Below are positions 1 to 57,294 of a DNA stretch of 57,294 bases, piece after piece. Origin of the DNA: an uncultured Lachnospiraceae bacterium (GTDB lineage: Bacteria > Bacillota > Clostridia > Christensenellales > UBA1242). The stretch is from contig CAZIPJ010000001.1 of assembly GCA_964541365.1 (NCBI GenBank), positions 1 through 57,294 of the forward strand. Direction: 5' to 3'. The notes beneath the pieces were generated by a model. That model was not told the origin of the DNA. It worked only from the letters and a program-made list of their open reading frames with translations, and made no database searches. Numbering within the stretch: position 1 is the stretch's first letter; each line of letters starts with the position of its first letter. Both the position numbers and the translations under genes were made by a program.

Positions 1-431
1 ACAGTACCACTCTTTGGGTTTGGCATCAAACCTTTTGGTCCAAGGATTTTTGCGATTCTTCCAACAACGCCCATCATATCAGGTGTTGTGATTGCAACGT
101 CAAAATCCAACCATCCACCATTGATTTTTGCAACGATTTCTTCTGCTCCAACGAAGTCAGCGCCAGCTTTTGTAGCTTCATCAGCTTTGTCACCACGAGC
201 GATAACCAAAACTTTAACAGACTTACCTGTTCCGTTTGGAAGTACAACAACGCCACGAACTTGTTGGTCAGCATTTCTTCCATCAACACCAAGTTTCACG
301 TGCAATTCAATTGTTTCGTCAAACTTTGCTGTTGATGTTGCAATAACATTTTCAAGTGCCTTCTTTACGTCGTATGAAGCTGTTCTATCATAACTTTCAA
401 GGCTCTTTACGTATCTTTTTCCTTTATTCAT
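1..431 (-). CDS. rplA: 50S ribosomal protein L1, N-terminal ~143 codons; the 3' end runs off the left edge
   Basis: Hand translation of the minus strand from ATG at 431-429 gives [29 protein letters not shown]...[34 protein letters not shown]...[13 protein letters not shown]. This is a typical L1 sequence and lies directly downstream of rplK. It is missing from the ORF track because no stop falls in the window. Confidence 0.9.
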
Positions 432-442
432 AACGCACCTTC

Positions 443-868
443 CTAGTCCACAACTTCCACGCCCATACTTCTTGCAGCGCCAGCAATCATAGACATAGCA
501 CTTTCAATTGAAGAAGCGTTCAAATCAGGCATCTTTGTTTCTGCGATTTTTCTGATTTGTTCTCTTGTGATTTTTCCGACTTTTGTTGAGTTTGGTTTTG
601 CAGAACCTTTTTCAAGACCAATTGCCTTTTTGATAAGGACTGCTGCAGGTGGAGTTTTCAATTCGAATGTGAAACTTCTATCTTCATAGATAGTAATCAC
701 AACTGGAATTACATAACCTGCTTGTGATGCTGTTTTTTCGTTAAATTCTTTAACAAAGCCCCCGATATTGATACCGTGTGGTCCAAGTGAAGAACCTACT
801 GGTGGTCCAGCAGTAGCTTTGCCAGCATCGAGTTGTAATTTAACAACTGCTTTTACTTTTTTTGCCAT
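443..868 (-). CDS. rplK: 50S ribosomal protein L11
   Basis: 141-aa [38 protein letters not shown]... matches L11; GGAGGAAG SD upstream; nusG-rplK-rplA synteny. Confidence 0.97.
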
Positions 869-1066
869 TTTTTCTTCCTCCTAATGTGGTTTTATTGAAC
901 TTTGGCTAGTTCTCCCACAAAACTAGCAGTTTAATGTCGTGCTGGGGACAAATATTTTGATGGATTTTTTCTAAAATCCACTAAAAACCCACAACTATCA
1001 GTTGTTTTTATGGTTTTTAAATAGAAAACCTGTCCTATTTAACACCCCATAAAAAGTGGCAAGCCA
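869..1066 (-). promoter_or_regulatory. 198-nt nusG-rplK intergenic region; possible rplK-rplA promoter and structured leader
   Basis: Minus strand shows hairpins CAACTGATAGTTG followed by GGGTTTTT, and CTAGTT-TTGTGGGAG-AACTAG (906-926) just upstream of the SD. L1-mediated autoregulation on the L11 leader is known in E. coli; whether this hairpin is such a site is not established here. Confidence 0.25.
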
Positions 1067-1597
1067 CTATTTATTGATTTTTCTAACTTGACCAAATTCA
1101 AGTTCAACATTGTTTTCTCTGCCAAACATCTCAACAGTAACAACAACTTTCTGAGCGTCTGTGTCAACAGAAACAACTGTTCCAACCATTTTGTCAAGTG
1201 CACCTTCAACGATTTCAACTTGGTCACCAACTTCGATATCAGTCTCAACCTTGATTTTTTCAAGTCTGTTTTTAATTACTTCATCTTCTGTAAGTGCCAA
1301 AGGGCGTCCTTTTGGACCAACGAAACCTGTGATTCCACGAGTTCTCGTTACATTGTGCCAAAGGTCATCACCATAAATCATCTTTACAAACAAATAGCAA
1401 GGCATACTTTTTCTTGTAACCAATTTCTTCTTGCCATTCTTCTCTTCAATAACATCTTCTTCTGGGATGATGATATCAAAGATTCTGTCTTGCAAATTAA
1501 ATTTTTCAATAACTGTTTCAAGATTTTCTTTCGCAACATTTTCATATCCTGAGAATGTGTGAAGAACGTACCATTTTGGTTCTCTTGAATGTTCCAT
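1067..1597 (-). CDS. nusG: Transcription termination/antitermination factor NusG
   Basis: 176-aa ORF with NGN and KOW-like sequence (WYVLHTFSGYENVAKENLE...GDQVEIVEGALDKMVGTV); secE-nusG-rplK synteny. Confidence 0.95.
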   Translation of the reverse strand: MEHSREPKWYVLHTFSGYENVAKENLETVIEKFNLQDRIFDIIIPEEDVIEEKNGKKKLVTRKSMPCYLFVKMIYGDDLWHNVTRTRGITGFVGPKGRPLALTEDEVIKNRLEKIKVETDIEVGDQVEIVEGALDKMVGTVVSVDTDAQKVVVTVEMFGRENNVELEFGQVRKINK

Positions 1598-1686
1598 ATT
1601 AAATACCCCTTAATTTTTGATTTTTTTCATAATATGTCTAATTCAGACTGCCAAAAGAGAAACAAGGCAATTTCCGAAAGTTTCTC

Positions 1687-2052
1687 TTAGAGCCATTTGC
1701 CATTGATGAGCAAGTTTACAAGTCCACCAAGCAAATAGTTCACACCATACAAGAACAAACCAAAAATGAGAACGAATGCAATAACAATTCCTGTTTTCTT
1801 GCAAACTTCCCCAAAGCTTGGCCAAGTAACCTTTTTAAGTTCAGAAGCAGTTTCCTTAACTTTTCTGCCGAAGCTTTTGCGTTCTTTCTTTTCTTTCTTC
1901 TTTTTCTTGTTTTTATCTTTATCTTTGGATTTTTCTTGATTTTTTTCTTTTGTCTTCTTTGGCTCTACAACAACGCCTTCGCTGATGTTGTCCTGAGCGT
2001 CAGAGTTCTTTTCTGCAATTTCTGCTTCAAGAGCTTTTTGCTTTTTAGACAT
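1687..2052 (-). CDS. secE: Preprotein translocase subunit SecE with a long Lys/Glu-rich N-terminal extension
   Basis: C-terminal ELKKVTWPS...TGIVIAFVLIFGLFLYGV is a SecE-type TM segment. Start moved to ATG 2052 (GGAGG 5 nt upstream); the track's TTG start at 2064 lies inside that SD. Confidence 0.85.
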   Translation of the reverse strand: MSKKQKALEAEIAEKNSDAQDNISEGVVVEPKKTKEKNQEKSKDKDKNKKKKKEKKERKSFGRKVKETASELKKVTWPSFGEVCKKTGIVIAFVLIFGLFLYGVNYLLGGLVNLLINGKWL

Positions 2053-2069
2053 ATTATCCTCCAAAATCT

Positions 2070-2231
2070 TTATTTAGTTTCTTTATGTTTTGTACGTTTG
2101 TTGCATCTTGGACAAAACTTGTTGATTTCAATTCTTTCTGAATTGTTTGATGTATTTTTTTCACTTGAATAGTTTCTTTCTTTACATTCAGTACATTCCA
2201 GAGTAATGATTTTACGTTTTGGTGCTGCCAT
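2070..2231 (-). CDS. rpmG: 50S ribosomal protein L33
   Basis: [53 protein letters not shown]; AGGAGA SD upstream of ATG 2231. The 20-codon upstream extension in the track is rejected. Confidence 0.9.
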
Positions 2232-2281
2232 TATTTTATCTCCTAACAAAAAAACTAACACCCTTTGAAAGTGTCTAGATA

Positions 2282-2310
2282 AATATACCACACAAGGTTC
2301 TTTAAGTCAA
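2282..2310 (-). promoter_or_regulatory. Putative sigma-A promoter of the rpmG-secE-nusG operon
   Basis: Minus strand TTGACT (2310-2305), 17 nt, TATATT (2287-2282), about 50 nt upstream of rpmG. Confidence 0.45.
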
Positions 2311-2432
2311 GTGTTTTGCGGAAAAGTTCAAGAATATTTTTAGCACCAACAGAACATCCATCCCCGCGTAAAATAAAAAAGACAGTCTTTGTGCGGCAGT
2401 CTTTTCACTCCACGGCGACCATCTATACCCTG

Positions 2433-2461
2433 ATTATAAAATTGCCAAAGAAAAATGTCAA
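2433..2461 (-). promoter_or_regulatory. Second, upstream consensus-like promoter
   Basis: Minus strand TTGACA (2461-2456), 17 nt, TATAAT (2438-2433). No ORF follows for about 190 nt. Confidence 0.4.
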
Positions 2462-2469
2462 CAGCAGAA

Positions 2470-2499
2470 CAAAAAAACTGCAACTATTTTGCAGTTTTT
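2470..2499 (-). terminator. Bidirectional intrinsic terminator after the HicB-like gene
   Basis: ACTGCAA-CTATT-TTGCAGT hairpin (2477-2495) flanked by an A7 run and a T run. Confidence 0.6.
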
Positions 2500-2509
2500 G
2501 TCTTTTAAA

Positions 2510-2779
2510 CTAATTTACATATGCGTCAACAAGAAGTGCAGTTTCGTTTGCTTTGCATTTCTTTGCAAGCACTTCAAGCTTTGTTGGATTGTTGTATTCA
2601 ACTTCGTATTTATGTACATACGAAAAATAAACACGCAAAAGTTCTTTTGCAGCAAGATATGCTTCGGACAAATTATTTCCATCAGTATAAATGTCTAAAT
2701 CTGGAAAAATAACTTGATAAGCGCCTTCTTCATCTTTAACAAAAATGGCAGGATAAAGGTATTGACTAAACTTTTCCAT
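2510..2779 (-). CDS. HicB-like (UPF0150 family) antitoxin-domain protein, no adjacent HicA
   Basis: YPAIFVKDEEGAYQVIFPDLDIYTDGNNLSEAYLAAKELL resembles the HicB N-terminal fold consensus as I remember it; GGAGA SD. Confidence 0.55.
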   Translation of the reverse strand: MEKFSQYLYPAIFVKDEEGAYQVIFPDLDIYTDGNNLSEAYLAAKELLRVYFSYVHKYEVEYNNPTKLEVLAKKCKANETALLVDAYVN

Positions 2780-2850
2780 TACAAAATCTCCAAAAATCCA
2801 TTATTTATATGATTATGATATCACATAAAATATTATTTTCAAAATGATTT

Positions 2851-2882
2851 AAAAAAAATCGCGAAATTTTCTCGCGATTTTT
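2851..2882 (-). terminator. Intrinsic terminator (bidirectional hairpin)
   Basis: ATCGCGA-AATTTTC-TCGCGAT (2858-2878) flanked by an A run and a T run, immediately after the stop at 2885. Confidence 0.7.
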
Positions 2883-2884
2883 AA

Positions 2885-3244
2885 TTAGCATCTGTTCATT
2901 CCTATTCCACTTGCTTTGAATTTGGTTGCTGTTGGTGTTGTTCTACCTGAGACATCTCTATATTTTTCTGGAACACCAGCAGTTGTGTTTTTAGAACCTT
3001 TCACTTCTCCAATTTCAGCTTTACAATTCAACCCGTCAATACTGAGCTTTCCATCTTCAACTTTAACAGTTGTTGAAGGCTTTGCGTGAATATTTGCTGC
3101 TTCGTGGTCAATTTTCATTAAACCTTCAACCACGCTATTGTGGAATCCCAAACTAACTCTAAATTCAGTTCTATATGGTCCGTGTGGTGTATTGCAGTCA
3201 ACACTCAATACAGAAACATTAGAATCACTTTTTAATTTTCCCAT
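2885..3244 (-). CDS. Hypothetical 119-aa protein (MGKLKSDSNVSVLSVDCNTPHGPY...ASGIGMNRC)
   Basis: ATG 3244 preceded by GGAGG; dedicated promoter and terminator. The track's upstream extension to 3382 runs through that promoter. No family recognised. Confidence 0.6.
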   Translation of the reverse strand: MGKLKSDSNVSVLSVDCNTPHGPYRTEFRVSLGFHNSVVEGLMKIDHEAANIHAKPSTTVKVEDGKLSIDGLNCKAEIGEVKGSKNTTAGVPEKYRDVSGRTTPTATKFKASGIGMNRC

Positions 3245-3283
3245 ATGTTTATACCTCCGTCGGTTTCGTTTCTCTATGCCCCT

Positions 3284-3312
3284 ATAATAGCACAAAACTT
3301 TCCGTTTGTAAA
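3284..3312 (-). promoter_or_regulatory. Promoter module copy 1 (TTTACA-17-TATTAT with A/T-rich UP-like element)
   Basis: Minus strand TTTTTTAAAAAGGGTATTTACAAACGGAAAGTTTTGTGCTATTATAGG. Nearly the same ~45 nt recur on the plus strand at 14811-14858. Confidence 0.5.
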
Positions 3313-3403
3313 TACCCTTTTTAAAAAAAGTTTGAAAGAATTTTAGGGATGAATCCCCTTCTATAACACACGGCATTTGCAATCGCTAAAAAGAGCCACA
3401 GGC

Positions 3404-3948
3404 TCACATCTTTTCAACAGCTTCAATGCCAAGAGTGTCAAGAGCTTTTTCAAGACAACGCTTAACGAGTGCACAAATTGCAAGCATATTTTTCTTTCTT
3501 TCAACATTAGTTTCTGAAAGTATCTTGCGATTGTTGTAGAATGTTGAAAATGCACTTGCCAAATCAAAAGTTGCAAGACAAAGACTGTTGAGCGAATAGC
3601 TGTCATAGCAAACAACATAAGAAGAGTTAAGTTTCAAAATTGAAAGCACAATATTTCTTTCTTCTTCCGTGCAGACATCAATCACTCCCACCTTCTCATT
3701 TGCTTTTGCCAAAATCGAATTGATACGCGCGATTGTATATTGAATGTAAGGACCAGTCTTTCCATCAAATGCCAAAAACTTGTCAATATCAAAAACATAA
3801 TCTTTTGCGACTGTGTTTGAAAGGTCTCCGAATTTCATTGCCGCAACACCAATTTTTCTTGCAAGCTCTCTGTCACCCACAATGCCATTTTCTGCAAGTT
3901 TCTTTTCTGCACTTTCCACAAGCATATTCACAACATCTTTATATTTGT
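3404..3948 (-). CDS. argS: Arginine--tRNA ligase, C-terminal fragment (anticodon-binding region), in the -1 frame relative to the N-terminal fragment
   Basis: YKDVVNMLVESAEKKL...FGDLSNTVAKDYVFDIDKFLAFDGKTGPYIQYTIARINSIL...VEKM matches the ArgS C-terminus (DALR-type domain ending in M). It continues the upstream fragment only after a 1-nt frame change near 3937-3948. Confidence 0.85.
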
Positions 3949-5166
3949 CTTGAAAGGTTTTCCATCGCTTCCATTCATCGTTCCAAAAGCAACGTGCACA
4001 AGCTTTTGATTCTCCGGAGAGATACCAGCAAGTTTTGAGCATCTAAACACCTGCTCAAAATGCCCAGCTTGACGATTGTCAGTCACATAAACAATTTCGT
4101 GTGGTTTGAAAGTTCTGTTTCTCATCAGAATTGACGCAATGTCAGTTGTTGCATACAAGTCTCCACCATTGTATTTCCTGATGATTGCTGGTGGCATAGG
4201 ATTTTTGTATCTCTGTGGTTCGTCTGCACTCTTCTTAGGGATTGGAATATGTTCTCCTTCTTTTGCAATATCCACAACAAGCGCACCTTCACTCTCTCTT
4301 GCCAAGCCTTTGTCAACAAAGATTTGAATTGTCTCATCAATATATGGATAAGCATCACTTTCACCGAGATAGAAATTGAATGTGGTGTTGAGAAGTTCGT
4401 AATTTTTCTTAATTTCAGCAATTGAAAGTTTTCTTATCTTATTATAAATGGAAAAGTAAGGTTCTTTATGTTGTTGAATATAAAGTGTGTATTCGTCAGC
4501 ACGTTTTTTGAAATCTTCATCCACATCTTTGCGCTTGCTTGCCTTTGGATATTCTTCGTTCAAAAGGTCGAGTGTGACATTTTCAAGTGCGATATTATCA
4601 TAATTTTGAACAATGTTCTTAAAAAACTTATCAAGATAGCCATCTTCTTTAAGTTGCAAAATTGTAAGCCCCATTTGAAGTCCATAATCCCCCAAATGCA
4701 CATCGGAAACAGTCTTGTCTCCCATAGCGATATGTAGCCTTTTGAGTGCTTCACCGACAATTGGAGAACGCAAATGTCCCACGTGCAATTCTTTTGCAAC
4801 ATTCGCACCGCCATAATCAAACATAATAAGTCTTGGACTTCTTTGTGGAACGCCAAGATTGCTATCTTGCGAAACAAGATTTGCATAGTTTGACAAGCCT
4901 TTGTTTTTCATTTTTACATTTATAAACCCAGGATTTACAGCAGAAAATTCAAAGATGTCATCTTTATCTATATTTTCAACAAGCTTATTTGCCACATCAA
5001 CAGGATTTTTACCCATTGTCTTTGCAAGAATAAGAGCAATGTTTGATTGAAAATCACAAAGCTCTGGTCTGTTTGAAAAAGAGACAGAAATGTTTTCACT
5101 TCCAGTATACCCTGCTCTTGTCAGGCTCATTGCCAATCTTTGATAAATTTTAAGTTTAATATCCAT
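3928..5166 (-). CDS. argS: Arginine--tRNA ligase, N-terminal and catalytic fragment, ends prematurely at TGA 3930-3928
   Basis: MDIKLKIYQRL...ANVAKELHVGHLRS (HIGH-type motif)...VTDNRQAGHFEQVF...GSDGKPFKT; GGAGAG SD before ATG 5166. Confidence 0.9.
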   Translation of the reverse strand: MDIKLKIYQRLAMSLTRAGYTGSENISVSFSNRPELCDFQSNIALILAKTMGKNPVDVANKLVENIDKDDIFEFSAVNPGFINVKMKNKGLSNYANLVSQDSNLGVPQRSPRLIMFDYGGANVAKELHVGHLRSPIVGEALKRLHIAMGDKTVSDVHLGDYGLQMGLTILQLKEDGYLDKFFKNIVQNYDNIALENVTLDLLNEEYPKASKRKDVDEDFKKRADEYTLYIQQHKEPYFSIYNKIRKLSIAEIKKNYELLNTTFNFYLGESDAYPYIDETIQIFVDKGLARESEGALVVDIAKEGEHIPIPKKSADEPQRYKNPMPPAIIRKYNGGDLYATTDIASILMRNRTFKPHEIVYVTDNRQAGHFEQVFRCSKLAGISPENQKLVHVAFGTMNGSDGKPFKTNIKML

Positions 5167-5344
5167 ATTTTCTCTCCAATATATTGCCAGTATAACAGAA
5201 CAAAAAAAAATAATCAACAAAATTGAAAGTGCAAAATTTTCAAATATAAGCTTTAAAATGTTTATTCGTTTTCTAAAACATTTTAAAACCACATATTGAC
5301 AAATTTACCGCCCTGCGATATAATTAGTAAAAGGAGAAAATAAA

Positions 5345-6076
5345 ATGGCAGAGATTAAATTGATGGTGTATCCAGTCAGCGAAATTGAACAAAAAGGAAT
5401 TCTTAAAAAATTCCCTGCTTATGCAAGTGCAAAGCTTTCTGAAAGAGCACAAAAAGAAGGTTGTTGGAAAAATGCTACTTATGGAACTGGTTGGTATTTC
5501 ACTAGAAGCGCACTTATGGATTCTTCACCACGTGTGTTGTGCGGTTTTGATGACGGTGACCTTCTCTACCGCCACAATTATTGTGACCACGGCAGTGTAC
5601 GAATCGCTTTACAAATAATCTACAATCCAGAATCTAACGTTGTAAAAAGTTGCGAAATGAAAACTAAAACAGAATTAATTTTTAACAGAGATAGCGCACA
5701 AATGGAAAAAGTAACAACCACAGCACCGATTGTTGTCTTTGGAAAGAAAGAATATGTTTGGCTTAATAAAGAAGAGTGCGAAAATGGTACAGCAAAAACA
5801 ATGGAACTTGTTAGCGTGAAGTTACTTGCAAGAAGCGTTCCATTTGACAAAGATGGGAAAAGTACCGATTTTGCAAAAGCTGTTGAACTTCAAAAACAAT
5901 ATTTTGATGTAGCGACAGAAAATTGCACAGAAGAAGAGTTGGAAATGCTTGTGCCAGTGGTTATGAATGACAAAGACAACTACAACAGTGCAACACCAAT
6001 CCTTGAAACAGAAAAGAAAACAAACACCACCCCTTCGTCAAACAAAGTTGCTGACAAAGACAAAGGCGGAAAATGA
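5345..6076 (+). CDS. Hypothetical 243-aa protein, tandem paralog 1; C-terminal tail ...NKVADKDKGGK
   Basis: AAGGAGAA SD; TTGACA-17-TATAAT promoter at about 5296-5324. WYFTRS...GSVRIAL and FGKKEYVWLN segments weakly resemble the WWLRS-type domain common in Firmicutes surface and accessory proteins (from memory, unverified). No signal peptide. Confidence 0.75.
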   Translation: MAEIKLMVYPVSEIEQKGILKKFPAYASAKLSERAQKEGCWKNATYGTGWYFTRSALMDSSPRVLCGFDDGDLLYRHNYCDHGSVRIALQIIYNPESNVVKSCEMKTKTELIFNRDSAQMEKVTTTAPIVVFGKKEYVWLNKEECENGTAKTMELVSVKLLARSVPFDKDGKSTDFAKAVELQKQYFDVATENCTEEELEMLVPVVMNDKDNYNSATPILETEKKTNTTPSSNKVADKDKGGK

Positions 6077-6077
6077 T

Positions 6078-6806
6078 ATGGCAGAAATCCAATTAAAAGT
6101 ATATCCAATAAGCATTATGCAAGTAAGAAAACTTAGGGAAAAGCACCCTACTTTTGCAGGTGCAGATGTTTCTATCAGAGCAGAAAGAGAAGGAGTTACA
6201 AGAACTTGGTATCGTTACAGTTCTTTTTACACCAGAAATGCGTATAAAAATTCTCCGTATTATGTAACTATTGGAACTCTTGACGGCAAACTCCACGAAG
6301 CAACCACTACGCAAAGTGACAACGGCCTAAGACTCTCTTTACATATAGTTTACAATGCAGAGTCCGACATTGTTAAAAATCACAAGCAATTAAGCAAAAA
6401 AGCAATAGTTTGGAATAAAAGAACAGGAAAGGGCGAACCTGTAACCAGCACAGCACCAGTTGTTGTATATGGGAAAAAAGAATATATTTGGCTTAATATG
6501 GAAGAATGCGAAATCGACAAAGCCAAGACAATGGAACTTGTAAGCGTGAAATTGCTTGCAAAAAGTGCACCTTTTAACCGAGATACAAACAGCAGTGATT
6601 TTGCAAATGCCGTTGAGCTGCAAAAACAATGCTTTGATGTTGCGACAGAAAATTGCACAGAAGAAGAGTTGTCAATGCTTGTGCCAGTGGTTATGAGCGA
6701 CAAAGACAATTACAACACTGCAACTCCAATCTTTGAAACAGAAAAGAAAACAAATACCACCCCTTCGTCAAACAAAGTTGCTGACAAAGACAAAGGTGGA
6801 AAATAA
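6078..6806 (+). CDS. Hypothetical 242-aa protein, tandem paralog 2; identical C-terminal tail
   Basis: ATG 6078 lies 1 nt after the paralog-1 stop. MAEIQLKVYPIS parallels MAEIKLMVYPVS of paralog 1. The track's start at 5967 is an out-of-frame overlap artefact. Confidence 0.75.
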   Translation: MAEIQLKVYPISIMQVRKLREKHPTFAGADVSIRAEREGVTRTWYRYSSFYTRNAYKNSPYYVTIGTLDGKLHEATTTQSDNGLRLSLHIVYNAESDIVKNHKQLSKKAIVWNKRTGKGEPVTSTAPVVVYGKKEYIWLNMEECEIDKAKTMELVSVKLLAKSAPFNRDTNSSDFANAVELQKQCFDVATENCTEEELSMLVPVVMSDKDNYNTATPIFETEKKTNTTPSSNKVADKDKGGK

Positions 6807-6816
6807 TACAAAAAAG

Positions 6817-6840
6817 AAGACCTACTTAGGTCTTTTTTTA
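6817..6840 (+). terminator. Intrinsic terminator of the paralog pair
   Basis: AAGACCTA..TAGGTCTT stem followed by T7. Confidence 0.7.
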
Positions 6841-6917
6841 TTGCACTTTATGCAGCTTATATAGTTAAATCAAACAGAAAGTGTCGCCGACACAAAAATA
6901 AAAAGAGCCAATGGCTC

Positions 6918-7511
6918 TTAAATTTCTTGTCTTGCGCGAAGTGCTTTTTCAAGAGTTATTTCATCAGCAAATTCAATGTCACTGCCCATTGAAATCCCTT
7001 GCGCAAGGCGTGTAACCTTGACCCCAAGCGGTTTAAGCACTTTTGCAATGTACATTGCGGTCGCTTCCCCTTCAACATCTGGGTTTGTCGCCATAATCAC
7101 TTCTTCCACTTTGTTTTTGCTTACACGAGAGAGAAGCTCTTTGATTCTTATGTCATTTGGTCCTTTGTTTTCAAGCGGATTGATACATCCAAACAAAACG
7201 TGATAAACTCCATCAAAACTTTTAATTTTTTCCATTGAAACAATATCTTTTGGCTCTTGCACAACACAGACAAGCTTTTGATTTCTTGTCCTGCAAATTG
7301 GGCAAATTTCGCTTGCAGAGTAATTTCCGCACTCACTGCAAAGCTTAACCTTTTCTTTTACTTCAACCATCGCCTTGGCAAAATTTTGCGCCTTTTCTTT
7401 GCTGTTTTCAAGAATATAAAAAGCATAGCGTTGTGCAGTTTTCTTGCCAACGCCTGGAAGTGCCCTAAAATATTCAATCAATCTTTCAATTGGTTCTTCA
7501 AATTCGCTCAT
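6918..7511 (-). CDS. recR: Recombination protein RecR
   Basis: LPGVGKKTAQRYAF helix-hairpin-helix, C4 zinc finger (CSECGNYS...CPIC) and Toprim region; dnaX-ybaB-recR synteny. Hairpin AGAGCC-AA-TGGCTCT overlaps the stop. Confidence 0.95.
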   Translation of the reverse strand: MSEFEEPIERLIEYFRALPGVGKKTAQRYAFYILENSKEKAQNFAKAMVEVKEKVKLCSECGNYSASEICPICRTRNQKLVCVVQEPKDIVSMEKIKSFDGVYHVLFGCINPLENKGPNDIRIKELLSRVSKNKVEEVIMATNPDVEGEATAMYIAKVLKPLGVKVTRLAQGISMGSDIEFADEITLEKALRARQEI

Positions 7512-7619
7512 ATCTTTCTACCATTCTTTTTTTGCCGAGAAATTTCTCAAAAAATACACTTTTCAACAATAAATCCCAATAGCAAAGCCACTGCCAGCCA
7601 ACCAAATATGGACATTTTC

Positions 7620-7937
7620 TTACATACCCAAGTTTGGAAGTTTATTTTTCTCATCTTGTGCGATTTTGTTTAAAGCATCTCCAATGGCAGAAGCAACCAA
7701 ATCTTCAAGCATTTCAACATCATCCGGGTCAACAACTTCTGGCTTAATTTTTACACCCTTGACTGTTTTATTTCCATACAGTGTAACTTCAACCATTCCA
7801 CCACCAACTGATGATGTGTATTCTGTGCCGTCAATCTCTTCACGAATGCGTTTCATATCTTCTTGCATCTTTTGTGCTTGGCGCATAAGTGCCTGCATAT
7901 TGTTTCCACCGCCAAATCCACCAAATCCGTATCCCAT
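7620..7937 (-). CDS. ybaB: Nucleoid-associated protein YbaB/EbfC
   Basis: 105-aa ORF NMQALMRQAQKMQEDMKRIREEI...GGGMVEVTLYGNKTVKGVKI matches YbaB. Confidence 0.92.
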   Translation of the reverse strand: MGYGFGGFGGGNNMQALMRQAQKMQEDMKRIREEIDGTEYTSSVGGGMVEVTLYGNKTVKGVKIKPEVVDPDDVEMLEDLVASAIGDALNKIAQDEKNKLPNLGM

Positions 7938-7955
7938 AATAATCTCCTTGTTATT

Positions 7956-8402
7956 TTAAATTTTCATTTCATCATAAGCGATTTGCTTAATTGACTTATT
8001 TATAAAATCCACAATCGTAATTGTTTTTTCCCAAATCGTGCACTCTGTTAAATTAATTTCAATCAGAACTTCACTTGGCAAATTTGTATATTGCTTATAA
8101 CTTTTTAAGTGCTTTGCTTTAAACTTCTCCACAAATAATTCATTATCTTTTGGTGAACCAAGAATTTTAGCTTTCCCTGTGAAATTAAACGCTCCACAAT
8201 TTATTGCAACATTCTCATTCTTTTGAATTTGTTCAACTTTGTGAAAAGTTTTGTCAGTTTGCATATACACTTTAAGTCCGTCATTTACCAAACACATCAA
8301 TCTTGTATTGATAGTTCCATTACTGATTGTCGCAAGCGTTGCAAATTCAGTCTTTTCCAAAACGTTTTCTATTTGTTTTATATAATCCGCATATTGCTTC
8401 AT
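7956..8402 (-). CDS. Pyridoxamine 5'-phosphate oxidase-family (FMN-binding split-barrel) protein
   Basis: ATLATISNGTINTRLMCLVNDGLKVYMQTDKTFHKVEQIQKNENVAI fits the PNPOx-like pattern. TAATG stop/start overlap with the upstream ORF. Confidence 0.6.
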   Translation of the reverse strand: MKQYADYIKQIENVLEKTEFATLATISNGTINTRLMCLVNDGLKVYMQTDKTFHKVEQIQKNENVAINCGAFNFTGKAKILGSPKDNELFVEKFKAKHLKSYKQYTNLPSEVLIEINLTECTIWEKTITIVDFINKSIKQIAYDEMKI

Positions 8403-8719
8403 TAGTCTTCTACCTCAACACCTTTAAAAAAGTTTTGTACTTTTTTGATGTCCTTGTTTATTTTTTGCTCCGAGCTTTCAAACTTAACAACTTCAAATTT
8501 AAGTTCCAGCCCCTGCCATCTGATAGCAGTTTCGATTTCTCGTCTGCCGTTTTCCAAGATGTCAATAAGAAAATCATCACTTGACCTGATTACCAATTTC
8601 CCATCTTCAATCTTTGCATTTGTAATGTCCCCGCACGCAACGTGAAGTGCAACTTTCTTATGTTCTTTTAAGTAAAGTACAACTTTTCCCCAGACATTGT
8701 TTGCAGTAAGCTTTGTCAA
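8402..8719 (-). CDS. dnaX: DNA polymerase III tau C-terminal domain, separated from the dnaX body by a -1 frame change
   Basis: NVWGKVVLYLKEHKKVALHVACGDITNAKIEDGKLVIRSSDDFLIDILENGRREIETAIRWQGLELKFEV follows the conserved W..vl..lk...l......l.i....f......ie..i.....l.f pattern of Firmicutes DnaX C-termini. It has only a TTG start and no SD of its own. Confidence 0.8.
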   Translation of the reverse strand: MTKLTANNVWGKVVLYLKEHKKVALHVACGDITNAKIEDGKLVIRSSDDFLIDILENGRREIETAIRWQGLELKFEVVKFESSEQKINKDIKKVQNFFKGVEVED

Positions 8720-8733
8720 GTCTTTCTCAATTT

Positions 8734-9837
8734 TCAGTTTTTTTTTGCATCAAAGCCAAGCATAGCGGCAAGGCAAGTTGTTTCCAAAAGCAATCTGACT
8801 GAAAGTGTGTACCTAAGTTCGCTCTCAGCACCAGAGAACACTTGCATATACTTGATTAAATCTTTTTCTTCAAACTTTTCCGCTTGCCCTTGATACATCG
8901 CAAAAACATCGTCCGTAAGATTTAAGATTTCATTTGCAGTTTTGCAAGACTTGCAAACAAGCAAATTTCTTGCGTGTTTTGACAAATCCTTTGAAAAGAC
9001 AGCCAAGTTTTTGCCTTCCTTTTCAATTTGGTCGAGCATTGAAAGGACTCCGCCAACATCTTTTTCTTTTATATGCTCAAAGAAATTGATAATAAGCTCG
9101 TGGTCTGTCGTTCCAAGAACAGACAGCGTCTTTTCTTTTGTGATGTCGCCTTGGCAATATGAAGCGATTGAATCTGCAATTGAGAGTGTGTCTCTGACGC
9201 TGCCTTCGCCCGCACTTGCAATAATCTTCAAACTCTCTTCATCATACTTTATGTTTTCTTTGTCAAAAACTTTCGCTAAGCATTTCATCAAGTTTTCTGT
9301 TGAAACAAGCCTGAAATCAAATCTGACACATCTTGACAAAATCGTCTGTGGCAATTTGTGGACTTCGGTTGTCGCCAAAATGAAAATCACATATGATGGT
9401 GGTTCTTCCAAAGTTTTAAGTAGTGCATTGAACGCACTGTCAGAAAGCATATGCACTTCATCGATGATGTAAACTTTATATTTCGCACCGACAGGTGTAA
9501 ATTTAACTTTATCTCTGATTTCTCTGATGTCGTCGACTTTGTTGTTTGACGCAGCATCAATTTCAATTATGTTTATGTCGTTTTCTTGTTCAAGTCGCTT
9601 ACAGTTTTCGCAAGTCCCGCAAGCAGAACCACCGACTGGACTTAAACAGTTGACAGCCCTTGCAAGAATTTTTGCAACACTTGTCTTTCCTGTCCCACGA
9701 GAGCCCGTAAAAAGATAGGCGTGTCCAATTTGGTCACTGCTGATTTGGTTTTGAAGAGTTTTTGTGATGTGGTCTTGTCCAATCACTTCTTCAAAACTTT
9801 TTGGTCTATACTTTCTGTAAAGTGCAACGTGGTTCAT
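8734..9837 (-). CDS. dnaX: DNA polymerase III subunit gamma/tau, domains I-III (367 aa in the zero frame)
   Basis: ALYRKYRPKSFEEVIGQDHI...GSRGTGKTS (Walker A), zinc module CGTCENC, IIDEVHMLS, SRC motif (LSRCVRFDF). Confidence 0.95.
   Translation of the reverse strand: MNHVALYRKYRPKSFEEVIGQDHITKTLQNQISSDQIGHAYLFTGSRGTGKTSVAKILARAVNCLSPVGGSACGTCENCKRLEQENDINIIEIDAASNNKVDDIREIRDKVKFTPVGAKYKVYIIDEVHMLSDSAFNALLKTLEEPPSYVIFILATTEVHKLPQTILSRCVRFDFRLVSTENLMKCLAKVFDKENIKYDEESLKIIASAGEGSVRDTLSIADSIASYCQGDITKEKTLSVLGTTDHELIINFFEHIKEKDVGGVLSMLDQIEKEGKNLAVFSKDLSKHARNLLVCKSCKTANEILNLTDDVFAMYQGQAEKFEEKDLIKYMQVFSGAESELRYTLSVRLLLETTCLAAMLGFDAKKN
8738..8746 (-). other. A9 slippery tract at the dnaX gamma/tau junction
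   Basis: mRNA sense GAT GCA AAA AAA AAC TGA. The -1 frame has a TGA 2 codons upstream of the run (8752-8750) and the 0 frame a TGA right after it (8736-8734), so the frames can only be joined within the A9 run. Confidence 0.85.
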
Positions 9838-9849
9838 TCTTTCTCCGTT

Positions 9850-10599
9850 TTAATAATTTTCTTTTGCAATAATTGCAAAACTGTCAACATCCAAACACCC
9901 TGTTCCAACCAAAACTCCGTTCAAAAATTCAAGTGAAAGCAGTTTTTTATAGTTGTTGAGTGTCACACCGCCACCATAGACGATTGTAATTTTTTGCCCA
10001 GCCTTCTCTGAGTAAAGGTCAGTAATTTCTTTTCTTATTGTCTCAGTCATTTTCTGAATATCTTTCGCAGTGACATTCTTTCCAGGTGTGATTGCCCAAA
10101 TAGGCTCGTATGCAATGACAACGCTTTCAAGTTCGTTTTCATAAATTCCTTTAAGGTCATCATCAAGTTGTTTTCTTACAAAGCCGATTGCGCCTTTGTT
10201 TGCCCTAACTTGCATACTTTCGCCGACGCAAAGCACGACTTTAAGCCCATTTGCAAGAGCAGTTTTAATTTTTTTGTTGACAAGCTTGTCACTTTCCTTA
10301 AACTTTGCTCGTCTTTCTGAGTGACCGATTATAACATACTCTGCACCCAAATCCTTAATCATCTTTGCACTGATTTCGCCAGTGAAAGCACCGTTTTCTT
10401 CGTCTGAGATGTTTTGAGCGCCAAACTCAACCTTGCTTGCTGAGAAAATTTCTTTCGCAGCTGAAAGATGAGTGAAAGGTGGACAAACAACAACAGTGTT
10501 TCTCGTTCCCTTTGCTTTTGTTGCAAGCGCCATTGCATATGATTTAAACTCACTCACAGTGGTGTTCATCTTAAAGTTTCCGATAATCAACTTTTTCAT
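9850..10599 (-). CDS. tpiA: Triosephosphate isomerase
   Basis: GNFKMN, IIGHSERR, AYEPIWAI, YGGGV motifs. Confidence 0.95.
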   Translation of the reverse strand: MKKLIIGNFKMNTTVSEFKSYAMALATKAKGTRNTVVVCPPFTHLSAAKEIFSASKVEFGAQNISDEENGAFTGEISAKMIKDLGAEYVIIGHSERRAKFKESDKLVNKKIKTALANGLKVVLCVGESMQVRANKGAIGFVRKQLDDDLKGIYENELESVVIAYEPIWAITPGKNVTAKDIQKMTETIRKEITDLYSEKAGQKITIVYGGGVTLNNYKKLLSLEFLNGVLVGTGCLDVDSFAIIAKENY

Positions 10600-10617
10600 A
10601 ATTCCCCCACAAAATTT

Positions 10618-11790
10618 TTATTTATTGGCAATAACTTCAAGTGCAGGCAAAGGTTTGCCTTCCATAAGCTTCAAACTTGCACCGCCACCAGTAGACAAGT
10701 GTCCGATTCTGTCCGCAAATCCACAAGTTTTGATTGCACTGACGCTATCTCCGCCGCCAACGATTGAATAAGCATCTGCTTTTGCAACCGCTTTTGCAAT
10801 TTTGGTTGTACCTTTTTTGAATCTGCCATCTTCATATTTGCCGACAGGTCCGTTCCAGATAATTTGTCTTGCGTTTGCAATTTCTTTTGTAAAGAGTTTT
10901 ATTGTTTCATTTCCAATGTCAAGCCCAATCATTTCGCCATCAAGAGTCTTCGTCTTAATTACTTTATCTTTGCTCTTGATTAAAGCAAGGTGGTCGACTG
11001 GAAGCAAAATCTTGATTCCTTTTGCCTTGGCAGTCTCCAAAATTTCTTGTGCGTCATCAACTTTGTCAAGAGACACGATTGACTTTCCCACCTTTCTTCC
11101 CTGCGCTTGAAGGAAGGTGTAAGCCATTCCACCGCCAATGATGATTGTGTCTGCTTTATCCATCACATTGTGAATAAGGCTAATCTTGTCATCAACCTTT
11201 GCCCCACCAAAGATGGCAACAAAAGGATGTTTTGGAGATTTTAAAGCTTCTTCAAAAATATTTATCTCCTTTTCAATCAAGAAACCAATTGCGTTTGGGA
11301 GTTTGACTGAAAGTCCATAAGTTGATGCGTGTTTTCTGTGGCAAACGCCAAATGCATCATTAACATATATGTCTGCAAGCTTAGAAAGTTCCTGCACAAC
11401 CTTTGGAGAATTTGCTTCTTCTCCTTCAAGAAATCTGACATTTTCAAGAAGCAAAATTTCACCATCTTTAAGTTTTTCAACTTCTCTTTGTGCATCAGGT
11501 CCAGCTGGTGCTCTTGAAAATTTAACCTTATTTGGAAAAACTTTCATCAAATAAACTGCGACAGGAAACAGGGAAAGATATTTATCATAACTGCATTTTG
11601 GTCTGCCAAGGTGAGAGCACAAAATCACTCTTGCTCCCTTGTCAGCCAAATACTTGATTGTTGGCACTTCGGCAGAGATTCTTGTGTCGTCCAAGATGTC
11701 ACCGTAATTGTCAAGTGGCACATTGAAATCACAACGCAAGAATACGCGTTTTCCTTTTATATCCTTTAAGTCCCTAATCGTCTTTTTCAT
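10618..11790 (-). CDS. pgk: Phosphoglycerate kinase
   Basis: 390 aa; RCDFNVPL, ILCSHLGRP, GGGDS...STGGGASL motifs; pgk-tpiA synteny. Confidence 0.96.
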   Translation of the reverse strand: MKKTIRDLKDIKGKRVFLRCDFNVPLDNYGDILDDTRISAEVPTIKYLADKGARVILCSHLGRPKCSYDKYLSLFPVAVYLMKVFPNKVKFSRAPAGPDAQREVEKLKDGEILLLENVRFLEGEEANSPKVVQELSKLADIYVNDAFGVCHRKHASTYGLSVKLPNAIGFLIEKEINIFEEALKSPKHPFVAIFGGAKVDDKISLIHNVMDKADTIIIGGGMAYTFLQAQGRKVGKSIVSLDKVDDAQEILETAKAKGIKILLPVDHLALIKSKDKVIKTKTLDGEMIGLDIGNETIKLFTKEIANARQIIWNGPVGKYEDGRFKKGTTKIAKAVAKADAYSIVGGGDSVSAIKTCGFADRIGHLSTGGGASLKLMEGKPLPALEVIANK

Positions 11791-11858
11791 TTTCGCAATC
11801 CTTTATCATAGTTTACAACATTTGCTTTGATATTTCAAAACATTTTAAGGAAAATGTT

Positions 11859-12791
11859 TTACTCCCCAGCCATAAACACATCTTTCAAAATACAAAGGCA
11901 CTGGTCGATGTCATCACAAGTGGCAAGTTTCAGTCTTACGCTTGCTGACATTGGCATATCTGATGCATACCACAAAAGGTGTTTTCTTATATAGAGTTTG
12001 AGCCAGTTTTCATCAAAATGTTCTCGAAGAATTGCAATATGCTTCTTGACAACTTCAAATTTGTCAACTTTTTCCGTATTTCCTTTAAGCTCTGCAAAAA
12101 GCCAAGGTCTGCCCATTGCACCGCGTCCAAGCATAACCCCGTCAACGCCGGTCTCTTTCATTTTTGAAAAACTATCCAAATCCACAACATCACCGTTGCC
12201 AATGACTGGAATAGAAAGTTTTGCCTTGACAGTTGCAATCGCTTCATAGTCAGCCTTTCCAGAATAGCCTTGCGCGACCGTCCTTGCGTGGAAAGTGACA
12301 AAGTCTGCACCGCTGTCTTGACACATTCTTGCAAACTCCAAAAAGTTTTCTGTGCTTTTGCCTTTCCTAAACTTAACGGAAACTGGTCTGTCCGTTGCAT
12401 TTTTAACTGCGGTAATGAGCTTGCTTGCAAGCGGAAGATTGTCCATAAGCGCTGAGCCTTCGCCGTTTTTGACAATTTTTGGTGCAGGACAACCCATATT
12501 TATATCAAATGAATCAAATTTTTCAAGCAATGGATTTTGAACAGCGCGCTTCAAAAATTCTTCTTCAAAACCAAAAATTTGAGCAATTTTGATTTTTTCT
12601 GCATCCGTTGTCAAGGTCATAAATTCTGTCTTTTTTGGATTGTGCTCCATTGCCCGTGCAGAGAGCATCTCCGTCACTGTTGCATCTGCGCCAAAAGAAG
12701 ATGCAAGGTTTCTAAACCCCACATCCGTCACCCCAGCCATAGGTGCAAGAATAAGCGGTTCTTCTGAAAAATCAAGTTGTCCTATTTTCAT
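11859..12791 (-). CDS. dus: tRNA-dihydrouridine synthase
   Basis: LAPMAGVTDVGFR, NMGCP...KNGEGSALM, HARTVAQGYSGKADY motifs. Confidence 0.9.
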   Translation of the reverse strand: MKIGQLDFSEEPLILAPMAGVTDVGFRNLASSFGADATVTEMLSARAMEHNPKKTEFMTLTTDAEKIKIAQIFGFEEEFLKRAVQNPLLEKFDSFDINMGCPAPKIVKNGEGSALMDNLPLASKLITAVKNATDRPVSVKFRKGKSTENFLEFARMCQDSGADFVTFHARTVAQGYSGKADYEAIATVKAKLSIPVIGNGDVVDLDSFSKMKETGVDGVMLGRGAMGRPWLFAELKGNTEKVDKFEVVKKHIAILREHFDENWLKLYIRKHLLWYASDMPMSASVRLKLATCDDIDQCLCILKDVFMAGE

Positions 12792-12887
12792 ACTGTTATC
12801 TTAGCACAAAATCAAGAAGAAAACAAAAGAAAAAGCAAGTTGTTTCAAACTCGCTTAATTCAACAAAAAATTCCACGTGTCAAGCAT

Positions 12888-13160
12888 TTAATTGATGCCA
12901 TACTTGAAATTATCAAACCCCTTAAAACCAACCACTTTCTTAGGTTTGCAGAAATAGTATCTCTTTGTCTGTGGATTAAGGAATTTTCTTGCCTTCTTCT
13001 CTTGTAAAGAGAATTTACCAAAATTTCTTATGCTGACTTCTTCACCTTTTGAGCAAATTTCCAAGATTGCAGTTCTCATTTCATCAATGACAGAAATACA
13101 CTTACTCTTTGACAAATTTGTTCTTTTTGACAATACTTCAACAAATTGAGCTTTATTCAT
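12888..13160 (-). CDS. hup: HU/IHF-family DNA-binding protein
   Basis: MNKAQFVEVLSKRTNLSKSKCISVIDEM...IRNFGKFSLQEKKARKFLNPQTK; start set at ATG 13160, 7 nt after the GGGGG SD. Confidence 0.85.
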   Translation of the reverse strand: MNKAQFVEVLSKRTNLSKSKCISVIDEMRTAILEICSKGEEVSIRNFGKFSLQEKKARKFLNPQTKRYYFCKPKKVVGFKGFDNFKYGIN

Positions 13161-13200
13161 AATCATACCCCCAAAAGAAATATTGCACAAAAACAAACTC

Positions 13201-14730
13201 TTAAACCACTTTTTTCTTCTTTTTTAAAATTGAGTACACAACCGGTGCACAGAAAACTGAATAAATAAGCACGCCAAGCACAATGGCAATCAAAATATTT
13301 ATCACTGTGTTGAAATAATCTTTTTGAATAAATGTGTAAACCGCAACGGCCATAACAGCACTTCCAAGAAGCATCAAAACAAGTTCAAGGAAGTTAAGTT
13401 GAATTTTGAAGACACCTTTAAGCTTTATAAGTGCCGCCACTGCAATAAACGCTGACATAAGAATATTTCCAAACACCAAAGCAAAGACATTGACTTGTGG
13501 CACTCCTGCAAGAATTACTGTGGCAAGTCCCTTGACCATTCCACCAATGGCAGTAATCACAACAATAAACTTGAAATTTCCGTTTGCCTGCAACAACATA
13601 ATAAAGTATTGCATCAGAGCAGTGAAAACGATTGAAAACGCACCAAAAAGCATAAGCTCAAACACAACTTCAAGCATCTGCCCAGACAAATCTGTGTAAA
13701 CAAATGGAAGCGCTTGCTTTGAAATTGCCACCAGTCCAAAGGTCGTAGGAAGCACCAACAAGAGCAAGAGCTTAATGCCCTTTTCCACAATATGTTTACT
13801 TTTGACACGTTTTGAAATCAGGTATGAGATGTTTGGCAAAAGAGTTGTTGCCACAGCCACTGAAATAATGAGTGGAAAATTTAAAAAAGCACCCGCAATT
13901 CCACTTTGAAGTCCAAACAGCTTTGTGGAAAGCCCACTTGAAAACCCCGCATCCACAAGTCTAGGGACAATCACAATCCCGTCAAAAGCGTTGACAAGTG
14001 GCAGAATACTTGCTGAAAGGGTCAAGAGAAAATTGACTTTGTCAAACTCGTGGTAAGCAAATTTAATACTTCTCAAATCTTGAAGTTTTGAAGTTTCGCC
14101 TTTTTTAAATAAAAAGAAAACATACAAAAAGATTATTGACACCACTTCACTAATGACAATGCCCAAAAACGCACCAAAAACACCACTGTTTATGCCGTGC
14201 TTTCCAAAATAAAACGCAAACAAAAGTCCAAATCCAAACTTAGCAACTTGTTCCAAAATCTGACTTATTGCAGTCGGAAACATATTCTCATATCCCTGAA
14301 AGAAGCCCCTGAAAACTGCAAGAATTGCCCCCAACGGCAAGAGTGCAACAAAAAGATAATAACCACTTCCAGATGTTATTCTTTGAAAGGAAGCAATGTA
14401 TTTGCCACAAAAGAAGAAAACGACACCAATCCCAAGTCCCACAAGCACAGAAATAAGCATCGCTCTTTTTAGATAGGTGGAGATTTTGGCTTGTTCTCCC
14501 CTTGCCCTTGCAGAGCTTATCAGTTTTGAAAGGCTGGATGTTACACCACCACAAGTAAGCACCAAAGTAAAGGAATACAGAGACATAATAAGCTGGAATA
14601 CACCAATCCCTTCGATTCCCAAAAGGTTTGTCAGTGGAAGCCTGAAAAATGCCCCAAGACACTTGCAAATCAGTCCACCAAGCACCAGAACCATTGCACT
14701 TACACCCAGCCTACGCTTCTTTTCTTCCAT
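13201..14730 (-). CDS. MOP-superfamily polysaccharide / lipid II flippase (MurJ/SpoVB-like), about 14 TM segments
   Basis: LICKCLGAFFRLPLTNLLGIEGIGVFQLIMSLYSF plus a polytopic profile typical of SpoVB/MurJ-type proteins; start set at MEEKKRR (ATG 14730). Confidence 0.8.
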   Translation of the reverse strand: MEEKKRRLGVSAMVLVLGGLICKCLGAFFRLPLTNLLGIEGIGVFQLIMSLYSFTLVLTCGGVTSSLSKLISSARARGEQAKISTYLKRAMLISVLVGLGIGVVFFFCGKYIASFQRITSGSGYYLFVALLPLGAILAVFRGFFQGYENMFPTAISQILEQVAKFGFGLLFAFYFGKHGINSGVFGAFLGIVISEVVSIIFLYVFFLFKKGETSKLQDLRSIKFAYHEFDKVNFLLTLSASILPLVNAFDGIVIVPRLVDAGFSSGLSTKLFGLQSGIAGAFLNFPLIISVAVATTLLPNISYLISKRVKSKHIVEKGIKLLLLLVLPTTFGLVAISKQALPFVYTDLSGQMLEVVFELMLFGAFSIVFTALMQYFIMLLQANGNFKFIVVITAIGGMVKGLATVILAGVPQVNVFALVFGNILMSAFIAVAALIKLKGVFKIQLNFLELVLMLLGSAVMAVAVYTFIQKDYFNTVINILIAIVLGVLIYSVFCAPVVYSILKKKKKVV

Positions 14731-14826
14731 AACCACCCCACAAAAACCCAATAATATGAAATAGAGTGCCGCAAACAAAGCGCAAATATGCAAGCAAAAT
14801 TTTTTTAAAAAGGGTATTTACAAATG

Positions 14827-14855
14827 CAAAGTTTCGTGCTATAATAGTGCCAACT
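14827..14855 (+). promoter_or_regulatory. Promoter module copy 2 (TTTACA-17-TATAAT, TG-extended)
   Basis: TTTTTTAAAAAGGGTATTTACAAATGCAAAGTTTCGTGCTATAATAG, near-identical to the minus-strand module at 3284-3335. Confidence 0.55.
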
Positions 14856-14881
14856 AGACGACGAAAAGGAGAAGGACAATA

Positions 14882-15505
14882 ATGATTGGCGCTATAAAAT
14901 CAATACAATCAATTCTTGAAGAAAATGATTTGATAATTGGTTCCCGCAAAGAAGATTCCTCTTATATCAGTGAGCCAGCCGGTGGTGGGGACTCATATCC
15001 TTACAGAATTATACAAGATGGAACTGATGACTATTTTGTATATGACGAAACACTCAACTGGGATTTAAAAGCATTAACAAGTTATTTGTCTAATGTAAGA
15101 AATTATAAGAGCTTGGTAAACGAACTTGAAGCATATAAAGACTGTAAAAATAAAGCAACAAGAGATGAGGCTCAGACATCATTGGATGGCGAATGGAAAA
15201 CAATGATTGATCAACTTGCAACCGTCGTTCCATATGTAGTATGTGAAGGCGGGATTGCAGCAATTCCAAACTTGGACTATCTCAAAGAAGTAATGGCATC
15301 AAAGAGTCTTACTGATGCAAGAAGAAGTTTCTCTTCTATTATGAGGGCATGCATTACACACAACTACAAAGAAGCAGAGAGAATCAATGCAACTTTGGAT
15401 GGAAATAAGAAAATTAAATGTTCAGAAAAGTGGAGAGAAGTTACAAAAAGAATTATAGCCGATGAGAATAGAGAAAAAAATAATGGCGGAAAAAATGGTA
15501 TATAA
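14882..15505 (+). CDS. Hypothetical 207-aa cytoplasmic protein; C-terminus ...ENREKNNGGKNGI
   Basis: AAGGAGAAGG SD; own promoter and terminator; no signal peptide; no family recognised. Confidence 0.7.
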   Translation: MIGAIKSIQSILEENDLIIGSRKEDSSYISEPAGGGDSYPYRIIQDGTDDYFVYDETLNWDLKALTSYLSNVRNYKSLVNELEAYKDCKNKATRDEAQTSLDGEWKTMIDQLATVVPYVVCEGGIAAIPNLDYLKEVMASKSLTDARRSFSSIMRACITHNYKEAERINATLDGNKKIKCSEKWREVTKRIIADENREKNNGGKNGI

Positions 15506-15507
15506 AA

Positions 15508-15533
15508 AAGATGTGTCAACACATCTTTTTTTT
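15508..15533 (+). terminator. Intrinsic terminator
   Basis: AAGATGTG..CACATCTT stem followed by T8. Confidence 0.75.
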
Positions 15534-15587
15534 GAATTATATTTAAAATATTTTTAAACTTAAACTCTTAACCAATTAAGAGTTCTC

Positions 15588-16988
15588 TTAATTTCCAAGT
15601 TCTCTAATCTGTAACTCATCTGTTCCTAATTCATCACTTAATGATTCAGCAACCAGTGAATCTTCGGCCGATAAATCACCATATTCAGATGCACCTTCAT
15701 CCAATAATTCAGGTACCAAACCATCGTCTAACAATGATACCGAATCCAATTCATCTCTTGATATTGCAAGATTACCATTGTCCAATGATTCACGATTCAA
15801 TTTATTAGTATTTGCATTCGCCATCTCTTGCAATTCTCTACGGATGGCATCAGGGTCATAAGCTCTCTTTCTTTCTGTATGCTTTGGTGGTTCATTTTTC
15901 TGTTCAACTTCATTCCTTTTTGGTTGTGCGGCATTACCCACAGCTACTGTCGCAGTTGGATTTATTGATGGTGAAGGAGCAAATTTCTTCGCTTCTTCCA
16001 CTGACGTCAAAACTTGTGGGTTATAATTTTTGATTGCATAAACAAAAGGTTTGACTGAATCCCCTCCCTTTGATTTTGCTTTTTTCTTCTTTTTTTGCTC
16101 TTCCTTCTTTGCTGGTGCGGAAGCTGTTTTTTCTTCTTTGTTTTCCTTCGCTTCAACAAGCACAGGTGCAAGCTTTCCCCTTACACGGTCAATAGGTTCA
16201 GCATAGTTTTTCATAATCTCTGCGCCACCAGGCATACTGGCAATCACATCAAAACCGTTGTGCTTTGCAATCATCTTGTCAAGGAGCTGTTTCAGTCTTG
16301 TGTGGTCTTGTGCAAGCGATGGGTCCTTGCGTATAAGCTGTTCAACAAGCACACGATAGTCCCCTTGGATTTTAAGCCCAAGAGTTCCACACCCTTCCAA
16401 AAGTTTAAGAAGCCTGACAATGTAAAGCTGAGACAAAATTTCAATAAGTTCTTTATTAAAGTTGTATTCGCCGTCAAGGTCTCTCAAAGTTCTAAAAACT
16501 GCACTATCCTTATCAAGTGGAGTCTCTTGCAAATTGATGTTCCAAGTTTTGTAAACATTTTCTTTAAACCTTGGAGAATACATCTCAACAAAGTTTCCAA
16601 GCGATGTAAGATGTTTAATATCTTCGTCAGGAGTGTTTTCAATTTCAATTAAAAACATTTCTGCTGAGCAGTATGATTCTGAAATGTCAAGTTCAACTTT
16701 GAAATTAACATTCAGTCCCTTGTATTTTGTGTGTGCATAAACAACATTGTCAACTCTTTCTTGAAGTACCTTTGGCATTGAGACCAAGTCTTGCAAAAGT
16801 TTTTCATCTGTGAGAGAATATTTCCCGTCAGCAGAAAACTCTCCAAGAAGCAAGTTTGCTCTTTTTGCTTGATAAAGCGACACTTCTTGAAAATCTTTTT
16901 TAAGTTTTTCAACATTTGGATTTGGTTTTTCATTTGTTTCAGGCTTTGCAGCATCCAAATGTGAAATATTTTTTCTTTTCTTATCCAT
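15588..16988 (-). CDS. Hypothetical 466-aa protein: N-terminal globular part, Lys-rich linker, strongly acidic C-terminus
   Basis: Long ORF. Preferred start is ATG 16988 (MDKKRKN...), 6 nt downstream of a TATAAT box, with no SD. No family recognised. Confidence 0.7.
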   Translation of the reverse strand: MDKKRKNISHLDAAKPETNEKPNPNVEKLKKDFQEVSLYQAKRANLLLGEFSADGKYSLTDEKLLQDLVSMPKVLQERVDNVVYAHTKYKGLNVNFKVELDISESYCSAEMFLIEIENTPDEDIKHLTSLGNFVEMYSPRFKENVYKTWNINLQETPLDKDSAVFRTLRDLDGEYNFNKELIEILSQLYIVRLLKLLEGCGTLGLKIQGDYRVLVEQLIRKDPSLAQDHTRLKQLLDKMIAKHNGFDVIASMPGGAEIMKNYAEPIDRVRGKLAPVLVEAKENKEEKTASAPAKKEEQKKKKKAKSKGGDSVKPFVYAIKNYNPQVLTSVEEAKKFAPSPSINPTATVAVGNAAQPKRNEVEQKNEPPKHTERKRAYDPDAIRRELQEMANANTNKLNRESLDNGNLAISRDELDSVSLLDDGLVPELLDEGASEYGDLSAEDSLVAESLSDELGTDELQIRELGN

Positions 16989-16994
16989 AGCTGT

Positions 16995-17023
16995 ATTATA
17001 CAACACATCTGTCTCATTTGCAA
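16995..17023 (-). promoter_or_regulatory. TTGCAA-17-TATAAT promoter abutting the start codon (candidate leaderless mRNA)
   Basis: Minus strand TTGCAA (17023-17018), 17 nt, TATAAT (17000-16995), ACAGCT, ATG (16988). Confidence 0.4.
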
Positions 17024-17047
17024 CATATTTTTAAAAATACAAAAGTC

Positions 17048-17362
17048 CTATTTTCTTAAAAATGTAACGCAAAGTGGTTTTTCTTTTATATCATTCAAGG
17101 TTATCCCATTAGCCACACATTTTCCGTCTTGGTTGAAAAGACAATGTGCTTTGCACCCAATCTCAATTGTCTTTGAATCTCTTTGTGGTGCATACTTTGG
17201 TGGCTCGTCTGTGAAGATAAGCTTTGTTTTGTCTGAGACCTGTTTCCCCGGATTTTTTTCATATTGCTCACAATCGCAGCCTTTCTTAATCAAAATCCCC
17301 TTTGCTTTGCAAGTGTAACTGTCATTAAATTTGCACAATGTTTTTCTACATCTGATATCCAT
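17048..17362 (-). CDS. DUF1540-type cysteine-rich protein (two repeats)
   Basis: [21 protein letters not shown] and [20 protein letters not shown] fit the C..xC.yN....C.A..I pattern of DUF1540 (from memory). Confidence 0.65.
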
Positions 17363-17393
17363 AATTTCTCCTTGCCAAAATATTGCCCAAACC

Positions 17394-17423
17394 TTGACAA
17401 CATAAACATAATTATTGTAAACT
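17394..17423 (+). promoter_or_regulatory. Putative rplI promoter
   Basis: TTGACA (17394-17399), 18 nt, TAAACT (17418-17423). Confidence 0.4.
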
Positions 17424-17443
17424 TAGGCTATAAGGAGCGAGAA

Positions 17444-17887
17444 ATGAAAGTAGTTTTACTTAAAGATGTCAAAGGCACAGGAAAGAAAGGAGAAGTGAAA
17501 GAAGTTTCTGACGGCTTTGCAAAGAATTTTCTTCTTAAAAACGGCAGTGCAAAAATCGCAGACAATAGTGCTTTAAATGAAAATAAAATCCAAAATGATG
17601 CAGCAAAATTCCACAAACAACAAGAAGTTTTGGCAGCGAAAGAGCTTGCAAAGCGTATCGAAGGAAAAACTGTCACTCTTCAAATCAAATGCGGAAGCAA
17701 CGGAAAGACTTTTGGTTCTGTAACAAGTAAGGGAATCGCTGACGAACTTGCAAAAATCGGAATCACTCTTGACAAGAAAAAGATTGACCTTAAAGAGCCA
17801 ATCAAAACCGCAGGCAGATACACTGTCGTTGCAAGAGTTTACCCAGAAATCACAGCAAAATTTAATGTAATTGTTGAAGCAATCTAA
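17444..17887 (+). CDS. rplI: 50S ribosomal protein L9
   Basis: [34 protein letters not shown] matches L9; AAGGAG SD. The track's extension to 17264 is rejected. Confidence 0.93.
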
Positions 17888-17891
17888 ACAC

Positions 17892-17920
17892 AAAAAAGAC
17901 TGAAAACTCAGTCTTTTTTT
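17892..17920. terminator. Bidirectional terminator, copy 1 of the AGACTGA-loop-TCAGTCT module
   Basis: AAAAAAGACTGAAAACTCAGTCTTTTTTT. The same stem recurs at 23863, 24722 and 25360. Confidence 0.8.
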
Positions 17921-18084
17921 CTTTTTATGACACAATATCTTCTTGTAATCAAGTTTGAAACAGAACAAGAAATCTGATTTACGAAATTTCTTAAATCTTC
18001 AAGCTCGTCAACATCCAGTCCCCTTGCAAGTTCCATTGCAATTGAAGTGGCAAGCATAATCATCTCTTCATCCGTACATTTCAT
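17908..18084 (-). CDS. Unlisted small ORF, 58 aa (MKCTDEEMIMLATSIAMELARGLDVDELEDLRNFVNQISCSVSNLITRRYCVIKRKKD)
   Basis: Hand translation; below the 60-aa track cutoff. It resembles small helical proteins of Clostridia with an A..LA.GL..DEL..L..F core (memory only). The stop TGA lies inside the terminator stem. Confidence 0.4.
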   Translation of the reverse strand: MKCTDEEMIMLATSIAMELARGLDVDELEDLRNFVNQISCSVSNLITRRYCVIKRKKD

Positions 18085-18120
18085 ATTCTTTTATATTAAA
18101 ATCTTAAAAACTTTGTGAAA

Positions 18121-18906
18121 TTACAGGCTCTGACATTTTTTAAAAAGTTCAACAAATTCTTCAAGAGAAAAACTTTCTGCTCTTCTTGCAAGCGTTTCTT
18201 CTCCCAAAACGGCTTTAAGTTTTGTCTTGTCATAAAATGAGCTGAGATTGTTGAGAAGCGTTTTTCTTCGCATTGCAAAACAAGCTTTGACAAACTTTGA
18301 AAATTTTTGTTTGTCAATCTCTTTAAATTTGTTTCTGTCAATTTCAATGTGTAAAATTGCAGAATCCACATTTGGAGCGGGATAAAACATTTGACGCTTG
18401 ACAATTCTGGTGATTTTTGCACTTCCATAAAATGCCGTCATAACTGTTGGGATTCCGTAATCTTTGTCTCCGACTTTGGAACAGATTTTTTCTGCAACTT
18501 CTTTCTGCACCATAATCGTCAAACTCTGCACTTTCTCTGATTCTTCCAAAAGTTTGAAAAGGATTGGAGTGGTGATGTAATAAGGAAGATTTGCAACCAC
18601 CTTAAACTCGCCCGCAAACATACCTTCGATTTTTTTCAAATCATATTTCATAAAGTCGTCAAAAACAAAAACAACATTAGGCAGAGCAAGAGACAAAAGA
18701 TGCTCTGACAAATCCTTGTCAATCTCAAATGACACAACTTTTTTTGCCGCTTGGCTCAAAACTTCTGTCAGACTTCCAGCACCCGCACCAATTTCCAGCA
18801 CTTCGCTCGCCACATCAACTTCGGCGTCACCGCAAATCGCTTTAAGCAAATTTGTGTCACTCAAAAAGTTTTGACCATACTTTTTCTTAAAAACAAAATC
18901 TTTCAT
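18121..18906 (-). CDS. rsmA: 16S rRNA (adenine1518/1519-N6) dimethyltransferase
   Basis: KKKYGQNFL, VLEIGAGAGSLT, VANLPYYITTPI motifs. Confidence 0.95.
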   Translation of the reverse strand: MKDFVFKKKYGQNFLSDTNLLKAICGDAEVDVASEVLEIGAGAGSLTEVLSQAAKKVVSFEIDKDLSEHLLSLALPNVVFVFDDFMKYDLKKIEGMFAGEFKVVANLPYYITTPILFKLLEESEKVQSLTIMVQKEVAEKICSKVGDKDYGIPTVMTAFYGSAKITRIVKRQMFYPAPNVDSAILHIEIDRNKFKEIDKQKFSKFVKACFAMRRKTLLNNLSSFYDKTKLKAVLGEETLARRAESFSLEEFVELFKKCQSL

Positions 18907-19664
18907 AAATTAAACAACCTTTTTGCATTTTCTGTGGTAAAGCGTGCAACTTCTTCAATTGAAACGCCTTTAAGCCTTGCGATTTCGTCTGCAACATAAA
19001 CAACATTCTTTGGCTCGTTTCTTTGCCCACGAAATGGCACTGGCGTCAGATATGGGCAATCAGTTTCCAGCAAAATTCTCTCCTTTGGAAGCATTTTCAC
19101 AACATCAGGCAAGCTTTTTGCATTTTTAAAAGTCACAACTCCGCCGATTGAAAACGAAAAGCCAAGTTCAAACAAGATTTTTGCACTTTCCACGCTTCCG
19201 CCAAAGCAGTGAATTAAGCTTGGCATCTTGGGTGGATTTTTCTTTAATACTTCAATTGTGTCACCCATCGCATCCCTTGAATGAACAACAATAGGCTTTC
19301 CCAATTTGTTGGCAAGTTCAATTTGTTTGATAAAATACTTCTTCTGAGTCTCTTTATCAAAACCTTCCCTATGATAGTCAAGCCCAATCTCTCCAATCGC
19401 CACAACTTTGTCGTGTCTTGCAAGATTCTCAATTTCTTCAAGTGATGATGCTTCAATTTCGTTTGTGTTTTCTGGATGAAAGCCGACATTTGCATAAACA
19501 CAGCCAGTTTTCTCAGCCAAAGCGACCGCTTCCCTTGACGATGAAAGATTAAAGGCAGAACAAACAAGCCTTTTCACCCCAGCGACTTTCGCTCTTTCAA
19601 TCACGGCATCCACATCATCAAACCATTCGTCAGTGATGTGACCGTGTACATCAATCAATTCCAT
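18903..19664 (-). CDS. tatD: TatD-family metal-dependent hydrolase/DNase
   Basis: LIDVHGHI, AIGEIGLDY, IVVHSRDA, LLETDCPYL motifs; ATGA overlap with rsmA. Confidence 0.92.
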   Translation of the reverse strand: MELIDVHGHITDEWFDDVDAVIERAKVAGVKRLVCSAFNLSSSREAVALAEKTGCVYANVGFHPENTNEIEASSLEEIENLARHDKVVAIGEIGLDYHREGFDKETQKKYFIKQIELANKLGKPIVVHSRDAMGDTIEVLKKNPPKMPSLIHCFGGSVESAKILFELGFSFSIGGVVTFKNAKSLPDVVKMLPKERILLETDCPYLTPVPFRGQRNEPKNVVYVADEIARLKGVSIEEVARFTTENAKRLFNL

Positions 19665-19712
19665 ACAAAAATTATACCAAATTCAATCAAAATAAGCAAT
19701 AAACAAAGCCTT

Positions 19713-20273
19713 TTACACAAAATTTTTGGTGTTGAGTCTTCTTTGCAAGATGTAATAAAAAATCCTTGCCATTTGTTCTGGGGTTTCTTTCATCCCATTT
19801 CTGACCCAACTCATTTCAAAATTGAAAAGCTCTCCAATAAACATCTGATTTGAATATTCTCTTATGCGAGAATTTTTCTTGTTTTGAGCAAGATAATCAA
19901 ATGCTTTGCAATAACAACCAAACAAAAGCCAATCCAGTTTTTTATCCAAAAACAGCTTCATCTTATCCGCATATTGTTTGAAAGTGGTCAGCGTCGTAAC
20001 CATAATATTGCTTACCTTGAAACTTAACGCCCTTTCAGTCTGGATTTTCTCAACTGTTTTGACAAAAATTTCCAGAATATAGGATTCAATGACTTGCTGT
20101 TTGCTTTCATAATTGCGATAAAATCCCATTCTGCTTACGCCTGCTTTTGTGATGATGTCAGTCACAGAAATATCTTCAAACTCTTTCTTTTCAAGAAGTT
20201 TGAAAAGCGATTGACAAATACACTCTCTCACAAACAAATTACTTTTGTTTTTTCTTTGCACTTGCTGGTACAT
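19713..20273 (-). CDS. TetR/AcrR-family transcriptional regulator
   Basis: N-terminal HTH FEDISVTDIITKAGVSRMGFYRNYESK; divergent from degV. Confidence 0.85.
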   Translation of the reverse strand: MYQQVQRKNKSNLFVRECICQSLFKLLEKKEFEDISVTDIITKAGVSRMGFYRNYESKQQVIESYILEIFVKTVEKIQTERALSFKVSNIMVTTLTTFKQYADKMKLFLDKKLDWLLFGCYCKAFDYLAQNKKNSRIREYSNQMFIGELFNFEMSWVRNGMKETPEQMARIFYYILQRRLNTKNFV

Positions 20274-20353
20274 TTGACCCCCTTATGTCACAGTTTCAAC
20301 AAACCTACGCATTTCCACTTTGCTGATGAATATAAATTTGTTAAACTAACCAC

Positions 20354-20369
20354 TGTTACAAGTGTAACA
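20354..20369. promoter_or_regulatory. Perfect palindrome TGTTACA-AG-TGTAACA, candidate TetR operator
   Basis: 7-2-7 inverted repeat in the 132-nt divergent tetR/degV intergenic region, 37 nt upstream of the degV ATG. Confidence 0.5.
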
Positions 20370-20405
20370 TATACGAACGGTCAAATCAAGTAAAGGAGAA
20401 AGAAA

Positions 20406-21236
20406 ATGTTAAAAATTATTGCGGACAGCACTTGCGATTTAAGTTTGAAAGAAGCAAAGGAGCTTGGCGTTGAAATCATTCCAATGAAAGTGCTTATTGA
20501 TGATGTGGAATACATTTCTGGGGTTAATTTGTCGCCAGAAGAATTTTATGAGAAACTTGCAGTGTGCAAAAAGTTTCCACAGACCAGTCTGATTTCTGCC
20601 TATGAATACCAAGAAAAAATCAATCCGCTTCTTGAAAAGGGAGATGAAGTTTTTGTTATGTGCCTGTCGAGCGGACTTTCAAGCTCGTTTGAAAATCTGC
20701 AAAAAGTCTCTGCCGAAATCAATAAACCAAATTTGCAAATCTATGATACGAAAGCCGTAACCTTTGCTTATAGAGCCTTGGTTTATGAAGCAGTGAAATT
20801 GTCAAAAACTTGCAAAAATGCAAAAGAACTTAAAGAAAAAATGCAAAACGCATCTGAAAAATTGAGACTTCTTGCAGTTGTTGATACTGTTAAATATCTC
20901 GTCAAAGGCGGAAGATTGTCTATTACAAAAGGCCTTGCAGCAACCGCACTAAACCTCAAACCTATTCTCACATTCAAAGACGGCAAGCTTGATGTTGTGG
21001 CAAAGGGAATCGGATACGCAAGCGCAGTCAAAAGCCTTATTAAAGAAATAAAATCTATTGATGAAACAAAACCAATATACTTTGGGCACACAAATGATAT
21101 TGCAAAACTTGCCATTCTGAAAAAAGCAGTAAACGAGAAATTTGATGTAAAAAATTCTGACACAAGCATTGTCGGTCCTGTCATCGGTGCTCACGCTGGA
21201 CCAGGCTGCGCTGGAATCGTTTACTTTGAAGCCTAA
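20406..21236 (+). CDS. DegV-family fatty-acid-binding protein
   Basis: MLKIIADSTCDLS...; 276 aa, typical DegV length and N-terminus. Confidence 0.9.
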   Translation: MLKIIADSTCDLSLKEAKELGVEIIPMKVLIDDVEYISGVNLSPEEFYEKLAVCKKFPQTSLISAYEYQEKINPLLEKGDEVFVMCLSSGLSSSFENLQKVSAEINKPNLQIYDTKAVTFAYRALVYEAVKLSKTCKNAKELKEKMQNASEKLRLLAVVDTVKYLVKGGRLSITKGLAATALNLKPILTFKDGKLDVVAKGIGYASAVKSLIKEIKSIDETKPIYFGHTNDIAKLAILKKAVNEKFDVKNSDTSIVGPVIGAHAGPGCAGIVYFEA

Positions 21237-21277
21237 CCTTCATTGACGGTGTCCTATGGACTTTCTTAATGTCGTTT

Positions 21278-21305
21278 AAGACCATATGCAAAATGGTCTT
21301 TTTTA
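21278..21305 (+). terminator. Intrinsic terminator after degV
   Basis: AAGACCAT-ATGCAAA-ATGGTCTT followed by a T run. Confidence 0.75.
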
Positions 21306-21329
21306 TCGCCCAAAATCATAAAATTTCTT

Positions 21330-21920
21330 ATGAATATTTTTTGGACAATAATGATGTTTGGGGGCGTGCTTGTGCTGCTAATCACAAACCCATCAGCTGT
21401 GCTTTCAGAGATGATTGGAGCTTCTGCCAGTGCTTTGAAACTGTGCATAGAACTTTGTGCAATTTATGCAGTTTGGCTTGGAATTATGGAACTTGTTGAA
21501 GCAAGCGGGCTTGCCGAAAAACTTGCAAAACTGCTTCGCCCACTAATTAGAAAAATTTTCAAAGTTGAAGACAAAGAAACACAAAAAATAATTGCACTCA
21601 ATGTCTCCGCAAATATGCTTGGCATAGGCAACGCTGCAACGCCAATGGGAATCCGTGCAATGCAAGCTCTTGACGACAAATCCGGAAAGGCAACCTTTGC
21701 AATAATTATGCTTATCGTGGTCAACGCAACATCAATCCAACTGCTCCCAACCACCGTCATCGGACTAAGGCAAAGTGCAGGCTCTGCAAACCCCGCTGAC
21801 ATAATCTTGCCAACTCTTCTTGTCACCTTTTGCACAACTGCACTTGGGATTGTGCTTGTCCACTTGATTGACAAATTCAAAAGAAAATTGGACAAGCCTT
21901 CCACAAGGAGTGCAAGATGA
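21330..21920 (+). CDS. spmA: Nucleoside-recognition-domain membrane protein, SpmA-like
   Basis: 196 aa, polytopic; MNIFWTIMMFGGVLV...GNAATPMGIRAM pattern of spore maturation protein A. No obvious SD. Confidence 0.8.
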   Translation: MNIFWTIMMFGGVLVLLITNPSAVLSEMIGASASALKLCIELCAIYAVWLGIMELVEASGLAEKLAKLLRPLIRKIFKVEDKETQKIIALNVSANMLGIGNAATPMGIRAMQALDDKSGKATFAIIMLIVVNATSIQLLPTTVIGLRQSAGSANPADIILPTLLVTFCTTALGIVLVHLIDKFKRKLDKPSTRSAR

Positions 21921-22423
21921 GTGTATATATATTACCCGCCTTATTTTTGCTTCTTTTCGTCTATTGCATCTATAAACGCATAAACACCTATGACCACTTC
22001 GTTAAAGGCGCAAAAGGGGCAATAAAACTTGTTGTGGACATTTTCCCATTCATCGCATCCATTCTGATTGCCGTTGCACTTTTGAGAGTGAGCGGTATAA
22101 CAGTTCTCTTGGGCAAACTTCTCTCTCCGTTTTTCAATCTGCTTGGCATCCCAACAGAGCTTTGCGAGCTTGTACTTCTTCGCCCCTTTACTGGCAGTGG
22201 CAGTTATGGAATTTTGGAAAATATTTTCACCACCTACGGTGCAGACAGTTACATCGCCCGCTGTGCCTGCGTAATTATGGGATGCAGCGAAACAATCTTC
22301 TATGTTGCCACCGTTTATATCTCACAAACCAAAGTGAAAAAACTTTTGTATGCAATCCCCGTTGCACTGTTTTGTTCACTTGTCGGGACAACCCTTGCCT
22401 GCCTAGTTTGCAAAGTGATGTAG
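21917..22423 (+). CDS. spmB: Nucleoside-recognition-domain membrane protein, SpmB-like
   Basis: 168 aa; ATGA overlap with spmA; FVKGAKGAIKLVVDIFPFIASILIAV pattern. Confidence 0.8.
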   Translation: MSVYILPALFLLLFVYCIYKRINTYDHFVKGAKGAIKLVVDIFPFIASILIAVALLRVSGITVLLGKLLSPFFNLLGIPTELCELVLLRPFTGSGSYGILENIFTTYGADSYIARCACVIMGCSETIFYVATVYISQTKVKKLLYAIPVALFCSLVGTTLACLVCKVM

Positions 22424-22542
22424 GAACTCGTTCCATTCTGTGCGTGACTTTCTTTATTTCACACATTTTTGAATAACAGAAAGCAAAAAATATACACAAA
22501 ACCATTATTTTCAGATTCTTTTCATTTTTTCCAAAGAAGATA

Positions 22543-22569
22543 TTGACAACTCCCCCCCCGTGTTATACT
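22543..22569 (+). promoter_or_regulatory. Cassette promoter A: TTGACA-ACT-C8-GTGT-TATACT (15-nt spacer)
   Basis: TTGACA 22543-22548, C8 22552-22559, TATACT 22564-22569; AGGGGGA SD and ATG follow. Confidence 0.6.
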
Positions 22570-22591
22570 GAGAAAAATTAAGGGGGAATTT

Positions 22592-23623
22592 ATGAAAGCA
22601 AAAGTGAAAAATATTGATATTGAGACTTTAACTGATGCAGAACAAGAGAATATAGACTCATTAGGGTCAGAATGTAAAGATGCTCTTGAAGAAAGAAATT
22701 TTGGCAAATACAAGAAATTGCAAAAAGCACTTTCAAGGTTCAAAACTGAGAGCGGCGACATTGTGTATGCGTATGACTTTTATGAACAATTACATTTTAT
22801 GATTTTGCTTGTCGACACCTATTATCGACGAGACAATGAAAAGCCTTTCAGCGAAGGTAAATTAGTTAGCCTAGTAAAAAACGCACTAAAATATGCACCT
22901 GATGAATTAGATGTAAATTTCTCAAATTGTTTTTGGATGGTTTTCCACCCAAACTGGCTCATACTCTCTGAAACAAGATTTAAAATTATGGATGAATGTT
23001 TGAAACATTATCCAAAGACTAATGAATATGAGTGGTCCAAAATTCTCGCAAATGCTGCATCTTGTGAATTTAAATACAGCCAAAGCAATCAAGAAATTAT
23101 AAATGAGCTTGTTGAGCGTGGTGCAAACATTAATATTGCATTGTTGGAAGCACTCAAAAAGGGTAACACTCACTCAATAATGGTATTGAATTCTCTTGGA
23201 GCAAAGATTAAGCCGGAACTTATTTCTGATGACATGAAGTTGAGTAAGGCAGATTTTGAATCAAAACTTAAAGAAGCAAAGGAAAAGTTTAATGAAGAGT
23301 TTTTAAGCCTAATAAGAGACGATGAGACATATAATCCTTACACTATTGCTAGGTACATTAATCTTGGTGCAGATGTAAACTATTGCTCGGAAAAACACCA
23401 CCGCAAACTTGTACCACTGTTTGAAGCTATAAGGGGAGAAAAAGAAGCAATTTTTGACCTTTTACTTAAATCGGGTGCAAATCCAAACATAAAAGTTGGT
23501 TCTATCTCTGCTCTACAAAAAACAATCGACTTTAAAAATATAAGAATGGCGAAGAAGTTGCTTAAAAATGGTGCAGACCCAACTGATGTTGTTATAGATG
23601 ACTCAAAAGTAGAAAAAAATTAA
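22592..23623 (+). CDS. Cassette gene A: 343-aa cytoplasmic protein with C-terminal ankyrin repeats, zero-frame stop after an A7 run
   Basis: GADVNYCSEKHHRKLVPLFEAIRGEKEAIFDLLLKSGANPNIKV...AKKLLKNGADP are ankyrin-type repeats. No signal peptide. Confidence 0.85.
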   Translation: MKAKVKNIDIETLTDAEQENIDSLGSECKDALEERNFGKYKKLQKALSRFKTESGDIVYAYDFYEQLHFMILLVDTYYRRDNEKPFSEGKLVSLVKNALKYAPDELDVNFSNCFWMVFHPNWLILSETRFKIMDECLKHYPKTNEYEWSKILANAASCEFKYSQSNQEIINELVERGANINIALLEALKKGNTHSIMVLNSLGAKIKPELISDDMKLSKADFESKLKEAKEKFNEEFLSLIRDDETYNPYTIARYINLGADVNYCSEKHHRKLVPLFEAIRGEKEAIFDLLLKSGANPNIKVGSISALQKTIDFKNIRMAKKLLKNGADPTDVVIDDSKVEKN

Positions 23624-23856
23624 AGAAAACACTTCAATATGCCAGAAATGCCAATAGCAACATCACTGATAATAAAACGGACGAATCAACTGCCGCCAGA
23701 AAAGAAAGTGAAGTAGTAAAGATTACAACTCCAAAATCAACAAATACAGCTGGCACACAGAAAGAATCCCAAATTACAAGTTCCCCAGAAAATAAAGAAT
23801 CAAATACTGAACATTCTGCTAGAAACAAAGTCAATCCAGACGGCGAAGGAAAATAA
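23602..23856 (+). other. Open -1-frame continuation of gene A encoding a low-complexity linker plus the family tail ...ARNKVNPDGEGK
   Basis: 85 stop-free codons with no ATG. The frame opens 7 codons before the gene A stop and ends in the same motif and terminator as genes B and C. Confidence 0.7.
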
Positions 23857-23857
23857 A

Positions 23858-23888
23858 GAAAAAGACTGAAAAATTCAGTCTTTTTTTA
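23858..23888 (+). terminator. Terminator module copy 2
   Basis: AGACTGA-AAAAT-TCAGTCT followed by T7. Confidence 0.8.
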
Positions 23889-23936
23889 TTAAAAAGCTAG
23901 CATTTTCAAGTTTTTTCACTTTTTTTGAGAAAGATA

Positions 23937-23964
23937 TTGACAACTCCCCCCCCCGTGTTATACT
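23937..23964 (+). promoter_or_regulatory. Cassette promoter B: TTGACA-ACT-C9-GTGT-TATACT (16-nt spacer)
   Basis: C9 at 23946-23954. Confidence 0.6.
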
Positions 23965-23986
23965 GAGAAAAATTAAGGGGGAAAAT

Positions 23987-24715
23987 ATGAAAATCACTGA
24001 TGAATTATTTACATTAACTTTCGAAGACATCAAGCGTTGTGCAATCTGCGATGACGCTGACGAACATCTTGATAAACATATGGTGGAAACTTTTTGGGTA
24101 TATGCAGAGGGATTTGCAAAAGATAGCATATATAAGTCACTCAGCAATGAAGAAAAAGCTTTTGGGACACTTTGTGCGGGACTTTTGGCTATGTGTTATC
24201 GTACTCAGCGATACGGTGGCTCTGATTCGTGCAATTTATTCAACGAATCAAGTCCACTATTATACAAAGATGGTGGGTTTGTGTCAATATCAAGTCTCGC
24301 TCCATTAGAGCGCGATATAGCAGTAAGAATGATGCTAATTTCCATTTGTAAGATTATGCAAGACGCTCTTGTATGGGAAGAAAGTAAAAATGAAAAAGGT
24401 TCTTATACTGCTGTCGGTATTTCGCTCTCTGAAATTCCTTATGATACTAAAAGATTTTTAAGACCCGAAAGTCTTAGCTTCATATCACACGCAGTTTTTG
24501 GACAAGAGATAGACTTTAAAACATATGACCCTAAGGCTGGAACTTATAAATTTAAAGAGCCTTCATCTATCTCCGTTAAAGAAACTATGGAGTCACTCAG
24601 CCGAAAAATAGAATCTGGAATAAAAGAGTACAAAGCATATATGAGTGCAGAAAAGTCAAATAAAACTGAAAAACAAACAAAAACAAAAACCGACCCAAAT
24701 GGTGACGGAAAATAA
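23987..24715 (+). CDS. Cassette gene B: hypothetical 242-aa cytoplasmic protein ending ...KTKTDPNGDGK
   Basis: AGGGGGA SD; no signal peptide; no family recognised. Confidence 0.8.
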   Translation: MKITDELFTLTFEDIKRCAICDDADEHLDKHMVETFWVYAEGFAKDSIYKSLSNEEKAFGTLCAGLLAMCYRTQRYGGSDSCNLFNESSPLLYKDGGFVSISSLAPLERDIAVRMMLISICKIMQDALVWEESKNEKGSYTAVGISLSEIPYDTKRFLRPESLSFISHAVFGQEIDFKTYDPKAGTYKFKEPSSISVKETMESLSRKIESGIKEYKAYMSAEKSNKTEKQTKTKTDPNGDGK

Positions 24716-24716
24716 A

Positions 24717-24746
24717 GAAAAAGACTGAAAAACTCAGTCTTTTTTA
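24717..24746 (+). terminator. Terminator module copy 3
   Basis: AGACTGA-AAAAC-TCAGTCT followed by T6. Confidence 0.8.
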
Positions 24747-24796
24747 TTAAAAAGCTAGCATTTTCATATTGTTTTCACTTTTTTTTAAGAAAGATA

Positions 24797-24824
24797 TTGA
24801 CAACTCCCCCCCCCGTGTTACAAT
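24797..24824 (+). promoter_or_regulatory. Cassette promoter C: TTGACA-ACT-C9-GTGT-TACAAT (16-nt spacer)
   Basis: C9 at 24806-24814. Confidence 0.6.
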
Positions 24825-24846
24825 GAGAAAAATAAGGAGAATCAAT

Positions 24847-25353
24847 ATGGGAATAAAAAGAAAATCAAAAAAAGATGATGTTTTTGAAAGTCTTAGCACT
24901 CTCTATGAAGACGCTAAAAATTCACATAAGAAAGTCGAGCAAGTGGTACAATGGATTCGTTCTGTTGAAGCACAATGTCACACTGTAAGTATTAGTGTAG
25001 AAGAGATAACCCGCTGTCTTGCACAGATTGATGAAAAAATTGATGGGCTCAACTTTGAAAAAGCACTCTGCAATAAAAATATTGAGTTAATCAAAGAAAT
25101 GAAATCAAGTAGACGCGGAACAGCGTGCTTAAAAAAATTCGAAAATTCTTTAAAAGAAAACAAACAGGTTGGATTTGAATCACTTTCAGTTTGTGTGCGT
25201 GATGACGCTTTTGCTGCACAAATTGAACTTAATATGTCGCTTAAAGGACTTCTCAATCGCACCAAGCGAGATTTAACAGAAAAAAGTGGAACATCTACCG
25301 CAACCCAATCTGAAACGCCTACTAAAACCAACCCAAATGGCGATGGGAAATAA
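24847..25353 (+). CDS. Cassette gene C: hypothetical 168-aa, predicted helical protein ending ...TPTKTNPNGDGK
   Basis: AAGGAGA SD before ATG 24847. The track's start at 24769 would translate the promoter itself. Confidence 0.8.
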   Translation: MGIKRKSKKDDVFESLSTLYEDAKNSHKKVEQVVQWIRSVEAQCHTVSISVEEITRCLAQIDEKIDGLNFEKALCNKNIELIKEMKSSRRGTACLKKFENSLKENKQVGFESLSVCVRDDAFAAQIELNMSLKGLLNRTKRDLTEKSGTSTATQSETPTKTNPNGDGK

Positions 25354-25354
25354 A

Positions 25355-25385
25355 TAAAAAGACTGAAAATCTCAGTCTTTTTTTA
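25355..25385. terminator. Terminator module copy 4 (convergent, shared with the methyltransferase gene)
   Basis: AGACTGA-AAATC-TCAGTCT followed by a T run. The minus-strand stop TGA (25374-25372) lies in the stem. Confidence 0.8.
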
Positions 25386-26106
25386 TTTGTATATTTTTAG
25401 TGTGCAAGCTTTCAAGATAGTTGCCGTCGGCGTCATTTCTAATAAGATTTGGCAAGACTTTACACCCTGCCTTTCCGCCTTTCACCGCTTTAAGCACAGC
25501 CAAATTGATTTTCCCTTTTCCATTTTCGGTGAAGAAAAGCTCTTTCACTGTCAGTTTTTCGTTTTGCAAAACAGAAATCAGCTCAGCAATCCTTTCAGCA
25601 CCATACACACAATAAAAACTTCCGCCGTTTTTAAGCATCACACTTGCAGTCTTTGCCAAGGTCTCAATTGGCAAGCAGACATCTTCTTTTGCAATCTTTT
25701 TCACTTCGCTTTGAGCAAAATCGGTCTGCTTGTAAAATGGTGGATTCGAGAAAACAACATCCACGCTTGCGGGTTTTACATATTGTGCAAAATTTTTAAC
25801 ATCGTCCTGCACCAATTTGATTTTCTCTTCCAAATTGTTCAGTCTCAAATTTTTCTCGCAAAGCTGAGCCATAGGTTCTTGCAATTCAAATGCAACAATA
25901 TTTTTTAAGCCGGTCTTTGCTTGCACAAGGATTGAAATCACCCCACAACCTGCACCAATTTCAACAGCAAGTGCATCTTTTTTTGCTTTGACAAAATTTG
26001 CCAAGATGACACTGTCAGATGTGAATGTGTAGAGCTCTTTGTCCTGAATTATTTTCAAGCCATTGCACTGCAAATCTTCCAGTCTTTCACTCTCTTTCAG
26101 TTTCAT
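25372..26106 (-). CDS. SAM-dependent N6-adenine methyltransferase, YabB / tRNA1(Val) m6A37-like
   Basis: VEIGAGCGVISI SAM-binding motif and FSNPPFY catalytic motif; position after yaaT as in B. subtilis yabB. Confidence 0.8.
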   Translation of the reverse strand: MKLKESERLEDLQCNGLKIIQDKELYTFTSDSVILANFVKAKKDALAVEIGAGCGVISILVQAKTGLKNIVAFELQEPMAQLCEKNLRLNNLEEKIKLVQDDVKNFAQYVKPASVDVVFSNPPFYKQTDFAQSEVKKIAKEDVCLPIETLAKTASVMLKNGGSFYCVYGAERIAELISVLQNEKLTVKELFFTENGKGKINLAVLKAVKGGKAGCKVLPNLIRNDADGNYLESLHTKNIQIKKD

Positions 26107-26924
26107 TTGTCTTCCTTTTTAAATGACACTTCTTTAAGTGGATAAACCTTTATGTCTGTGTCATCGCCATTGACAAACTTAACTGACACTTCTCGTTTGA
26201 GAAGATTGTTGTACACCACTTGTCCACGACCATCTTTTGTGTTTACAAATGAGTTGACCTTTGGCATAACTTTAAGTGCTTCTTGGTATACTGGATTTTC
26301 GTAAGCAATGCAACACATAAGTTTTCCGCAAAGCCCGCTTATGCTCGCAGGATTGAGTGAAAGATTTTGAGTTTTTGCCATCTTCATTGAAACGTGGTCA
26401 AACTCTCCCATATTCTGCACACAACAACAAATCTTTCCGCAAGGTCCAAAACCGCCAAGCATTCTCACTTCGTCACGATTTCCAATCTGACGAAGCTCCA
26501 CTCTCTTTTTCATTGTGACAGCGAGCTTTTTGACAAGTTCACGAAAGTCCACTCTGTTTTCAGAAGTGAAATTGATAATATATCTTGTGTTGTCATAACT
26601 TGCTTCAATCTTGACAATTTTCATATCAAGCTTTTCTTCCTTGGCAAGTTTTTTCACCATAGGATAGAATTTTTCTGCTTCCTTATCATATTCTTCTGCT
26701 TTTTTAACCGTCTCATCAGAAGCGACTTTAAGCACGCGTTTAAGGGCAGAAACAAGCGTGCTTGCATCCACCATTTCTCTTTCTTTGATGATGCATCCAA
26801 GGTCTGTGCCTTTTTCAGTATCCACCAAAACATAATCCCCAATCTTCAAATCAAGTCCGTTTGGGTCAAAAGAATATATATGGTTGCTGTTTTTAAATTT
26901 AACTCCAACAACTTCTACTTGCAT
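26103..26924 (-). CDS. ricT: PSP1-domain protein (YaaT/RicT, stage 0 sporulation protein)
   Basis: VVGVKFKNSNHIYSFDP...GDYVLVDTEKGTDLG...CGKICCC...CGKLMCC; holB-yaaT synteny. Confidence 0.9.
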   Translation of the reverse strand: MQVEVVGVKFKNSNHIYSFDPNGLDLKIGDYVLVDTEKGTDLGCIIKEREMVDASTLVSALKRVLKVASDETVKKAEEYDKEAEKFYPMVKKLAKEEKLDMKIVKIEASYDNTRYIINFTSENRVDFRELVKKLAVTMKKRVELRQIGNRDEVRMLGGFGPCGKICCCVQNMGEFDHVSMKMAKTQNLSLNPASISGLCGKLMCCIAYENPVYQEALKVMPKVNSFVNTKDGRGQVVYNNLLKREVSVKFVNGDDTDIKVYPLKEVSFKKEDK

Positions 26925-27868
26925 AAGAATTTAACCTCCAACATTTTAAGCAAAAAATTGTCAATCGCAACAGTCAAGTTTGCGTTGAATTCCAATTTTT
27001 CTCTAAGTTTTGAAATCAGCCTAGAAATCTCACACAGTGCTTCCACTGAAAACTCTGGCTCAACATCTTTAAGCTCTTTTTTGTAACCTTTAAGTTTGCA
27101 AATTTCTTCACTTTCACATTTAAGCTTGATGATGTCTTCAATGCAAAGTGAGACAATTTCCAAAATCAAATTGAGTTCTGCTTTTTCATCCAACAAACGC
27201 TTTGAAAAAGACAATACCTGTTTGCTGCTTTTAAGCTCTGTCAAAAGACTGACAGCAAGCGCAGTAATTTCTGCAAGGTCTCTGTTTTTTGCCAATTCCA
27301 GAGTTTTCCCAATGTAGCCCCCACCAAGCGTGCAAGCAAGTTCATCCAAGCAAACCGCATTCATCTCTTCTTGTGAGAGTGGTGCTATTTTAATCTTGTC
27401 GCATCTGCTTTTGATAGTTGGCAAAACCTTTTCTTCATTTTTGACGCTAATTACAAAATAAACATTCTTTGGTGGTTCTTCCAAAATCTTCAAAAGTTTG
27501 TTTTGTGCTTCTTCTGTGGAAACATCAAAATTGTTTATCAAAAAGATTTTGTATGGCAAGTTGACAGGCTTGATGTAGGCTTCGCTGACAATTTCATTTG
27601 CATCCGCAACCAAAAGTTTTTCACCTTTTGGATAAGTTTTCACATCCAATTCAATTCTGTTTTCAATTTTTAAAAACTCTGCACTCTTTTCATCAAACAA
27701 ATCAAAAGTTGGATATTCAAGAAGTAAAGCTGTCAAAATCAAGGCTTTCTGGCTTGTCAAACTGTCTTCGCAAAAAAACATTATCGAATTTGAAAGTGTG
27801 TTATTTGCTTTCTTTTTCAATATATTTTCAAAAAAACTCTGTTTTTTTATTGTTTCAACAAATCCCAT
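26915..27868 (-). CDS. holB: DNA polymerase III subunit delta'
   Basis: 317 aa; LLKILEEPP, SRC motif (KSRCDKIKI); synteny with yaaT. Confidence 0.85.
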   Translation of the reverse strand: MGFVETIKKQSFFENILKKKANNTLSNSIMFFCEDSLTSQKALILTALLLEYPTFDLFDEKSAEFLKIENRIELDVKTYPKGEKLLVADANEIVSEAYIKPVNLPYKIFLINNFDVSTEEAQNKLLKILEEPPKNVYFVISVKNEEKVLPTIKSRCDKIKIAPLSQEEMNAVCLDELACTLGGGYIGKTLELAKNRDLAEITALAVSLLTELKSSKQVLSFSKRLLDEKAELNLILEIVSLCIEDIIKLKCESEEICKLKGYKKELKDVEPEFSVEALCEISRLISKLREKLEFNANLTVAIDNFLLKMLEVKFLCK

Positions 27869-27922
27869 ATGTTGATTTTATCACAAAAGCGCACAAAATG
27901 CAAAAATAAAATTGCATTATTT

Positions 27923-30538
27923 CTAATGCAATTTCTTTCTCTCGATTTTCCTTTCAACAAGCTTGTAAATTTCGCCTATGAAAATAATTGAAATTGAAAG
28001 CCCAAAAACCACAAGCCAAGAAAGTGGACTCAGGGATTGAAGTTTCAACACTCCGCCAAACCCAGTAAACATCATAAGCGCCAAAAGTCCAAACCCAACC
28101 AAAAGTGACAGATTGAAAAACTTGTTTTTGAATGGATTTGTCTTGAAGCAACTCTCTTTTGTGATTGCCGTAAACATATAGAAAAGTTGAATCAGGTTGA
28201 GCGTGTAGAAAGCCATTGTGATTGCGACAGTTTCGTTATGCAAGAAGAAACCATAAAGATATGCACCCATCGTCAAAAGTGTCTGAACAATTCCAAGGCA
28301 AAGAATACTCACTCCCACACCATCAGAGAGAAGTCCGGAAGACTTGTTTCTCGGTTTTTCGCTCATTACACCACGCTCTACTTTTTGAGTACCAAGTGCA
28401 ATCGCCGGCAGAGAATCAGTAATCAAATTGACAAACAAAATCTGAACTGGCAGAAGGAATGTTCTTCCTGGAAGCAAGATAGTAATCAAAAACAGTGCCA
28501 TAATCTCAGCCATATTTGCAGAGAAAAGATACTTAATGGTCTTTTGAATATTGCTGTAAATTTTTCTTCCTTCTTCAACTGCAACCACAATAGTTGCAAA
28601 ATTGTCGTCCGTGATGATAATATCCGCAACATCTTTCACGACATCTGTACCAGTCTTTCCCATTCCGATTCCGATATCTGCTTTTTTCAAACTTGGTGCA
28701 TCATTGACCCCATCGCCAGTCATCGCCACAATATGTCCATTCTTTTTAAGCGCTTGCACAATCCTAACCTTATGCGATGGGGAGACTCTTGCAAATACAC
28801 TTTTCTCTTCAACAGCTTTTTCAAACTCAGCATCATTCAAAGCATCAATCTCTTCTCCCGACAACACTTGCTCAATGCTCTTTGCAATCCCCACTTTTTT
28901 TGCAATTGCAAAAGCGGTATCTTTATAGTCGCCAGTAATCATCACAGAGCGCATCCCAGCACCGTGACATTTCTTTACTGCATCAAAGATTTCTTTTCTT
29001 GGTGGGTCTTGAATCCCGCAAAGACCAAGAAATACCAAAGCATTTTCATCAGCCAAACGCCCTTCGCATTCTTTAAAGGCAAAGGAGATTACGCGCAAGG
29101 CTTCTTGACACATCTTTTTATTTTGTTCTAAGATTTTTTCTTTTGCACATTCATCCAAAGGCAAAATCTTGTTGTCACAGGCATAGTATTTACACTTTGC
29201 AAGCACCCTGTCGAGTGCGCCTTTTGTGAAACAAATGTTTCGTCCATCCACAACATTGAGCGTGCTCATCATCTTGCGTTGGGAGTTGAACGATATTTCA
29301 TCAACCCTTTTAAACCTGTCAAAAATCTCTTCCCTGTCAACACCGCATTTTTTTGCATAGTTTAAAAGTGCAACTTCTGTTGAGCCGCCAACATAACCTT
29401 TTTCTCCAAGCTTTGCATCGTTACAAAGCACCATATTTTTCAAAAAAACATCGTTGTATGCACTTTTTTTGCCGAAAAATGTGAAAATCTTTTCAACTTT
29501 CATCTTATTTTGAGTAATCGTTCCAGTCTTGTCCGAACAAATCACATCACACGCACCAAGCGTTTCGACTGCGTGCATTCGTTTGACAATCGCTTTCTCT
29601 TTGGAAAGTTTTGCAATTCCCAAACTCATAATAATCGTAATAACCGCTGGCATACTTTCAGGAATTGCAGCCACAGAAATTGCAACCGCTGTCAGAAAGG
29701 CGTTCAAAATATCATTTGGATTTGAGATAACTTCCAAAACAAATGTTATGCCTGCAATCAGCAAAATCAGATAAGTCAAAATCTTTCCAACAGTCTGAAT
29801 GTCTTTTTGAAGCTTTGTCGTCTCTTTTTTTGTTTCTTTCAAACTTTCGGCAATCTTGCCAATTTCACTCTCTGTGCCAAGAGCGTAAACAACACCTTTG
29901 CCGTGTCCGTTTTCCACCACACTGCCAGAGTACGCAAGGTTCTTTCTGTCCGCAAGCGCGACATCCTTAACATACATTGCATCCGCATCCTTGCTTACCG
30001 CATCGCTTTCCCCTGTAAGTGCTGATTCGTTGATTTTCAAATTAACACTCTCGATGAGTCTCAAATCCGCAGGGACAATACTTCCCGCATCAAGACAAAC
30101 AATATCTCCAAAGACCAGTTCGCTGGTTTTTATTTTTACAACTTTCCCTTCACGCAAAACATTTGTTTCTGGCTGAGTCATTTTTTTCAGGCTGTCAATG
30201 GCTTTCTCGCCCTTTCTTTCTTGAAACACTCCAAACAGTGCGTTCATCACAACAATACCCAAGATGATTGCACCGTCAACAATCTCACTTGAAGACTTCT
30301 CGATAATTCCCATTGTGATTGAAATTATGCCAGAAACAAGCAAAACCAGCACCATCAACTCTTTTATTTGGCACAAGAATTTCACCAAAAAAGACTGGTG
30401 TTTTTGCGGTTTAATAGCGTATTTCTTACATTCCACCAGTCTGTCAGAGACTTGTTTCTCTGTCAAACCGTCACTCGTTGTGCCAAAGCTTTCAAGGCAC
30501 TCTCTCACACTTTTTTTGTAATATTCTTTTTCTTTCAC
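27923..30538 (-). CDS. Cation-transporting P-type ATPase, Ca2+ (P2A/P2B)-like
   Basis: 871 aa; ICSDKTGTITQN phosphorylation site, MITGD, VAMTGDGVNDAPSLKKADIGIGMG, about 10 TM segments. Confidence 0.92.
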   Translation of the reverse strand: MKEKEYYKKSVRECLESFGTTSDGLTEKQVSDRLVECKKYAIKPQKHQSFLVKFLCQIKELMVLVLLVSGIISITMGIIEKSSSEIVDGAIILGIVVMNALFGVFQERKGEKAIDSLKKMTQPETNVLREGKVVKIKTSELVFGDIVCLDAGSIVPADLRLIESVNLKINESALTGESDAVSKDADAMYVKDVALADRKNLAYSGSVVENGHGKGVVYALGTESEIGKIAESLKETKKETTKLQKDIQTVGKILTYLILLIAGITFVLEVISNPNDILNAFLTAVAISVAAIPESMPAVITIIMSLGIAKLSKEKAIVKRMHAVETLGACDVICSDKTGTITQNKMKVEKIFTFFGKKSAYNDVFLKNMVLCNDAKLGEKGYVGGSTEVALLNYAKKCGVDREEIFDRFKRVDEISFNSQRKMMSTLNVVDGRNICFTKGALDRVLAKCKYYACDNKILPLDECAKEKILEQNKKMCQEALRVISFAFKECEGRLADENALVFLGLCGIQDPPRKEIFDAVKKCHGAGMRSVMITGDYKDTAFAIAKKVGIAKSIEQVLSGEEIDALNDAEFEKAVEEKSVFARVSPSHKVRIVQALKKNGHIVAMTGDGVNDAPSLKKADIGIGMGKTGTDVVKDVADIIITDDNFATIVVAVEEGRKIYSNIQKTIKYLFSANMAEIMALFLITILLPGRTFLLPVQILFVNLITDSLPAIALGTQKVERGVMSEKPRNKSSGLLSDGVGVSILCLGIVQTLLTMGAYLYGFFLHNETVAITMAFYTLNLIQLFYMFTAITKESCFKTNPFKNKFFNLSLLVGFGLLALMMFTGFGGVLKLQSLSPLSWLVVFGLSISIIFIGEIYKLVERKIERKKLH

Positions 30539-30599
30539 AACTGCTCCTGTGGTAATCTATTTACAGAAAATTTCACTCATTACTTTTCGACATTTTTCA

Positions 30600-31358
30600 T
30601 CACAAAATAAACAGCGTAAGGACAGAAATGAGAACAAGATAATAAGCAAAATATTTGAGTTTGGATTTTTTTGTTAAATTGAGCATCAGCTTTATTGCAA
30701 AAATTCCAGTCGCAAAAGCTGTCACAAAAGAAAGCACAAGTCCAACGATAGAGACCTTGATGACTTCTTTCCCCATCACAATTTCAAATACTTCCATAAG
30801 TAATGAAAGTAAGATGATTGGCACTGACATCAAGAAAGAAAACTTTGTCACATCTTCCTTTTTATTCCCCGAAAATAGTCCCGCGCTGATGGTTGTCCCA
30901 GACCTTGAAACCCCAGGGAAAACCGCAAATCCTTGTGCGACACCGATTAAAAAAGCGGATTTATAACTAAGTTCTTTCATCGGTTTTTTCTTTGAAGCAC
31001 TTTCACTCAACAAAAGCAAAACTGCGGAAACCAAAAAACATACGGGCAAAAGCATCCCCGAAAACGACATCTTGATTATTGGCATCAAAATTAAACAAAT
31101 GACACAAGTTGGTATTGTTGCAGTGACAAGCATTGTCGTCTCTTTTGAAAACGGATGACGAAGCATTTGCCACACATCTTTCCAAAAAACGAGCAGAATG
31201 GACAAAAGTGTTGCACAGTGCAAGATTATGCTGACAAACAAACTTTCTTCAATTCCAAACAACTTTGAAAAAAGCACTAAATGCCCAGATGAAGACACTG
31301 GCAAAAACTCAGTCAGTCCTTGGACAAGCCCCAAAAAAAATAAAGCAAGGATTTCCAT
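30600..31358 (-). CDS. uppP: Undecaprenyl-diphosphate phosphatase
   Basis: GLVQGLTEFLPVSSSGHL and PGVSRSGTTI motifs. Confidence 0.93.
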   Translation of the reverse strand: MEILALFFLGLVQGLTEFLPVSSSGHLVLFSKLFGIEESLFVSIILHCATLLSILLVFWKDVWQMLRHPFSKETTMLVTATIPTCVICLILMPIIKMSFSGMLLPVCFLVSAVLLLLSESASKKKPMKELSYKSAFLIGVAQGFAVFPGVSRSGTTISAGLFSGNKKEDVTKFSFLMSVPIILLSLLMEVFEIVMGKEVIKVSIVGLVLSFVTAFATGIFAIKLMLNLTKKSKLKYFAYYLVLISVLTLFIL

Positions 31359-31436
31359 ACAAGCCCCCCTTGCTTTATTTATATTTGATGAATTTCCAAA
31401 ATATTTTCACTCTTGGAACAAGCTAAACTTTTGACA

Positions 31437-34400
31437 TTATCTATTTGCAAGTTTTTCTCTACGCTTCTTGCGTCTTACTGAAATAATGATGAACAGCACA
31501 ATGAGCAAGAGAAGCAATCCAATAATTCCGATGATTAAATAAATGTACCAACCAGCACCCTGTTTACCTTGCAAGATGACTGCGTTTTGTGAAAGAACTC
31601 CAAACAAACCGCCATAGCTTACTGTCTCGTAAGTGAATGCGTTGTAGATGCCTGAAACTCTGTGTCCATTGAAATTAAAGAGACCATTGAATGGGAATTC
31701 TTCTGTTCCGATAGGTGTCCAGAATCTGTCTGAAAGTTCTAAATCCTTTTTCAAGATATAACTTGCGCTTCGATATTGCTTACCGTTTCCATAAGTTGCC
31801 CCGCTGTTGCAGAGCCTCATCATAAGCACCAATTCATCCACTGACGAAATCTCAAAAGGTTCGTCATCTGTGCCAGAGCCAGCAAAGCCAGAAGCACTAA
31901 CAGCATAATCTTCCCAAAGAAGTCTGTAATACTCAATTTCAATTTGAACAGTTCCAAGAATTCCTTTTGCTTCTATGAAATCCTTTGTCAAAATAAGGTT
32001 TCCTTTGTCGGTGAAAACAAGTTCATCCTTTGTCAAAGTCAAATCATAATTTTTTACAGTAATAGAAGAGATTGCATATCTTTGGTTTGTAACAAGTCCA
32101 ATTTCAATGCTTTGTGCATCAGCAGAAGCAGAAATTAAGTCTGCTCTTCTTCCCTTGAAAGTTGTGTAACCAGCAGCATTTACAAAGTTGTTGTCCATTG
32201 CATTTGTAGCTTTATCTGCATCAGCAAAGCGTCTGTTTACATAAATTGAAATTATTTCATTCTTGAACTCTGGCAAAATTCTCATCAAGTCGCCTTGTGG
32301 GCAGTTTTCAATGGCAAGGTCAAAATATGACAATCCGTTTTCATAATGAGAGAATTTGATATCGTCCCTGTTCCAGATAATTGCAAAGCCATAGTCAACA
32401 GCAACTGCAAATGTTACTTTGTCTCCAACTTTGACATCAATTCTATCAAGAGCTGGGATAAATTGTCCAGCACTGTAATTTCCAAGTCTATAAGCCCTGC
32501 TTGTGCCATCAGTTGATGTTGCAACAACATTCAAAATCTGTCCAAAAGTATAGTCATAAAGGTTTCCACTTTCGTCAGCGAAACTCATTCGGAATGTTCG
32601 TCCTTGAAGGTTCAAAATCAGTGTTGTTTTAGCAAGCGCCCTAAGGTCTTCCCAATCCTTTGTCCAACAAGTTTGACCTGTTGTGACATTGTTCCATCTG
32701 ACAAACTCATAGTCTTGCTCGTTGAACTCTGCAATAAGATTGAAGTTCTTTGTCGTGTCAACATAGTTTTGTTCGTTCAATGCTCTTGCCTGTGGGTCAG
32801 ATGCTTCTTGCTCAACCTTGAAACCACCTTCTCCGCCATACACAACAACATCAACAAGCGCAAAGTAAACAACTTGCACATCGCACTCAACAATCTTGTC
32901 AAGTTCGTTTGTTGACCAAGGCACTTCTTCTGAGAAAGTCACCACATCTTCAAGCCAATTTCCATTTATGTCTTTTTGCTTGATGACGAATTTATAGAAT
33001 TTGTAACCTTGAAGTTTTGGCGCTTTGATGTAAATATTTGTGTTGAAAGCAACTTCAATATAAAGTTTTGATGTTGGATAATACCAAGAATTTGTGTAGT
33101 CCACACCAGAAACCATATCTTGTGCAGTTGCATTGATTGAGACATTTGGAACAACTTCAAAATGAATTCTTGTTTTGTAATAAGACCAGTAGAGATAGAG
33201 CGTAATTTCCATTTCCCCAGTCTGAGAATTGAAGTAAGCATTTTCAGTAAGTTCGTATTTTGAAGTTAAGCTGTTGAGCTGATAACCGCTTTCATTCCAA
33301 GCTTGAAGCACTGTGCCGTCACTGTCGATGTACATCACGCCAGCGCCATTTTCACTTGTGAAGAAACCGTCAAAGTGATAGTTTTGTCTGCTCATCAAGA
33401 ATGCAAGTTTTCCATCGACAAACGCAAGCTTGTCTTGTGAAGTAAGGATTTGAATGTTTGCTTGGTTTATTTCTGAAAGTTCCAATCGAGAACCAAACTC
33501 AACATTTTTAACCACTGCCAACACATTTCCTTCTTCAACAAGCTTAACTGTGTAAGTTGTTGGATGAACAAGGATGTAAATTTCATTTTCAAACAGATAG
33601 TCTTTTACAATGAAGCTAACTTTCGCTGTGAAACCATCAAGTTTGATTGAAAGTTGTTCAACTTGAATTGAATCTCTGTCTATGATGTCGTTTTCGCAAA
33701 CAAGTTCAACATTCTTTTCGTAAATATAATAGCCAACTCTGATATAAGCAACTACTTCAAAAGTGCTGTCTGTGTAAGCTGAAACAGTGATTGAAGAATA
33801 GTCTCTACCAGAAGCAAACACCTTGTTTGCATTTTGTGCGTCAACCACATAGTTTATTGCACCAGCGTTAGTGTCAGTATCGGATACCTTGAAGCCAATT
33901 TTGATGTCATTTAAGTTTGGTCTAAACAAAACATCAATGTCCACTTCCGTTCCGCCAATTGCACCCATTATTGTATAGATTGCATAGTTTTCGCCTTTCT
34001 CGATTTGATAAACAGTCACAAGCATTGAGTTTGAAACCACATCAAAGAATTTGTAACCAACCTTTTTGGTGTTTATCTTGATGTAAACATCTTCACCTGT
34101 GTATCCAACAATCGTGAAAGCTCTATCGTCGACAAGTTTTCCGTCTACAAAATCTTCTGAGCTGTAACGAGTTCTTGTCCCTTCAATATAGCCATATTGA
34201 TTTACGCCCAAACCGTTTTCACTTTGCAGTTCAACTCCACCAACATCAATGTTAGGCTCTCTCACGCCTTCAATGTCAATTTCAGTGTTGATATTGATGT
34301 TGAAACTGTAAGCCTTGACAATGACATACAAAACAAAGTTAACAACATCTTCATCAAGTTCAAGACTTGAAATTGTAAACTGAACAGTGCGTTCTCCGCT

Positions 34401-37400
34401 TTCAGCAGTTTCAAGAATTACAAAATTGTTTCCGTTGTAATATCCAATACCATAGTAACGATACCCCGTTGGAACAACATAAGAAATTGTTTTGCTTGCA
34501 CCGTAATAAAGTTCAAGTGAATAGATATCATTTTCGGTGTCAGCATCCAAATATCTTTCTCCAAATCCCGCAATTTCTTGATAGATAGTTCTTTCAAGTG
34601 CAGGTTCGCCATATTCGGAGTTGAGAGTGTAATTGTTGTAAGTACCAAATCTAATTGTAAACTTCATTGATGAGAAGATTGCATAGATTGTTTCATTGTC
34701 TACAAGCTCATAGTCCAAAATCTCATCAGTGCTGAATACATTTTCTCCATCTCTGCTCCAACCTGCAAAACTGTAAATTGAAAGCATCTGGTAAGAAAGT
34801 GTAAGTTTTGTACCAAAATCTGCAACAATGCTTGAAAGTGAATTTTCTTGAATATATGCTTTGTTTTCTGGTTCGTCAACAAGTTGCTTCAATTCGTTGT
34901 AAGAAAGAGTTTCAACTTTCAAAGTAAATTGAGATATCTTGCTTGTGAACAAGATTTGTCCATCTTCTTCAATATCTGAAACGACAATCTTGTAATAGCC
35001 TTCCTGTGCGTACAAACCTTCTGTTGCAAGAGCACATTGAATGATATACTGAGAATCAGTTTCAAATTGAGCAAATTCATAACCGTGCTTGTATTTTAGA
35101 TACATTTCAAGTGTTTCGCCAGCCACTCTTCTCATCGTTGGCAATTTATCAAAATCTCTGTAAGTATTGCCATCAACAACAAGAGCTTCCACTTTGTCGT
35201 TTTCGCTGAACTTGACAACTATGTCATTGATAACTTCAAGTGTGCTAAGTTCAATTGAAACATCTCTCAAAACATTTGAAATTTCAATTGTCAACACATC
35301 GCTGACAACAGATGTTTTGACAACAACATCAGCGTCTTCGCAAATTACTTCTTCAAGCATCTGGAAGCCGTAAGAAGCAGAAACAACAAGTTTCAGGGCT
35401 TTTCCAGTTTGAAGTCTGACTGCGTTTGATTCAACAGAAAGAGCTTGTTCTGTTCCATCTGTTATGTCGTAAGCTAAAATTTGTCCAATATTATCGCCCA
35501 AAACTGAAACCGTGTTTGTTTTTGCGGTTGCAGAAATTTTGCAAACAAGATTTTCTGCTGGCATCTTAAAGCTTACAATGGCAACACCGCTTGAAACTGT
35601 CACCTTGAAGTTTTTATTCCAAGACTCAACATTTTCCAATGTATAGCCAGCATCTGCGGTAACATTGAATTCAATCTCTGTTTCAAAGTCAACACCATTG
35701 AGAGTGTAAACATTTCCATTCTTCACAAAGTTTGCAGAAGATGAAATTGAAACATTTTCAACAGTGATTGAAATATCAAAACTTGCGATTTGCCATCTCG
35801 CAGTAAGAGTGTGGTTTTGAGTAGTTGAAAGCACGCTCTGTCCATTGATTTTGTTTCCACTTGCGTCAAACCAACCAACAAAGTTGTAACCTGTACGAAG
35901 TGGAGTTTCAATCCAGTCAGAACTTTCTGCATAATTTTGTTTGAAAGGAACAGTAATCTTTTTGTTCTCAGTCTTTCCGTCAGCAAAGTCAAGAGTAACC
36001 ACCACACCAACAGCTTCAAAATTTGCAGTCAATGTAAGTTCTGTCTGACCTTGTGAAACCAAAGCTGAGAGCTTTGTATTCTCAAAATCGGAAGCAACAG
36101 TTGTTCCGTTTGAAATTGAAACAAGTTCAAAACCGTCTCTATGCAAACCAATGTTTGCAAGAGAGAATTGTTGAAGTTCAAGATAAGTTGCTCTCCAAGA
36201 ATACTTGTTGTCAGAGCCTTTCACAAATTTTGTTGATGAAATTGTTGCGTCAGACGCATCTGACAAATCAAATATAACATTCACTTTTTCAGCTTCAAAT
36301 CTTGCAACAAAGTTGTATGTTGTTGAAAGGTTTGCAACAGTCAACAGAGCTCCGTCAGCACTAGTTGAAACTGAAACTCCACTTGCTGTACCGTTGTCAT
36401 AGTGGATGCTTCCTGTCGCATTGTAGAAGCCATAATATGTGCAATGTTCATTTGCAATCGCTTTAAGAGTAAGTTTTGTGCCGTAGTCAAATCTTCCTGT
36501 GAAGCTTGCAGATGAAGTAATTTCAATTTCTTCTCCATTCCCTGCCACAAGCAAAACTTTTCCAAAGTCGGCATCAGCGCCGGTCTCATCAGCGACTTTA
36601 ATGCTCACTTGATATTTGTTTATATCCCAGTTTGCATCAAAAGTAAATTCAATGTCGTCATTCTTGTAATAAGTTCCAAACAAGTCTGTTTCATTGTTGA
36701 GAAGGGCTTTCAAAAGTTCAACTGTGTCAGCGTTGTTTCCAACATCAATCTTAAACTCTTGGTTTTCATAACTGTAATCTTGTCCAAGTGTCTTTCCAAG
36801 TTTTTTAAGAACAGAAGTAAGGAAAGTGTGTTGCATTGAGCCTTCTGCCACATTTTTGAATGACAATGTCCATTTTTCAAACACAAAACCTGTTCTTCCA
36901 GTAAGATTTGTTGGGAAGTTTCTAAGAGATGTTGTATTTGCATTTGCTGAGTTTGCAGTCAGATATGAATCTGACATAAATGGAAATGCAAGTGCTGAAA
37001 GCTGTGGCAAGTTGCTATTTTCAACATTTGACTTAACATTGCTTCCATTTGCATTGTAGTTGAAATTCAATTTCACTGTAACGGCTTCAATCACACCATA
37101 TTCCCAAGAAGAGAGCGCGTAATTTCCTGCATCAGCCCCGCCCAAGCGGAAGTTGATTGTGATTGCTTGCCCAATAAATTCTGTTGCATAAGTTGCACTT
37201 TCAATTTTCACATCATCATAGGCGTGAATTGTGGTTGTTCCGCCAAGCCCGTCAGAAACAACTTTGTCTTTGTCAACTGTGCCGACAAGCAAGATTCTTT
37301 CTTCGCCTTCTTCGTCAAGCAAAGCCACATCTTTTGTTCCGTCATACTTCTTTGTGAAGATGTCTTCAATTTCTTCCTTGACACCTTCAAGAGTAAGCGT

Positions 37401-40400
37401 TTTTGCAATGATTGAAACAGTTGCATCGTTCAAATTGTTTGCTTCTTTTCCATTGACAACAAACACTGGTCTGAAATCTGGTGTACCAACAGTGCATACC
37501 ATTGAGTAGTCACCGACTTTAAGAGAACCGCTTGTTGAATACTGTTCTTCTTCTGCGAAAGGCATAACTTTGACATCAACACCTTTCTCGTACCTGTTAA
37601 GGTTTACATCAGAAGAATATTCAAAATCGATGTCAACTGACTCACCATAAACGAAAGTTTGGTCTTTCACCGAAACAGTCAAGAGTGCAGGGATAATTTC
37701 TCCGACAAGAGCATCCCCGTCACTTGTGCAAAGATTCAAATTATAGTTTGTCTGTCCGCCGATGAGAGTTGCTTCAACATCATAAGAGTATCCAACATAT
37801 TTAGCTCGTTTGCCATCTTGTGTCAAACTGATTGAAAGAGTCAAGCCTTGAACATCGTCCGCCAAAATGCCTGAAAGCATTTGCGTTGGCTCATCATAGA
37901 CAATATCTGAATCGTCATTGTCAAAAACTTTTGTAATAGTTGAATTTATAAAGTAAACTTCTCGTTTTGTAATGCTTAAATTGAAACTGTGTTGTCCGTA
38001 TTTTCCAAGAGACACTTGGAGATTGTCCGCAGTCTCATCTGTTGCATTAATAACATAATTTCCAAAGTTTCTTCCGCCTGTTCCATTTGCAAAAGTGATG
38101 TTTGCTTTAAGTCCATCAACAGTCACATCACTAAGAAGCGTGTATTTGTCTTCTTCGGCATTATAAGAATAGTAGTTAAGGTCATAGTATTGTTTTGCAG
38201 ATGTTCTTGCTGTGCTTTCAAACACAAGTTGATATTTTTTGCTTCCTGCCTTTTGTGCAACAGTAACCTTATCATAAAGGTTTCCATCATAAACAATTGT
38301 TGCACTTTCGTCGTCTGTGCCCAAAACTTCTGGGGAATTGCTCATCAAGATATAAATCATTTCTTGCGCTTTTGCAATTCTGAATGCACCTTCACTTCTG
38401 TCTGTGACGCTTGCAACCTGATAATTTGCAGAAAGTGAGTTTGCTGACAAAACTTTGTAATAGCCAACTTCAACGCCATCTTCTCTTGTGAAGTTAAGTC
38501 TAATCACTTCGTTGAGTGGAGTTGAGAAGTCGCCAACAAATTCATCCGTTGTTGTTTCGCTTGCACCATAAACATAAATAAATTGTCCACTTGTTTGAAG
38601 AAGTACAGAAATTTCAAATGGTGAAACTGTTATGCTTTGTCCACTTGCAAAAATCAAATTATAGTTTGCAGAGCTTGAACTTTCATCAAGTGAAACCAAA
38701 TATGTATCACAATTTAAGTATCTTGCAGTGGAGTAAGTTGCATCCACCACATTTAAAACAATATTGTATTGTGAAGCTGAGATTGCAAAGCCACCTGCTG
38801 TCACTGTGAATGGAACAACATCTCTTGATGTCAAGTTTCCATAAACAAAATCTGTTTTTGTAAGAGCGATGTAAGCATCAGCCTTTGTGATTTTTCCTTT
38901 AAGTCCGTCAGTGTTTTTAAGTTCGTAGTTTACACTCTTTACGCCTTGCAAGAACATTGTTACATCAATGTCTTCCCCGACATTCGCACTGGCAAATCTT
39001 GCAACAAGTGAAACCCCGTCTTCTCCAACTTTCCCATCAAACTCATTGATTGTGAAAGTTGCAGAGCCTGTGTATTGCCATTCAAGAGCAAGACTGCTTG
39101 CATCAATTTCTTTCTTTGAAATTACAAAATTGTATTCTTCTGCAAAAGCAAAGTTTGAGTGAGTTGAAGAATTTGCACGAAGTGACAATCTGAAACTTCC
39201 CGCATCAACAAATGAAGTTGTGTTTGTTCCTGAGAAGATTTCAAGACTGTTGAAAGCGACATCTTCCACTTCGGAGCCATCGCTGGCATAAGTAAATTGC
39301 AGGTTTGCAGTTTCCGTTACGCCGTTGTTAGCAACTGATAAAGTTTTTGCAGAAGCATCCACAGTCAAGCTGTATGCAAGTCCATTATACACACCAGACA
39401 AAAGGTCTTTATCCAAAGTTATGTAAACAAGATTTTCTTCTGTCTTTACTTCAAAACCATTATTTTCTGCTTCAATGCTCAAAACAATGCTTCCGTTTAC
39501 ATATTCTGTTTCTGCCAAAGCCAGAGAATAATGTCCAACAACTGCTGGACTTCCAACGGTTGCACCAACAACACTGTAAAGAATATCAAATGTGTCGCCC
39601 GTTTCACTGAAAGTGTAGGTTTCTTTATAAGTTGCTTCAATATTTTCGCTTGCAAGAATTGAGAACTGTCCAACTGAGATTCCTTTATTGATTCTCTTTT
39701 CAGCAATCACAACTGTTGGCAAGTAAAGATTCATATTAAAATCATCAAATGAAGCTGTTGCTTGAAGTTGATAACTTCCTTTATATACATAACCATTTGC
39801 ATTTGCAAGAGCAGTTGTTGGCAAAGAGTATTGAATATTATAATAACCGTTTGCCAAAATGTCAGATACATCATTCCCGTTCAAGTCAGAAATAGTGTAG
39901 TTTTTGTTCACATTAGAGTCAAGATTGCTTATTGAAATTTCACCATATTCATAAACATCCTTGCTCATTGTTGCAGTAAGTCTTGCAGACAGTTTTGAAA
40001 TTGTCGCTTGTGCACTGCTTTCTGAAAGTTGATAGTTTGAGATTGCGTCTGATGAATTTGTATCCAAAAGACTTAAATCAACTCTGGTCTGTCCAGCGTG
40101 TGCACTTGCATAAGTTGCCAAGATGTAAACGCCGTCAAAACTGTCAATGTCTTCAATTTTTGTGCCACTAACATCAAAGTATTCTGTTGCTTTTCCGTCG
40201 TACACTTTGTCCAAAGCAAGTTCTGATGCATCAATCAAAATCTTTCCGACAACAAATTGATAACCTTGTGCAAAAGTGAGATTTGAATAGTATTTTGAGA
40301 TTTCTTCCAACCCTTCAAAAACATAAGTATATGTTCCACTTGCTGTAACAGTTTCGTGTGACGCAGTGTCAAACAGTTTAAGCTCAACGTTTTTGAAACT

Positions 40401-43400
40401 ATCCAAGAGCAACGACAAAACTTCTGAGTTTGAAATTTGTGCATCAGCAGTTTCGTCAAACAAATTCAAAGTCAAAATCTTGATTGGCAAGCTTCCATTG
40501 TAAATTTTAAGCGTCAAGTCATCGAGTTCAACTCTGTATCCATCCGCACTGTAACCCACTTCAATTGTTTCTGGATTTGCATCTGAAACCTTGTAGGACA
40601 GTCTCAATGTTCCACTTGTCAAAATTTCAAAAGTTCCAACGCTTGTTGTTTTTCCAAGTTGTGTAAGTTTTCCATTTTCAAAGAGAACAACTCCGTTCAT
40701 CTTAACAGTGTAGTTGTCTTTCAAAGCTTCTGTCAATGAAGCAACTGTCAAATCATAAGTTCCAACATCTTCGCCAAAGCCCCTTACAAAGCTGAATCTA
40801 ACTGTCTCATTTGCAAGATAGATGTCTCTGATAAGTTCTGGTTCTTCACCGTTGAAGTTTTTGCTGTACTTAATCTCATATTCTGAAAGTTCAACTTCAT
40901 AAGGTTTAACAACAACTTCAAAAGTCAAAGTGCCAAACTCTGCTGAATTTGAATATACAACATCGCTTCCTGACACTGTGATTATATATGTGCCAGCGTC
41001 TTTCATTGATGTAGTCAAAACGCCATTTCTTGTGATTTGGATGTTTAAATTTCTTGCGCCAGCATAATATTCAAGCAAATAATTTGGATTTTCTCCATAC
41101 TGTCCAAGTTCGGTATCATAAATTGCATATTCAACTCTGAAATACCAATTATTGAGCTTATCTTGTCCGTCATAATCAAACTCTGAGTCACCAACAAAAG
41201 TGATTTCATTGAGTTTATTTTTGATAAACTCCATTTCAAAGGTCACTTCAAAGGAATTTGTTGCACCTTCACTGCTTACAAGTGCAGTTGTCAAAAATTC
41301 TTTCTTAACATTTGCGGTTACAACAAGTTTGTAAGTCCCGTTGTCATCAACTGTTCCATTTCCATCAAGAGTGAATCTTTCAACTCTTGAAATAAGTTCG
41401 TCGCCCTTGTACCATTCATAAGTGTAGTTGAAAAGGTTTTCGTTTTTGTTATAGATGCTTACAACATCGTCAACAGACAAATATTCAAATCCATAAACAC
41501 TTGTCTTATACTCTGTCAAGCTTTGTCCATAAGTCATCTCTTCAATCATCCACTTAGCTTCAAGTTCAACCTTTGCGTGTCTGTCAGATGAATTGATTCC
41601 TTTAAAAGTTCCATCAGTGCTGTCAAAAAGCTTTTCATAAGAAACTTTCGTCTTTGTTGAAGTCAAAGAAGCAAGCTTGAAACCATTTTCGTTTGGCATA
41701 AGCAAGTCTTCAACAGTTGAAGCACCAAGTTTAAGCAATGAAGTTGTTGCAGAAGAAGTTGAGTAGTTGCTTGGGAAATTTAAGTTGTAATTTACCAAGA
41801 CCATATCTGTATAAACTGCATACAAATTGTAAGTTGTCACCATTCCGGCTTCTTCTGATAATGAAGCTTTTTCAATTGTGAAACTTGTGTTGTTTTCCAT
41901 CGTTCCGTCGATATTGAAAGTCTCAGTTTCGCTCCACTTGTAAAGAGCCAAATAGTCACTTAAAGATTTTTCTGTTGTTGAAACAGTTACTGTCAAAACA
42001 AACTTAGACAAAATCGCTGAGATTTCGTTTGCGTTGTTGTTTTCGATTTGACAAATAATAACGCCGTTGTCTTCATAGTTTCTTACCTGCAAGTAACCAT
42101 TTGTTGAATCTGACAATCTTCTCACCCCAAGTCCATCGTTCAAATCATAAGTAACTTGTGTGATTCTAAGCAAGTTTTGAGAAACTGTTGTTGGCAATTC
42201 TCCAAAGTTCATAAAGCCATTAAGATAGGTCAAATATTTTGCAGAAATGTCAATTGTTGCAACCCCGTCAACATTCAAAATTGAGAAGATATCATCTTCG
42301 CCAAGGATGAGTTTATAACGGTTTGTGACATCAGTCATCACAATCTCGCCATTCAAAACGCTTCTTTCATAGATTGAAACATTTGTGTAATACAGATAAT
42401 TCTTATCAGAAACAAAGCTATAATCTACATCCTCCTTTTCTTTTCCATTGTTTGAAGTAAGAAGATTTGCTTTTGCATACAATGTGTCGTCAATCTTGTA
42501 ATAGCCTTCAAAGCCTTCAAGCATAAGTTCTTGACGATTTCCTTGCCAAGCTGATGAAGCACTTGCAAGATTTGCGTTGTAATAGGCAGCTTTTGACGCA
42601 GCTCTATTTTCAACTTCCAAAAGCTCTGGCAAAATATAAACTTGCCCAAGGTTGACATACGCATCACCATTTTCGTCGTAGTTCAAAACGAAATTGCCAA
42701 GGCTGTTTTGTCCATCAGCATTTCTTATGTAAGCTCTGAAATAATAAGTTGTGTCAACATTTATGCTTGTTGCAGATATTTCAACTCTGTCGATTTCAAC
42801 TTCTCGTCTTGGGTTTTCCACAGTTGGAGAACTGAACACAATCGAATTATTATAAACAGAGAAATCATTTATTGCAGAATTTTTATGGTTGTAGAAATCG
42901 AAGAAATACATTCTTGAAACAACATTTTTTACATCATTTTCAATAGTTGCTCTCTGCTCTGCAAAATCAGCATAAGTCATTTCTTTGTAAGTTTTGTAGT
43001 TTGTTGAAGTGAGCATATAGAAGTATTTGTACATCACAAACTCATACGCTTGCTTGTTTGTCACACCTGATGTAACAGTGCTGTCGAGCGAACTTAAAAC
43101 ATTCTTAACAAACGCATCAAAAGTGTTGCAATTTTCAATACGTGCCATTGTTGCACTTGGCACAAACTTAGACATAATTCTCTTGACATTAACAAGCCAA
43201 ACATCTTCGTTGTCACTTTCAATTCCAACAGAAAGAGTTGTTTCTGAAATCTGTGCGTAAAGACTGATTGTTTGTGTATAAAGTGTCACGCCTTCTGAAA
43301 TCAGGTCTTCCAATGTCAATACAAGCGTCACATTGTACAAGCCGACATTCTCAGCAGAGAAAGCAGAATTTCCAATTACATCAACCATAGCGGAAGTGAT

Positions 43401-46400
43401 TTCAACATTCACTTTTGCCCCAACAGCATCGTTTACAGTGATTGAAATTGTTTGGTCGTCAACAATTTCCACGATATACCCATCTGCATTAAACCCATTT
43501 TCAAAGAACTCTGCAATGTAGAACATTACATCATTTGATGTGTACTGTTTTGAAATCAAATTTTGTGTAAGGCTCAGAGCAAGATGAGTTGAGTCAAATT
43601 GCCAGTCGATGAAGATTTTAAGTGATACGTCTTCATTGTCACTCAGCACGCATCCAGGAAGAGTCTCACTAAACAAAGTTGAAGATGTAATTGTCTGAGT
43701 GTAAGTCCCGCTTGCATAAACTCCATTGAATACAAACCCTTCACGAGTTGGTGCATTTTCGCCTGCCATCAAACCGTAAGCATTAAAGGCTTCCGCAAAT
43801 GAAGCACCATATGCCATTTCAAAATCAATTGTGCTTTCGGCTTCATTCCCAGCAATTGTGTTTGCCCCATTTGTCACAAGTTGAACCTTGTAAGTCTTTG
43901 GAGTCCAAAGAGCATAGACATTTAAATTGTTTGTTGAAATATAATTTCCAAATTCATCAATAATTGCTTCGTACGCTTTGCTTTGTCCGTTTTCATCAAA
44001 AACGATTGTATCTTTGTCGTCAATTGCAAGTGTCCAACCGGCAAGCGCATAACCAACTTTTGAAATGTCATTAAATGTCAATACGCCTTCCACTTTTTGG
44101 TCATAGTTTACTGTGATTGAAACACTTTCGTTTGCAACATTGTCTCCGCCAAACACACCTTGGTTTCTTGAAAATTGAATAATGTATGAGTTTGGAGTCC
44201 AGTTTCTGTAAACGACAAGCTCGATAGAAGTCTTGTCGTCAGTTGTGCCGACAAAGTAAGAACTTGCAACAAAGAGTTGTGAGCCGTTCAATGCCCCGCT
44301 ACTTGCACCGTTTGACCAATACCAATACGCATTTGCTGGTGTTGTATAGCCAACTCTGCCAGCAAACAACTCGTCAATAACAACACTCTTTGCTGTTCCG
44401 TCAACCATTGTTTCAAAATTTGGATTTGTTGTGTTTAAGTAGATTGAACTTCCAACACCAACATCAGAAATTGTAACAATTGTATTTGCTGTCTCGTTTC
44501 CATCCACATCAAAAACTTTTCCATTCTTTCCATCGGTGTAAGCACCATCAATTCCATTTCCAGTGCCTGAAACAAATGAGATGTTTGCGGTCTTTCTTGT
44601 CAAAATAGGAACAAGCGTGTAAAGAGTCAAGTTTTTCATTGTTTCATCATTTTCCAATTTGTCAATGAAGAAACTCTTAACTGACGCCCCAGTGAATGCA
44701 ACCCCATCACCTGAATAAATTGTGTCCACCACAGCATTTGATGAATTCAAAATTATAAAGCCATTGAAATAGTATGAATCGCCGTTTGTTCCACCTTTAC
44801 CAAATGACACAAACAAATCTTGCTCTGCATCATTTGCAGTATCAACACTGTAAGAATAATTGATTCTGTTGAATGATATAACAACACCCAAACTTCCTGC
44901 GGTTGTGTAAGAGTCATCACCTGTCACTGAAACTCTGTCGCTAAGAGTTATGTCGATTTCTTTTCTGATATAAACAGCGTTTATTTCAACTTTGTAATTT
45001 CTCTTTCCAACAATTTCTGCTGATGTTACACCTGTTGCAACATAGTCATAAATTGATGAGAAAACAAACTCAATATCCTGACTTCTGCCTAGATTAGCAT
45101 CAAAATCTTTCAAAAAGCCTGACCACTTTTCACTTTCAACATACCAGTCAAAGAATGTGTAACCGTTGTTGTCTCCAAGTGCAGTTTCCATTGAGATTTC
45201 ATCGCTGAAAAGGATTGTATCATCTCCGCTCTCAATTGCCTGTGCATTTTTCTTTGCAACGACAGTTGGCAAACCTTGAACCAAATTCTCATCAGTAAGG
45301 ATTGTCTTGTCTAATGCGACCATTGCAGAATAGTTTTCGCTCTGGTCATATTTGATAAACTTTGTACCAAAATCGATTGAGTAATTTACCGGCTGACAAA
45401 CAAATTTGATTGTGTATTTTCCAGCACGAAGCTCATTTGTGAATGAAAGTGTAAACTGATAATTGTCATATGCAGTTTTGTCTGCATTGTCATACATTGA
45501 CAACTTTCCATTTTTGCTTACACTGCCCACGCTGAAAAATTCTGCATTGTTTTCATTGAAATTATTGAGCCAACCTTGTCCATTATCACTTTCAGAAACT
45601 TGTGTTGCAACAGTTTCTGCAACAATCAAAACATTTTCCTTTGCATTTGGAATATTTCTTCCAGTCAAAACAACTGAAATCTTTCCATCCAAAGTTGTTT
45701 CCAAAAGTTTGTAATAATCAGACGCTGTGAAATTTATTTTAACATCTTGCGTTTTTCCATCATCTGGCAGCCCCAAATTTGTATTTCCATCTATGTAAGC
45801 TGTTGGCAAAATTCCCGTTCTGATTGGATTTCCGTCAACATCGACAAACTTCAAATCAAACGAAACTTTTGTATATTTTGAAACAAGTGTGATTCTTGAA
45901 TATTCTTCATACAAATCACCTGCAACAGACCATCCAATTTGTGAAGTTAATCCGTCTGCGATTTCATCAATTTTGATATCGTGTTGAATTTTCTTAATAG
46001 AATCTCCATCACTGAAAGCTTTTGTCAAAACTTTTGTGTTTGCATTTTTATAGACATCATATTCTCCACCATTTTGGAAATTGTCATAGTTTCTGTCTGG
46101 GACAACAATCTCAGAAGCATCATCTTGCACACTTCCCAAAAGCACGAATTCCGCACCAGTCAAATAAGAGATTTTTCGGAATGTCGTTTCATCATCTGAC
46201 AAAACCAAAGTCGCAATAAGGTCAATCTTTTCCCAGTTTTCGTTTTGATAGAGCATTTCATAAAGCACATACGCTGGATATTCAACTGTGTTTAAACCAA
46301 CTTTCTCCAAATAAGTTTCTTTAACAAATTTGAAATATCTAGTTTTCTCTGTGCCATTGTCATCAAACTTATATCCAAGCAAAACATCGGTGTACGCTGA

Positions 46401-49400
46401 CATATCAATATCAAATGCGTGTCCGTTTGAATCATCTTCTTTTCCGACAGTTTCAGCAGAAGAAACGAAACTCTTGTTGATTACATCATAACCAACAAAC
46501 AGCTGTTCAACAACTTTTGTTGTGGCAAGCATTGCTTCTGGCGCACCATCAAAACCATTTGCAAAAACTGAAAGCTCTTTTGTATTTGGAATGTTTGGAG
46601 CAAGTGCAAAGTACAGTTCATCAGAGCTTACATTGAGTTCTGTACTGAACAATTTTCTCTGTACAAAAACATCAAGAGTATAGTCTCCAACAAGATTCAA
46701 GAAAGTTTGTCCGTCAACTGCAAAAGCTGAATAGTCTTGCTCAACACCCGCTTCACTTGTCACACTGCTTCCTTTTGCGTAGCTCATATGACCAAAATTG
46801 AAGTCTGTTCCGCTTGCCAAATCTCTCAAAATGATATTACCTGAAATATCATAACCACTCTTAAAATTGAATTTAAGACTCAGTCCGTTTGTTGTCAAGT
46901 CACTGAATGTTGTATCAAAATCAAAGGATACGATAAGTTTTCCATTTGCATCTTCACTGCCGAGCAAGCCTTGCTTTGTCCAATTTTCAGTTCCGCCATA
47001 AGAAGAAAGTGTCACACTCTCAATTGCATCAGCCAAATCAAGATTTCCAAGAATTTTGTCATCAGTCTTATTGAACGCAACATTAAATTGATAATTAACT
47101 TCGGAGCTTCCGACCCACTTCACATAAATCTCTGAGTGTTTAAGATTTTCATCATTTGCAAAGGCTGTTCCGTCAACCAAAGTTCCAAACAAGTCTCCGT
47201 CTTTCTCAAAGTAGAAGCCTTCAATAGTGAAGTCCTTTCCCCTGAGCAAGTTGCTTCCATCTGCACTTGCAACCTTTCCGTCTTTCGTTGGAGTTGTATT
47301 GAAAATGTGTGGATAATCAATGCTGAGAATTGAGTCATATTCCACTTGATAAACTTGGCTTCTTACATAGCTTGCGGTGTTGTCAGCCTTGAAATTGTCC
47401 ACTTCATATTGGTTGTAAACAACTTGAAGACTTTTCGCTTGTTGCACTTCAAAGTTTGCACGAAGTCCCAAAATCAATGCACTGTTTAAAGCACCAAAAT
47501 TTGTTGCATCAAGAGCAAAGGTTGAATGCGCACCACCAAGCATTGAGTAACTAGTAAGTTTTGAGCCTTTCTTAACCAAAATGTCAAAATGGTTGTCTTT
47601 TTCAGAAATTTTGTCAGAAAGTTGTGGAAGTGACATCCCCCAACTTCTGTCAGGAATATTTACAGTTTCAATTCCGTCAGCGTCATATGTTGCTCTTGAA
47701 AGCAAATCCCCTTCGGCATCAACCATCAAGTGATATGTGCCAGAAATTATTTTTCCGTCTTTGTCATAGAAAACACCACCATTTCCGTCGAGTTCAACAT
47801 CATATGCAGTTTTTGCTCCTGTCACCGAGAGAGTTTTTATTTCCCCGTCAACAAGGTTATTTTTCCCATAAGCAACAGTAAGAGCATCGCTTTCTGCTTT
47901 TCCGACTGTTTTAAGTCCATAAATATTTGAGTTGTCGACGCAGTTTGCAAGGTATGTATTTGCCCGAGCATAACCTACGAGCGCTCCCATAACACCTGCA
48001 CTTGTCGAGCTTTCAAGACTTCCTGTACCGCCATTGATAAATCTTACATCTGCAACAGTGAGATTTTTAATAACAGCATTTGATGTCACACCAAAAAGTC
48101 CGTGGTAAGAATATTGGAATTGAAGAGAACAAGTCATTCCATAGATTGTGTGACCATTTCCGTCAAACACCCCAGAGAATGCATTGTCATTTGAAGCACC
48201 GATTGGTTGCCAAGTTCTCCCCGTCAAATCGATATCATTTTGCAAAGAGAAATATTTCCCTGACCAGTTTGCATTCCCTTGTTCACTTGCATCATAATTT
48301 GCTGACACATAACCAAGGTCAGAAGCGGTAAAAATCAAATATGGATTTTCAAAACTTCCATCTCCTTCAAGCTCTGTTGAAAAAGATGTGTCATTATTTG
48401 GATTTCCAAGATTTTGAGTTTTGAGAAGATAAGGATAACTGTTGTTGATTCCTGTTGAAATCCCCCACACTGTTTCAAAATCCCAAGTAGCATCCGCGAA
48501 ATATTTTTCATTTGAATAAAAACTCTTTGTCTTTGCAAGCGTTGCAAGCCCAATCACAGCAGTCGAGTCTGCAACATAAGAGTCCACATTATGCCAAACA
48601 TTTGACACTCTCACTGTGCTTCCGTTTGGATTTGCATAGATTGGAGAGTTGTTTCTTGCTGAGCGTGCGGTATCAATATTGAAGCAGTTTGAGATTGTCT
48701 TTGTTCCGCTTCTTGCAAAAAGTCCAAAAAGACCACTACAATACTTGCTGTCATCGTCAGAGTTTTTCCAGTCAAGCTTTCCAGCATTGTAAAGATATGA
48801 CATTTGAAGAGAGCCAGTCACCCCTGCAACATTTGCAACAAGTCCAGCTGTGTATGTCCCTGAGTTTTTCACACTTCCAGCATTGTAAGAATTTCTGAAA
48901 TTTCCAAAGGCATCAATTTGACCAAGAAGACCGCCAGCATAAGTTGCATTTACATCAATGCTGCCCTTAAATGCAATTTCTTCAAGCGTACCGTTACCGA
49001 CAGCGTATTTACCAAACACACCGCCAACTGCGGTTGATGCACTTCCGCCTGCCTTTGTTGAAATCTCCACATCTGAAAGGATGTTTGAAACATTACGAAG
49101 TGTCGAACCAACACTTTCACCAACAGCACCGCCGACATAGTTTACACCGTCGACTTCAATCTTACCTGTCACTGAAAGGTTTCTGTTTGCACCGGTTGAA
49201 GTATTGAGATTTCCGACAATACCACCAACAGCTTCCTTTCCACTTGCCTTAATATCAACATCGACAAGGTTAAGATTGGAAATCGTTCCAACAGTTGTTC
49301 CAAACAAACCAACATAGTTTGAAGTGGAATTATGAATTTTTAAGTTGTATATGTAATGACCATTTCCGTTGAATCTACCTTTAAACATATGGTTGTCGTC

Positions 49401-49718
49401 ATAACCAATAGGAGTCCATTCATTGCCAGCCAAGTCAATATCACAGTCAAGCACAACGTCTTGGTCCATATATTGCGAAATACCAGTTCTCACTCTTTCG
49501 GCAAAGAATCCAAATCCACTTGCAGTCAAGATGTGGGATGTCCCATCAGCCACATAAAAATCAGCCGCATCAACTTCTGACAAATATTCCCCATCCCAAA
49601 CACTTGCAGTTGTGCTCTGGGCATATACTTCATTTTTTCGGACTGAGAAAAATCCGAGAGTGGTAAACACTCCCAAAATCAAAACTGACAGAAAAACAAA
49701 AATTGATTTCTTTCTCAC
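31437..49718 (-). CDS. Giant (6093-aa) cell-surface repeat protein: signal peptide, GLUG-type regions, Listeria-Bacteroides (InlB B / Flg_new) repeats, YDG (MBG-like) modules, C-terminal TM anchor
   Basis: One uninterrupted 18,282-nt ORF with GTG start 49718 and AAGGAGAA SD. N-terminus MRKKSIFVFLSVLILGVFTTLGFFSV...VYA|QS. Repeated GG(I/L/A)VG motifs near both ends. Modules such as RTGYNFVGWFDASGNKI...LTARW (about 35790-35990) and WTPNSYIIQF...GYALAGWTL...ALWTPKTYKV (about 43690-44205). KVYDGKATEY and TKKYDGTKDV modules at about 37100-41000. C-terminus WYIYLIIGIIGLLLLLIVLFIIISVRRKKRREKLANR. Confidence 0.9.
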   Translation of the reverse strand: MRKKSIFVFLSVLILGVFTTLGFFSVRKNEVYAQSTTASVWDGEYLSEVDAADFYVADGTSHILTASGFGFFAERVRTGISQYMDQDVVLDCDIDLAGNEWTPIGYDDNHMFKGRFNGNGHYIYNLKIHNSTSNYVGLFGTTVGTISNLNLVDVDIKASGKEAVGGIVGNLNTSTGANRNLSVTGKIEVDGVNYVGGAVGESVGSTLRNVSNILSDVEISTKAGGSASTAVGGVFGKYAVGNGTLEEIAFKGSIDVNATYAGGLLGQIDAFGNFRNSYNAGSVKNSGTYTAGLVANVAGVTGSLQMSYLYNAGKLDWKNSDDDSKYCSGLFGLFARSGTKTISNCFNIDTARSARNNSPIYANPNGSTVRVSNVWHNVDSYVADSTAVIGLATLAKTKSFYSNEKYFADATWDFETVWGISTGINNSYPYLLKTQNLGNPNNDTSFSTELEGDGSFENPYLIFTASDLGYVSANYDASEQGNANWSGKYFSLQNDIDLTGRTWQPIGASNDNAFSGVFDGNGHTIYGMTCSLQFQYSYHGLFGVTSNAVIKNLTVADVRFINGGTGSLESSTSAGVMGALVGYARANTYLANCVDNSNIYGLKTVGKAESDALTVAYGKNNLVDGEIKTLSVTGAKTAYDVELDGNGGVFYDKDGKIISGTYHLMVDAEGDLLSRATYDADGIETVNIPDRSWGMSLPQLSDKISEKDNHFDILVKKGSKLTSYSMLGGAHSTFALDATNFGALNSALILGLRANFEVQQAKSLQVVYNQYEVDNFKADNTASYVRSQVYQVEYDSILSIDYPHIFNTTPTKDGKVASADGSNLLRGKDFTIEGFYFEKDGDLFGTLVDGTAFANDENLKHSEIYVKWVGSSEVNYQFNVAFNKTDDKILGNLDLADAIESVTLSSYGGTENWTKQGLLGSEDANGKLIVSFDFDTTFSDLTTNGLSLKFNFKSGYDISGNIILRDLASGTDFNFGHMSYAKGSSVTSEAGVEQDYSAFAVDGQTFLNLVGDYTLDVFVQRKLFSTELNVSSDELYFALAPNIPNTKELSVFANGFDGAPEAMLATTKVVEQLFVGYDVINKSFVSSAETVGKEDDSNGHAFDIDMSAYTDVLLGYKFDDNGTEKTRYFKFVKETYLEKVGLNTVEYPAYVLYEMLYQNENWEKIDLIATLVLSDDETTFRKISYLTGAEFVLLGSVQDDASEIVVPDRNYDNFQNGGEYDVYKNANTKVLTKAFSDGDSIKKIQHDIKIDEIADGLTSQIGWSVAGDLYEEYSRITLVSKYTKVSFDLKFVDVDGNPIRTGILPTAYIDGNTNLGLPDDGKTQDVKINFTASDYYKLLETTLDGKISVVLTGRNIPNAKENVLIVAETVATQVSESDNGQGWLNNFNENNAEFFSVGSVSKNGKLSMYDNADKTAYDNYQFTLSFTNELRAGKYTIKFVCQPVNYSIDFGTKFIKYDQSENYSAMVALDKTILTDENLVQGLPTVVAKKNAQAIESGDDTILFSDEISMETALGDNNGYTFFDWYVESEKWSGFLKDFDANLGRSQDIEFVFSSIYDYVATGVTSAEIVGKRNYKVEINAVYIRKEIDITLSDRVSVTGDDSYTTAGSLGVVISFNRINYSYSVDTANDAEQDLFVSFGKGGTNGDSYYFNGFIILNSSNAVVDTIYSGDGVAFTGASVKSFFIDKLENDETMKNLTLYTLVPILTRKTANISFVSGTGNGIDGAYTDGKNGKVFDVDGNETANTIVTISDVGVGSSIYLNTTNPNFETMVDGTAKSVVIDELFAGRVGYTTPANAYWYWSNGASSGALNGSQLFVASSYFVGTTDDKTSIELVVYRNWTPNSYIIQFSRNQGVFGGDNVANESVSITVNYDQKVEGVLTFNDISKVGYALAGWTLAIDDKDTIVFDENGQSKAYEAIIDEFGNYISTNNLNVYALWTPKTYKVQLVTNGANTIAGNEAESTIDFEMAYGASFAEAFNAYGLMAGENAPTREGFVFNGVYASGTYTQTITSSTLFSETLPGCVLSDNEDVSLKIFIDWQFDSTHLALSLTQNLISKQYTSNDVMFYIAEFFENGFNADGYIVEIVDDQTISITVNDAVGAKVNVEITSAMVDVIGNSAFSAENVGLYNVTLVLTLEDLISEGVTLYTQTISLYAQISETTLSVGIESDNEDVWLVNVKRIMSKFVPSATMARIENCNTFDAFVKNVLSSLDSTVTSGVTNKQAYEFVMYKYFYMLTSTNYKTYKEMTYADFAEQRATIENDVKNVVSRMYFFDFYNHKNSAINDFSVYNNSIVFSSPTVENPRREVEIDRVEISATSINVDTTYYFRAYIRNADGQNSLGNFVLNYDENGDAYVNLGQVYILPELLEVENRAASKAAYYNANLASASSAWQGNRQELMLEGFEGYYKIDDTLYAKANLLTSNNGKEKEDVDYSFVSDKNYLYYTNVSIYERSVLNGEIVMTDVTNRYKLILGEDDIFSILNVDGVATIDISAKYLTYLNGFMNFGELPTTVSQNLLRITQVTYDLNDGLGVRRLSDSTNGYLQVRNYEDNGVIICQIENNNANEISAILSKFVLTVTVSTTEKSLSDYLALYKWSETETFNIDGTMENNTSFTIEKASLSEEAGMVTTYNLYAVYTDMVLVNYNLNFPSNYSTSSATTSLLKLGASTVEDLLMPNENGFKLASLTSTKTKVSYEKLFDSTDGTFKGINSSDRHAKVELEAKWMIEEMTYGQSLTEYKTSVYGFEYLSVDDVVSIYNKNENLFNYTYEWYKGDELISRVERFTLDGNGTVDDNGTYKLVVTANVKKEFLTTALVSSEGATNSFEVTFEMEFIKNKLNEITFVGDSEFDYDGQDKLNNWYFRVEYAIYDTELGQYGENPNYLLEYYAGARNLNIQITRNGVLTTSMKDAGTYIITVSGSDVVYSNSAEFGTLTFEVVVKPYEVELSEYEIKYSKNFNGEEPELIRDIYLANETVRFSFVRGFGEDVGTYDLTVASLTEALKDNYTVKMNGVVLFENGKLTQLGKTTSVGTFEILTSGTLRLSYKVSDANPETIEVGYSADGYRVELDDLTLKIYNGSLPIKILTLNLFDETADAQISNSEVLSLLLDSFKNVELKLFDTASHETVTASGTYTYVFEGLEEISKYYSNLTFAQGYQFVVGKILIDASELALDKVYDGKATEYFDVSGTKIEDIDSFDGVYILATYASAHAGQTRVDLSLLDTNSSDAISNYQLSESSAQATISKLSARLTATMSKDVYEYGEISISNLDSNVNKNYTISDLNGNDVSDILANGYYNIQYSLPTTALANANGYVYKGSYQLQATASFDDFNMNLYLPTVVIAEKRINKGISVGQFSILASENIEATYKETYTFSETGDTFDILYSVVGATVGSPAVVGHYSLALAETEYVNGSIVLSIEAENNGFEVKTEENLVYITLDKDLLSGVYNGLAYSLTVDASAKTLSVANNGVTETANLQFTYASDGSEVEDVAFNSLEIFSGTNTTSFVDAGSFRLSLRANSSTHSNFAFAEEYNFVISKKEIDASSLALEWQYTGSATFTINEFDGKVGEDGVSLVARFASANVGEDIDVTMFLQGVKSVNYELKNTDGLKGKITKADAYIALTKTDFVYGNLTSRDVVPFTVTAGGFAISASQYNIVLNVVDATYSTARYLNCDTYLVSLDESSSSANYNLIFASGQSITVSPFEISVLLQTSGQFIYVYGASETTTDEFVGDFSTPLNEVIRLNFTREDGVEVGYYKVLSANSLSANYQVASVTDRSEGAFRIAKAQEMIYILMSNSPEVLGTDDESATIVYDGNLYDKVTVAQKAGSKKYQLVFESTARTSAKQYYDLNYYSYNAEEDKYTLLSDVTVDGLKANITFANGTGGRNFGNYVINATDETADNLQVSLGKYGQHSFNLSITKREVYFINSTITKVFDNDDSDIVYDEPTQMLSGILADDVQGLTLSISLTQDGKRAKYVGYSYDVEATLIGGQTNYNLNLCTSDGDALVGEIIPALLTVSVKDQTFVYGESVDIDFEYSSDVNLNRYEKGVDVKVMPFAEEEQYSTSGSLKVGDYSMVCTVGTPDFRPVFVVNGKEANNLNDATVSIIAKTLTLEGVKEEIEDIFTKKYDGTKDVALLDEEGEERILLVGTVDKDKVVSDGLGGTTTIHAYDDVKIESATYATEFIGQAITINFRLGGADAGNYALSSWEYGVIEAVTVKLNFNYNANGSNVKSNVENSNLPQLSALAFPFMSDSYLTANSANANTTSLRNFPTNLTGRTGFVFEKWTLSFKNVAEGSMQHTFLTSVLKKLGKTLGQDYSYENQEFKIDVGNNADTVELLKALLNNETDLFGTYYKNDDIEFTFDANWDINKYQVSIKVADETGADADFGKVLLVAGNGEEIEITSSASFTGRFDYGTKLTLKAIANEHCTYYGFYNATGSIHYDNGTASGVSVSTSADGALLTVANLSTTYNFVARFEAEKVNVIFDLSDASDATISSTKFVKGSDNKYSWRATYLELQQFSLANIGLHRDGFELVSISNGTTVASDFENTKLSALVSQGQTELTLTANFEAVGVVVTLDFADGKTENKKITVPFKQNYAESSDWIETPLRTGYNFVGWFDASGNKINGQSVLSTTQNHTLTARWQIASFDISITVENVSISSSANFVKNGNVYTLNGVDFETEIEFNVTADAGYTLENVESWNKNFKVTVSSGVAIVSFKMPAENLVCKISATAKTNTVSVLGDNIGQILAYDITDGTEQALSVESNAVRLQTGKALKLVVSASYGFQMLEEVICEDADVVVKTSVVSDVLTIEISNVLRDVSIELSTLEVINDIVVKFSENDKVEALVVDGNTYRDFDKLPTMRRVAGETLEMYLKYKHGYEFAQFETDSQYIIQCALATEGLYAQEGYYKIVVSDIEEDGQILFTSKISQFTLKVETLSYNELKQLVDEPENKAYIQENSLSSIVADFGTKLTLSYQMLSIYSFAGWSRDGENVFSTDEILDYELVDNETIYAIFSSMKFTIRFGTYNNYTLNSEYGEPALERTIYQEIAGFGERYLDADTENDIYSLELYYGASKTISYVVPTGYRYYGIGYYNGNNFVILETAESGERTVQFTISSLELDEDVVNFVLYVIVKAYSFNININTEIDIEGVREPNIDVGGVELQSENGLGVNQYGYIEGTRTRYSSEDFVDGKLVDDRAFTIVGYTGEDVYIKINTKKVGYKFFDVVSNSMLVTVYQIEKGENYAIYTIMGAIGGTEVDIDVLFRPNLNDIKIGFKVSDTDTNAGAINYVVDAQNANKVFASGRDYSSITVSAYTDSTFEVVAYIRVGYYIYEKNVELVCENDIIDRDSIQVEQLSIKLDGFTAKVSFIVKDYLFENEIYILVHPTTYTVKLVEEGNVLAVVKNVEFGSRLELSEINQANIQILTSQDKLAFVDGKLAFLMSRQNYHFDGFFTSENGAGVMYIDSDGTVLQAWNESGYQLNSLTSKYELTENAYFNSQTGEMEITLYLYWSYYKTRIHFEVVPNVSINATAQDMVSGVDYTNSWYYPTSKLYIEVAFNTNIYIKAPKLQGYKFYKFVIKQKDINGNWLEDVVTFSEEVPWSTNELDKIVECDVQVVYFALVDVVVYGGEGGFKVEQEASDPQARALNEQNYVDTTKNFNLIAEFNEQDYEFVRWNNVTTGQTCWTKDWEDLRALAKTTLILNLQGRTFRMSFADESGNLYDYTFGQILNVVATSTDGTSRAYRLGNYSAGQFIPALDRIDVKVGDKVTFAVAVDYGFAIIWNRDDIKFSHYENGLSYFDLAIENCPQGDLMRILPEFKNEIISIYVNRRFADADKATNAMDNNFVNAAGYTTFKGRRADLISASADAQSIEIGLVTNQRYAISSITVKNYDLTLTKDELVFTDKGNLILTKDFIEAKGILGTVQIEIEYYRLLWEDYAVSASGFAGSGTDDEPFEISSVDELVLMMRLCNSGATYGNGKQYRSASYILKKDLELSDRFWTPIGTEEFPFNGLFNFNGHRVSGIYNAFTYETVSYGGLFGVLSQNAVILQGKQGAGWYIYLIIGIIGLLLLLIVLFIIISVRRKKRREKLANR

Positions 49719-49810
49719 TTGATTTTCTCCTTGCCCTAAATGATGTTGTCAGGCTTTATCATTTTCATTTTACAATAAATGTCACTTCTTATGCAAACGA
49801 ATATAAAAAA

Positions 49811-49835
49811 TATATATATTTTTAATATATATATA
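49811..49835. repeat. AT-dinucleotide repeats forming an imperfect palindrome upstream of the giant gene
   Basis: TATATATA (49811-49818) TTTTTA ATATATATATA (49825-49835), in the 234-nt region between the trpS terminator and the giant-gene start. Confidence 0.8.
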
Positions 49836-49923
49836 AATTAAACTTTTAATCGTCAACCCCAACATTTTTACTTCCATTTTTTCAGTAAAACCTGCTATTC
49901 TTAGTTGTATTTTGCTCAGAAAA

Positions 49924-49951
49924 AATAAAAAAAGTGCAAACGAATGCACTT
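49924..49951 (-). terminator. Intrinsic terminator of trpS
   Basis: Minus strand AGTGCA-TTCGTT-TGCACT followed by T7, directly after the stop. Confidence 0.8.
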
Positions 49952-49952
49952 T

Positions 49953-50945
49953 TTATTTCACTCCAATCTTTTTTCTGACATCTGCAATGGTCTTTTTTGC
50001 AATTTCTCTTGCCTTCAAAGCCCCAGCTTTCAAAATCTGGTCCACTTCATCTCTGTGTGCCTGATAATAGTCAAAACGCTCTCTCATTGGGCGGATGTAC
50101 TCATTAGCAACTTCAAAAAGTTCTTTTTTTGCTTCTCCCCAACCAAGGCCAGCTTTCAATCTTTCTTCAAAATCTTTTGCCTTTTCTTTTGACACAAACA
50201 ATTTGTAAAGCTTATTGACTGTGCAGTCCACATCTTTTGGTTCACCAGGAAGTTTGCAGTCTGTGACGATTTTGTTTATGCTTTTCTTCAAAATGTTTTC
50301 AGTTGTGAAAAGTTGAATTTGATTTCCATAACTTTTGCTCATCTTTCTTCCATCAAGTCCAACCAAAGTGCAAACATCTTCTTGAATAAGTCCATCTGGC
50401 AAAACAAATGTTTTTCCGTATTTGTTGTTGAAACTGTTTGCTATGTCTCTGGCAATTTCAATATGTTGTTTTTGGTCAAGTCCCACAGGAACAAGCCCTG
50501 TCTGGAAAAGCAAAATATCTGCGGCCATCAAAATAGGATAATTATAAAGCCCCATATTAACGCCGAAATCTTTTTCATTTTGTTCTTCTTCGTTCTTCTC
50601 AACCATCGCCTTGTAAGCGTGTGCCCTATTCATCAAGCCCTTTGGTGTGACATTACTCAAAATCCAATTAAGCTCAAAAACTTCTGGAATATCTGATTGC
50701 TTATAGAAAACAACCTTGTTTGGGTCAAGTCCACAAGCAAGCCAAGTGCAAGCGATGTTGTAAGTATATTCATCCATTTCTTCTTTTGTTTTAAGTGTGG
50801 TCAGTGCGTGATAGTCTGCGATGAAATAGAAGCAATTAAACTCTTGCGTTCTGCTAAGCTCAATTGCAGATTTTATTGCACCAAAATAGTTGCCCAAGTG
50901 AGCATAACCAGTTGGTTTAATTCCAGTTAAAACAATTTTTTTCAT
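49953..50945 (-). CDS. trpS: Tryptophan--tRNA ligase
   Basis: TGIKPTGYAHLGNY (HIGH-type) and KMSKS motifs; 330 aa. Confidence 0.95.
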   Translation of the reverse strand: MKKIVLTGIKPTGYAHLGNYFGAIKSAIELSRTQEFNCFYFIADYHALTTLKTKEEMDEYTYNIACTWLACGLDPNKVVFYKQSDIPEVFELNWILSNVTPKGLMNRAHAYKAMVEKNEEEQNEKDFGVNMGLYNYPILMAADILLFQTGLVPVGLDQKQHIEIARDIANSFNNKYGKTFVLPDGLIQEDVCTLVGLDGRKMSKSYGNQIQLFTTENILKKSINKIVTDCKLPGEPKDVDCTVNKLYKLFVSKEKAKDFEERLKAGLGWGEAKKELFEVANEYIRPMRERFDYYQAHRDEVDQILKAGALKAREIAKKTIADVRKKIGVK

Positions 50946-51026
50946 TTCTTACTCCGAAAAACATAAGTTGCGTTTTTGATTTTACCAAACGCCTACATTA
51001 CCGTATTTACCGAATGAACAGCACTC

Positions 51027-52658
51027 TTAGCAAAATTGCGAAAGTCTTTCAAGAACTTCTTTTTCTCCAAGCAATGTCATAATTTCATAAAGGTCTGGTG
51101 AGTTCTTTCTTCCAGTGACAGCAACCCTGATATATTCACAAACAGTGGCAACATTTCCCTTGAAATTTTCAGGGTTTGCCTTGTACAATTTGTTGTCTGT
51201 CGCATAACCCAAAGCACCCGCCATTTGCTTCACTTTGTCAAACCAAGTCTCTTTTGAAGAAAGGTCAAGATATTTTTTATAGTTCTTCAAAACTTCAACA
51301 AAGTCAGCCTTTTTCTCTTCGTCGATTTCATATGAGTGTGGAACACCAAACATATAGTCAAACAAGTCAAAAAACATACTCCACTTGTAAATATCTTTTC
51401 TTGGCTTTGGCTTTTCTCTGTCAATGTTCAAAACTTTTGTTACATATTCTCTGTCTTTTACAAGGTAGTCAACATTCTCTGGTGAATACTCCCTTGCCCA
51501 AGCAAGCAAAAGCTCATAGCATTTTTGCGCCGTGTATTTTGAAATGACTTCCTTTGAGATATCATTAAACTTGTCCATATCCAAAACAGGAGAGCCTGCC
51601 GTAATATTGAGTGGCTCAAAGTGATACTCAGTATAAGGAAGACTTGGATTGTTTTTTCTCCATATTTCAAAACCAGAGTTGATAAGATTCATAACATATT
51701 CACAAATTGTTTCAACAGGATAGCCTGCCTTTGCATAGAAACGCATATCAAACTCTTTATCTTTTCTTTTTGAAACCTTACGCTTCTTCTCCCCTTCTTT
51801 GATGCAAATAAGTGGATTGTGAAGATAAAGCATAGGCTTAAAGCCAAGTGCGTTGAAAATTTCAATATGAACAGGAGTTGATGGAAGCCATTCTTCTCCA
51901 CGCACAACAAGTGTTGTCCCCATCAAGGTATCATCAATGGCGTGCGCAAAATGATATGGTGGAAGCCCATCACTTTTCAAAATCACAACATCTTTTGAGT
52001 TTTCTTCCATACTGATTTTTCCTTTCAATACATCAAAAAACTCAACTTTATTCTTTGAATTTCCGTTTGATTTAAGTCGAACGGCAAACTTTTTGCCTTC
52101 TTTAAGATATTTTTCAATTTGTTCAAGAGTCAAATTTCTGCAAGGGTCTTTTTCATCATTTGAAAGTCCAACGGAAAATTTCTTTTCTCTCTGCTCTTTG
52201 ATTTCTCCGATTCCACTTGCCTTATCGCAAAAACAAGGAAAAGCCTTACCTTCGCTTACAAGTTTTTTTACATACGCCTTGTAAATTTCCACTCTTTCAC
52301 TTTGATAATATGGTCCATACTCCCCAACTGTCACGCCGCCTTTAAGCTCATACTCGGCAGGCATAATTCCATAGTCAAACAGAATGCCCATAATCACTGC
52401 ACTAGCGCCTTCAACTTCTCTTTTTTTGTCAGTATCTTCATTTCTTAAATAGAAGATTCCGTTTGACATTCTCGCAACTGTTGAAGATATGAAAGCTTGG
52501 AAAAAGTTCCCAAGGTGCATAAATCCAGTTGGGCTTGGTGCATAACGAGTAACCTGTGCGCCGTCAGGCAATTTTCTTCTTGGATATTTTTTTTCAATTT
52601 CTTCCACTGTGAGTTTGTTGTTTGGAAACAACAAATCCGCAAGTTTTTGAGAATCCAT
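51027..52658 (-). CDS. gltX: Glutamate--tRNA ligase (long form, 543 aa)
   Basis: TRYAPSPTGFMHLGN (GluRS-type HIGH region) and KVSKRK (KMSKS-type). Confidence 0.8.
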   Translation of the reverse strand: MDSQKLADLLFPNNKLTVEEIEKKYPRRKLPDGAQVTRYAPSPTGFMHLGNFFQAFISSTVARMSNGIFYLRNEDTDKKREVEGASAVIMGILFDYGIMPAEYELKGGVTVGEYGPYYQSERVEIYKAYVKKLVSEGKAFPCFCDKASGIGEIKEQREKKFSVGLSNDEKDPCRNLTLEQIEKYLKEGKKFAVRLKSNGNSKNKVEFFDVLKGKISMEENSKDVVILKSDGLPPYHFAHAIDDTLMGTTLVVRGEEWLPSTPVHIEIFNALGFKPMLYLHNPLICIKEGEKKRKVSKRKDKEFDMRFYAKAGYPVETICEYVMNLINSGFEIWRKNNPSLPYTEYHFEPLNITAGSPVLDMDKFNDISKEVISKYTAQKCYELLLAWAREYSPENVDYLVKDREYVTKVLNIDREKPKPRKDIYKWSMFFDLFDYMFGVPHSYEIDEEKKADFVEVLKNYKKYLDLSSKETWFDKVKQMAGALGYATDNKLYKANPENFKGNVATVCEYIRVAVTGRKNSPDLYEIMTLLGEKEVLERLSQFC

Positions 52659-52671
52659 TTTCGTCTCCTAT

Positions 52672-53778
52672 CTAAATTGCAGAACTGAAATTTGCAATAA
52701 ATTCTGGCAAAGTAATATTTATGAATTGTTCAATCTTGTGTACGTCACGCTCTGCCAACTTGTTGTGTTTAAGATACTTGCTCATATTTCCTTCATAAGT
52801 GACAGCAAAAGCTTTCAAGTCTAAATCGTCCAAAGCATCAATGAAGCTGTCTGCTTCCTTTAAGAATTCATCAACCATATCAAACAAAACTTTAACAGTT
52901 TTATTTGTGTTTCCAGATGGGGTTGTCTTGACAAAATTATCTTTAAACTCTTTGTTGTAAATAGATGTAAGTTTTGTCAAAAGCTCATCAAGTTTTTTTG
53001 TTTCAGCAGTTCTATCTTTGTAATTGTCCCAAACAAATCTGTTTGCTGTTTCTGTCAGCATAAACTTGCTGAAAATTGGAAGCATTTTTGCTCTTGTATA
53101 GCCGTGAATGATTTTTGGTGTATTTTTAGTAACTTCCGTCTTTTTCAAACTGTCATAGATTTCAGTCTTTTCAACACACTTTGCCAAACTCATTGAAACA
53201 CTAAGGTTTTTTGAAACAAGTTTTCCAAAACTTTTTTTGTAAGTAGTCAGTCTTGCTTCAATATCCTTTTCGTTTGGGTTGTTAAATTGCTCAAACCAGT
53301 CAGCGAAATCTTTTGTAGCTGCTGCGAAAGTCTTGATATATTTTGTGAAAGATTCCATATCTTTGCAAAGGGCTTTAAGTGTCTTTTTTGCAGACTTTGA
53401 CATATTTTTTTCTTTATAATTTTGAATGTAAACAATGTTTTGAGTGATGTAGTCGTTTGAAATTGCCAAAATAGAATTGTATTTTTTGCTAAGTTCAACA
53501 AATCCATCAGCACCTGCGTCAATCTTGTTATTTGCAAATTTGCCAAAATCAACTTTTAGATTCGTTTCAATTCCATCCACATTTCCAGTGAGGAAACCTG
53601 TCTTTCTTGAATCAGAATCGGCCTTAACTGAGTACTTAGTGATTTGCGCTTGCATTGACGCATAATCACTTTTTAAATCTTTCAAACTTGCTCCGCAACC
53701 AGAAAGACCCAAAGCTGAAAAAATTCCAACCACGCCCAAAACAACCGCAAGGGCGAAACTTTTAAATTTTCCTTTCAT
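52672..53778 (-). CDS. Lipoprotein, 368 aa, Lys/Asn-rich
   Basis: MKGKFKSFALAVVLGVVGIFSALGLSGC lipobox. Shares an RxVW(N/D)NYK motif with the upstream gene. Confidence 0.8.
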   Translation of the reverse strand: MKGKFKSFALAVVLGVVGIFSALGLSGCGASLKDLKSDYASMQAQITKYSVKADSDSRKTGFLTGNVDGIETNLKVDFGKFANNKIDAGADGFVELSKKYNSILAISNDYITQNIVYIQNYKEKNMSKSAKKTLKALCKDMESFTKYIKTFAAATKDFADWFEQFNNPNEKDIEARLTTYKKSFGKLVSKNLSVSMSLAKCVEKTEIYDSLKKTEVTKNTPKIIHGYTRAKMLPIFSKFMLTETANRFVWDNYKDRTAETKKLDELLTKLTSIYNKEFKDNFVKTTPSGNTNKTVKVLFDMVDEFLKEADSFIDALDDLDLKAFAVTYEGNMSKYLKHNKLAERDVHKIEQFINITLPEFIANFSSAI

Positions 53779-53787
53779 AACTCCCCC

Positions 53788-54609
53788 TTATCTTCCCAAC
53801 AAAACTTGACCATTAAGGACATCTGTCCAATAGCCACTTTTTGTTCCTTCTTTCAAGATATTCTTCATTTTGTTGTGGTTGCTTTCTGATGTGTAATTGT
53901 AAGCCAAAATCGCTTTTTCAACATTTGCTTGACCGAAACTTGCATTGCTGAAATCTCTAAGATTTTTCCCAAGGTCTTGCGCCTTCCCTTGACCTTTTTT
54001 AAATTCACTATTGAGTTGTTTCATTCCAAGGAACAGCACATCTGTCAAGTCATTGTTCATAAGACTTGATGAAACTGAATCGCTGTAAACTTTTGACAAA
54101 AGCTCAAAAGCCTTCATTGTGTCAAGAACCATATCTTGAATATGTTCTTTATAGTTGTTCCATACAACTCTTTCCCAAGTTTCGCTTCCGCTTGTGTAAT
54201 TTCCTTTTTCCTTGACAATCTTTGTCATCTTATCTGCATTCTTTTGTGCAGAATTAAGTGCGGAAATAATTTTCTTTCTATTTTTTGAGTAAGTTTTTGT
54301 GTGCTCCATAAAAGGTGCTTCGTTGTTGAAAAATACTGCAATGTTTGTGTAAGCTTCATAGGCAAGTCTGTAATTTGCAACTTCTTCCGCTTCGCCATTT
54401 GTTTTGTTTGCAACATAAGACTGCAAATAATTTGTCAGAGTCTTATATTCGTCACTTTCAGTTGACAAATATCCAGTTGTGACAGTTGTGTTTAAGTCTT
54501 CTGCAAAACTTTTCGTATTTTTATCTTTGAAAAGCATAACAAAAACTATGGTAAGCACAGCTGCAATCAAAAGTAAAGCAACGACTACAAAAAACCATTT
54601 TTTCTTCAT
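53788..54609 (-). CDS. N-terminally membrane-anchored extracytoplasmic protein, 273 aa
   Basis: MKKKWFFVVVALLLIAAVLTIVFVMLF signal anchor; distant paralog of the 52672-53778 product. Confidence 0.75.
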   Translation of the reverse strand: MKKKWFFVVVALLLIAAVLTIVFVMLFKDKNTKSFAEDLNTTVTTGYLSTESDEYKTLTNYLQSYVANKTNGEAEEVANYRLAYEAYTNIAVFFNNEAPFMEHTKTYSKNRKKIISALNSAQKNADKMTKIVKEKGNYTSGSETWERVVWNNYKEHIQDMVLDTMKAFELLSKVYSDSVSSSLMNNDLTDVLFLGMKQLNSEFKKGQGKAQDLGKNLRDFSNASFGQANVEKAILAYNYTSESNHNKMKNILKEGTKSGYWTDVLNGQVLLGR

Positions 54610-54620
54610 ATATCCCCCTT

Positions 54621-55976
54621 CTACTCTTGTTCAATCTGAACTTTATCATCAATATTGAAATAAGTTGTATATTCTCCAACCCATCTGAGCTTAACTTCAC
54701 CAGTACTTCCGCTTCTGTGTTTTGCAATCAAAAGGTAAACTGTTCCTGGTTCGTCTTCGGTGGTGACATCATTGTATTTTTCTGGATTGTACAAGAACAA
54801 CACGATATCGGCATCTTGTTCGATTGAGCCTGATTCTCTAAGGTCGGAAAGCACAGGTCTGTGGTCTTCACGAAGTTCAACCGCACGGGAAAGCTGCGAA
54901 AGCAAAATGATTGGAACATTCAATTCCCTTGCTGCGATTTTTAAAGTTCTTGTAAGGTCGCTGACTTCTTGTGTTCTTGATTCTCTTCCTCCCTTGCCCA
55001 TTGTCATAAGTTGAAGATAGTCAATCACAACCAAATCAAGTCCGTCAGTCATTTTAAGTTTTCTACATTTTGAGATAATATCAAATGGTGTAACCATTGA
55101 AGAGTCGTCAACATAAATTCCACTTTGTGCAAGTTTCTTCTCTGCTGTCCAAACTCTCTTCCACTCATCGCTGTCCATAGTCCCTTTAAGCACTTTGCCC
55201 AAGTTGACTTTTCCAACTGATGACAAAGCTCTTTGCATAAGTTGTTCTCTTGACATTTCAAGGTCAAAAATGGCAACTTTCTTTCCTTCATTGATTGCAG
55301 CATACTCTGCAATATTCATCGCAAAAGAAGTTTTTCCCACACCAGGACGAGCAGCAAGCAAAATCAAGTCGCTCTTTTGAAGTCCGTTTGTGATTGCATC
55401 AAAATCTTTATAGCCTGTTGCAATTCCACGCATCTTGCCTTTGTTTTCTGCAAGCTCTGACATTTGCTTCAAAACATTTGTAAGAGTTCCACCTGGTTTG
55501 CCGACGAGTTCAAGTTCTGACGATGTGTCTTTTTGTGACAAATCAAAAATCTTCTTCTCTGCAAATTGCATCGCCTGCTGACCATTTTCTGCGTCAAAAG
55601 AGTTTTTGATAATTTCCTGTGACTCTGAAATCAAGTGTCTTCTGACAGAACAGTTTTTCACAATGTCAAGATAATGCTCAAAGTTTGCAGCAGATGGAAC
55701 AACATTTGTAAGATAAGTGATGTAATCAATTCCACCAACAGCGTCAAGCTTCTTGTCTATTTCAAGTTGGCTGGTAAGAGTTACAAAGTCCACTGGAATA
55801 CTCTTTTCAAAAATTTTCAGCATACTTTCATAAATGTTTTTGTGTGACTCTGAATAAAAATCAGTTGCACCAATCTTACGCAAAATGTCATTTTGTGCTT
55901 CGTTATCCAGCAAAATACAACCAAGCAACGCTTGTTCTGCTTCCAAACTGTTTGGCAAAATTTTGTAATCAGCCAT
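54621..55976 (-). CDS. dnaB: Replicative DNA helicase DnaB
   Basis: PNSLEAEQALLGCILL, ARPGVGKTSFAMNIA (Walker A), VVIDYLQLM, SQLSR motifs. Confidence 0.96.
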   Translation of the reverse strand: MADYKILPNSLEAEQALLGCILLDNEAQNDILRKIGATDFYSESHKNIYESMLKIFEKSIPVDFVTLTSQLEIDKKLDAVGGIDYITYLTNVVPSAANFEHYLDIVKNCSVRRHLISESQEIIKNSFDAENGQQAMQFAEKKIFDLSQKDTSSELELVGKPGGTLTNVLKQMSELAENKGKMRGIATGYKDFDAITNGLQKSDLILLAARPGVGKTSFAMNIAEYAAINEGKKVAIFDLEMSREQLMQRALSSVGKVNLGKVLKGTMDSDEWKRVWTAEKKLAQSGIYVDDSSMVTPFDIISKCRKLKMTDGLDLVVIDYLQLMTMGKGGRESRTQEVSDLTRTLKIAARELNVPIILLSQLSRAVELREDHRPVLSDLRESGSIEQDADIVLFLYNPEKYNDVTTEDEPGTVYLLIAKHRSGSTGEVKLRWVGEYTTYFNIDDKVQIEQE

Positions 55977-55987
55977 ATGTTTCTCCT

Positions 55988-56239
55988 TTAATCAGAAAAT
56001 GGGTCTTTCTTTTTGTCCATTCTTTTTTGTTTTTTTTCATCCAGTTTCCCGCAAATATACAAAAACAAGAAAAACAAGATGAAAAGTATGATTACCAAAA
56101 CCATTATGTTAAGCCATTGTGGCACCTTGGCATAAGCCAAGCAAATTGCAATCACAAGCACAGGCAAAAAGACGATGAGAAGAAACAACCCCATTCGTTG
56201 GATTTTCTTTTTAAGTTGTTGTTTTTCAGAACTTCTCAC
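55988..56239 (-). CDS. Small membrane protein (83 aa, 2 TM), first gene of the dnaB operon
   Basis: GTG start 56239 after AGGAG SD; hydrophobic core LFLLIVFLPVLVIAICLAY...IMVLVIILFILFFLFLYI. Confidence 0.55.
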   Translation of the reverse strand: MRSSEKQQLKKKIQRMGLFLLIVFLPVLVIAICLAYAKVPQWLNIMVLVIILFILFFLFLYICGKLDEKKQKRMDKKKDPFSD

Positions 56240-56262
56240 ACTAACTCCTATTTAACAAAACA

Positions 56263-56291
56263 AGTATACCAGTAAATACTTGGTTTGTCAA
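56263..56291 (-). promoter_or_regulatory. Consensus-like promoter TTGACA-17-TATACT
   Basis: Minus strand TTGACA (56291-56286), 17 nt, TATACT (56268-56263), about 25 nt upstream of the GTG. Confidence 0.55.
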
Positions 56292-56335
56292 TTTATATTA
56301 TCGTTTCTTCTTCTTAAATTCTTTGTTTGAAAAAG

Positions 56336-56358
56336 TCAAAAAAAGAGCGTTTCGCCCT
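56336..56358 (-). terminator. Intrinsic terminator of typA
   Basis: Minus strand GGGCG-AAA-CGCTC followed by T7, right after the TAA. Confidence 0.55.
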
Positions 56359-56362
56359 TTTT

Positions 56363-57294
56363 TTAAATCTCTCCACGAAGAATTTTTCCCCTTTCTCTAA
56401 GTCTCATATTGTGGTCAAGAATAACTTTTCTGATTCTGATTGATTTTGGAGTAACTTCCAAAAGTTCATCATCTCCCAAGAATTCAATGCAATCTTCAAG
56501 ACTGAGATTTTTTGGTGGAGTCAATCTGAGTGCTTCATCAGAACCTGATGAACGGCAGTTTGAAAGGTGTTTTTCTTTGCAAACATTGACAACAATATCT
56601 CCACCTTTTGGATTGCTTCCAACAACCATTCCACCATAAACTGGAACGCTTGGTCCAATGAAAAGTTCTCCCCTTTCTTGTGCATTGAAAAGTCCGTACA
56701 CGATTGCTTTTCCATTTTCGTGAGCAACCAATGAGCCAGACTCTCTTCTGTTGATTTCACCCTTGTATGGTTGATATTCAAAGAAAATCGAATTGATGAC
56801 ACCTTCACCACGAGTGTCAGTCAAGTATTCTGACTTAAAGCCAAAAAGCCCACGAGAAGGAATCAAAAATTCCATCTTCATTCTGCTTCCTGATGGCGTC
56901 ATATTTTGAAGGTCACCCTTTCTGACACCCATCTTGCTCATAACTGTACCAACGCAGTCTTCTGGCACATCAAGGAAGAGCCTGTCGACTGGTTCGCACT
57001 TAACACCATCAATAGTCTTAATCAAAACTTTTGGCTGGCTGACTTGGAATTCATAGCCGTCTCTTCTCATATTTTCAATAAGAATAGACAAGTGCATTTC
57101 TCCACGACCCCTAACCTTAAACTTTTCAGCTGTATCACCATCTTCAACACGAAGTGACAAATCCTTAACCGCTTCTTTGTAAAGTCTGTCACGAAGATGT
57201 CTTGATGTCACAAACTTTCCTTCCTGCCCAGCAAAAGGACTGTCATTAACCATAAAGGTCATTTCAACGCTTGGTTCTGCAATCTTAACAAATT
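56363..57294 (-). CDS. typA: Translational GTPase TypA/BipA, C-terminal ~310 codons; the 5' end is beyond the right edge
   Basis: FMVNDSPFAGQEGKFVTSRHLRDRL...EPVDRLFLDVPE...GEINRRESGSLV match TypA. The frame stays open to the window end. Confidence 0.92.
   Translation of the reverse strand, partial: FVKIAEPSVEMTFMVNDSPFAGQEGKFVTSRHLRDRLYKEAVKDLSLRVEDGDTAEKFKVRGRGEMHLSILIENMRRDGYEFQVSQPKVLIKTIDGVKCEPVDRLFLDVPEDCVGTVMSKMGVRKGDLQNMTPSGSRMKMEFLIPSRGLFGFKSEYLTDTRGEGVINSIFFEYQPYKGEINRRESGSLVAHENGKAIVYGLFNAQERGELFIGPSVPVYGGMVVGSNPKGGDIVVNVCKEKHLSNCRSSGSDEALRLTPPKNLSLEDCIEFLGDDELLEVTPKSIRIRKVILDHNMRLRERGKILRGEI

Follow-up and report, generated by a model that had tools for sequence, protein, structure and literature searches.

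Organisation of the array

The window, i.e. the whole stretch of 57,294 nt that was analysed, contains a 2.95 kb array of three unrelated ORFs (A, B and C), each enclosed in a common promoter and terminator frame and each provided with its own copy of the Shine-Dalgarno sequence (SD) and of the terminator (Table 1). Housekeeping genes make up the rest of the window, according to a Pfam scan of the ORFs across it, and the GC and GC3 contents of the array are slightly below those of the neighbouring genes. All the coordinates given in the first-pass annotation were confirmed, as was the near-identity that it had noted between the two full intergenic units, which share 89% identity (119/133 aligned columns). 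Upstream of gene A, homology to the upstream unit of gene B extends over approximately the last 100 nt (84/103). A TetR gene found near the array is also carried by relatives that lack the array.

Table 1. Features of the array and of its flanking genes (positions in the window)
Feature	Position	Strand	Description
spmB-like gene (Gate domain)	21917-22423	+	left flank of the insertion; adjoins the methyltransferase gene in relatives
5' module, copy A	22507-22591	+	T-rich upstream region; -35 TTGACA 22543-22548; ACT+C8+GTGT (15 nt); -10 TATACT 22564-22569; SD AAGGGGGAA 22580-22588
C8 tract, promoter A	22552-22559	+	C9 in the independent Logan assembly (L002)
ORF A (343 aa)	22592-23623	+	ankyrin repeats in the C-terminal part
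A7 run at the end of ORF A	23613-23619	+	ORF A would continue into linker and tail with one extra A or after a -1 ribosomal slip on A_AAA_AAT
Open -1-frame continuation of gene A	23620-23856	+	disordered S/T/K/E-rich linker; ends ...NKVNPDGEGK-stop; tail codons 23833-23856
Junction unit 1	23857-23986	+	hairpin 23859-23885; -35 23937-23942; C9 23946-23954; TGn and -10 TATACT 23955-23964; SD 23975-23983
ORF B (242 aa, orphan)	23987-24715	+	tail codons 24692-24715 (DPNGDGK-stop)
Junction unit 2	24716-24846	+	hairpin 24718-24744; -35 24797-24802; C9 24806-24814; TGn and -10 TACAAT 24815-24824; SD AAGGAG 24834-24839
ORF C (168 aa)	24847-25353	+	predicted all-helical; no known family; tail codons 25330-25353 (NPNGDGK-stop)
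Bidirectional terminator	25356-25382		common to the array and the convergent methyltransferase gene, whose stop codon sits inside the stem
tRNA-type methyltransferase gene	25372-26106	-	right flank of the insertion; convergent with the array

The terminators are hairpins of 11-14 bp followed by T runs (-11.7 to -14 kcal/mol). The stem of the bidirectional terminator is also present in a relative without the array (L013), which indicates that this terminator is ancestral to the locus and was copied into junction units 1 and 2. The array is built as three single-gene transcription units, each re-using (i) one 5' module, composed of a T-rich upstream region, a sigma-A -35 box, a spacer, a -10 box, an A-rich leader and a strong SD, and (ii) one 3' module, composed of the codons ...[ND]P[ND]G[DE]GK-stop and, 2 nt beyond them, a copy of the locus's own terminator.

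Promoters and C tracts

The first-pass annotation had described the same block before the three ATGs, and this description held, with exact matches that are absent from shuffled sequences. Indeed, the block GATATTGACAACT-C8/9/9-GTGT-TATACT/TACAAT occurs three times with none expected by chance, GATATTGACAACTCCCCCCCC is found without mismatch at 22539, 23933 and 24793 but never in 100 dinucleotide shuffles, and a looser promoter pattern retrieves the same three sites only, versus 0.01 expected. Each spacer reads ACT, Cn and GTGT, giving a -35/-10 distance of 15 (A), 16 (B) and 16 nt (C), in agreement with the tract and spacer lengths reported earlier; the fixed GTGT provides the TGn of an extended -10, and the C run is the sole repetitive part. 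A homopolymer is thus located between -35 and -10, the position that defines SSR-mediated transcriptional phase variation. The three promoter tracts are the only C or G runs of at least 7 nt in the 57,294 nt, and approximately 0.17 C runs of at least 8 nt would be expected from base composition. Other consensus promoters, upstream of rpmH on L001 and at window position 5295, have a spacing of 17 nt. The sigma-70-type assignment proposed in the first-pass annotation is well founded: the -35, TGn and -10 elements are all present, and in the homologous promoter of the relative L032 these hexamers are separated by 17 nt of non-repetitive sequence.

Encoded proteins and shared C-terminal tail

No pairwise similarity between ORFs A, B and C was found outside the tail (Smith-Waterman alignments with shuffles), and no relatives were found in two protein collections comprising billions of sequences, beyond generic ankyrin matches to ORF A, whose search otherwise returned only itself. 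None of the ORFs has a hydrophobic N-terminus (maximum KD19 <=1.56). The products also lack the classic hallmarks of contingency genes, with no signal peptide or transmembrane segment and no surface, R-M or glycosyltransferase domains.

The common coding part consists of the last 5-8 codons, an in-frame C-terminal peptide of otherwise unrelated proteins that varies at wobble positions only and is kept at the peptide level across species. This short peptide appears to be under purifying selection, and the products are soluble orphan proteins in which it likely serves as a functional tag. The earlier statement that the ORFs share only their last ~10 codons is right as regards the unrelated bodies, but ORF A as sequenced ends before the tail: its stop codon (TAA, 23621-23623) directly follows the A7 run, and the tail (stop 23854-23856) lies 233 nt downstream of this stop in the -1 frame. 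Because ORF A stops early, the tail/terminator module is present at the DNA level for all three genes and translated for two. In the sequenced state, a single-nucleotide change in an A7/A8 run has deprived gene A of its linker and tail.

The tail DPNGDGK presumably resembles a Dockerin or EF-hand calcium loop. Such an assignment calls for a full 12-residue loop plus helix, and a dockerin for duplicated segments of ~22 residues; here the polypeptide stops at position 7 of the loop, Pfam gave neither a Dockerin nor an EF-hand match at E<=1, and this candidate was rejected.

Distribution in relatives and at other loci

The array is absent from seven related genomes, in which spmB and the methyltransferase gene are adjacent. 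In an eighth relative, L032, whose methyltransferase is 73% identical, this site is occupied by a single unrelated ORF with the same tail (...DGEGK-stop) and terminator. This distribution indicates that the array is a lineage-specific insertion of 2.95 kb into a conserved intergenic slot between spmB and the convergent methyltransferase gene. The L032 promoter, TTGACA-ATCGCCCCCGTCC-GTGT-TATAAA, is an orthologue 'locked' at 17 nt; its C-rich, non-repetitive spacer looks like a C10 run with three substitutions and confirms both the hexamer assignment and the optimal length.

A search of related genomes for the promoter block, as suggested in the first-pass annotation, also retrieved other orphan ORFs behind the same promoter. 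Indeed, TTGACAACT-C9-GTGTTATAAT stands before unrelated orphan ORFs in two other places, one between dnaN and dut in a Christensenellaceae MAG (L001), which probably represents the same genome as the window, and one in L008. The 28-nt core promoter is identical in both, and this core is the only part common across loci. The SDs of L001, L008 and L032 are ordinary.

Tract length and proposed mode of expression

An independent Logan assembly of the same strain (SRR9335148) is identical to the window over 4,544 and 2,959 nt, save for C9 instead of C8 in promoter A. This is the sole difference in 7,503 nt and, being a single difference in a homopolymer, could be a sequencing or assembly error; the C9 call is nevertheless anchored to copy A, because a 31-mer is long enough to contain both the whole tract and an A-specific base. 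The window contig has at least one more probable indel, by which argS is split. Lengths vary little among the pure tracts, four of five being exactly C9 (array, L001, L008), although the length in a consensus assembly is the modal one only.

In Treponema pallidum tp0126 and Neisseria meningitidis porA, a poly-G tract lies between -35 and -10, transcription is highest at 17 nt, G8-G11 tracts vary in vivo, and G/C runs of at least 8 nt are intrinsically slippage-prone in the species studied to date (PMC7864442). We infer that slippage is frequent here too and that expression depends on spacing. Replication slippage of the C run by one nucleotide would move the -35/-10 distance among 15, 16 and 17 nt and would thereby cause a heritable, reversible shift in the transcription of each gene, independently of the other two. 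Since 8-9 C in a run liable to slippage determine the spacing, each gene is probably tunable on its own. On balance, we hold with about as much belief as doubt that these are σA promoters whose 15-17 nt spacing, set by a mutable C tract, gives graded, gene-by-gene control.

Genes B and C, which combine a 16-nt spacer with an extended -10, are probably active at a sub-maximal level, and gene A (15 nt here, 16 nt in the second assembly) is probably expressed at a lower level. The earlier suggestion that all three genes may be low or off is therefore not retained: a spacer of 16 nt still falls in the functional range when the -35 matches the consensus and the -10 is extended. The related proposal of a slipped-strand switch agrees with the tract lengths seen (8/9/9 among copies, C8 versus C9 between assemblies), but a graded response of the rheostat type is more probable than ON/OFF switching. 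Two points tell against length-dependent control: the extended -10 may dampen the influence of spacing, and the products are not of the kind encoded by classic contingency genes.

Alternative explanations

The frame could be a passive repeat, arising from recent local duplications of a strong constitutive promoter/terminator frame in which the C run is an inherited quirk without switching role, and the C8/C9 difference and the A7 frameshift are sequencing or assembly noise, or neutral mutations. We regard this as unlikely, though not markedly so. The 89% identity of the junction units fits recent duplication, the argS indel is a probable error of the contig, the promoters have an extended -10, C9 is the exact length of most tracts, and L032 copes with a non-repetitive spacer. 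On the other hand, pure C9 with identical flanks has been kept before different genes at other loci or in other genomes, the window has no other C runs of at least 7 nt, the only difference between two assemblies in 7.5 kb falls within the tract, and G/C runs of at least 8 nt are known to slip (PMC7864442). It is decidedly improbable that the C-rich spacer (ACT-C9-G; CGCCCCCGTCC in L032) is instead an operator, recognised by a lineage-specific co-regulator through its sequence rather than its length. Such a site would explain why L032 remains C-rich although its run is broken, and why the core is identical in L001 and L008; moreover, 41 stretches of phage contigs have a consensus promoter with C5-C7 at this point of the spacer, versus 12 for the G5 control. 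This excess is however modest and partly due to G5...C5 hairpins around the -35, descent from a C10 run explains the L032 spacer equally well, dyad or direct-repeat symmetry is absent, and no candidate regulator linked to the array was found, the TetR gene not being specific to array carriers.

Two further readings develop suggestions of the first-pass annotation. A cassette array of the integron or rAID type, with immunity or defence genes acquired through a site-specific recombinase and the junction units as recombination sites, is very improbable. Ankyrin folds do occur among immunity proteins. Tandem co-directional unrelated ORFs with conserved repeats between them, the slightly low GC and GC3, a weak PADLOC match (PDC-M72A) over the ankyrin region and cargo that differs between species at one slot are all compatible with it. 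Membership of the integrons, which have an intI tyrosine recombinase with attI and Pc beside promoterless cassettes that each end in attC, is nevertheless largely refuted: the Pfam scan of the window ORFs detected no recombinase, the units are not promoterless, and there is no attC-like imperfect palindrome, the sole inverted repeat being a perfect terminator hairpin older than the array. The definition of rAID-1 requires a 5' XerD-like recombinase (bioRxiv 10.1101/471110); no integrase or XerD-like recombinase, no toxin gene and no known immunity (Imm) domain was found anywhere in the 57 kb, and an rAID-1 or polymorphic-toxin immunity array was rejected. The observation in the same annotation that no recombinase or toxin lies nearby was thus correct. 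Finally, the same annotation had suggested that, if upstream transcription reads through, the C run could pair with the G5 SD of genes A and B. Such pairing would block translation and restrict it to promoter-proximal transcripts. Minimum-free-energy folds of the A and B leaders do pair C5 with G5, but as a 5-bp helix closing a 22-nt loop, which is absent from the centroid structure of gene B; the z-score of the copy A leader is not significant, copy C has an SD (AAGGAG) that makes the pairing impossible, L001, L008 and L032 have ordinary SDs, and strong terminators lie upstream of B and C. This RNA device is extremely improbable.

Significance

Beyond the proposed slippage-tunable expression of each gene, there is a small but appreciable chance that the gap between spmB and the methyltransferase gene is a conserved chromosomal 'expression slot', which would equip any occupant with a terminator, with a promoter tunable by slippage and with a C-terminal tag read in frame, [DN]G[DE]GK-COOH, preceded by a disordered linker. 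Its cargo would be exchanged with no dedicated recombinase involved, the tag would act as a novel targeting signal (e.g. for export, localisation or controlled stability), and lineage-specific genes would be captured by the slot or arise in it. The two species together have four mutually unrelated ORFs in this slot, each of which can be read into that tag.

The textbook cases of repeat-driven phase variation come from a small number of pathogens (Neisseria, Haemophilus, Campylobacter, Mycoplasma, Treponema). A homopolymer in a promoter spacer is a known kind of switch, found here in an unusual modular form, and if the C tract switches, it would provide simple, testable, gene-by-gene bet-hedging in an uncultured Christensenellaceae-like commensal. 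The in-frame C-terminal peptide common to unrelated proteins is the newest part and offers a concrete experimental handle. The wider question is how new genes are installed and expressed, with unrelated ORFs in one promoter/C-terminal-tag/terminator frame that is kept across species at one chromosomal site.

Comparison with known systems

The closest likeness in the spacer is to the poly-G switches of porA and tp0126, in which a homopolymeric G/C stretch of 8-11 nt separates clear -35 and -10 boxes and sets the spacing relative to the 17-nt optimum (PMC7864442); tract lengths differ here among copies and, apparently, between assemblies. The poly-C of opc and the poly-G of tprE/G/J/L are related homopolymer switches. 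In contrast to porA and tp0126, the array has an extended -10 and encodes soluble orphan products rather than outer-membrane or surface proteins, its host belongs to an uncultured gut Clostridia lineage (Christensenellaceae-like), and switching is proposed from sequence. Literature searches retrieved no example of repeat-driven phase variation in strictly anaerobic gut Clostridia.

With integrons and the Bacteroidales rAID-1 arrays, the locus has in common co-directional unrelated low-GC ORFs, repeated intergenic sequences and cargo that differs by lineage at the same site; it differs by the lack of recombinase, attC, and immunity or toxin homology, and by a promoter and a terminator for each gene. 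Autonomous promoter-ORF-terminator units between conserved neighbours (in the window, between dnaN and dut in L001, and in L008) recall phage 'morons', but the setting here is chromosomal housekeeping DNA without prophage genes, and the array had no matches in phage, plasmid and viral-contig collections.

The vlp genes of Mycoplasma hyorhinis form a tandem of single-gene units, whose conserved promoters each include a poly-A tract, which allows combinatorial ON/OFF expression; they encode paralogous lipoproteins with a common 5' signal-peptide region. The array resembles this system (cited in PMC11868660) in that adjacent monocistronic genes each have the same homopolymer-spacer promoter, which permits independent, combinatorial switching. 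Here, however, the tract is poly-C, the coding bodies are unrelated, there is no signal peptide and the shared coding part is at the 3' end. A variable lipoprotein family of the vlp type was rejected, the ORFs being unrelated and without hydrophobic N-terminus. Putative mobile promoters are defined as upstream regions of non-paralogous genes with an identity of 80% or more across 50 nt or more (Matus-Garcia, Nijveen & van Passel 2012; PMC3575422). With 89% over 133 aligned columns for B versus C and 84/103 for A versus B, the upstream regions of the array fall within this definition. As in that class, similar upstream regions precede non-homologous genes in one genome, with a core common across genomes. 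In the array, no vehicle of mobility was identified, cross-locus sharing concerns the 28-nt core, and the re-used unit adds a 3' coding tail and a terminator to the promoter.

Organization of the repeated modules

The repeat anatomy of the array is sound. Three copies of the block GATATTGACAACT-Cn-GTGT-TATACT (TACAAT in copy C) precede ORFs A, B and C, with -35/-10 spacers of 15, 16 and 16 nt, respectively. The fixed GTGT supplies the TGn of an extended -10, which assigns a promoter role to each fixed piece of the block, and a strong SD lies at the usual distance upstream of each ORF. The block was matched 0 times in 100 shuffles, and the relaxed pattern TTGACA-N2-6-CCCC-N0-10-TGNTA found these three sites only in the window (0.01 expected). 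Furthermore, C or G runs of at least 7 occur nowhere else in the 57,294-nt window, and about 0.17 C runs of at least 8 are expected from its base composition. The two junction units are 89% identical and each carries a hairpin of 11-14 bp followed by a T run (-11.7 to -14 kcal/mol); scanning the window against Rfam and for tRNAs gave no matches. The coordinates, spacers and near-identical units reported in the first-pass annotation were confirmed.

Coordinates of the array and of other features mentioned in the text
Feature	Position	Strand	Detail
argS	3404-5292	-	split
argS catalytic domain	3928-5292	-	
argS DALR domain	3404-4042	-	
Tandem orphan 1	5345-6076		
Tandem orphan 2	6078-6806		
Region of the tandem pair	5290-6830		
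Left homology limit	22419-22426		BLAST
Promoter block A	22539	+	
C tract A	22552-22559	+	C8
ORF A	22592-23623	+	
A7 run of ORF A	23613-23619	+	
Stop codon of gene A tail	23854-23856	+	
Junction unit 1	23857-23986	+	
Promoter block B	23933	+	
C tract B	23946-23954	+	C9
ORF B	23987-24715	+	
Junction unit 2	24716-24846	+	
Promoter block C	24793	+	
C tract C	24806-24814	+	C9
ORF C	24847-25353	+	
Right homology limit	25352-25406		BLAST
Giant ORF	31437-49718	-	6,093 aa
Flg_new repeats of giant ORF	31437-35936	-	last 1,499 residues
L001 cassette	6455-7110		
L006 promoter	4733-4757		
L007 promoter	842-866		
L010/L011 SDR gene	10768-11505		
L013 orphan	6817-8151		444 aa

Insertion between spmB and the methyltransferase gene

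The window otherwise encodes core housekeeping functions (nusG, argS, recR, dnaX, tpiA, pgk, dus, rplI, ksgA, tatD, holB, a Ca-ATPase, trpS, gltX and dnaB). No recombinase, phage, toxin or secretion gene is present within its 57,294 nt, which extends to the whole window the earlier remark that no recombinase, toxin or mobile-element gene lies near the array. The methyltransferase at the flank was used to find relatives (identities of 60-74% for the matches listed), and the closest of those listed (72-74%) were examined; their gene order is the same as in the window. The spmB and methyltransferase genes are adjacent and convergent in seven assemblies (L009, L010/L011, L013, L033, L034 and L035), and in L010/L011 the gap is occupied by an SDR gene with no poly-C promoter. 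As the homology of the relatives ends at both flanks, a few bases from the spmB stop codon on the left and at the terminator or just within the methyltransferase gene on the right, the array is evidently an insertion, about 2.95 kb long, that is specific to this lineage. In the array, GC3 is 0.25-0.29; this value and the CAI are both slightly lower than in the neighbouring genes. The L013 relative, which lacks the array, has the terminator AAAAAAGACTGATTTTTCAGTCTTTTT in the gap, so the array terminator is the one that the locus had ancestrally, and each unit that was added brought a copy of it.

Two further features of this syntenic block were noted. In L013, an orphan that lies between holB and the gene for the Ca-ATPase, without poly-C promoter, is another lineage-specific insertion, as is the SDR gene of L010/L011. 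The giant ORF of the window, whose C-terminal part matches Listeria-Bacteroides (Flg_new) repeats, has counterparts of conserved size (6,083-6,187 aa) and location in relatives, and has no link to the array.

Cargo ORFs

With their last eight residues removed, ORFs A, B and C are mutually unrelated (BLASTP; Smith-Waterman with shuffling). The proposal that they share only their last codons therefore stands for the ORF bodies, but ORF A as sequenced stops before the tail. Indeed, it terminates at a TAA directly 3' of an A7 run, and a 77-codon linker plus the tail (…NKVNPDGEGK-stop) is open in the -1 frame; a single additional A would join the two, as would a -1 slip at A_AAA_AAT. This cut-off could be (i) a second, translational slippage switch, (ii) a programmed -1 frameshift site, with A_AAA_AAT followed by the stop, (iii) a mutation that recently turned the gene into a pseudogene, or (iv) a sequencing error in the homopolymer.

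A word-index search of 5.8 billion sequences retrieved only ORF B itself for ORF B, as did an exhaustive HMMER search over 1.84 billion representatives, P0130 aside; the latter, a repetitive beta-helix protein, was rejected as an artefactual match. ORF A gave generic ankyrin matches only. Pfam, PHROGs, PADLOC and NCBIfam assigned no family except ankyrin to six cargo ORFs, and exact-protein look-ups returned no entry for any of the three array ORFs. For B and C, AlphaFold2 modelling from the single sequence reached a pLDDT of about 51. No hydrophobic N-terminus or TM segment was found in A, B, C or the protein of the L032 relative.

Common C-terminal tail

In L032 (Logan ERR14654640), a relative with a 73% identical methyltransferase, the same gap contains one gene in the same orientation. 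It encodes a 178-aa protein that bears no relation to any of A, B and C and matched no family. Its promoter reads TTGACA-ATCGCCCCCGTCC-GTGT-TATAAA, with a spacer of 17 nt, and its product ends in …HPKGSTDGEGK-stop, after which AGAAAAAGACTGAAAATTCAGTCTTTTTTT follows. The modules that frame this gene are homologous to those of the array, and its non-repetitive, orthologous promoter confirms both the assigned hexamers and 17 nt as the optimum; the spacer resembles a run of C10 in which three bases were replaced.

The L032 frame and the codon comparison show that it is the peptide sequence of the tail that is conserved. In A, B, C and L032, respectively, the first Gly codon is GGC, GGT, GGC and GGA, the Asp or Glu codon is GAA, GAC, GAT and GAG, and the second Gly codon is GGA, GGA, GGG and GGA, with AAA for Lys and TAA as stop in 4/4 cassettes. 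Three of the 12 tail coding positions vary among the four cassettes, each a third-codon position (calculated chance probability about 4/220). The linker before the tail is S/T/K/E-rich and probably disordered in A, B and C, and shorter and less polar in L032. The tail peptide lies 2 nt 5' of the same terminator in four unrelated ORFs of two species, gene A being only potentially in frame. No exchange mechanism is visible. A Dockerin or EF-hand identity was rejected, there being no such domain match in Pfam. In viral contigs, the tail pattern had 17 matches and the tail-plus-terminator pattern 1, all by chance.

Elsewhere in the window, two tandem paralogous orphans without Pfam family are 58% identical overall, and the near identity of their last ~65 residues suggests gene conversion. 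Both finish with a T/K-rich linker and …ADKDKGGK-stop, resembling the array tails, so a lineage-specific C-terminal motif may be more widespread. Their promoter, ATATTGACA-AATTTACCGCCCTGCGA-TATAAT, has a C-rich 17-nt spacer.

Promoter at other loci

The first-pass annotation had suggested searching related genomes for the promoter. When 185,579 species-representative genomes were scanned for the exact pattern, one further copy came up in L001, a mouse-gut MAG of an uncultured Christensenellaceae member, where TATTGACAACT-C9-GTGTTATAAT lies upstream of an orphan ORF of 172 aa that is flanked by dnaN and dut. As the GC content matches (0.374 versus 0.373 in the window) and the contigs are of similar size, L001 and the window are probably the same genome. 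Two similar terminators, AAAAAACGGAAAATTTCCGTTTTTTTT and AAAAAAAGCGGAAGTTTCCGCTTTTTT, flank this cassette; local terminator copying may accompany insertion there, as in the window. In a metagenome scan, pure tracts were found in L008 (the same 28-nt core with C9, upstream of an orphan 135-aa ORF) and in L004 (C10, with 3 inserted nt, where the contig ends). The promoter thus recurs before orphan ORFs in L001 and L008, but the tail and terminator of the spmB slot are absent from both, so the 5' core is the more widely distributed element and the 3' module is confined to the spmB slot.

Three C6-plus-other-bases matches of the metagenome scan, from GC-rich organisms, were rejected as relatives and regarded as ordinary promoters or chance matches. 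Two promoters that closely resemble each other, TTGACAACTCCCCCCTT(C/A)GGTGTTA with 17-nt spacers, occur upstream of gcvT-like and acpP genes in L006 and L007, from unrelated GC-rich organisms; they are alike at unconstrained positions too, and are probably ordinary. The promoter pattern had no match in viral contigs, no module relative was found in phage genomes, plasmids or viral contigs, and BLAST of the junction units against phage and plasmid collections returned terminator-like fragments only. A relaxed scan of viral contigs gave C5-C7 at the spacer position of consensus promoters in 41 stretches (about 20 distinct sequences), compared with 12 stretches for the G5 control; the 41 were rejected as relatives since none had the ACT-Cn-GTGT form or a C run of at least 8. 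Many consensus promoters of the form TTGACAA-n-C5-7-n-GTGTTATA were seen in these contigs (L036-L076), several with a G5 run just 5' of the -35, the G5/C5 hairpin around the -35 forming a compact terminator/promoter overlap.

Tract length and proposed mechanism

In the SRR9335148 Logan assembly, an independent assembly of the same strain, two contigs carry the array flanks, each ending within the repeated modules. Over aligned lengths of 4,544 and 2,959 nt they have no mismatch to the window, and the sole gap is at promoter A, which has C9, not C8. One 31-mer can stretch from a copy-A-specific base across the tract to GTGT, so the C9 call is anchored to copy A. This difference is the best available apparent sign of tract instability, as a single event for which assembly error is possible. 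Indeed, argS appears split into two overlapping frames, the break following …DGKPFKT, away from any homopolymer; the cause is probably either a genuine lesion or an indel introduced in assembly, and in both cases single-base indel calls on the contig deserve less trust.

The best-supported reading, plausible and partly supported, is that these are sigma-A promoters in which slippage of the C run would alter the -35/-10 spacing; it is given about an even chance. As each gene has its own promoter and terminator, A, B and C could vary independently of one another. The consensus -35, extended -10 and 16-nt spacing suggest that both B and C are probably being expressed, at less than the maximal level, contrary to the earlier view that all three may be low or off; gene A is probably expressed at a lower level. 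A graded change would be more likely than a strict ON/OFF switch. The initial contingency-promoter interpretation is retained in its promoter anatomy and, more tentatively, in a mutable C tract; switching itself is putative.

The chief competitor, considered possible yet rather unlikely, is that the tract was passively inherited with a constitutive promoter and that length differences are noise: the probable argS indel would fit such noise, but the only gap between the assemblies falls in the tract. That the C-rich spacer is an operator bound by a regulator is judged improbable. Still less credence is given to the integron- or rAID-like array, including the immunity array of the first-pass annotation, as the membership features examined were not found and the window has no recombinase or toxin. 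Least probable of all is an RNA device in which the C run pairs with the SD, also raised initially, as this pairing is weak, and impossible for copy C.

Overall, the promoters of the array would represent a known mechanism in a new form, to which the modular and unexplained 3' tag is added. The Vlp lipoprotein genes of Mycoplasma hyorhinis offer a parallel to the putatively independently variable genes of the array; the Vlp system is cited in PMC11868660. In tp0126 and porA, transcription peaks at 17 nt for poly-G between the -35 and -10, and tracts of G8-G11 are variable in vivo (PMC7864442). The present promoters would follow the same principle of a homopolymer in the -35/-10 spacer, with poly-C in place of poly-G.

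Follow-up and report, generated by a model that had tools for sequence, protein, structure and literature searches.

The window (the whole stretch of 57,294 nucleotides that was analysed) carries three neighbouring genes, here called A, B and C, which share a nine-residue C-terminal peptide, K-x-N/D-P-N/D-G-x-G-K. The genes and features of the locus are the following.

21917-22423, forward: spmB-like core gene, one flank of the insertion
22427-25396, forward: accessory insertion of 2.97 kb holding the three tagged genes (blastn against syntenic relatives)
22543-22569, forward: promoter of gene A, with TTGACA, a 15-nt spacer (ACT-C8-GTGT, poly-C at 22552-22559) and TATACT (repeat family D3)
22592-23623, forward: gene A body, a 343-aa protein with C-terminal ankyrin repeats (Pfam), whose stop lies just past the A7 run as assembled
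23602-23856, forward: gene A tail, an 84-codon open frame without ATG (direct reading)
23613-23619, forward: A7 homopolymer, the sole possible joint of the ankyrin and tail frames (direct reading)
23833-23856, forward: tag of the gene A tail, including the TAA stop (direct reading)
23859-23885, forward: intrinsic terminator 3' of gene A, AAAAAGACTGAAAAATTCAGTCTTTTT (terminator scan; repeat family D2)
23937-23964, forward: promoter of gene B, with TTGACA, a 16-nt spacer containing C9 and a TG-extended TATACT (repeat and promoter scan)
23987-24715, forward: gene B, a 242-aa orphan with six Cys that ends KTKTDPNGDGK
24692-24715, forward: tag of gene B, residues at 24692-24712 followed by a TAA stop (direct reading)
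24718-24744, forward: intrinsic terminator 3' of gene B (terminator scan and repeat)
24797-24824, forward: promoter of gene C, with TTGACA, a 16-nt spacer containing C9 and a TG-extended TACAAT (repeat and promoter scan)
24847-25353, forward: gene C, a 168-aa orphan with five Cys that ends PTKTNPNGDGK
25330-25353, forward: tag of gene C, residues at 25330-25350 followed by a TAA stop (direct reading)
25356-25382, forward: intrinsic terminator 3' of gene C, bidirectional-looking and common to the convergent methyltransferase gene
25372-26106, reverse: TrmN6-like methyltransferase core gene, the other flank, convergent with the spmB-like gene

Genomic organization of the locus

Two relatives with the same gene order and about 74-76% nucleotide identity (L081 and L085) align with the window by blastn up to breaks at positions 22426 and 25397, and in both of them the two core genes lie 51 nt apart with a single terminator between them. 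The tagged genes are soluble orphans inserted between housekeeping genes. Rfam and tRNA scans of the window returned nothing, a tmRNA gene included. The initial annotation had missed both that the whole array is an accessory insertion and that one expression unit, made of promoter, tag and terminator, occurs in it three times, once per gene. The tags lie in a 92-nt DNA repeat whose copies are 67-75% identical and take in tail, stop codon and terminator; a second repeat comprises the promoter and the ribosome-binding site. The promoters of the tagged genes are near-consensus; that of gene A was missed by the promoter scan because its spacer is 15 nt. The poly-C tract of this promoter is C8 in the window and C9 in a Logan contig of the same strain (L069), where it is tied to the upstream sequence specific to the first copy, and the difference between the two assemblies may be an assembler or sequencing error. 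In a phase-variable promoter, a homopolymer located in the spacer between the -35 and -10 elements varies in length in the population and alters the length of the spacer. The homopolymers, which occur both in the promoters and within gene A, would be no less compatible with surface-exposed or exported products than with cytoplasmic ones.

Gene A as assembled is divided between two frames. The ankyrin open reading frame occupies frame 1 and stops at 23621-23623, and the tail reads in frame 0 (open from 23602), where a polar linker with many Thr, Ser, Lys, Glu and Asn residues leads to the tag NKVNPDGEGK, ending at 23853 ahead of the stop at 23854-23856. The change of A7 to A8 would yield a 421-aa in-frame fusion ending NPDGEGK. 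Because argS on the same contig is likewise broken by a frameshift, an assembly indel is a plausible origin of the frame break. The sequence A_AAA_AAT resembles a slippery heptamer; a programmed -1 ribosomal frameshift was nevertheless rejected, as the 102 nt downstream fold no better than shuffled sequences (z = -0.06). The ankyrin repeats that the initial annotation had named have both Pfam (Ank, 2.5e-08; Ank_2, 5.6e-06) and PHROG matches. The body of gene A has no signal peptide, forms a singleton cluster among about 15 billion proteins and matches the candidate family PDC-M72A in PADLOC (4.1e-08).

Each of the three proteins is a singleton cluster. Gene B has no homologue but itself among 5.8 billion protein clusters, no match in Pfam, NCBIfam, PHROG, PADLOC or the PDB, and an AF2 prediction with a pLDDT of 51.5. 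Gene C, a singleton among the same 15 billion proteins with no significant family match and only a marginal one in PADLOC, probably has a helical fold. Its start is most likely the ATG at 24847, which lies 3' of its ribosome-binding site; the TTG at 24769 that begins the mechanically called frame is disfavoured, since reading from it would run through the gene's own promoter.

A shared C-terminal peptide on unrelated proteins

The pattern [ND]P[ND]G[DE]GK-stop closes three adjacent genes (the tail of A, B and C). The degenerate DNA pattern RAYCCNRAYGGNGANGGNAARTAA has 3 matches in the window versus 0 in 100 dinucleotide-preserving shuffles, and re-reading found the three peptides and all the codons quoted in the initial annotation correct, which confirms the observation as genuine. 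That annotation described a polar linker and a tag on otherwise unrelated proteins that lack signal peptides, and our comparisons agree. BLASTP and profile comparison align A, B and C in their tails only, and the same holds for all-against-all BLASTP and hhalign of the tagged proteins at large; no signal peptide or hydrophobic segment was found in A, B or C, where the largest 19-residue Kyte-Doolittle mean is < 1.6. The Cys content is 1.46% for the tagged proteins, 1.75% for housekeeping proteins and 0.34% for the giant surface protein of the window, which bears a signal peptide and is the one exported protein in this comparison.

The different synonymous codons of the three tags had been taken as evidence that the peptide, and not just a nucleotide repeat, is conserved. 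The codons are as described, but the argument is weaker than stated when it is drawn from three copies of one expression unit: since the tags lie inside a DNA repeat, three sequences of one window cannot separate selection on the peptide from homology of the DNA. The claim itself is sustained by other genomes, as follows.

Conservation of the tag in other genomes

About a dozen unrelated genes of relatives (MAGs of related low-GC Clostridia) end in the same tag, whose core across genomes is [KR]-x(1-2)-[ND]-P-[ND]-G-x-G-K-COOH, always at the extreme C-terminus and behind a variable polar linker that is predicted to be disordered where modelling was possible. In 15 aligned tails P, G, G and K are invariant and the conservation does not reach further upstream. 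Lys at position -2 is present in 7 of the 9 cases derived from a pattern search, although the pattern did not require it. The alternative that the tag occurs nowhere else and shows no synonymous-only substitution was tested and did not apply, as five of six further relatives of one family (54-97% identical) keep the tag with synonymous codon changes. The Gly codons (GGC, GGA, GGT, GGG) and the Asn codons (AAT, AAC) vary while the residues stay fixed, both across genomes and within a family of array-forming carriers (the Y family), and the adjacent linker diverges while the tag stays. The terminators behind the tag differ between genomes or are absent, and the peptide is retained. A remote paralogue keeps the tag despite a different linker and a TAG stop, the stop codon found in L076. 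An operon of three consecutive tagged genes (L074) was located via an orthologue, without the use of the motif, and here the tag is followed by the ribosome-binding site of the next gene.

The carriers are diverse. One is a YdcK-like beta-solenoid protein (L011p), of which 77 of 77 homologues lack the tag and have other C-terminal domains, which shows a clade-specific acquisition of the tag in this family. Another (L019p) contains two Rx4H, HEPN-like motifs and has a marginal PADLOC match; several others are helical orphans. Most carriers have consensus sigma-A promoters. Members of the Y family are modelled with a pLDDT of 56.2 overall and of 36-38 over the last 20 residues, so that their tail is predicted to be disordered. 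One orthologue (L015:4145-4591) has the degenerate tail SSGYGGKR, which indicates that the tag is dispensable at least sometimes. The initial annotation had suggested looking for a conserved partner gene; beside the tagged genes we found no neighbour shared by all loci, and a gene X, not present in the window, lies ahead of the Y-family arrays only.

A search of 596 Gb with the strict pattern gave 5 real gene ends, a number close to the chance expectation, which is our own rough estimate and not the result of a tool; beyond the known cases, the metagenome scan with this pattern gave a single convincing addition (L057). Because the raw count is near that estimate, the case rests on the clustering of tags in a few related genomes, on conservation among orthologues and on the L074 operon. 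Looser Gly-Lys endings are common among the orphans of these genomes. The motif exists, is conserved at the level of the peptide, is modular and is restricted to a clade, and it is carried by accessory genes, most of which have a promoter to themselves.

Database, structure and literature searches

None of the matches in Pfam, NCBIfam, PHROG, PADLOC, the PDB or the literature explains the tag, in line with the statement of the initial annotation that it resembles no known tag. A profile of the tail searched against a database of 5.8 billion proteins gave scores of 17-23 bits (E = 12 to 900), and sharpened synthetic profiles performed worse. Sequence and profile searches of the PDB with gene B, L019p and a 44-column tail profile gave nothing; a 12-column tag profile gave one weak match (E = 3.3) to the segment IKADPDGDG of transmembrane prolyl 4-hydroxylase (6tp5), which we take to be an EF-hand calcium loop. 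The predictions for gene B and the Y family are too poor for these proteins to be suited to a fold search. A phage origin was rejected, as no tagged long open reading frame was found in IMG/VR with three patterns; in PHROG only the L011p solenoid body and the gene A ankyrin repeats have matches. Membership in a known defence system was rejected as well, since PADLOC yields only the PDC-M72A match of gene A and the marginal matches of gene C and L019p, which are insufficient. No paper contains any of the tag heptapeptides, and searches for the hexapeptide or for an 'NPNG motif' retrieved four papers, three of which have an NPNG motif (two of these concern two-partner secretion (TPS) or a TPS adhesin) and one an incidental PDGDGK string; keyword queries yielded no pertinent paper.

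Proposed function of the tag

We tentatively propose, at slightly under an even chance, that the tag is a lineage-specific docking motif that recruits diverse clients to one receptor in a family of uncultured gut Clostridia. An Asx-Pro-Asx-Gly turn followed by x-Gly-Lys with a free carboxylate would be displayed on a polar linker of 5-80 residues and bound by a single conserved receptor of the clade. Unrelated, fast-evolving accessory proteins, among them one with ankyrin repeats, a beta-solenoid, one carrying a pair of HEPN-like motifs and several helical orphans, would thereby be brought to one common machine or site, following a logic like that of encapsulin cargo-loading peptides, of the tethering of the SspB tail to ClpX and of clamp-binding or SSB-tail motifs. 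We infer the existence and identity of the receptor as well as the effect of the recruitment. We favour clients that stay in the cytoplasm, supported by a Cys content near that of housekeeping proteins and by the lack of hydrophobic segments.

It is unlikely that the tag is instead a C-terminal export or secretion signal of a non-Sec route that moves effector-like proteins out of the cell or onto its surface, even though several features are as such a signal would have them. The carriers are effector-like (ankyrin, beta-solenoid), fast-evolving singleton orphans in accessory insertions; the C8/C9 spacer tract differs in length between two assemblies of the same strain and the gene A tail depends on the A7 run, homopolymer switches being typical of exposed products. 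Substrates of type IV and type VII secretion likewise end in a short signal carried by a polar tail. However, no secretion-system gene is present in the window or in any fetched locus, the Cys content is cytoplasm-like and four times as high as in the giant exported protein, and direct reading of the tails finds no YxxxD/E, WXG/LXG, RTX or positively charged RxR-type signal. We know of no C-terminal secretion signal of this kind in monoderm Firmicutes.

A C-terminal degron, whose free C-terminus would be read by a protease or adaptor that keeps strongly transcribed accessory proteins low or conditional, is improbable, although, like export, a live rival. Degrons of the ssrA type and other C-terminal ones are likewise placed at the very end of an unstructured linker, near-consensus promoters combined with turnover would allow tunable levels, and L019p, with its HEPN-like motifs, could be toxic. 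The tag, however, is polar and ends in Lys, whereas to our knowledge bacterial C-terminal degrons end in non-polar residues (e.g., LAA); nothing ties it to Clp, Lon or FtsH, and that about nine unrelated families each gained and kept a degron is hard to explain.

Still less probable is a chemical site, either a truncated DxDxDG or EF-hand-like metal loop or a site of modification or covalent ligation through the labile Asn-Gly or Asp-Gly bond or the terminal Lys. Positions 1, 3 and 5 always have oxygen side chains (N/D, N/D and D/E/N/T/S), position 6 is Gly, the chain terminates at loop position 7, [ND]-G is invariant, and the sole, weak PDB match of the tag profile is the segment in 6tp5. Against this, a calcium site of useful affinity is incompatible with Asn at position 1 in most tags and with the lack of any acidic residue in several of them (NPNGNGK, NPNGTGK, NPNGSGK), the bidentate Glu and the rest of loop positions 8-12 do not exist, and no ligase, transglutaminase or sortase-like gene lies nearby.

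We give almost no credence to a functionless peptide whose similarity would stem from a 3' DNA cassette (tail plus terminator) that duplication or gene conversion has spread, or from the context of the terminator and of translation termination. This might be read from the 92-nt repeat with its terminator, the repeated promoters, the blending of AAA-TAA-A into the A-tract of the terminator and the looser Gly-Lys endings of other orphans, but it is largely refuted already by the retention of the peptide where terminators differ or vanish, where synonymous sites vary and the neighbouring linker diverges, and in the remote paralogue with its own linker and TAG stop.

Going beyond a docking motif, a broader and more doubtful reading is that the tag marks the clients of a new protein-targeting pathway limited to one family of uncultured gut Clostridia. 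K-x-N-P-N-G-x-G-K-COOH would be read by a receptor dedicated to it, be it a machine for non-Sec export, a compartment in the cytoplasm, or a hub of the AAA+ or defence kind. The clients would turn over fast as self-contained units are inserted, and in this genome each unit would be switched by itself through homopolymers, C8/C9 in the promoter and A7/A8 in the coding sequence. Short terminal labels on unrelated proteins have repeatedly opened the way to whole machineries (sortases and exosortases, encapsulins, type IX secretion, peroxisomal import). Because this label is sharply defined, selected as a peptide, modular and matched by nothing described, it offers a nine-residue bait for finding a putative receptor, and also a regular expression by which the clients could be retrieved from any genome in the clade. 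The host group consists of poorly studied gut anaerobes related to MAGs labelled Christensenella. If the homopolymers do switch expression, the window would be a case of contingency-locus-style control in Firmicutes, of which we know few examples.

Comparison with known systems

The tag looks undescribed, and nothing in the family libraries, the PDB or the literature explains it. An ssrA (tmRNA) tag was rejected, since the tag is encoded in frame in the gene, ends in G-K and lies in a window without a tmRNA gene. The NPNG(I) motif of TPS domains shares the tetrapeptide N-P-N-G, but lies within a beta-helix domain of roughly 250 residues at the N-terminus of Gram-negative TpsA proteins and is not a terminal tag. 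RTX or type I substrates, whose hallmarks are GGxGxD nonapeptides repeated in tandem and a signal of about 60 residues at the C-terminus, were rejected because each protein has one copy of the motif and no repeats, and type VII substrates because there is no WXG/LXG match in Pfam or NCBIfam, no YxxxD/E in the tails and no FtsK/EssC gene in the loci. The tag shares with C-terminal secretion signals and with LPXTG and PEP-CTERM sorting signals a C-terminal position on diverse proteins, here effector-looking ones. In LPXTG and exosortase-type signals the motif precedes a transmembrane helix and a basic tail, on proteins with an N-terminal signal peptide; the tag instead ends the chain, without a transmembrane helix and on proteins whose N-termini are not signal-like. 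The defining motifs of these signals are absent from it, no gene of their machinery was seen in the loci, and its conservation is much sharper than that of type IV secretion signals.

The pattern D/N-x-D/N-G-D/E/N/S/T-G-K fits positions 1-7 of a DxDxDG, EF-hand or dockerin loop (dockerin consensus D-V-N-G-D-G-K-V-N). Positions 3, 5 and 6 agree with a calcium loop. At position 1, where such loops have Asp, 11 of 16 tags have Asn, and acidic residues are missing altogether from some tags. These families have loop positions 8-12 with Glu or Asp at 12, flanking helices and, in dockerins, a duplicated 22-residue segment; the tagged proteins differ in that the chain stops at position 7, with no flanking helix and no second repeat, and they have no EF-hand or dockerin match in Pfam.

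Similar in format are the cargo-loading peptides of family 1 encapsulins, in which about ten residues at the extreme C-terminus, on a flexible linker, dock unrelated cargoes into one receptor pocket. Their consensus is hydrophobic, of the Gly-Ser-Leu type, the cargoes are mostly enzymes and the cargo genes usually lie beside the shell gene, whereas the tag is polar ([KR]-x-[ND]-P-[ND]-G-x-G-K) and its carriers are orphans; no HK97-fold shell gene was found among the scanned genes of the window (Pfam) or among the genes tabulated for the fetched loci. The ClpX-binding tail of SspB, the C-terminal tail of SSB and the beta-clamp-binding motif have no sequence similarity to the tag (the SspB tail also ends in Lys), and they occur bacteria-wide, while the tag is found in accessory orphan genes of one narrow clade. 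What they have in common with it is the arrangement of domain, disordered linker and terminal peptide, by which one hub serves many unrelated clients or an adaptor is tethered to one machine.

Organization of the tagged array

The three adjacent genes of the window that share a C-terminal peptide (the tag), genes A, B and C, have an identical layout, and each is self-contained: a promoter, a short leader, a coding body, a polar tail with the tag, a TAA stop and an intrinsic terminator, AAAAAGACTGAAAAnTCAGTCTTTTT.

Features of the array
22427-25396, +, three-gene array
22592-23623, +, gene A, ankyrin repeats at the C-terminus of the body
23987-24715, +, gene B, no family match
24847-25353, +, gene C, no family match
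22552-22559, C8 tract in the -35/-10 spacer of gene A
23946-23954, C9 tract in the -35/-10 spacer of gene B
24806-24814, C9 tract in the -35/-10 spacer of gene C

The promoters are near the sigma-A consensus (TTGACA, a spacer of ACT, poly-C and GTGT, and a TG-extended TATACT or TACAAT), and each short leader has a strong ribosome-binding site. The promoter core occurs three times in the window against 0.01 expected, and the DNA pattern for [ND]P[ND]G[DE]GK-stop three times against none in 100 shuffles. The positions and codons of the tags are exactly those of the initial annotation, which had also described the carriers as otherwise unrelated and without signal peptides. Both descriptions hold: BLASTP and profile comparison align the three proteins over their last 10-30 residues only, and all of them lack signal peptides and hydrophobic segments. 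Genes B and C have no family match in Pfam, NCBIfam, PHROGs, PADLOC or PDB, and each of the three proteins is a one-member cluster among ~15 billion proteins.

A 92-nt direct repeat of 67-75% identity spans tail to terminator in the window, including the tag, and the region of the promoter and ribosome-binding site is likewise repeated within the array. Because the array tags are homologous as DNA, three copies alone cannot show selection on the peptide rather than on the DNA, and other genomes are needed. The earlier claim that the peptide is conserved, and not just the repeat, thus does not follow from the window; it is the codon and linker patterns of other genomes that uphold it.

Related contigs that retain the gene order of the window (L081, from GCA_948943755.1, and L085) are 74-76% identical to it in nucleotides up to 22426 and again from 25397, and at the array site they have 51 nt and one terminator in place of 2.97 kb. 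Judged by this gap, the array is an accessory insertion.

Homopolymer tracts and frameshifts

The spacer of gene A measures 15 nt and was rejected by the promoter scan; those of genes B and C measure 16 nt. In an independent Logan assembly of this strain (SRR9335148), which over 4.5 kb otherwise matches the window exactly, the tract at gene A is C9; it lies within the last 30 nt and is physically linked to upstream sequence specific to copy 1. In gene A the tag is out of frame; it could join the ankyrin ORF only at the A7 run at 23613-23619, where A8 would give a 421-aa tagged ankyrin fusion; no stimulatory RNA structure for frameshifting was found downstream of the run. As read from the assemblies alone, the poly-C and A7 tracts look like a contingency locus, and the C8/C9 difference has two candidate causes, phase variation and a misassembled homopolymer. 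Assembly error is a serious alternative because argS (arginyl-tRNA synthetase) is also frameshifted in this contig: it is split on the - strand into overlapping ORFs, catalytic (3928-5292) and DALR domain (3404-4042), with the frameshift near 3930-3960 and not at a homopolymer, which suggests indel errors in the contig or a pseudogene.

The tag in other genomes

A degenerate DNA pattern was scanned against one genome per prokaryotic species (596 Gb) and gave 32 matches, about the number expected by chance on a rough estimate. Most are short spurious frames, and five end ORFs of 149-413 codons (148-409 aa from the first ATG). The five come from only three low-GC Clostridia MAGs, and a terminator-like hairpin with a T-run directly follows four of them.

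Genomes with tagged ORF ends
Clostridiales bacterium MAG-R015, 2 matches
uncultured bacterium extra-ERR2136562.13, 2 matches
Christensenella sp. MGBC129349, 1 match

The metagenome scan added one case, on a contig (L057) syntenic with window 8734-15505 at 52-85% protein identity. Among the six non-window cases, position -2, free in the pattern, is Lys in four and position -1 is small in all. Their promoters and terminators are unlike those of the window, apart from one terminator, 3' of a tagged gene in MAG-R015 (contig L026, 690-740; AAAAAAGACTGAAATTTTCAGTCTTTTTT), which is near-identical to that of the array (compare 23857-23885). The two genomes may be close kin, or a segment of tail plus terminator may have been transferred; the remaining tagged genes have terminators unlike the array's.

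The tagged 148-aa protein of contig L022 represents the Y family. Its five relatives in the protein database are 54-97% identical to it, and all end T/S-N-P-N-G-x-G-K with x = E, N, N, T and D. Within the tag, Asn and Gly codons show synonymous variation and only x differs in amino acid, while the linker upstream diverges; here the peptide itself is conserved. Only four clusters came out of an exhaustive profile search over 1.84 billion representatives; one is a remote member (E = 2.9e-08) that has a wholly different linker and a TAG stop and still ends K-I-D-P-N-G-E-G-K. On the contig of a Y orthologue, L074, a single operon contains three tagged genes in succession (tails KTTNPNGTGK, TKANPNGEGK and NKTNPNGSGK), and the first tag is followed by the ribosome-binding site of the next gene, not by a terminator. 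Since its two extra tagged genes were found without the motif, they are an independent confirmation. The tag can also be lost, as the degenerate tail SSGYGGKR of the orthologue at L015:4145-4591 indicates.

The tag is modular. One carrier, L011p, belongs to the YdcK-like beta-solenoids (Hexapep; PHROG 5070 at 2.6e-51), and none of its 77 database homologues, which carry various other C-terminal domains, has the tag at its C-terminus, so the tag was added within this clade. Across 15 aligned tails, conservation is confined to the last nine residues, with P, G, G and K invariant, and we define the tag as [KR]-x(1-2)-[ND]-P-[ND]-G-x-G-K-COOH. The total is 16 distinct tagged proteins of about nine unrelated families.

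Another tagged protein, L019p (409 aa; gene 3443-4672, directly downstream of the tRNA-Ala gene at 3274-3350), has two Rx4H motifs as in HEPN RNases, RNAFSH at residue 113 and RNSLMH at residue 287, and a single marginal family match (PADLOC RTasHEPN, E = 0.027).

Genomic setting and tag-like endings

Tagged genes are singletons or short arrays between housekeeping genes, and in most singletons a TTGACA/TTTACA box and a TG-extended TATAAT-like box lie 16-17 nt apart. IMG/VR viral contigs yielded no long ORF with the tag.

Neighbors of tagged genes
window, between spmB and the tRNA methyltransferase gene
L015, L022, L071 and L074, between sepF and tuf
L011, between plsX and ackA
L026, adjoining efp
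L019, adjoining tRNA-Ala
L057, adjoining murJ
L076, adjoining rpoC

An untagged gene, X (172-188 aa; L015 3594-4124, L022 3974-4540, L071 9465-9983, L074 9446-9976), is divergent from sepF and always precedes the tagged Y-family genes. It has no family match and no homologue in the window, and may be a functional partner of the Y-family array only.

Some endings recall the tag outside the strict motif. Tandem paralogous orphan genes of the window (5345-6076 and 6078-6806, +), with a 300-nt repeat of 83% identity and one consensus promoter and one terminator in common, both encode the identical polar tail ...TEKKTNTTPSSNKVADKDKGGK, a looser Gly-Lys ending. The orphan in the slot divergent from murJ differs between relatives: a properly tagged protein in L057 (8-559, -), and untagged Gly/Asn/Lys-rich ends on the window protein (14882-15505, +; ...EKNNGGKNGI) and on its L081 orthologue (18454-19080, -; ...KKGGNGKGD). 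A conserved small protein near the Y locus (L022 978-1250, L071 6466-6738, L074 5071-5853) ends ...EKTAGIGKN, which is K-T-x-G-x-G-K plus one residue and was missed by the strict motif.

Possible role of the tag

The carriers share one format: a domain that differs between them, then a polar linker of varying length (predicted disordered in the one family modeled), then a sharply conserved nonapeptide at the very end, with its free carboxylate as part of the motif. Peptides that dock in a pocket of one receptor are built in this way, and we tentatively interpret the tag as a docking motif, specific to the lineage, by which unrelated clients are recruited to one partner; this reading falls a little short of probable. 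The data show that the tag exists, is conserved as a peptide, is modular, is restricted to a clade and sits on accessory genes; the receptor and the consequence of its binding are what we infer, and we are doubtful that a receptor or pathway for the tag is to be found.

The Cys content of tagged proteins (1.46%) is like that of housekeeping proteins (1.75%; the exported giant protein of the window has 0.34%) and no transport genes lie beside the tagged genes, and for these reasons we lean towards cytoplasmic clients. The giant 6093-aa ORF (31437-49718, -) has an N-terminal signal-like segment, weak Listeria-Bacteroides repeat matches and, at the C-terminus, a hydrophobic anchor with a basic tail after it; it is retained in L081 and L085 (6083 aa), and its product is presumably a surface protein.

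That the tag is an export signal is unlikely, even though the carriers are effector-like, fast-evolving and possibly phase-variable. A degron, by which the tag would mark its carriers for breakdown, is a less likely role still, and we give even less credence to a chemical or metal site. The tag does resemble positions 1-7 of an EF-hand/dockerin calcium loop, and its profile has a single PDB match (E = 3.3), the segment IKADPDGDG of prolyl 4-hydroxylase 6tp5, presumably an EF-hand loop. A calcium site is nevertheless unlikely on sequence grounds: the chain stops at loop position 7, most tags have Asn at position 1, and acidic residues are absent altogether from NPNGNGK, NPNGTGK and NPNGSGK. A by-product at the DNA level is the most improbable of all, being largely refuted by the synonymous codon changes, the L074 tag without a terminator and the tag kept by the remote Y member.

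Comparison with known systems

Sortase- and exosortase-type signals were ruled out by the lack of a transmembrane helix or signal peptide, ssrA because the tag is gene-encoded and polar, and the classical encapsulin cargo peptide by the lack of a hydrophobic Gly-Ser-Leu core and of a shell gene in the window or the other loci examined. The tag has no WXG, LXG, YxxxD/E or RTX features, and none of the family models, solved structures or literature accounts for the motif. Its [ND]-P-[ND]-G core is a near-ideal Asx-Pro type I turn. The logic of a terminal address peptide is already known; this sequence, its clade and its putative receptor are new.

Follow-up and report, generated by a model that had tools for sequence, protein, structure and literature searches.

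A giant gene in a housekeeping block

The window, a stretch of 57,294 nucleotides from a single contig, carries an 18.3-kb gene with a GTG start codon (Table 1). The gene lies in a housekeeping block, dnaB-gltX-trpS-giant gene-uppP-ATPase-holB, whose order is the same in five relatives, and its adjacency to uppP is kept in genomes G052, G132, G088 and G136. An earlier note on this DNA had proposed a single reading frame of 6,093 codons with a GTG start and a strong Shine-Dalgarno sequence. This proposal holds, as AAGGAG is present at positions 49727-49732, 8 nucleotides 5′ of the GTG, and in the alignment the orthologues all begin at this point, with M-K/R-K-K-S-I-F.

A pattern scan of the upstream intergenic region revealed a terminator-like hairpin 3′ of trpS (49929-49954) and an AT-rich region with weak sigma-70-like matches, which may be the promoter in use. 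On the other side, 78 nucleotides separate the stop codon of the giant gene from the start of uppP, and neither the scan nor the sequence of this gap revealed a terminator-like hairpin, as the earlier note had stated; uppP is possibly co-transcribed with the giant gene. We also agree that no dedicated secretion, glycosylation or sortase genes flank the giant gene. Its GC content is uniform with that of its flanks. An alternative genetic code was considered and rejected, since ORF lengths barely differ under table 4.

Table 1. Features of the giant gene, its product and its flanks (positions in the window; aa, residues of the giant protein)
Feature	Position	Strand	Evidence or description
uppP (BacA)	30600..31358	minus	Pfam BacA 222.9 bits
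Giant gene	31437..49718	minus	6,093 codons + stop, 673 kDa, pI 4.4; ORF list, translation, composition
Basic tail RRKKRREKLANR, predicted cytoplasmic, aa 6082-6093	31440..31475	minus	pattern kept in most orthologues
Predicted C-terminal transmembrane helix, aa about 6057-6081	31476..31550	minus	Kyte-Doolittle maximum 3.62; all 23 orthologues
Head module 3, directly against the membrane helix, aa 5942-6048	31575..31895	minus	internal repeat
Most conserved, membrane-proximal stalk, aa 4900-5940	31899..35021	minus	identity 40-61%, gap fraction at most 0.03
InlB B-repeat modules above curated cut-offs, aa 4580-4725	35544..35981	minus	TIGR02543, Flg_new_2
YDG/MBG-like related modules, aa about 2860-4230	37029..41141	minus	self-matches, E down to 3e-19
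Listeria-Bacteroides/InlB-B-like modules, aa about 1761-2040	43599..44438	minus	Flg_new 21-24 bits (cut-off 27)
Most variable part, aa 600-1600	44919..47921	minus	22-33% mean identity, gap fraction 0.08-0.15 (sliding conservation, aligned orthologues)
Head module 2 and short beta-helix continuation, aa 452-599	47922..48365	minus	internal repeat
Distal tip domain 1, aa 63-400	48519..49532	minus	head module (aa 63-177), then G-G-x-V-G rungs
Predicted signal peptide, aa 1-33	49620..49718	minus	MRKKS, hydrophobic core aa 4-27, VYA/QS site; hydrophobicity scan
Upstream intergenic region	49719..49952	minus	pattern scan and sequence

Orthologues of near-constant length

Full-length colinear orthologues are present in public data in at least 34 representatives of 50%-identity clusters. 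They range from 5,819 to 6,416 aa and share 26-64% identity. The earlier note had asked for ORF lengths to be compared across strains, and among these 34 representatives length proves near-constant, with a coefficient of variation (CV) of 2.5%; the existence of this length-conserved family had been missed. Length is also fixed within clusters formed at 90% identity: a value of 6,090 aa recurs in 10 of the 15 members listed for one cluster, and 6,192 aa in 6 of 9 for a second, on separate contigs. Twenty-three full-length relatives could be aligned end to end (29-62% identity by alignment), with gap fractions of 0.00-0.05 across aa 1801-6093.

Genus-wide, 19 open frames of 5,853-6,437 aa were found. 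Of 61 genomes of the genus that were searched, about 23 carry a clear orthologue, about 20 contain nothing closer than a distant relative whose length differs (mostly 4,312-4,925 aa), and about 17 yield no match. Because so few genomes have a clear orthologue, the giant protein is not essential to the lineage. Paralogy within the genome was dismissed, as other giant ORFs have only single modules in common with the giant protein. A search of genome contigs with the C-terminal 693 aa returned a single Bacteroidales locus, which was judged spurious. The giant protein belongs to a syntenic family of orthologues, conserved in length, from a sortase-less lineage with reduced genomes.

The two ends of the protein

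Only two segments of the giant protein, aa 4-27 and aa 6053-6084, contain 19-residue windows with Kyte-Doolittle values above 1.8. The first has an n/h/c layout, followed by S-T-x-A-S-x-W-D-G, that is conserved in the orthologues. Judged by hydropathy and by eye, this is the signal peptide that had been proposed previously, and it is probably cleaved at the VYA/QS site. The second corresponds to a helix that begins at aa 6056 in the AlphaFold2 model. The protein ends in ...SVRRKKRREKLANR, and in most orthologues the tail consists of a [KR]-rich run, then R-E-x-L/M, then x-x-K/R.

LPXTG is absent near the C-terminus of the giant protein, whose sole LPxT[GAN] is at aa 3299, and from the last 50 aa of all ORFs of at least 200 aa in the genome, where no SLH domain was found either. 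These results favor the previous suggestion that a hydrophobic helix and a basic tail replace LPXTG, SLH or choline-binding anchors. The term ‘tail-anchored’ that accompanied this suggestion must be abandoned in its strict sense, because the protein has an N-terminal signal peptide and a body of extracellular-type domains; by hydropathy and inspection, a type I (stop-transfer) topology is predicted instead. The GG_III-CTERM model (NF041738, cut-off 22) scores 17.5 bits for the end in context and 23.6 bits for the end alone, and gives 17.0 bits, 13.9 bits or no match with orthologue ends. This identity was dropped since it looks like a generic hydrophobic-helix match, and in the papers searched the name ‘GGIII’ had only unrelated uses.

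Head modules at the tip and at the membrane

A head module of ~100 aa, related to PDB entry 3n6z, is present in two copies at the N-terminal tip and in one copy against the membrane helix. The repeats span aa 63-177, 452-574 and 5947-6048 (about nt 49188-49532, 47997-48365 and 31575-31880) and match each other with BLAST E values of 1e-8 to 1e-12 and profile E values down to 3e-23. Module 2 matches module 1 with a BLAST E value of 9e-13 and module 3 with 8e-11 (profile E 3e-23). Residues 84-305 of the tip match the beta-helix of 3n6z_A with an E value of 7.5e-8 (phmmer, PDB), and on this match tip domain 1 is homologous to that structure. Two related families score below their cut-offs at the tip: Glug (13.9 bits; cut-off 20.5) and Peptidase_M26_N (15.7 bits; cut-off 27.7), of which the C-terminal part is matched. 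The GLUG-like regions described earlier at the N-terminus and before the anchor are therefore real internal repeats, although the family name itself does not pass.

Mean identity to orthologues is 54% across aa 401-600. Head module 3 contains many invariant columns in the orthologue alignment, including F5999, W6000, T6001, P6002, G6004 and T6005, and together with the membrane helix it also terminates giant ORFs of at least eight other genera. Scans of the giant protein with Pfam and NCBIfam, on 720-aa tiles and with E values up to 1, yielded no domain that is known to bind a specific ligand.

A stalk of diverged beta domains

The giant protein is almost non-repetitive. Self-BLAST detects no repeats beyond the three head modules and a single weak pair, a profile self-search adds a few distant module families, and neither method found a stalk of sequence-similar tandem repeats. 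In the InlB-B-like zone the profile self-matches are aa 1833-1882 and 1924-1965. In the YDG/MBG-like zone aa 3081-3300 match aa 3466-3685, 3910-4074 and 4162-4223, with YDG (PF18657) at 21.0 bits and MBG_2 (PF18676) at about 15 bits (15.5), both below the cut-off of 25. Nearer the C-terminus, aa 4580-4725 pass for TIGR02543 (34.7 bits; cut-off 20.95) and Flg_new_2 (30.7 bits; cut-off 23.6) and fall just short for Flg_new (26.9 bits; cut-off 27). Among the domain names proposed in the earlier note, TIGR02543 and Flg_new_2 thus survive an HMM check, whereas Flg_new, YDG, MBG_2 and Glug do not. The picture of a centre filled with many InlB-B and YDG modules was overstated, since the profile self-searches suggest a handful rather than dozens.

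Confident, beta-rich structure models were obtained for two 1,200-aa segments, aa 651-1850 and the C-terminal segment from aa 4900. The stretch at aa 650-1900 had been described as unrecognized. In the AlphaFold2 model, aa 651-1850 form a string of domains that are mostly beta (pLDDT 78.7), for which Foldseek returns only weak matches to pilin, Ig or adhesin chains. The model of aa 4900-6093 is an all-beta stalk of about a dozen sandwich domains (pLDDT 79.8). Its Foldseek matches include PitA, T-antigen, TIE protein, SpaC, SdrD B domains and GBS52, with E values of 1e-6 to 5e-4 and probabilities up to 1.00; TM-scores are low (at most 0.1 on the query) because whole multi-domain models of 1,200 aa were compared. 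A phmmer search of PDB with aa 4801-6093 gave no match. In the models, the stalk consists of beta-sandwich domains that resemble the stalk domains of pilins and adhesins from Gram-positive bacteria.

The host and its surface

The host genome is ~1.0 Mb and 92.6% complete, and probably belongs to Ca. Caccovivens, family UBA1242. This family is described as a lineage with reduced genomes whose members are probably obligate symbionts or parasites; it is uncultured and widespread in animal guts, and its dependence on other cells is predicted from metabolism (PMC12306168). The words adhesin, surface, attach, giant and sortase are all absent from PMC12306168, and thus cell contact by UBA1242 is not discussed there.

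No sortase (PF04203) was found in the host genome at its 92.6% completeness, and the same search detected sortases in control genomes. Sortase was likewise not found in 40 other genomes (at least 90% complete) representing 40 other genera of the family, or 41 with the host. The genome encodes a PBP transpeptidase, four Mur ligases and MraY, ruling out a wall-less (Mollicutes-like) host. Because the host makes peptidoglycan, the fibre would have to cross a wall, in agreement with the earlier view that such a surface protein would need to span it. ORFs of at least 2,000 aa make up 10.6% of the host DNA, and 12 host proteins share the layout of signal peptide, C-terminal helix and basic tail.

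A proposed contact fibre and its alternatives

We consider it probable that the giant protein is exported by Sec, anchored in the membrane with type I topology, and serves as a fibre for contact or adhesion. The N-terminal signal peptide would route the giant chain through the Sec pathway, and the single C-terminal helix would halt transfer and leave the basic tail in the cytoplasm, giving type I membrane anchoring. This helix would substitute for the sortase/LPXTG anchoring that is missing in the lineage. The ~6,000 extracellular residues may form about 60 mostly unrelated beta-sandwich stalk domains, as estimated by extending the density seen in the model, about 12 domains in 1,030 aa, to the whole length. 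If each domain adds about 4 nm, the length of the rod would be of the order of 200 nm. Its conserved C-proximal stalk would pass through the peptidoglycan wall, and its far N-terminal tip would bear a pair of 3n6z/GLUG-type beta-helix heads. The function would most likely be contact with or adhesion to another cell or surface; the bacterium presumably depends on partners for its living. We infer the length of the rod, its passage through the wall, its adhesive role and any ligand.

The near-constant length might instead indicate a structural part of the envelope, such as a fixed-length spacer, ruler or coat fibre, that sets the distance of an outer layer or shields the cell, with length and not binding under selection. 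Such a part could account for a length CV of 2.5% among 34 diverged representatives and fixed lengths inside the 90% clusters, for a colinear sequence almost free of repeats, for a gene located in a housekeeping block rather than an island, and for a conserved head module at the membrane face. However, it would be odd for a core part to have no match in about 17 of the 61 genus genomes and a distant relative of different length in about 20. The distal third also evolves fastest, as expected of an exposed interaction surface, and the fold relatives are adhesin and pilin stalks. On balance, we regard the structural role as unlikely. A stalk-borne surface enzyme or toxin delivery system (protease, glycosidase or polymorphic toxin) is suggested by the relation of the tip to M26 IgA1 proteases in their N-terminal helix region, by the deposition of 3n6z as a ‘putative immunoglobulin A1 protease’, and by the occurrence of peptidase or toxin domains in some other bacterial giant proteins (bioRxiv 10.1101/2023.11.21.568195). 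This possibility appears very improbable, however, given that the M26 match is confined to the non-catalytic helix part, HExxH is absent from the whole protein and no catalytic or toxin family emerges from the tiled Pfam and NCBIfam scans.

An artefact is scarcely credible, whether through chimeric assembly, through the collapse of a repeat or through the misreading of a decaying pseudogene as one frame. The exact sequence is known from one contig only, but it aligns end to end and with few gaps to 22 relatives from independent assemblies, offers almost no internal repeats that could collapse, retains an intact and conserved signal peptide and anchor, and occupies the same chromosomal position in five relatives. 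The 18.3-kb gene is real and, as far as orthologues can show, is not an assembly artefact. A bolder extension of the contact-fibre reading, which we find quite doubtful, is that the fibre is one part of a dedicated attachment apparatus that lets this ~1-Mb, sortase-less group of Clostridia live on the surfaces of other gut cells, a lifestyle that would be the Firmicutes counterpart of the episymbiosis of Patescibacteria. The conserved end-piece, made up of the head-like module, the membrane helix and the K/R-rich R-E-x-L tail, would then be a new sortase-independent anchoring or sorting cassette that is recognized by a partner. Giant proteins that differ from one another carry this end-piece in at least nine UBA1242 genera.

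Relation to known surface proteins

The contact fibre proposed here resembles Gram-positive fibrillar adhesins and pilus stalks (PitA, SpaC, T-antigen, SdrD B, Cna B repeats and the B. anthracis TIE protein) in having a signal peptide, a beta-sandwich stalk, a distinct distal domain and a C-terminal anchor. It differs from them in lacking LPXTG and sortase, for which a membrane-helix anchor stands in, and as a single polypeptide it is several-fold larger than typical representatives. Classical fibrillar adhesins usually contain near-identical tandem repeats and vary in length, whereas the stalk domains of the giant protein are all diverged and its length is fixed across strains and species, which counts against the adhesion reading. 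Listeria ActA is another protein with a C-terminal membrane anchor (‘hydrophobic tail’) in a walled Gram-positive. Proteins of this type share the signal peptide, C-terminal hydrophobic helix and charged tail by which they are held in the membrane beneath the wall. However, ActA is about 640 aa long and largely disordered, and has no sequence relation to the giant protein, which is predicted to be a folded rod of 6,093 aa.

Among GLUG/Peptidase_M26_N beta-helix domains, the tip is matched in sequence by 3n6z from Bacteroides ovatus and weakly by the Glug and Peptidase_M26_N families, the latter found in the N-terminal region of streptococcal M26 IgA1 proteases. Unlike these proteins, the giant tip scores below Pfam cut-offs and is accompanied by no metalloprotease domain, and the opening ~100 aa of the domain recur beside the membrane as a separate module. 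The protein also has modules in common with Listeria-Bacteroides/InlB B-repeat proteins (PF09479, PF18998, TIGR02543), of which one to a few score above cut-offs, and NCBI names one orthologue ‘InlB B-repeat-containing protein’. This name misdescribes the protein as a whole, because such modules make up only a few percent of it.

Giant adhesin-like proteins of gut Clostridia are a class already in the literature (bioRxiv 10.1101/2023.11.21.568195), to which the giant fibre adds a variant, not a new class. For a 1.0-Mb genome, devoting more than a tenth of the DNA to such large ORFs is a costly investment in the cell surface, and one fibre of some 6,100 residues has stayed near-constant in length despite sequence drift to about 30% identity. 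The fibre would offer a natural example of a long, non-repetitive rod of beta domains anchored without sortase, a marker for enrichment, and a target for antibodies or labeled probes that could lead to the partner or substrate. It is a good candidate for the route by which these probably partner-dependent bacteria touch other cells.

Orthologues and conservation of length

In an ORF listing, the minus-strand frame at nt 31437-49718 is the only long one over that stretch, and its translation runs for 6,093 residues without an internal stop. The encoded protein (673 kDa) is acidic (pI 4.4) and poor in both cysteine (0.3%) and proline (1.3%), and the GC content of the gene is that of its flanks. 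The GTG start is supported by the orthologues, which begin with M-K/R-K-K-S-I-F at the same aligned position.

A word-indexed search recovered 24 proteins, all but two of full length (5,821-6,411 aa), with 26-59% identity in the best local alignment and with most covering the whole query. In a multiple alignment the full-length relatives align end to end at 29-62% identity, with gap fractions of 0.00-0.05 over aa 1801-6093 and 0.03-0.15 N-terminal of that. Mean identity falls to its minimum, 22-33%, over aa 600-1600, is high (54%) in the second copy of the head module, a repeat of ~100 aa, and reaches its maximum of 61% at aa 5401-5600, close to the membrane. When aa 4900-6093 were searched exhaustively against 1.84 billion representatives, 34 full-length representatives of 5,819-6,416 aa emerged (mean 6,149, CV 2.5%). 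The search also returned a sister group, about 4,300-4,740 aa long and 25-29% identical, and about 2,000 proteins that have only the head module in common, often in multiple copies. One 5,853-aa orthologue, NCBI MGN1201614.1, is titled 'InlB B-repeat-containing protein [Candidatus Caccovivens sp.]'. In the relative G132, housekeeping neighbours are 64-82% identical to those of the window and the giant protein (P0015) is 39% identical overall, so the protein evolves fast yet retains its length.

Among 61 species of the genus, about 23 carry a clear orthologue (19 complete frames, 5,853-6,437 aa), about 20 carry nothing closer than a distant relative (4,312-4,925 aa in most, 1,379-10,364 aa in the rest), and 17 gave no hit with an E-value of 1e-10 or lower. 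Matches in other UBA1242 genera are limited to the head module, or to head module, helix and tail; both kinds of match sit in different giant frames of 2,000-8,400 aa, with one of 18,042 aa. This longest frame (genome G004, contig C5, around 36659-37030) and a 10,364-aa frame (G091, C6, around 75197-76165) include the conserved stalk or the head module in genomes of about 1.0-1.1 Mb, of which the former by itself would take up about 5%.

Domain families and predicted fold

Pfam/NCBIfam-type HMM scans of the protein halves and of ten 720-aa tiles returned only two families above curated cut-offs, TIGR02543 List_Bact_rpt (34.7 bits versus 20.95) and Flg_new_2 (30.7 versus 23.6). Flg_new (26.9 versus 27), YDG (21.0 versus 25), MBG_2 (about 15 versus 25), Glug (13.9 versus 20.5) and Peptidase_M26_N (15.7 versus 27.7) fell below. 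The families proposed in the earlier note are therefore hinted at, but they occupy only a few percent of the chain instead of filling its centre, as had been described. A weak match of the C-terminus to GG_III-CTERM (NCBIfam) is not kept in the orthologues and was treated as the kind of hit that any hydrophobic helix may give. Residues 84-305, at the tip, are homologous to PDB 3n6z (E 7.5e-8), a structural-genomics protein from Bacteroides ovatus whose deposited name is 'putative immunoglobulin A1 protease'.

At E < 1e-3, self-BLAST detected no repeats beyond three head modules and one weak pair. Searching profiles of the orthologue alignment back against the protein revealed a zone of related modules and further scattered ones (see table). 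Together these searches indicate that the protein is a mosaic of diverged domains, with no tandem-repeat array.

AlphaFold2 models computed from a 23-sequence alignment cover 2,394 of the 6,093 residues (aa 651-1850 and aa 4900-6093). The first model is mainly beta with some short helices (pLDDT 78.7), and Foldseek matches it weakly to pilin, Ig or adhesin chains in the PDB (best 8f70, E 1.3e-5). This piece lies within the stretch of aa ~650-1900 that the earlier note said to match nothing recognised. The second model is almost entirely beta (pLDDT 79.8), with a long terminal helix from aa 6056, and its matches, to stalk proteins of Gram-positive bacteria, are clearer: PitA, T-antigen, the B. 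anthracis TIE protein, SpaC, SdrD B domains and GBS52 (E 1e-6 to 5e-4, probability up to 1.00). TM-scores were low, since the Foldseek queries were entire multi-domain models.

Positions of features in the window (nt) and in the giant protein (aa)
Feature	Position	Strand	Basis or remark
Giant ORF	nt 31437-49718	-	ORF listing
Cytoplasmic tail	nt 31440-31475	-	12-13 residues
Shine-Dalgarno AAGGAG	nt 49727-49732	-	8 nt upstream of GTG start
Alternating-TA runs	nt 49800-49850	-	tatatatatat..., atatatata
Spacer, trpS hairpin to giant start	~200 nt, AT-rich	-	weak sigma-70-like matches
Terminator-like hairpin closing trpS	nt 49929-49954	-	pattern scan
trpS	nt 49953-50945	-	330 aa
Two genes between gltX and dnaB	nt 52672-53778, 53788-54609	-	no Pfam match
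Hydrophobic segments	aa 4-27, 6053-6084		hydropathy scan
Head module copies	aa 63-177, 452-574, 5947-6048		self-BLAST
Weak self-similar pair	aa 3089-3256 vs 3469-3626		self-BLAST
Zone of related YDG/MBG-like modules	aa ~2860-4230		profile self-search
Scattered InlB-B-like modules	aa 780-853, 1761-2040, 4319-4378, 4582-4671, 4982-5035, 5380-5525		profile self-search

Gene neighbourhood

Five relatives share a block comprising dnaB, two hypothetical genes, gltX, trpS, the giant gene, uppP, a P-type ATPase gene, holB, PSP1 and a methyltransferase gene; G093 contributes its upstream side only (contig end), and G136 is without trpS at this position. The window's trpS is only about 33-36% identical to its same-position counterparts in four relatives, which are open frames of 356-364 aa, while the other neighbours are 54-85% identical; a divergent trpS thus seems to have taken the place of the usual one in this genome. 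One of the two conserved genes between gltX and dnaB encodes a lipoprotein signal (…LGLSGCG), and both are only 24-39% identical to syntenic counterparts, so they change at roughly the rate of the giant protein. The alternating-TA runs lie within the giant-gene promoter region; such tracts are prone to slippage, so expression might vary.

Predicted membrane anchoring

The hydropathy scan of the whole protein placed just two hydrophobic segments, a predicted signal peptide and the C-terminal helix. Given the signal peptide, the helix is predicted to be a stop-transfer anchor in type I topology, and 'tail-anchored', the term of the earlier note, does not apply in the strict sense. Most orthologues carry the pattern R-E-x-L/M-[AS]-x-K/R in the cytoplasmic tail, beyond mere positive charge, which hints at a recognised motif.

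Sampled UBA1242-family genomes span 0.7-1.6 Mb; the window's genome, 92.6% complete, amounts to 999,857 bp over 68 contigs. The same size range is reported for UBA1242 in a paper that interprets these bacteria as obligate symbionts or parasites and leaves surface proteins unmentioned (PMC12306168); Ca. Caccovivens corresponds to GTDB UBA11517 in this family, order Christensenellales (PMC8035907). No sortase was found in the window's genome or in 40 further genomes (each at least 90% complete and each representing a different additional genus of UBA1242), and sortases were detected in control genomes. In the window's genome no SLH domain was found either, and no ORF of at least 200 aa has an LPXTG end. 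The cell does make peptidoglycan, as it has genes for a PBP transpeptidase, four Mur ligases and MraY. Twelve proteins of this genome have the layout of signal peptide, C-terminal helix and basic tail, and 13 more, one giant among them, have a lipobox-like N-terminus; additional giant frames have lipobox-type starts. Taken together, these observations indicate that membrane tethering holds the surface proteins of the lineage, which have to extend from there through the wall.

ORFs of at least 2,000 aa account for 10.6% of the genome's DNA. In genome G000, a 3,490-aa frame running off the end of contig C9 overlaps in sequence (...LPKTNIL) with a 3,084-aa frame at the start of C8, and an assembly break within a single lipobox-anchored gene of about 6,570 aa is the probable cause. 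On the minus strand of contig C7, a frame that starts beyond the contig end stays open for at least 8,314 aa and has a similar C-terminal helix and basic tail (…HKRRRHRAKMMAR), with no head module preceding.

Proposed function

Sequence and models are best read as those of a fibre for contact or adhesion, exported by the Sec pathway and anchored in the membrane. It would work like the fibrillar adhesins of Gram-positive bacteria, but it lacks their sortase/LPXTG anchoring and sequence-similar tandem repeats, and its nearly fixed length and the head-like module pressed against the membrane are unusual by comparison. Giant Listeria-Bacteroides-repeat proteins of gut Clostridia have received general mention (bioRxiv 10.1101/2023.11.21.568195); none of the papers found deals with the present family.

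The chief alternative is a spacer or coat fibre with a structural role and a fixed length, which the striking length conservation favours, whereas patchy presence within the genus argues against it. The strain comparison suggested in the earlier note bears out this constancy, with length fixed within 90%-identity clusters and repeat number invariant. Ten of the 15 listed members of one cluster measure 6,090 aa and six of nine in another 6,192 aa, on separate contigs. An assembly artefact is unlikely, since 22 relatives from independent assemblies match the frame along its full length with few gaps, internal repeats that might collapse are nearly absent, both ends are intact and conserved, and five relatives have the gene at the same chromosomal position. 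An enzyme or toxin role is also unlikely, as the HMM scans of halves and tiles returned no such family, even at E up to 1 on the tiles, HExxH is absent from the entire protein, and the weak Peptidase_M26_N match is confined to the non-catalytic helix part.

As a contact or adhesion fibre, the protein would form a rod of about 200 nm with about 60 domains, both estimated from strand patterns in the models and typical domain sizes. With about a dozen sandwich domains, the conserved C-proximal ~1,000 residues would have the length needed to span a Gram-positive wall. The far end of the rod would expose the variable aa 600-1600 together with the two beta-helix heads.
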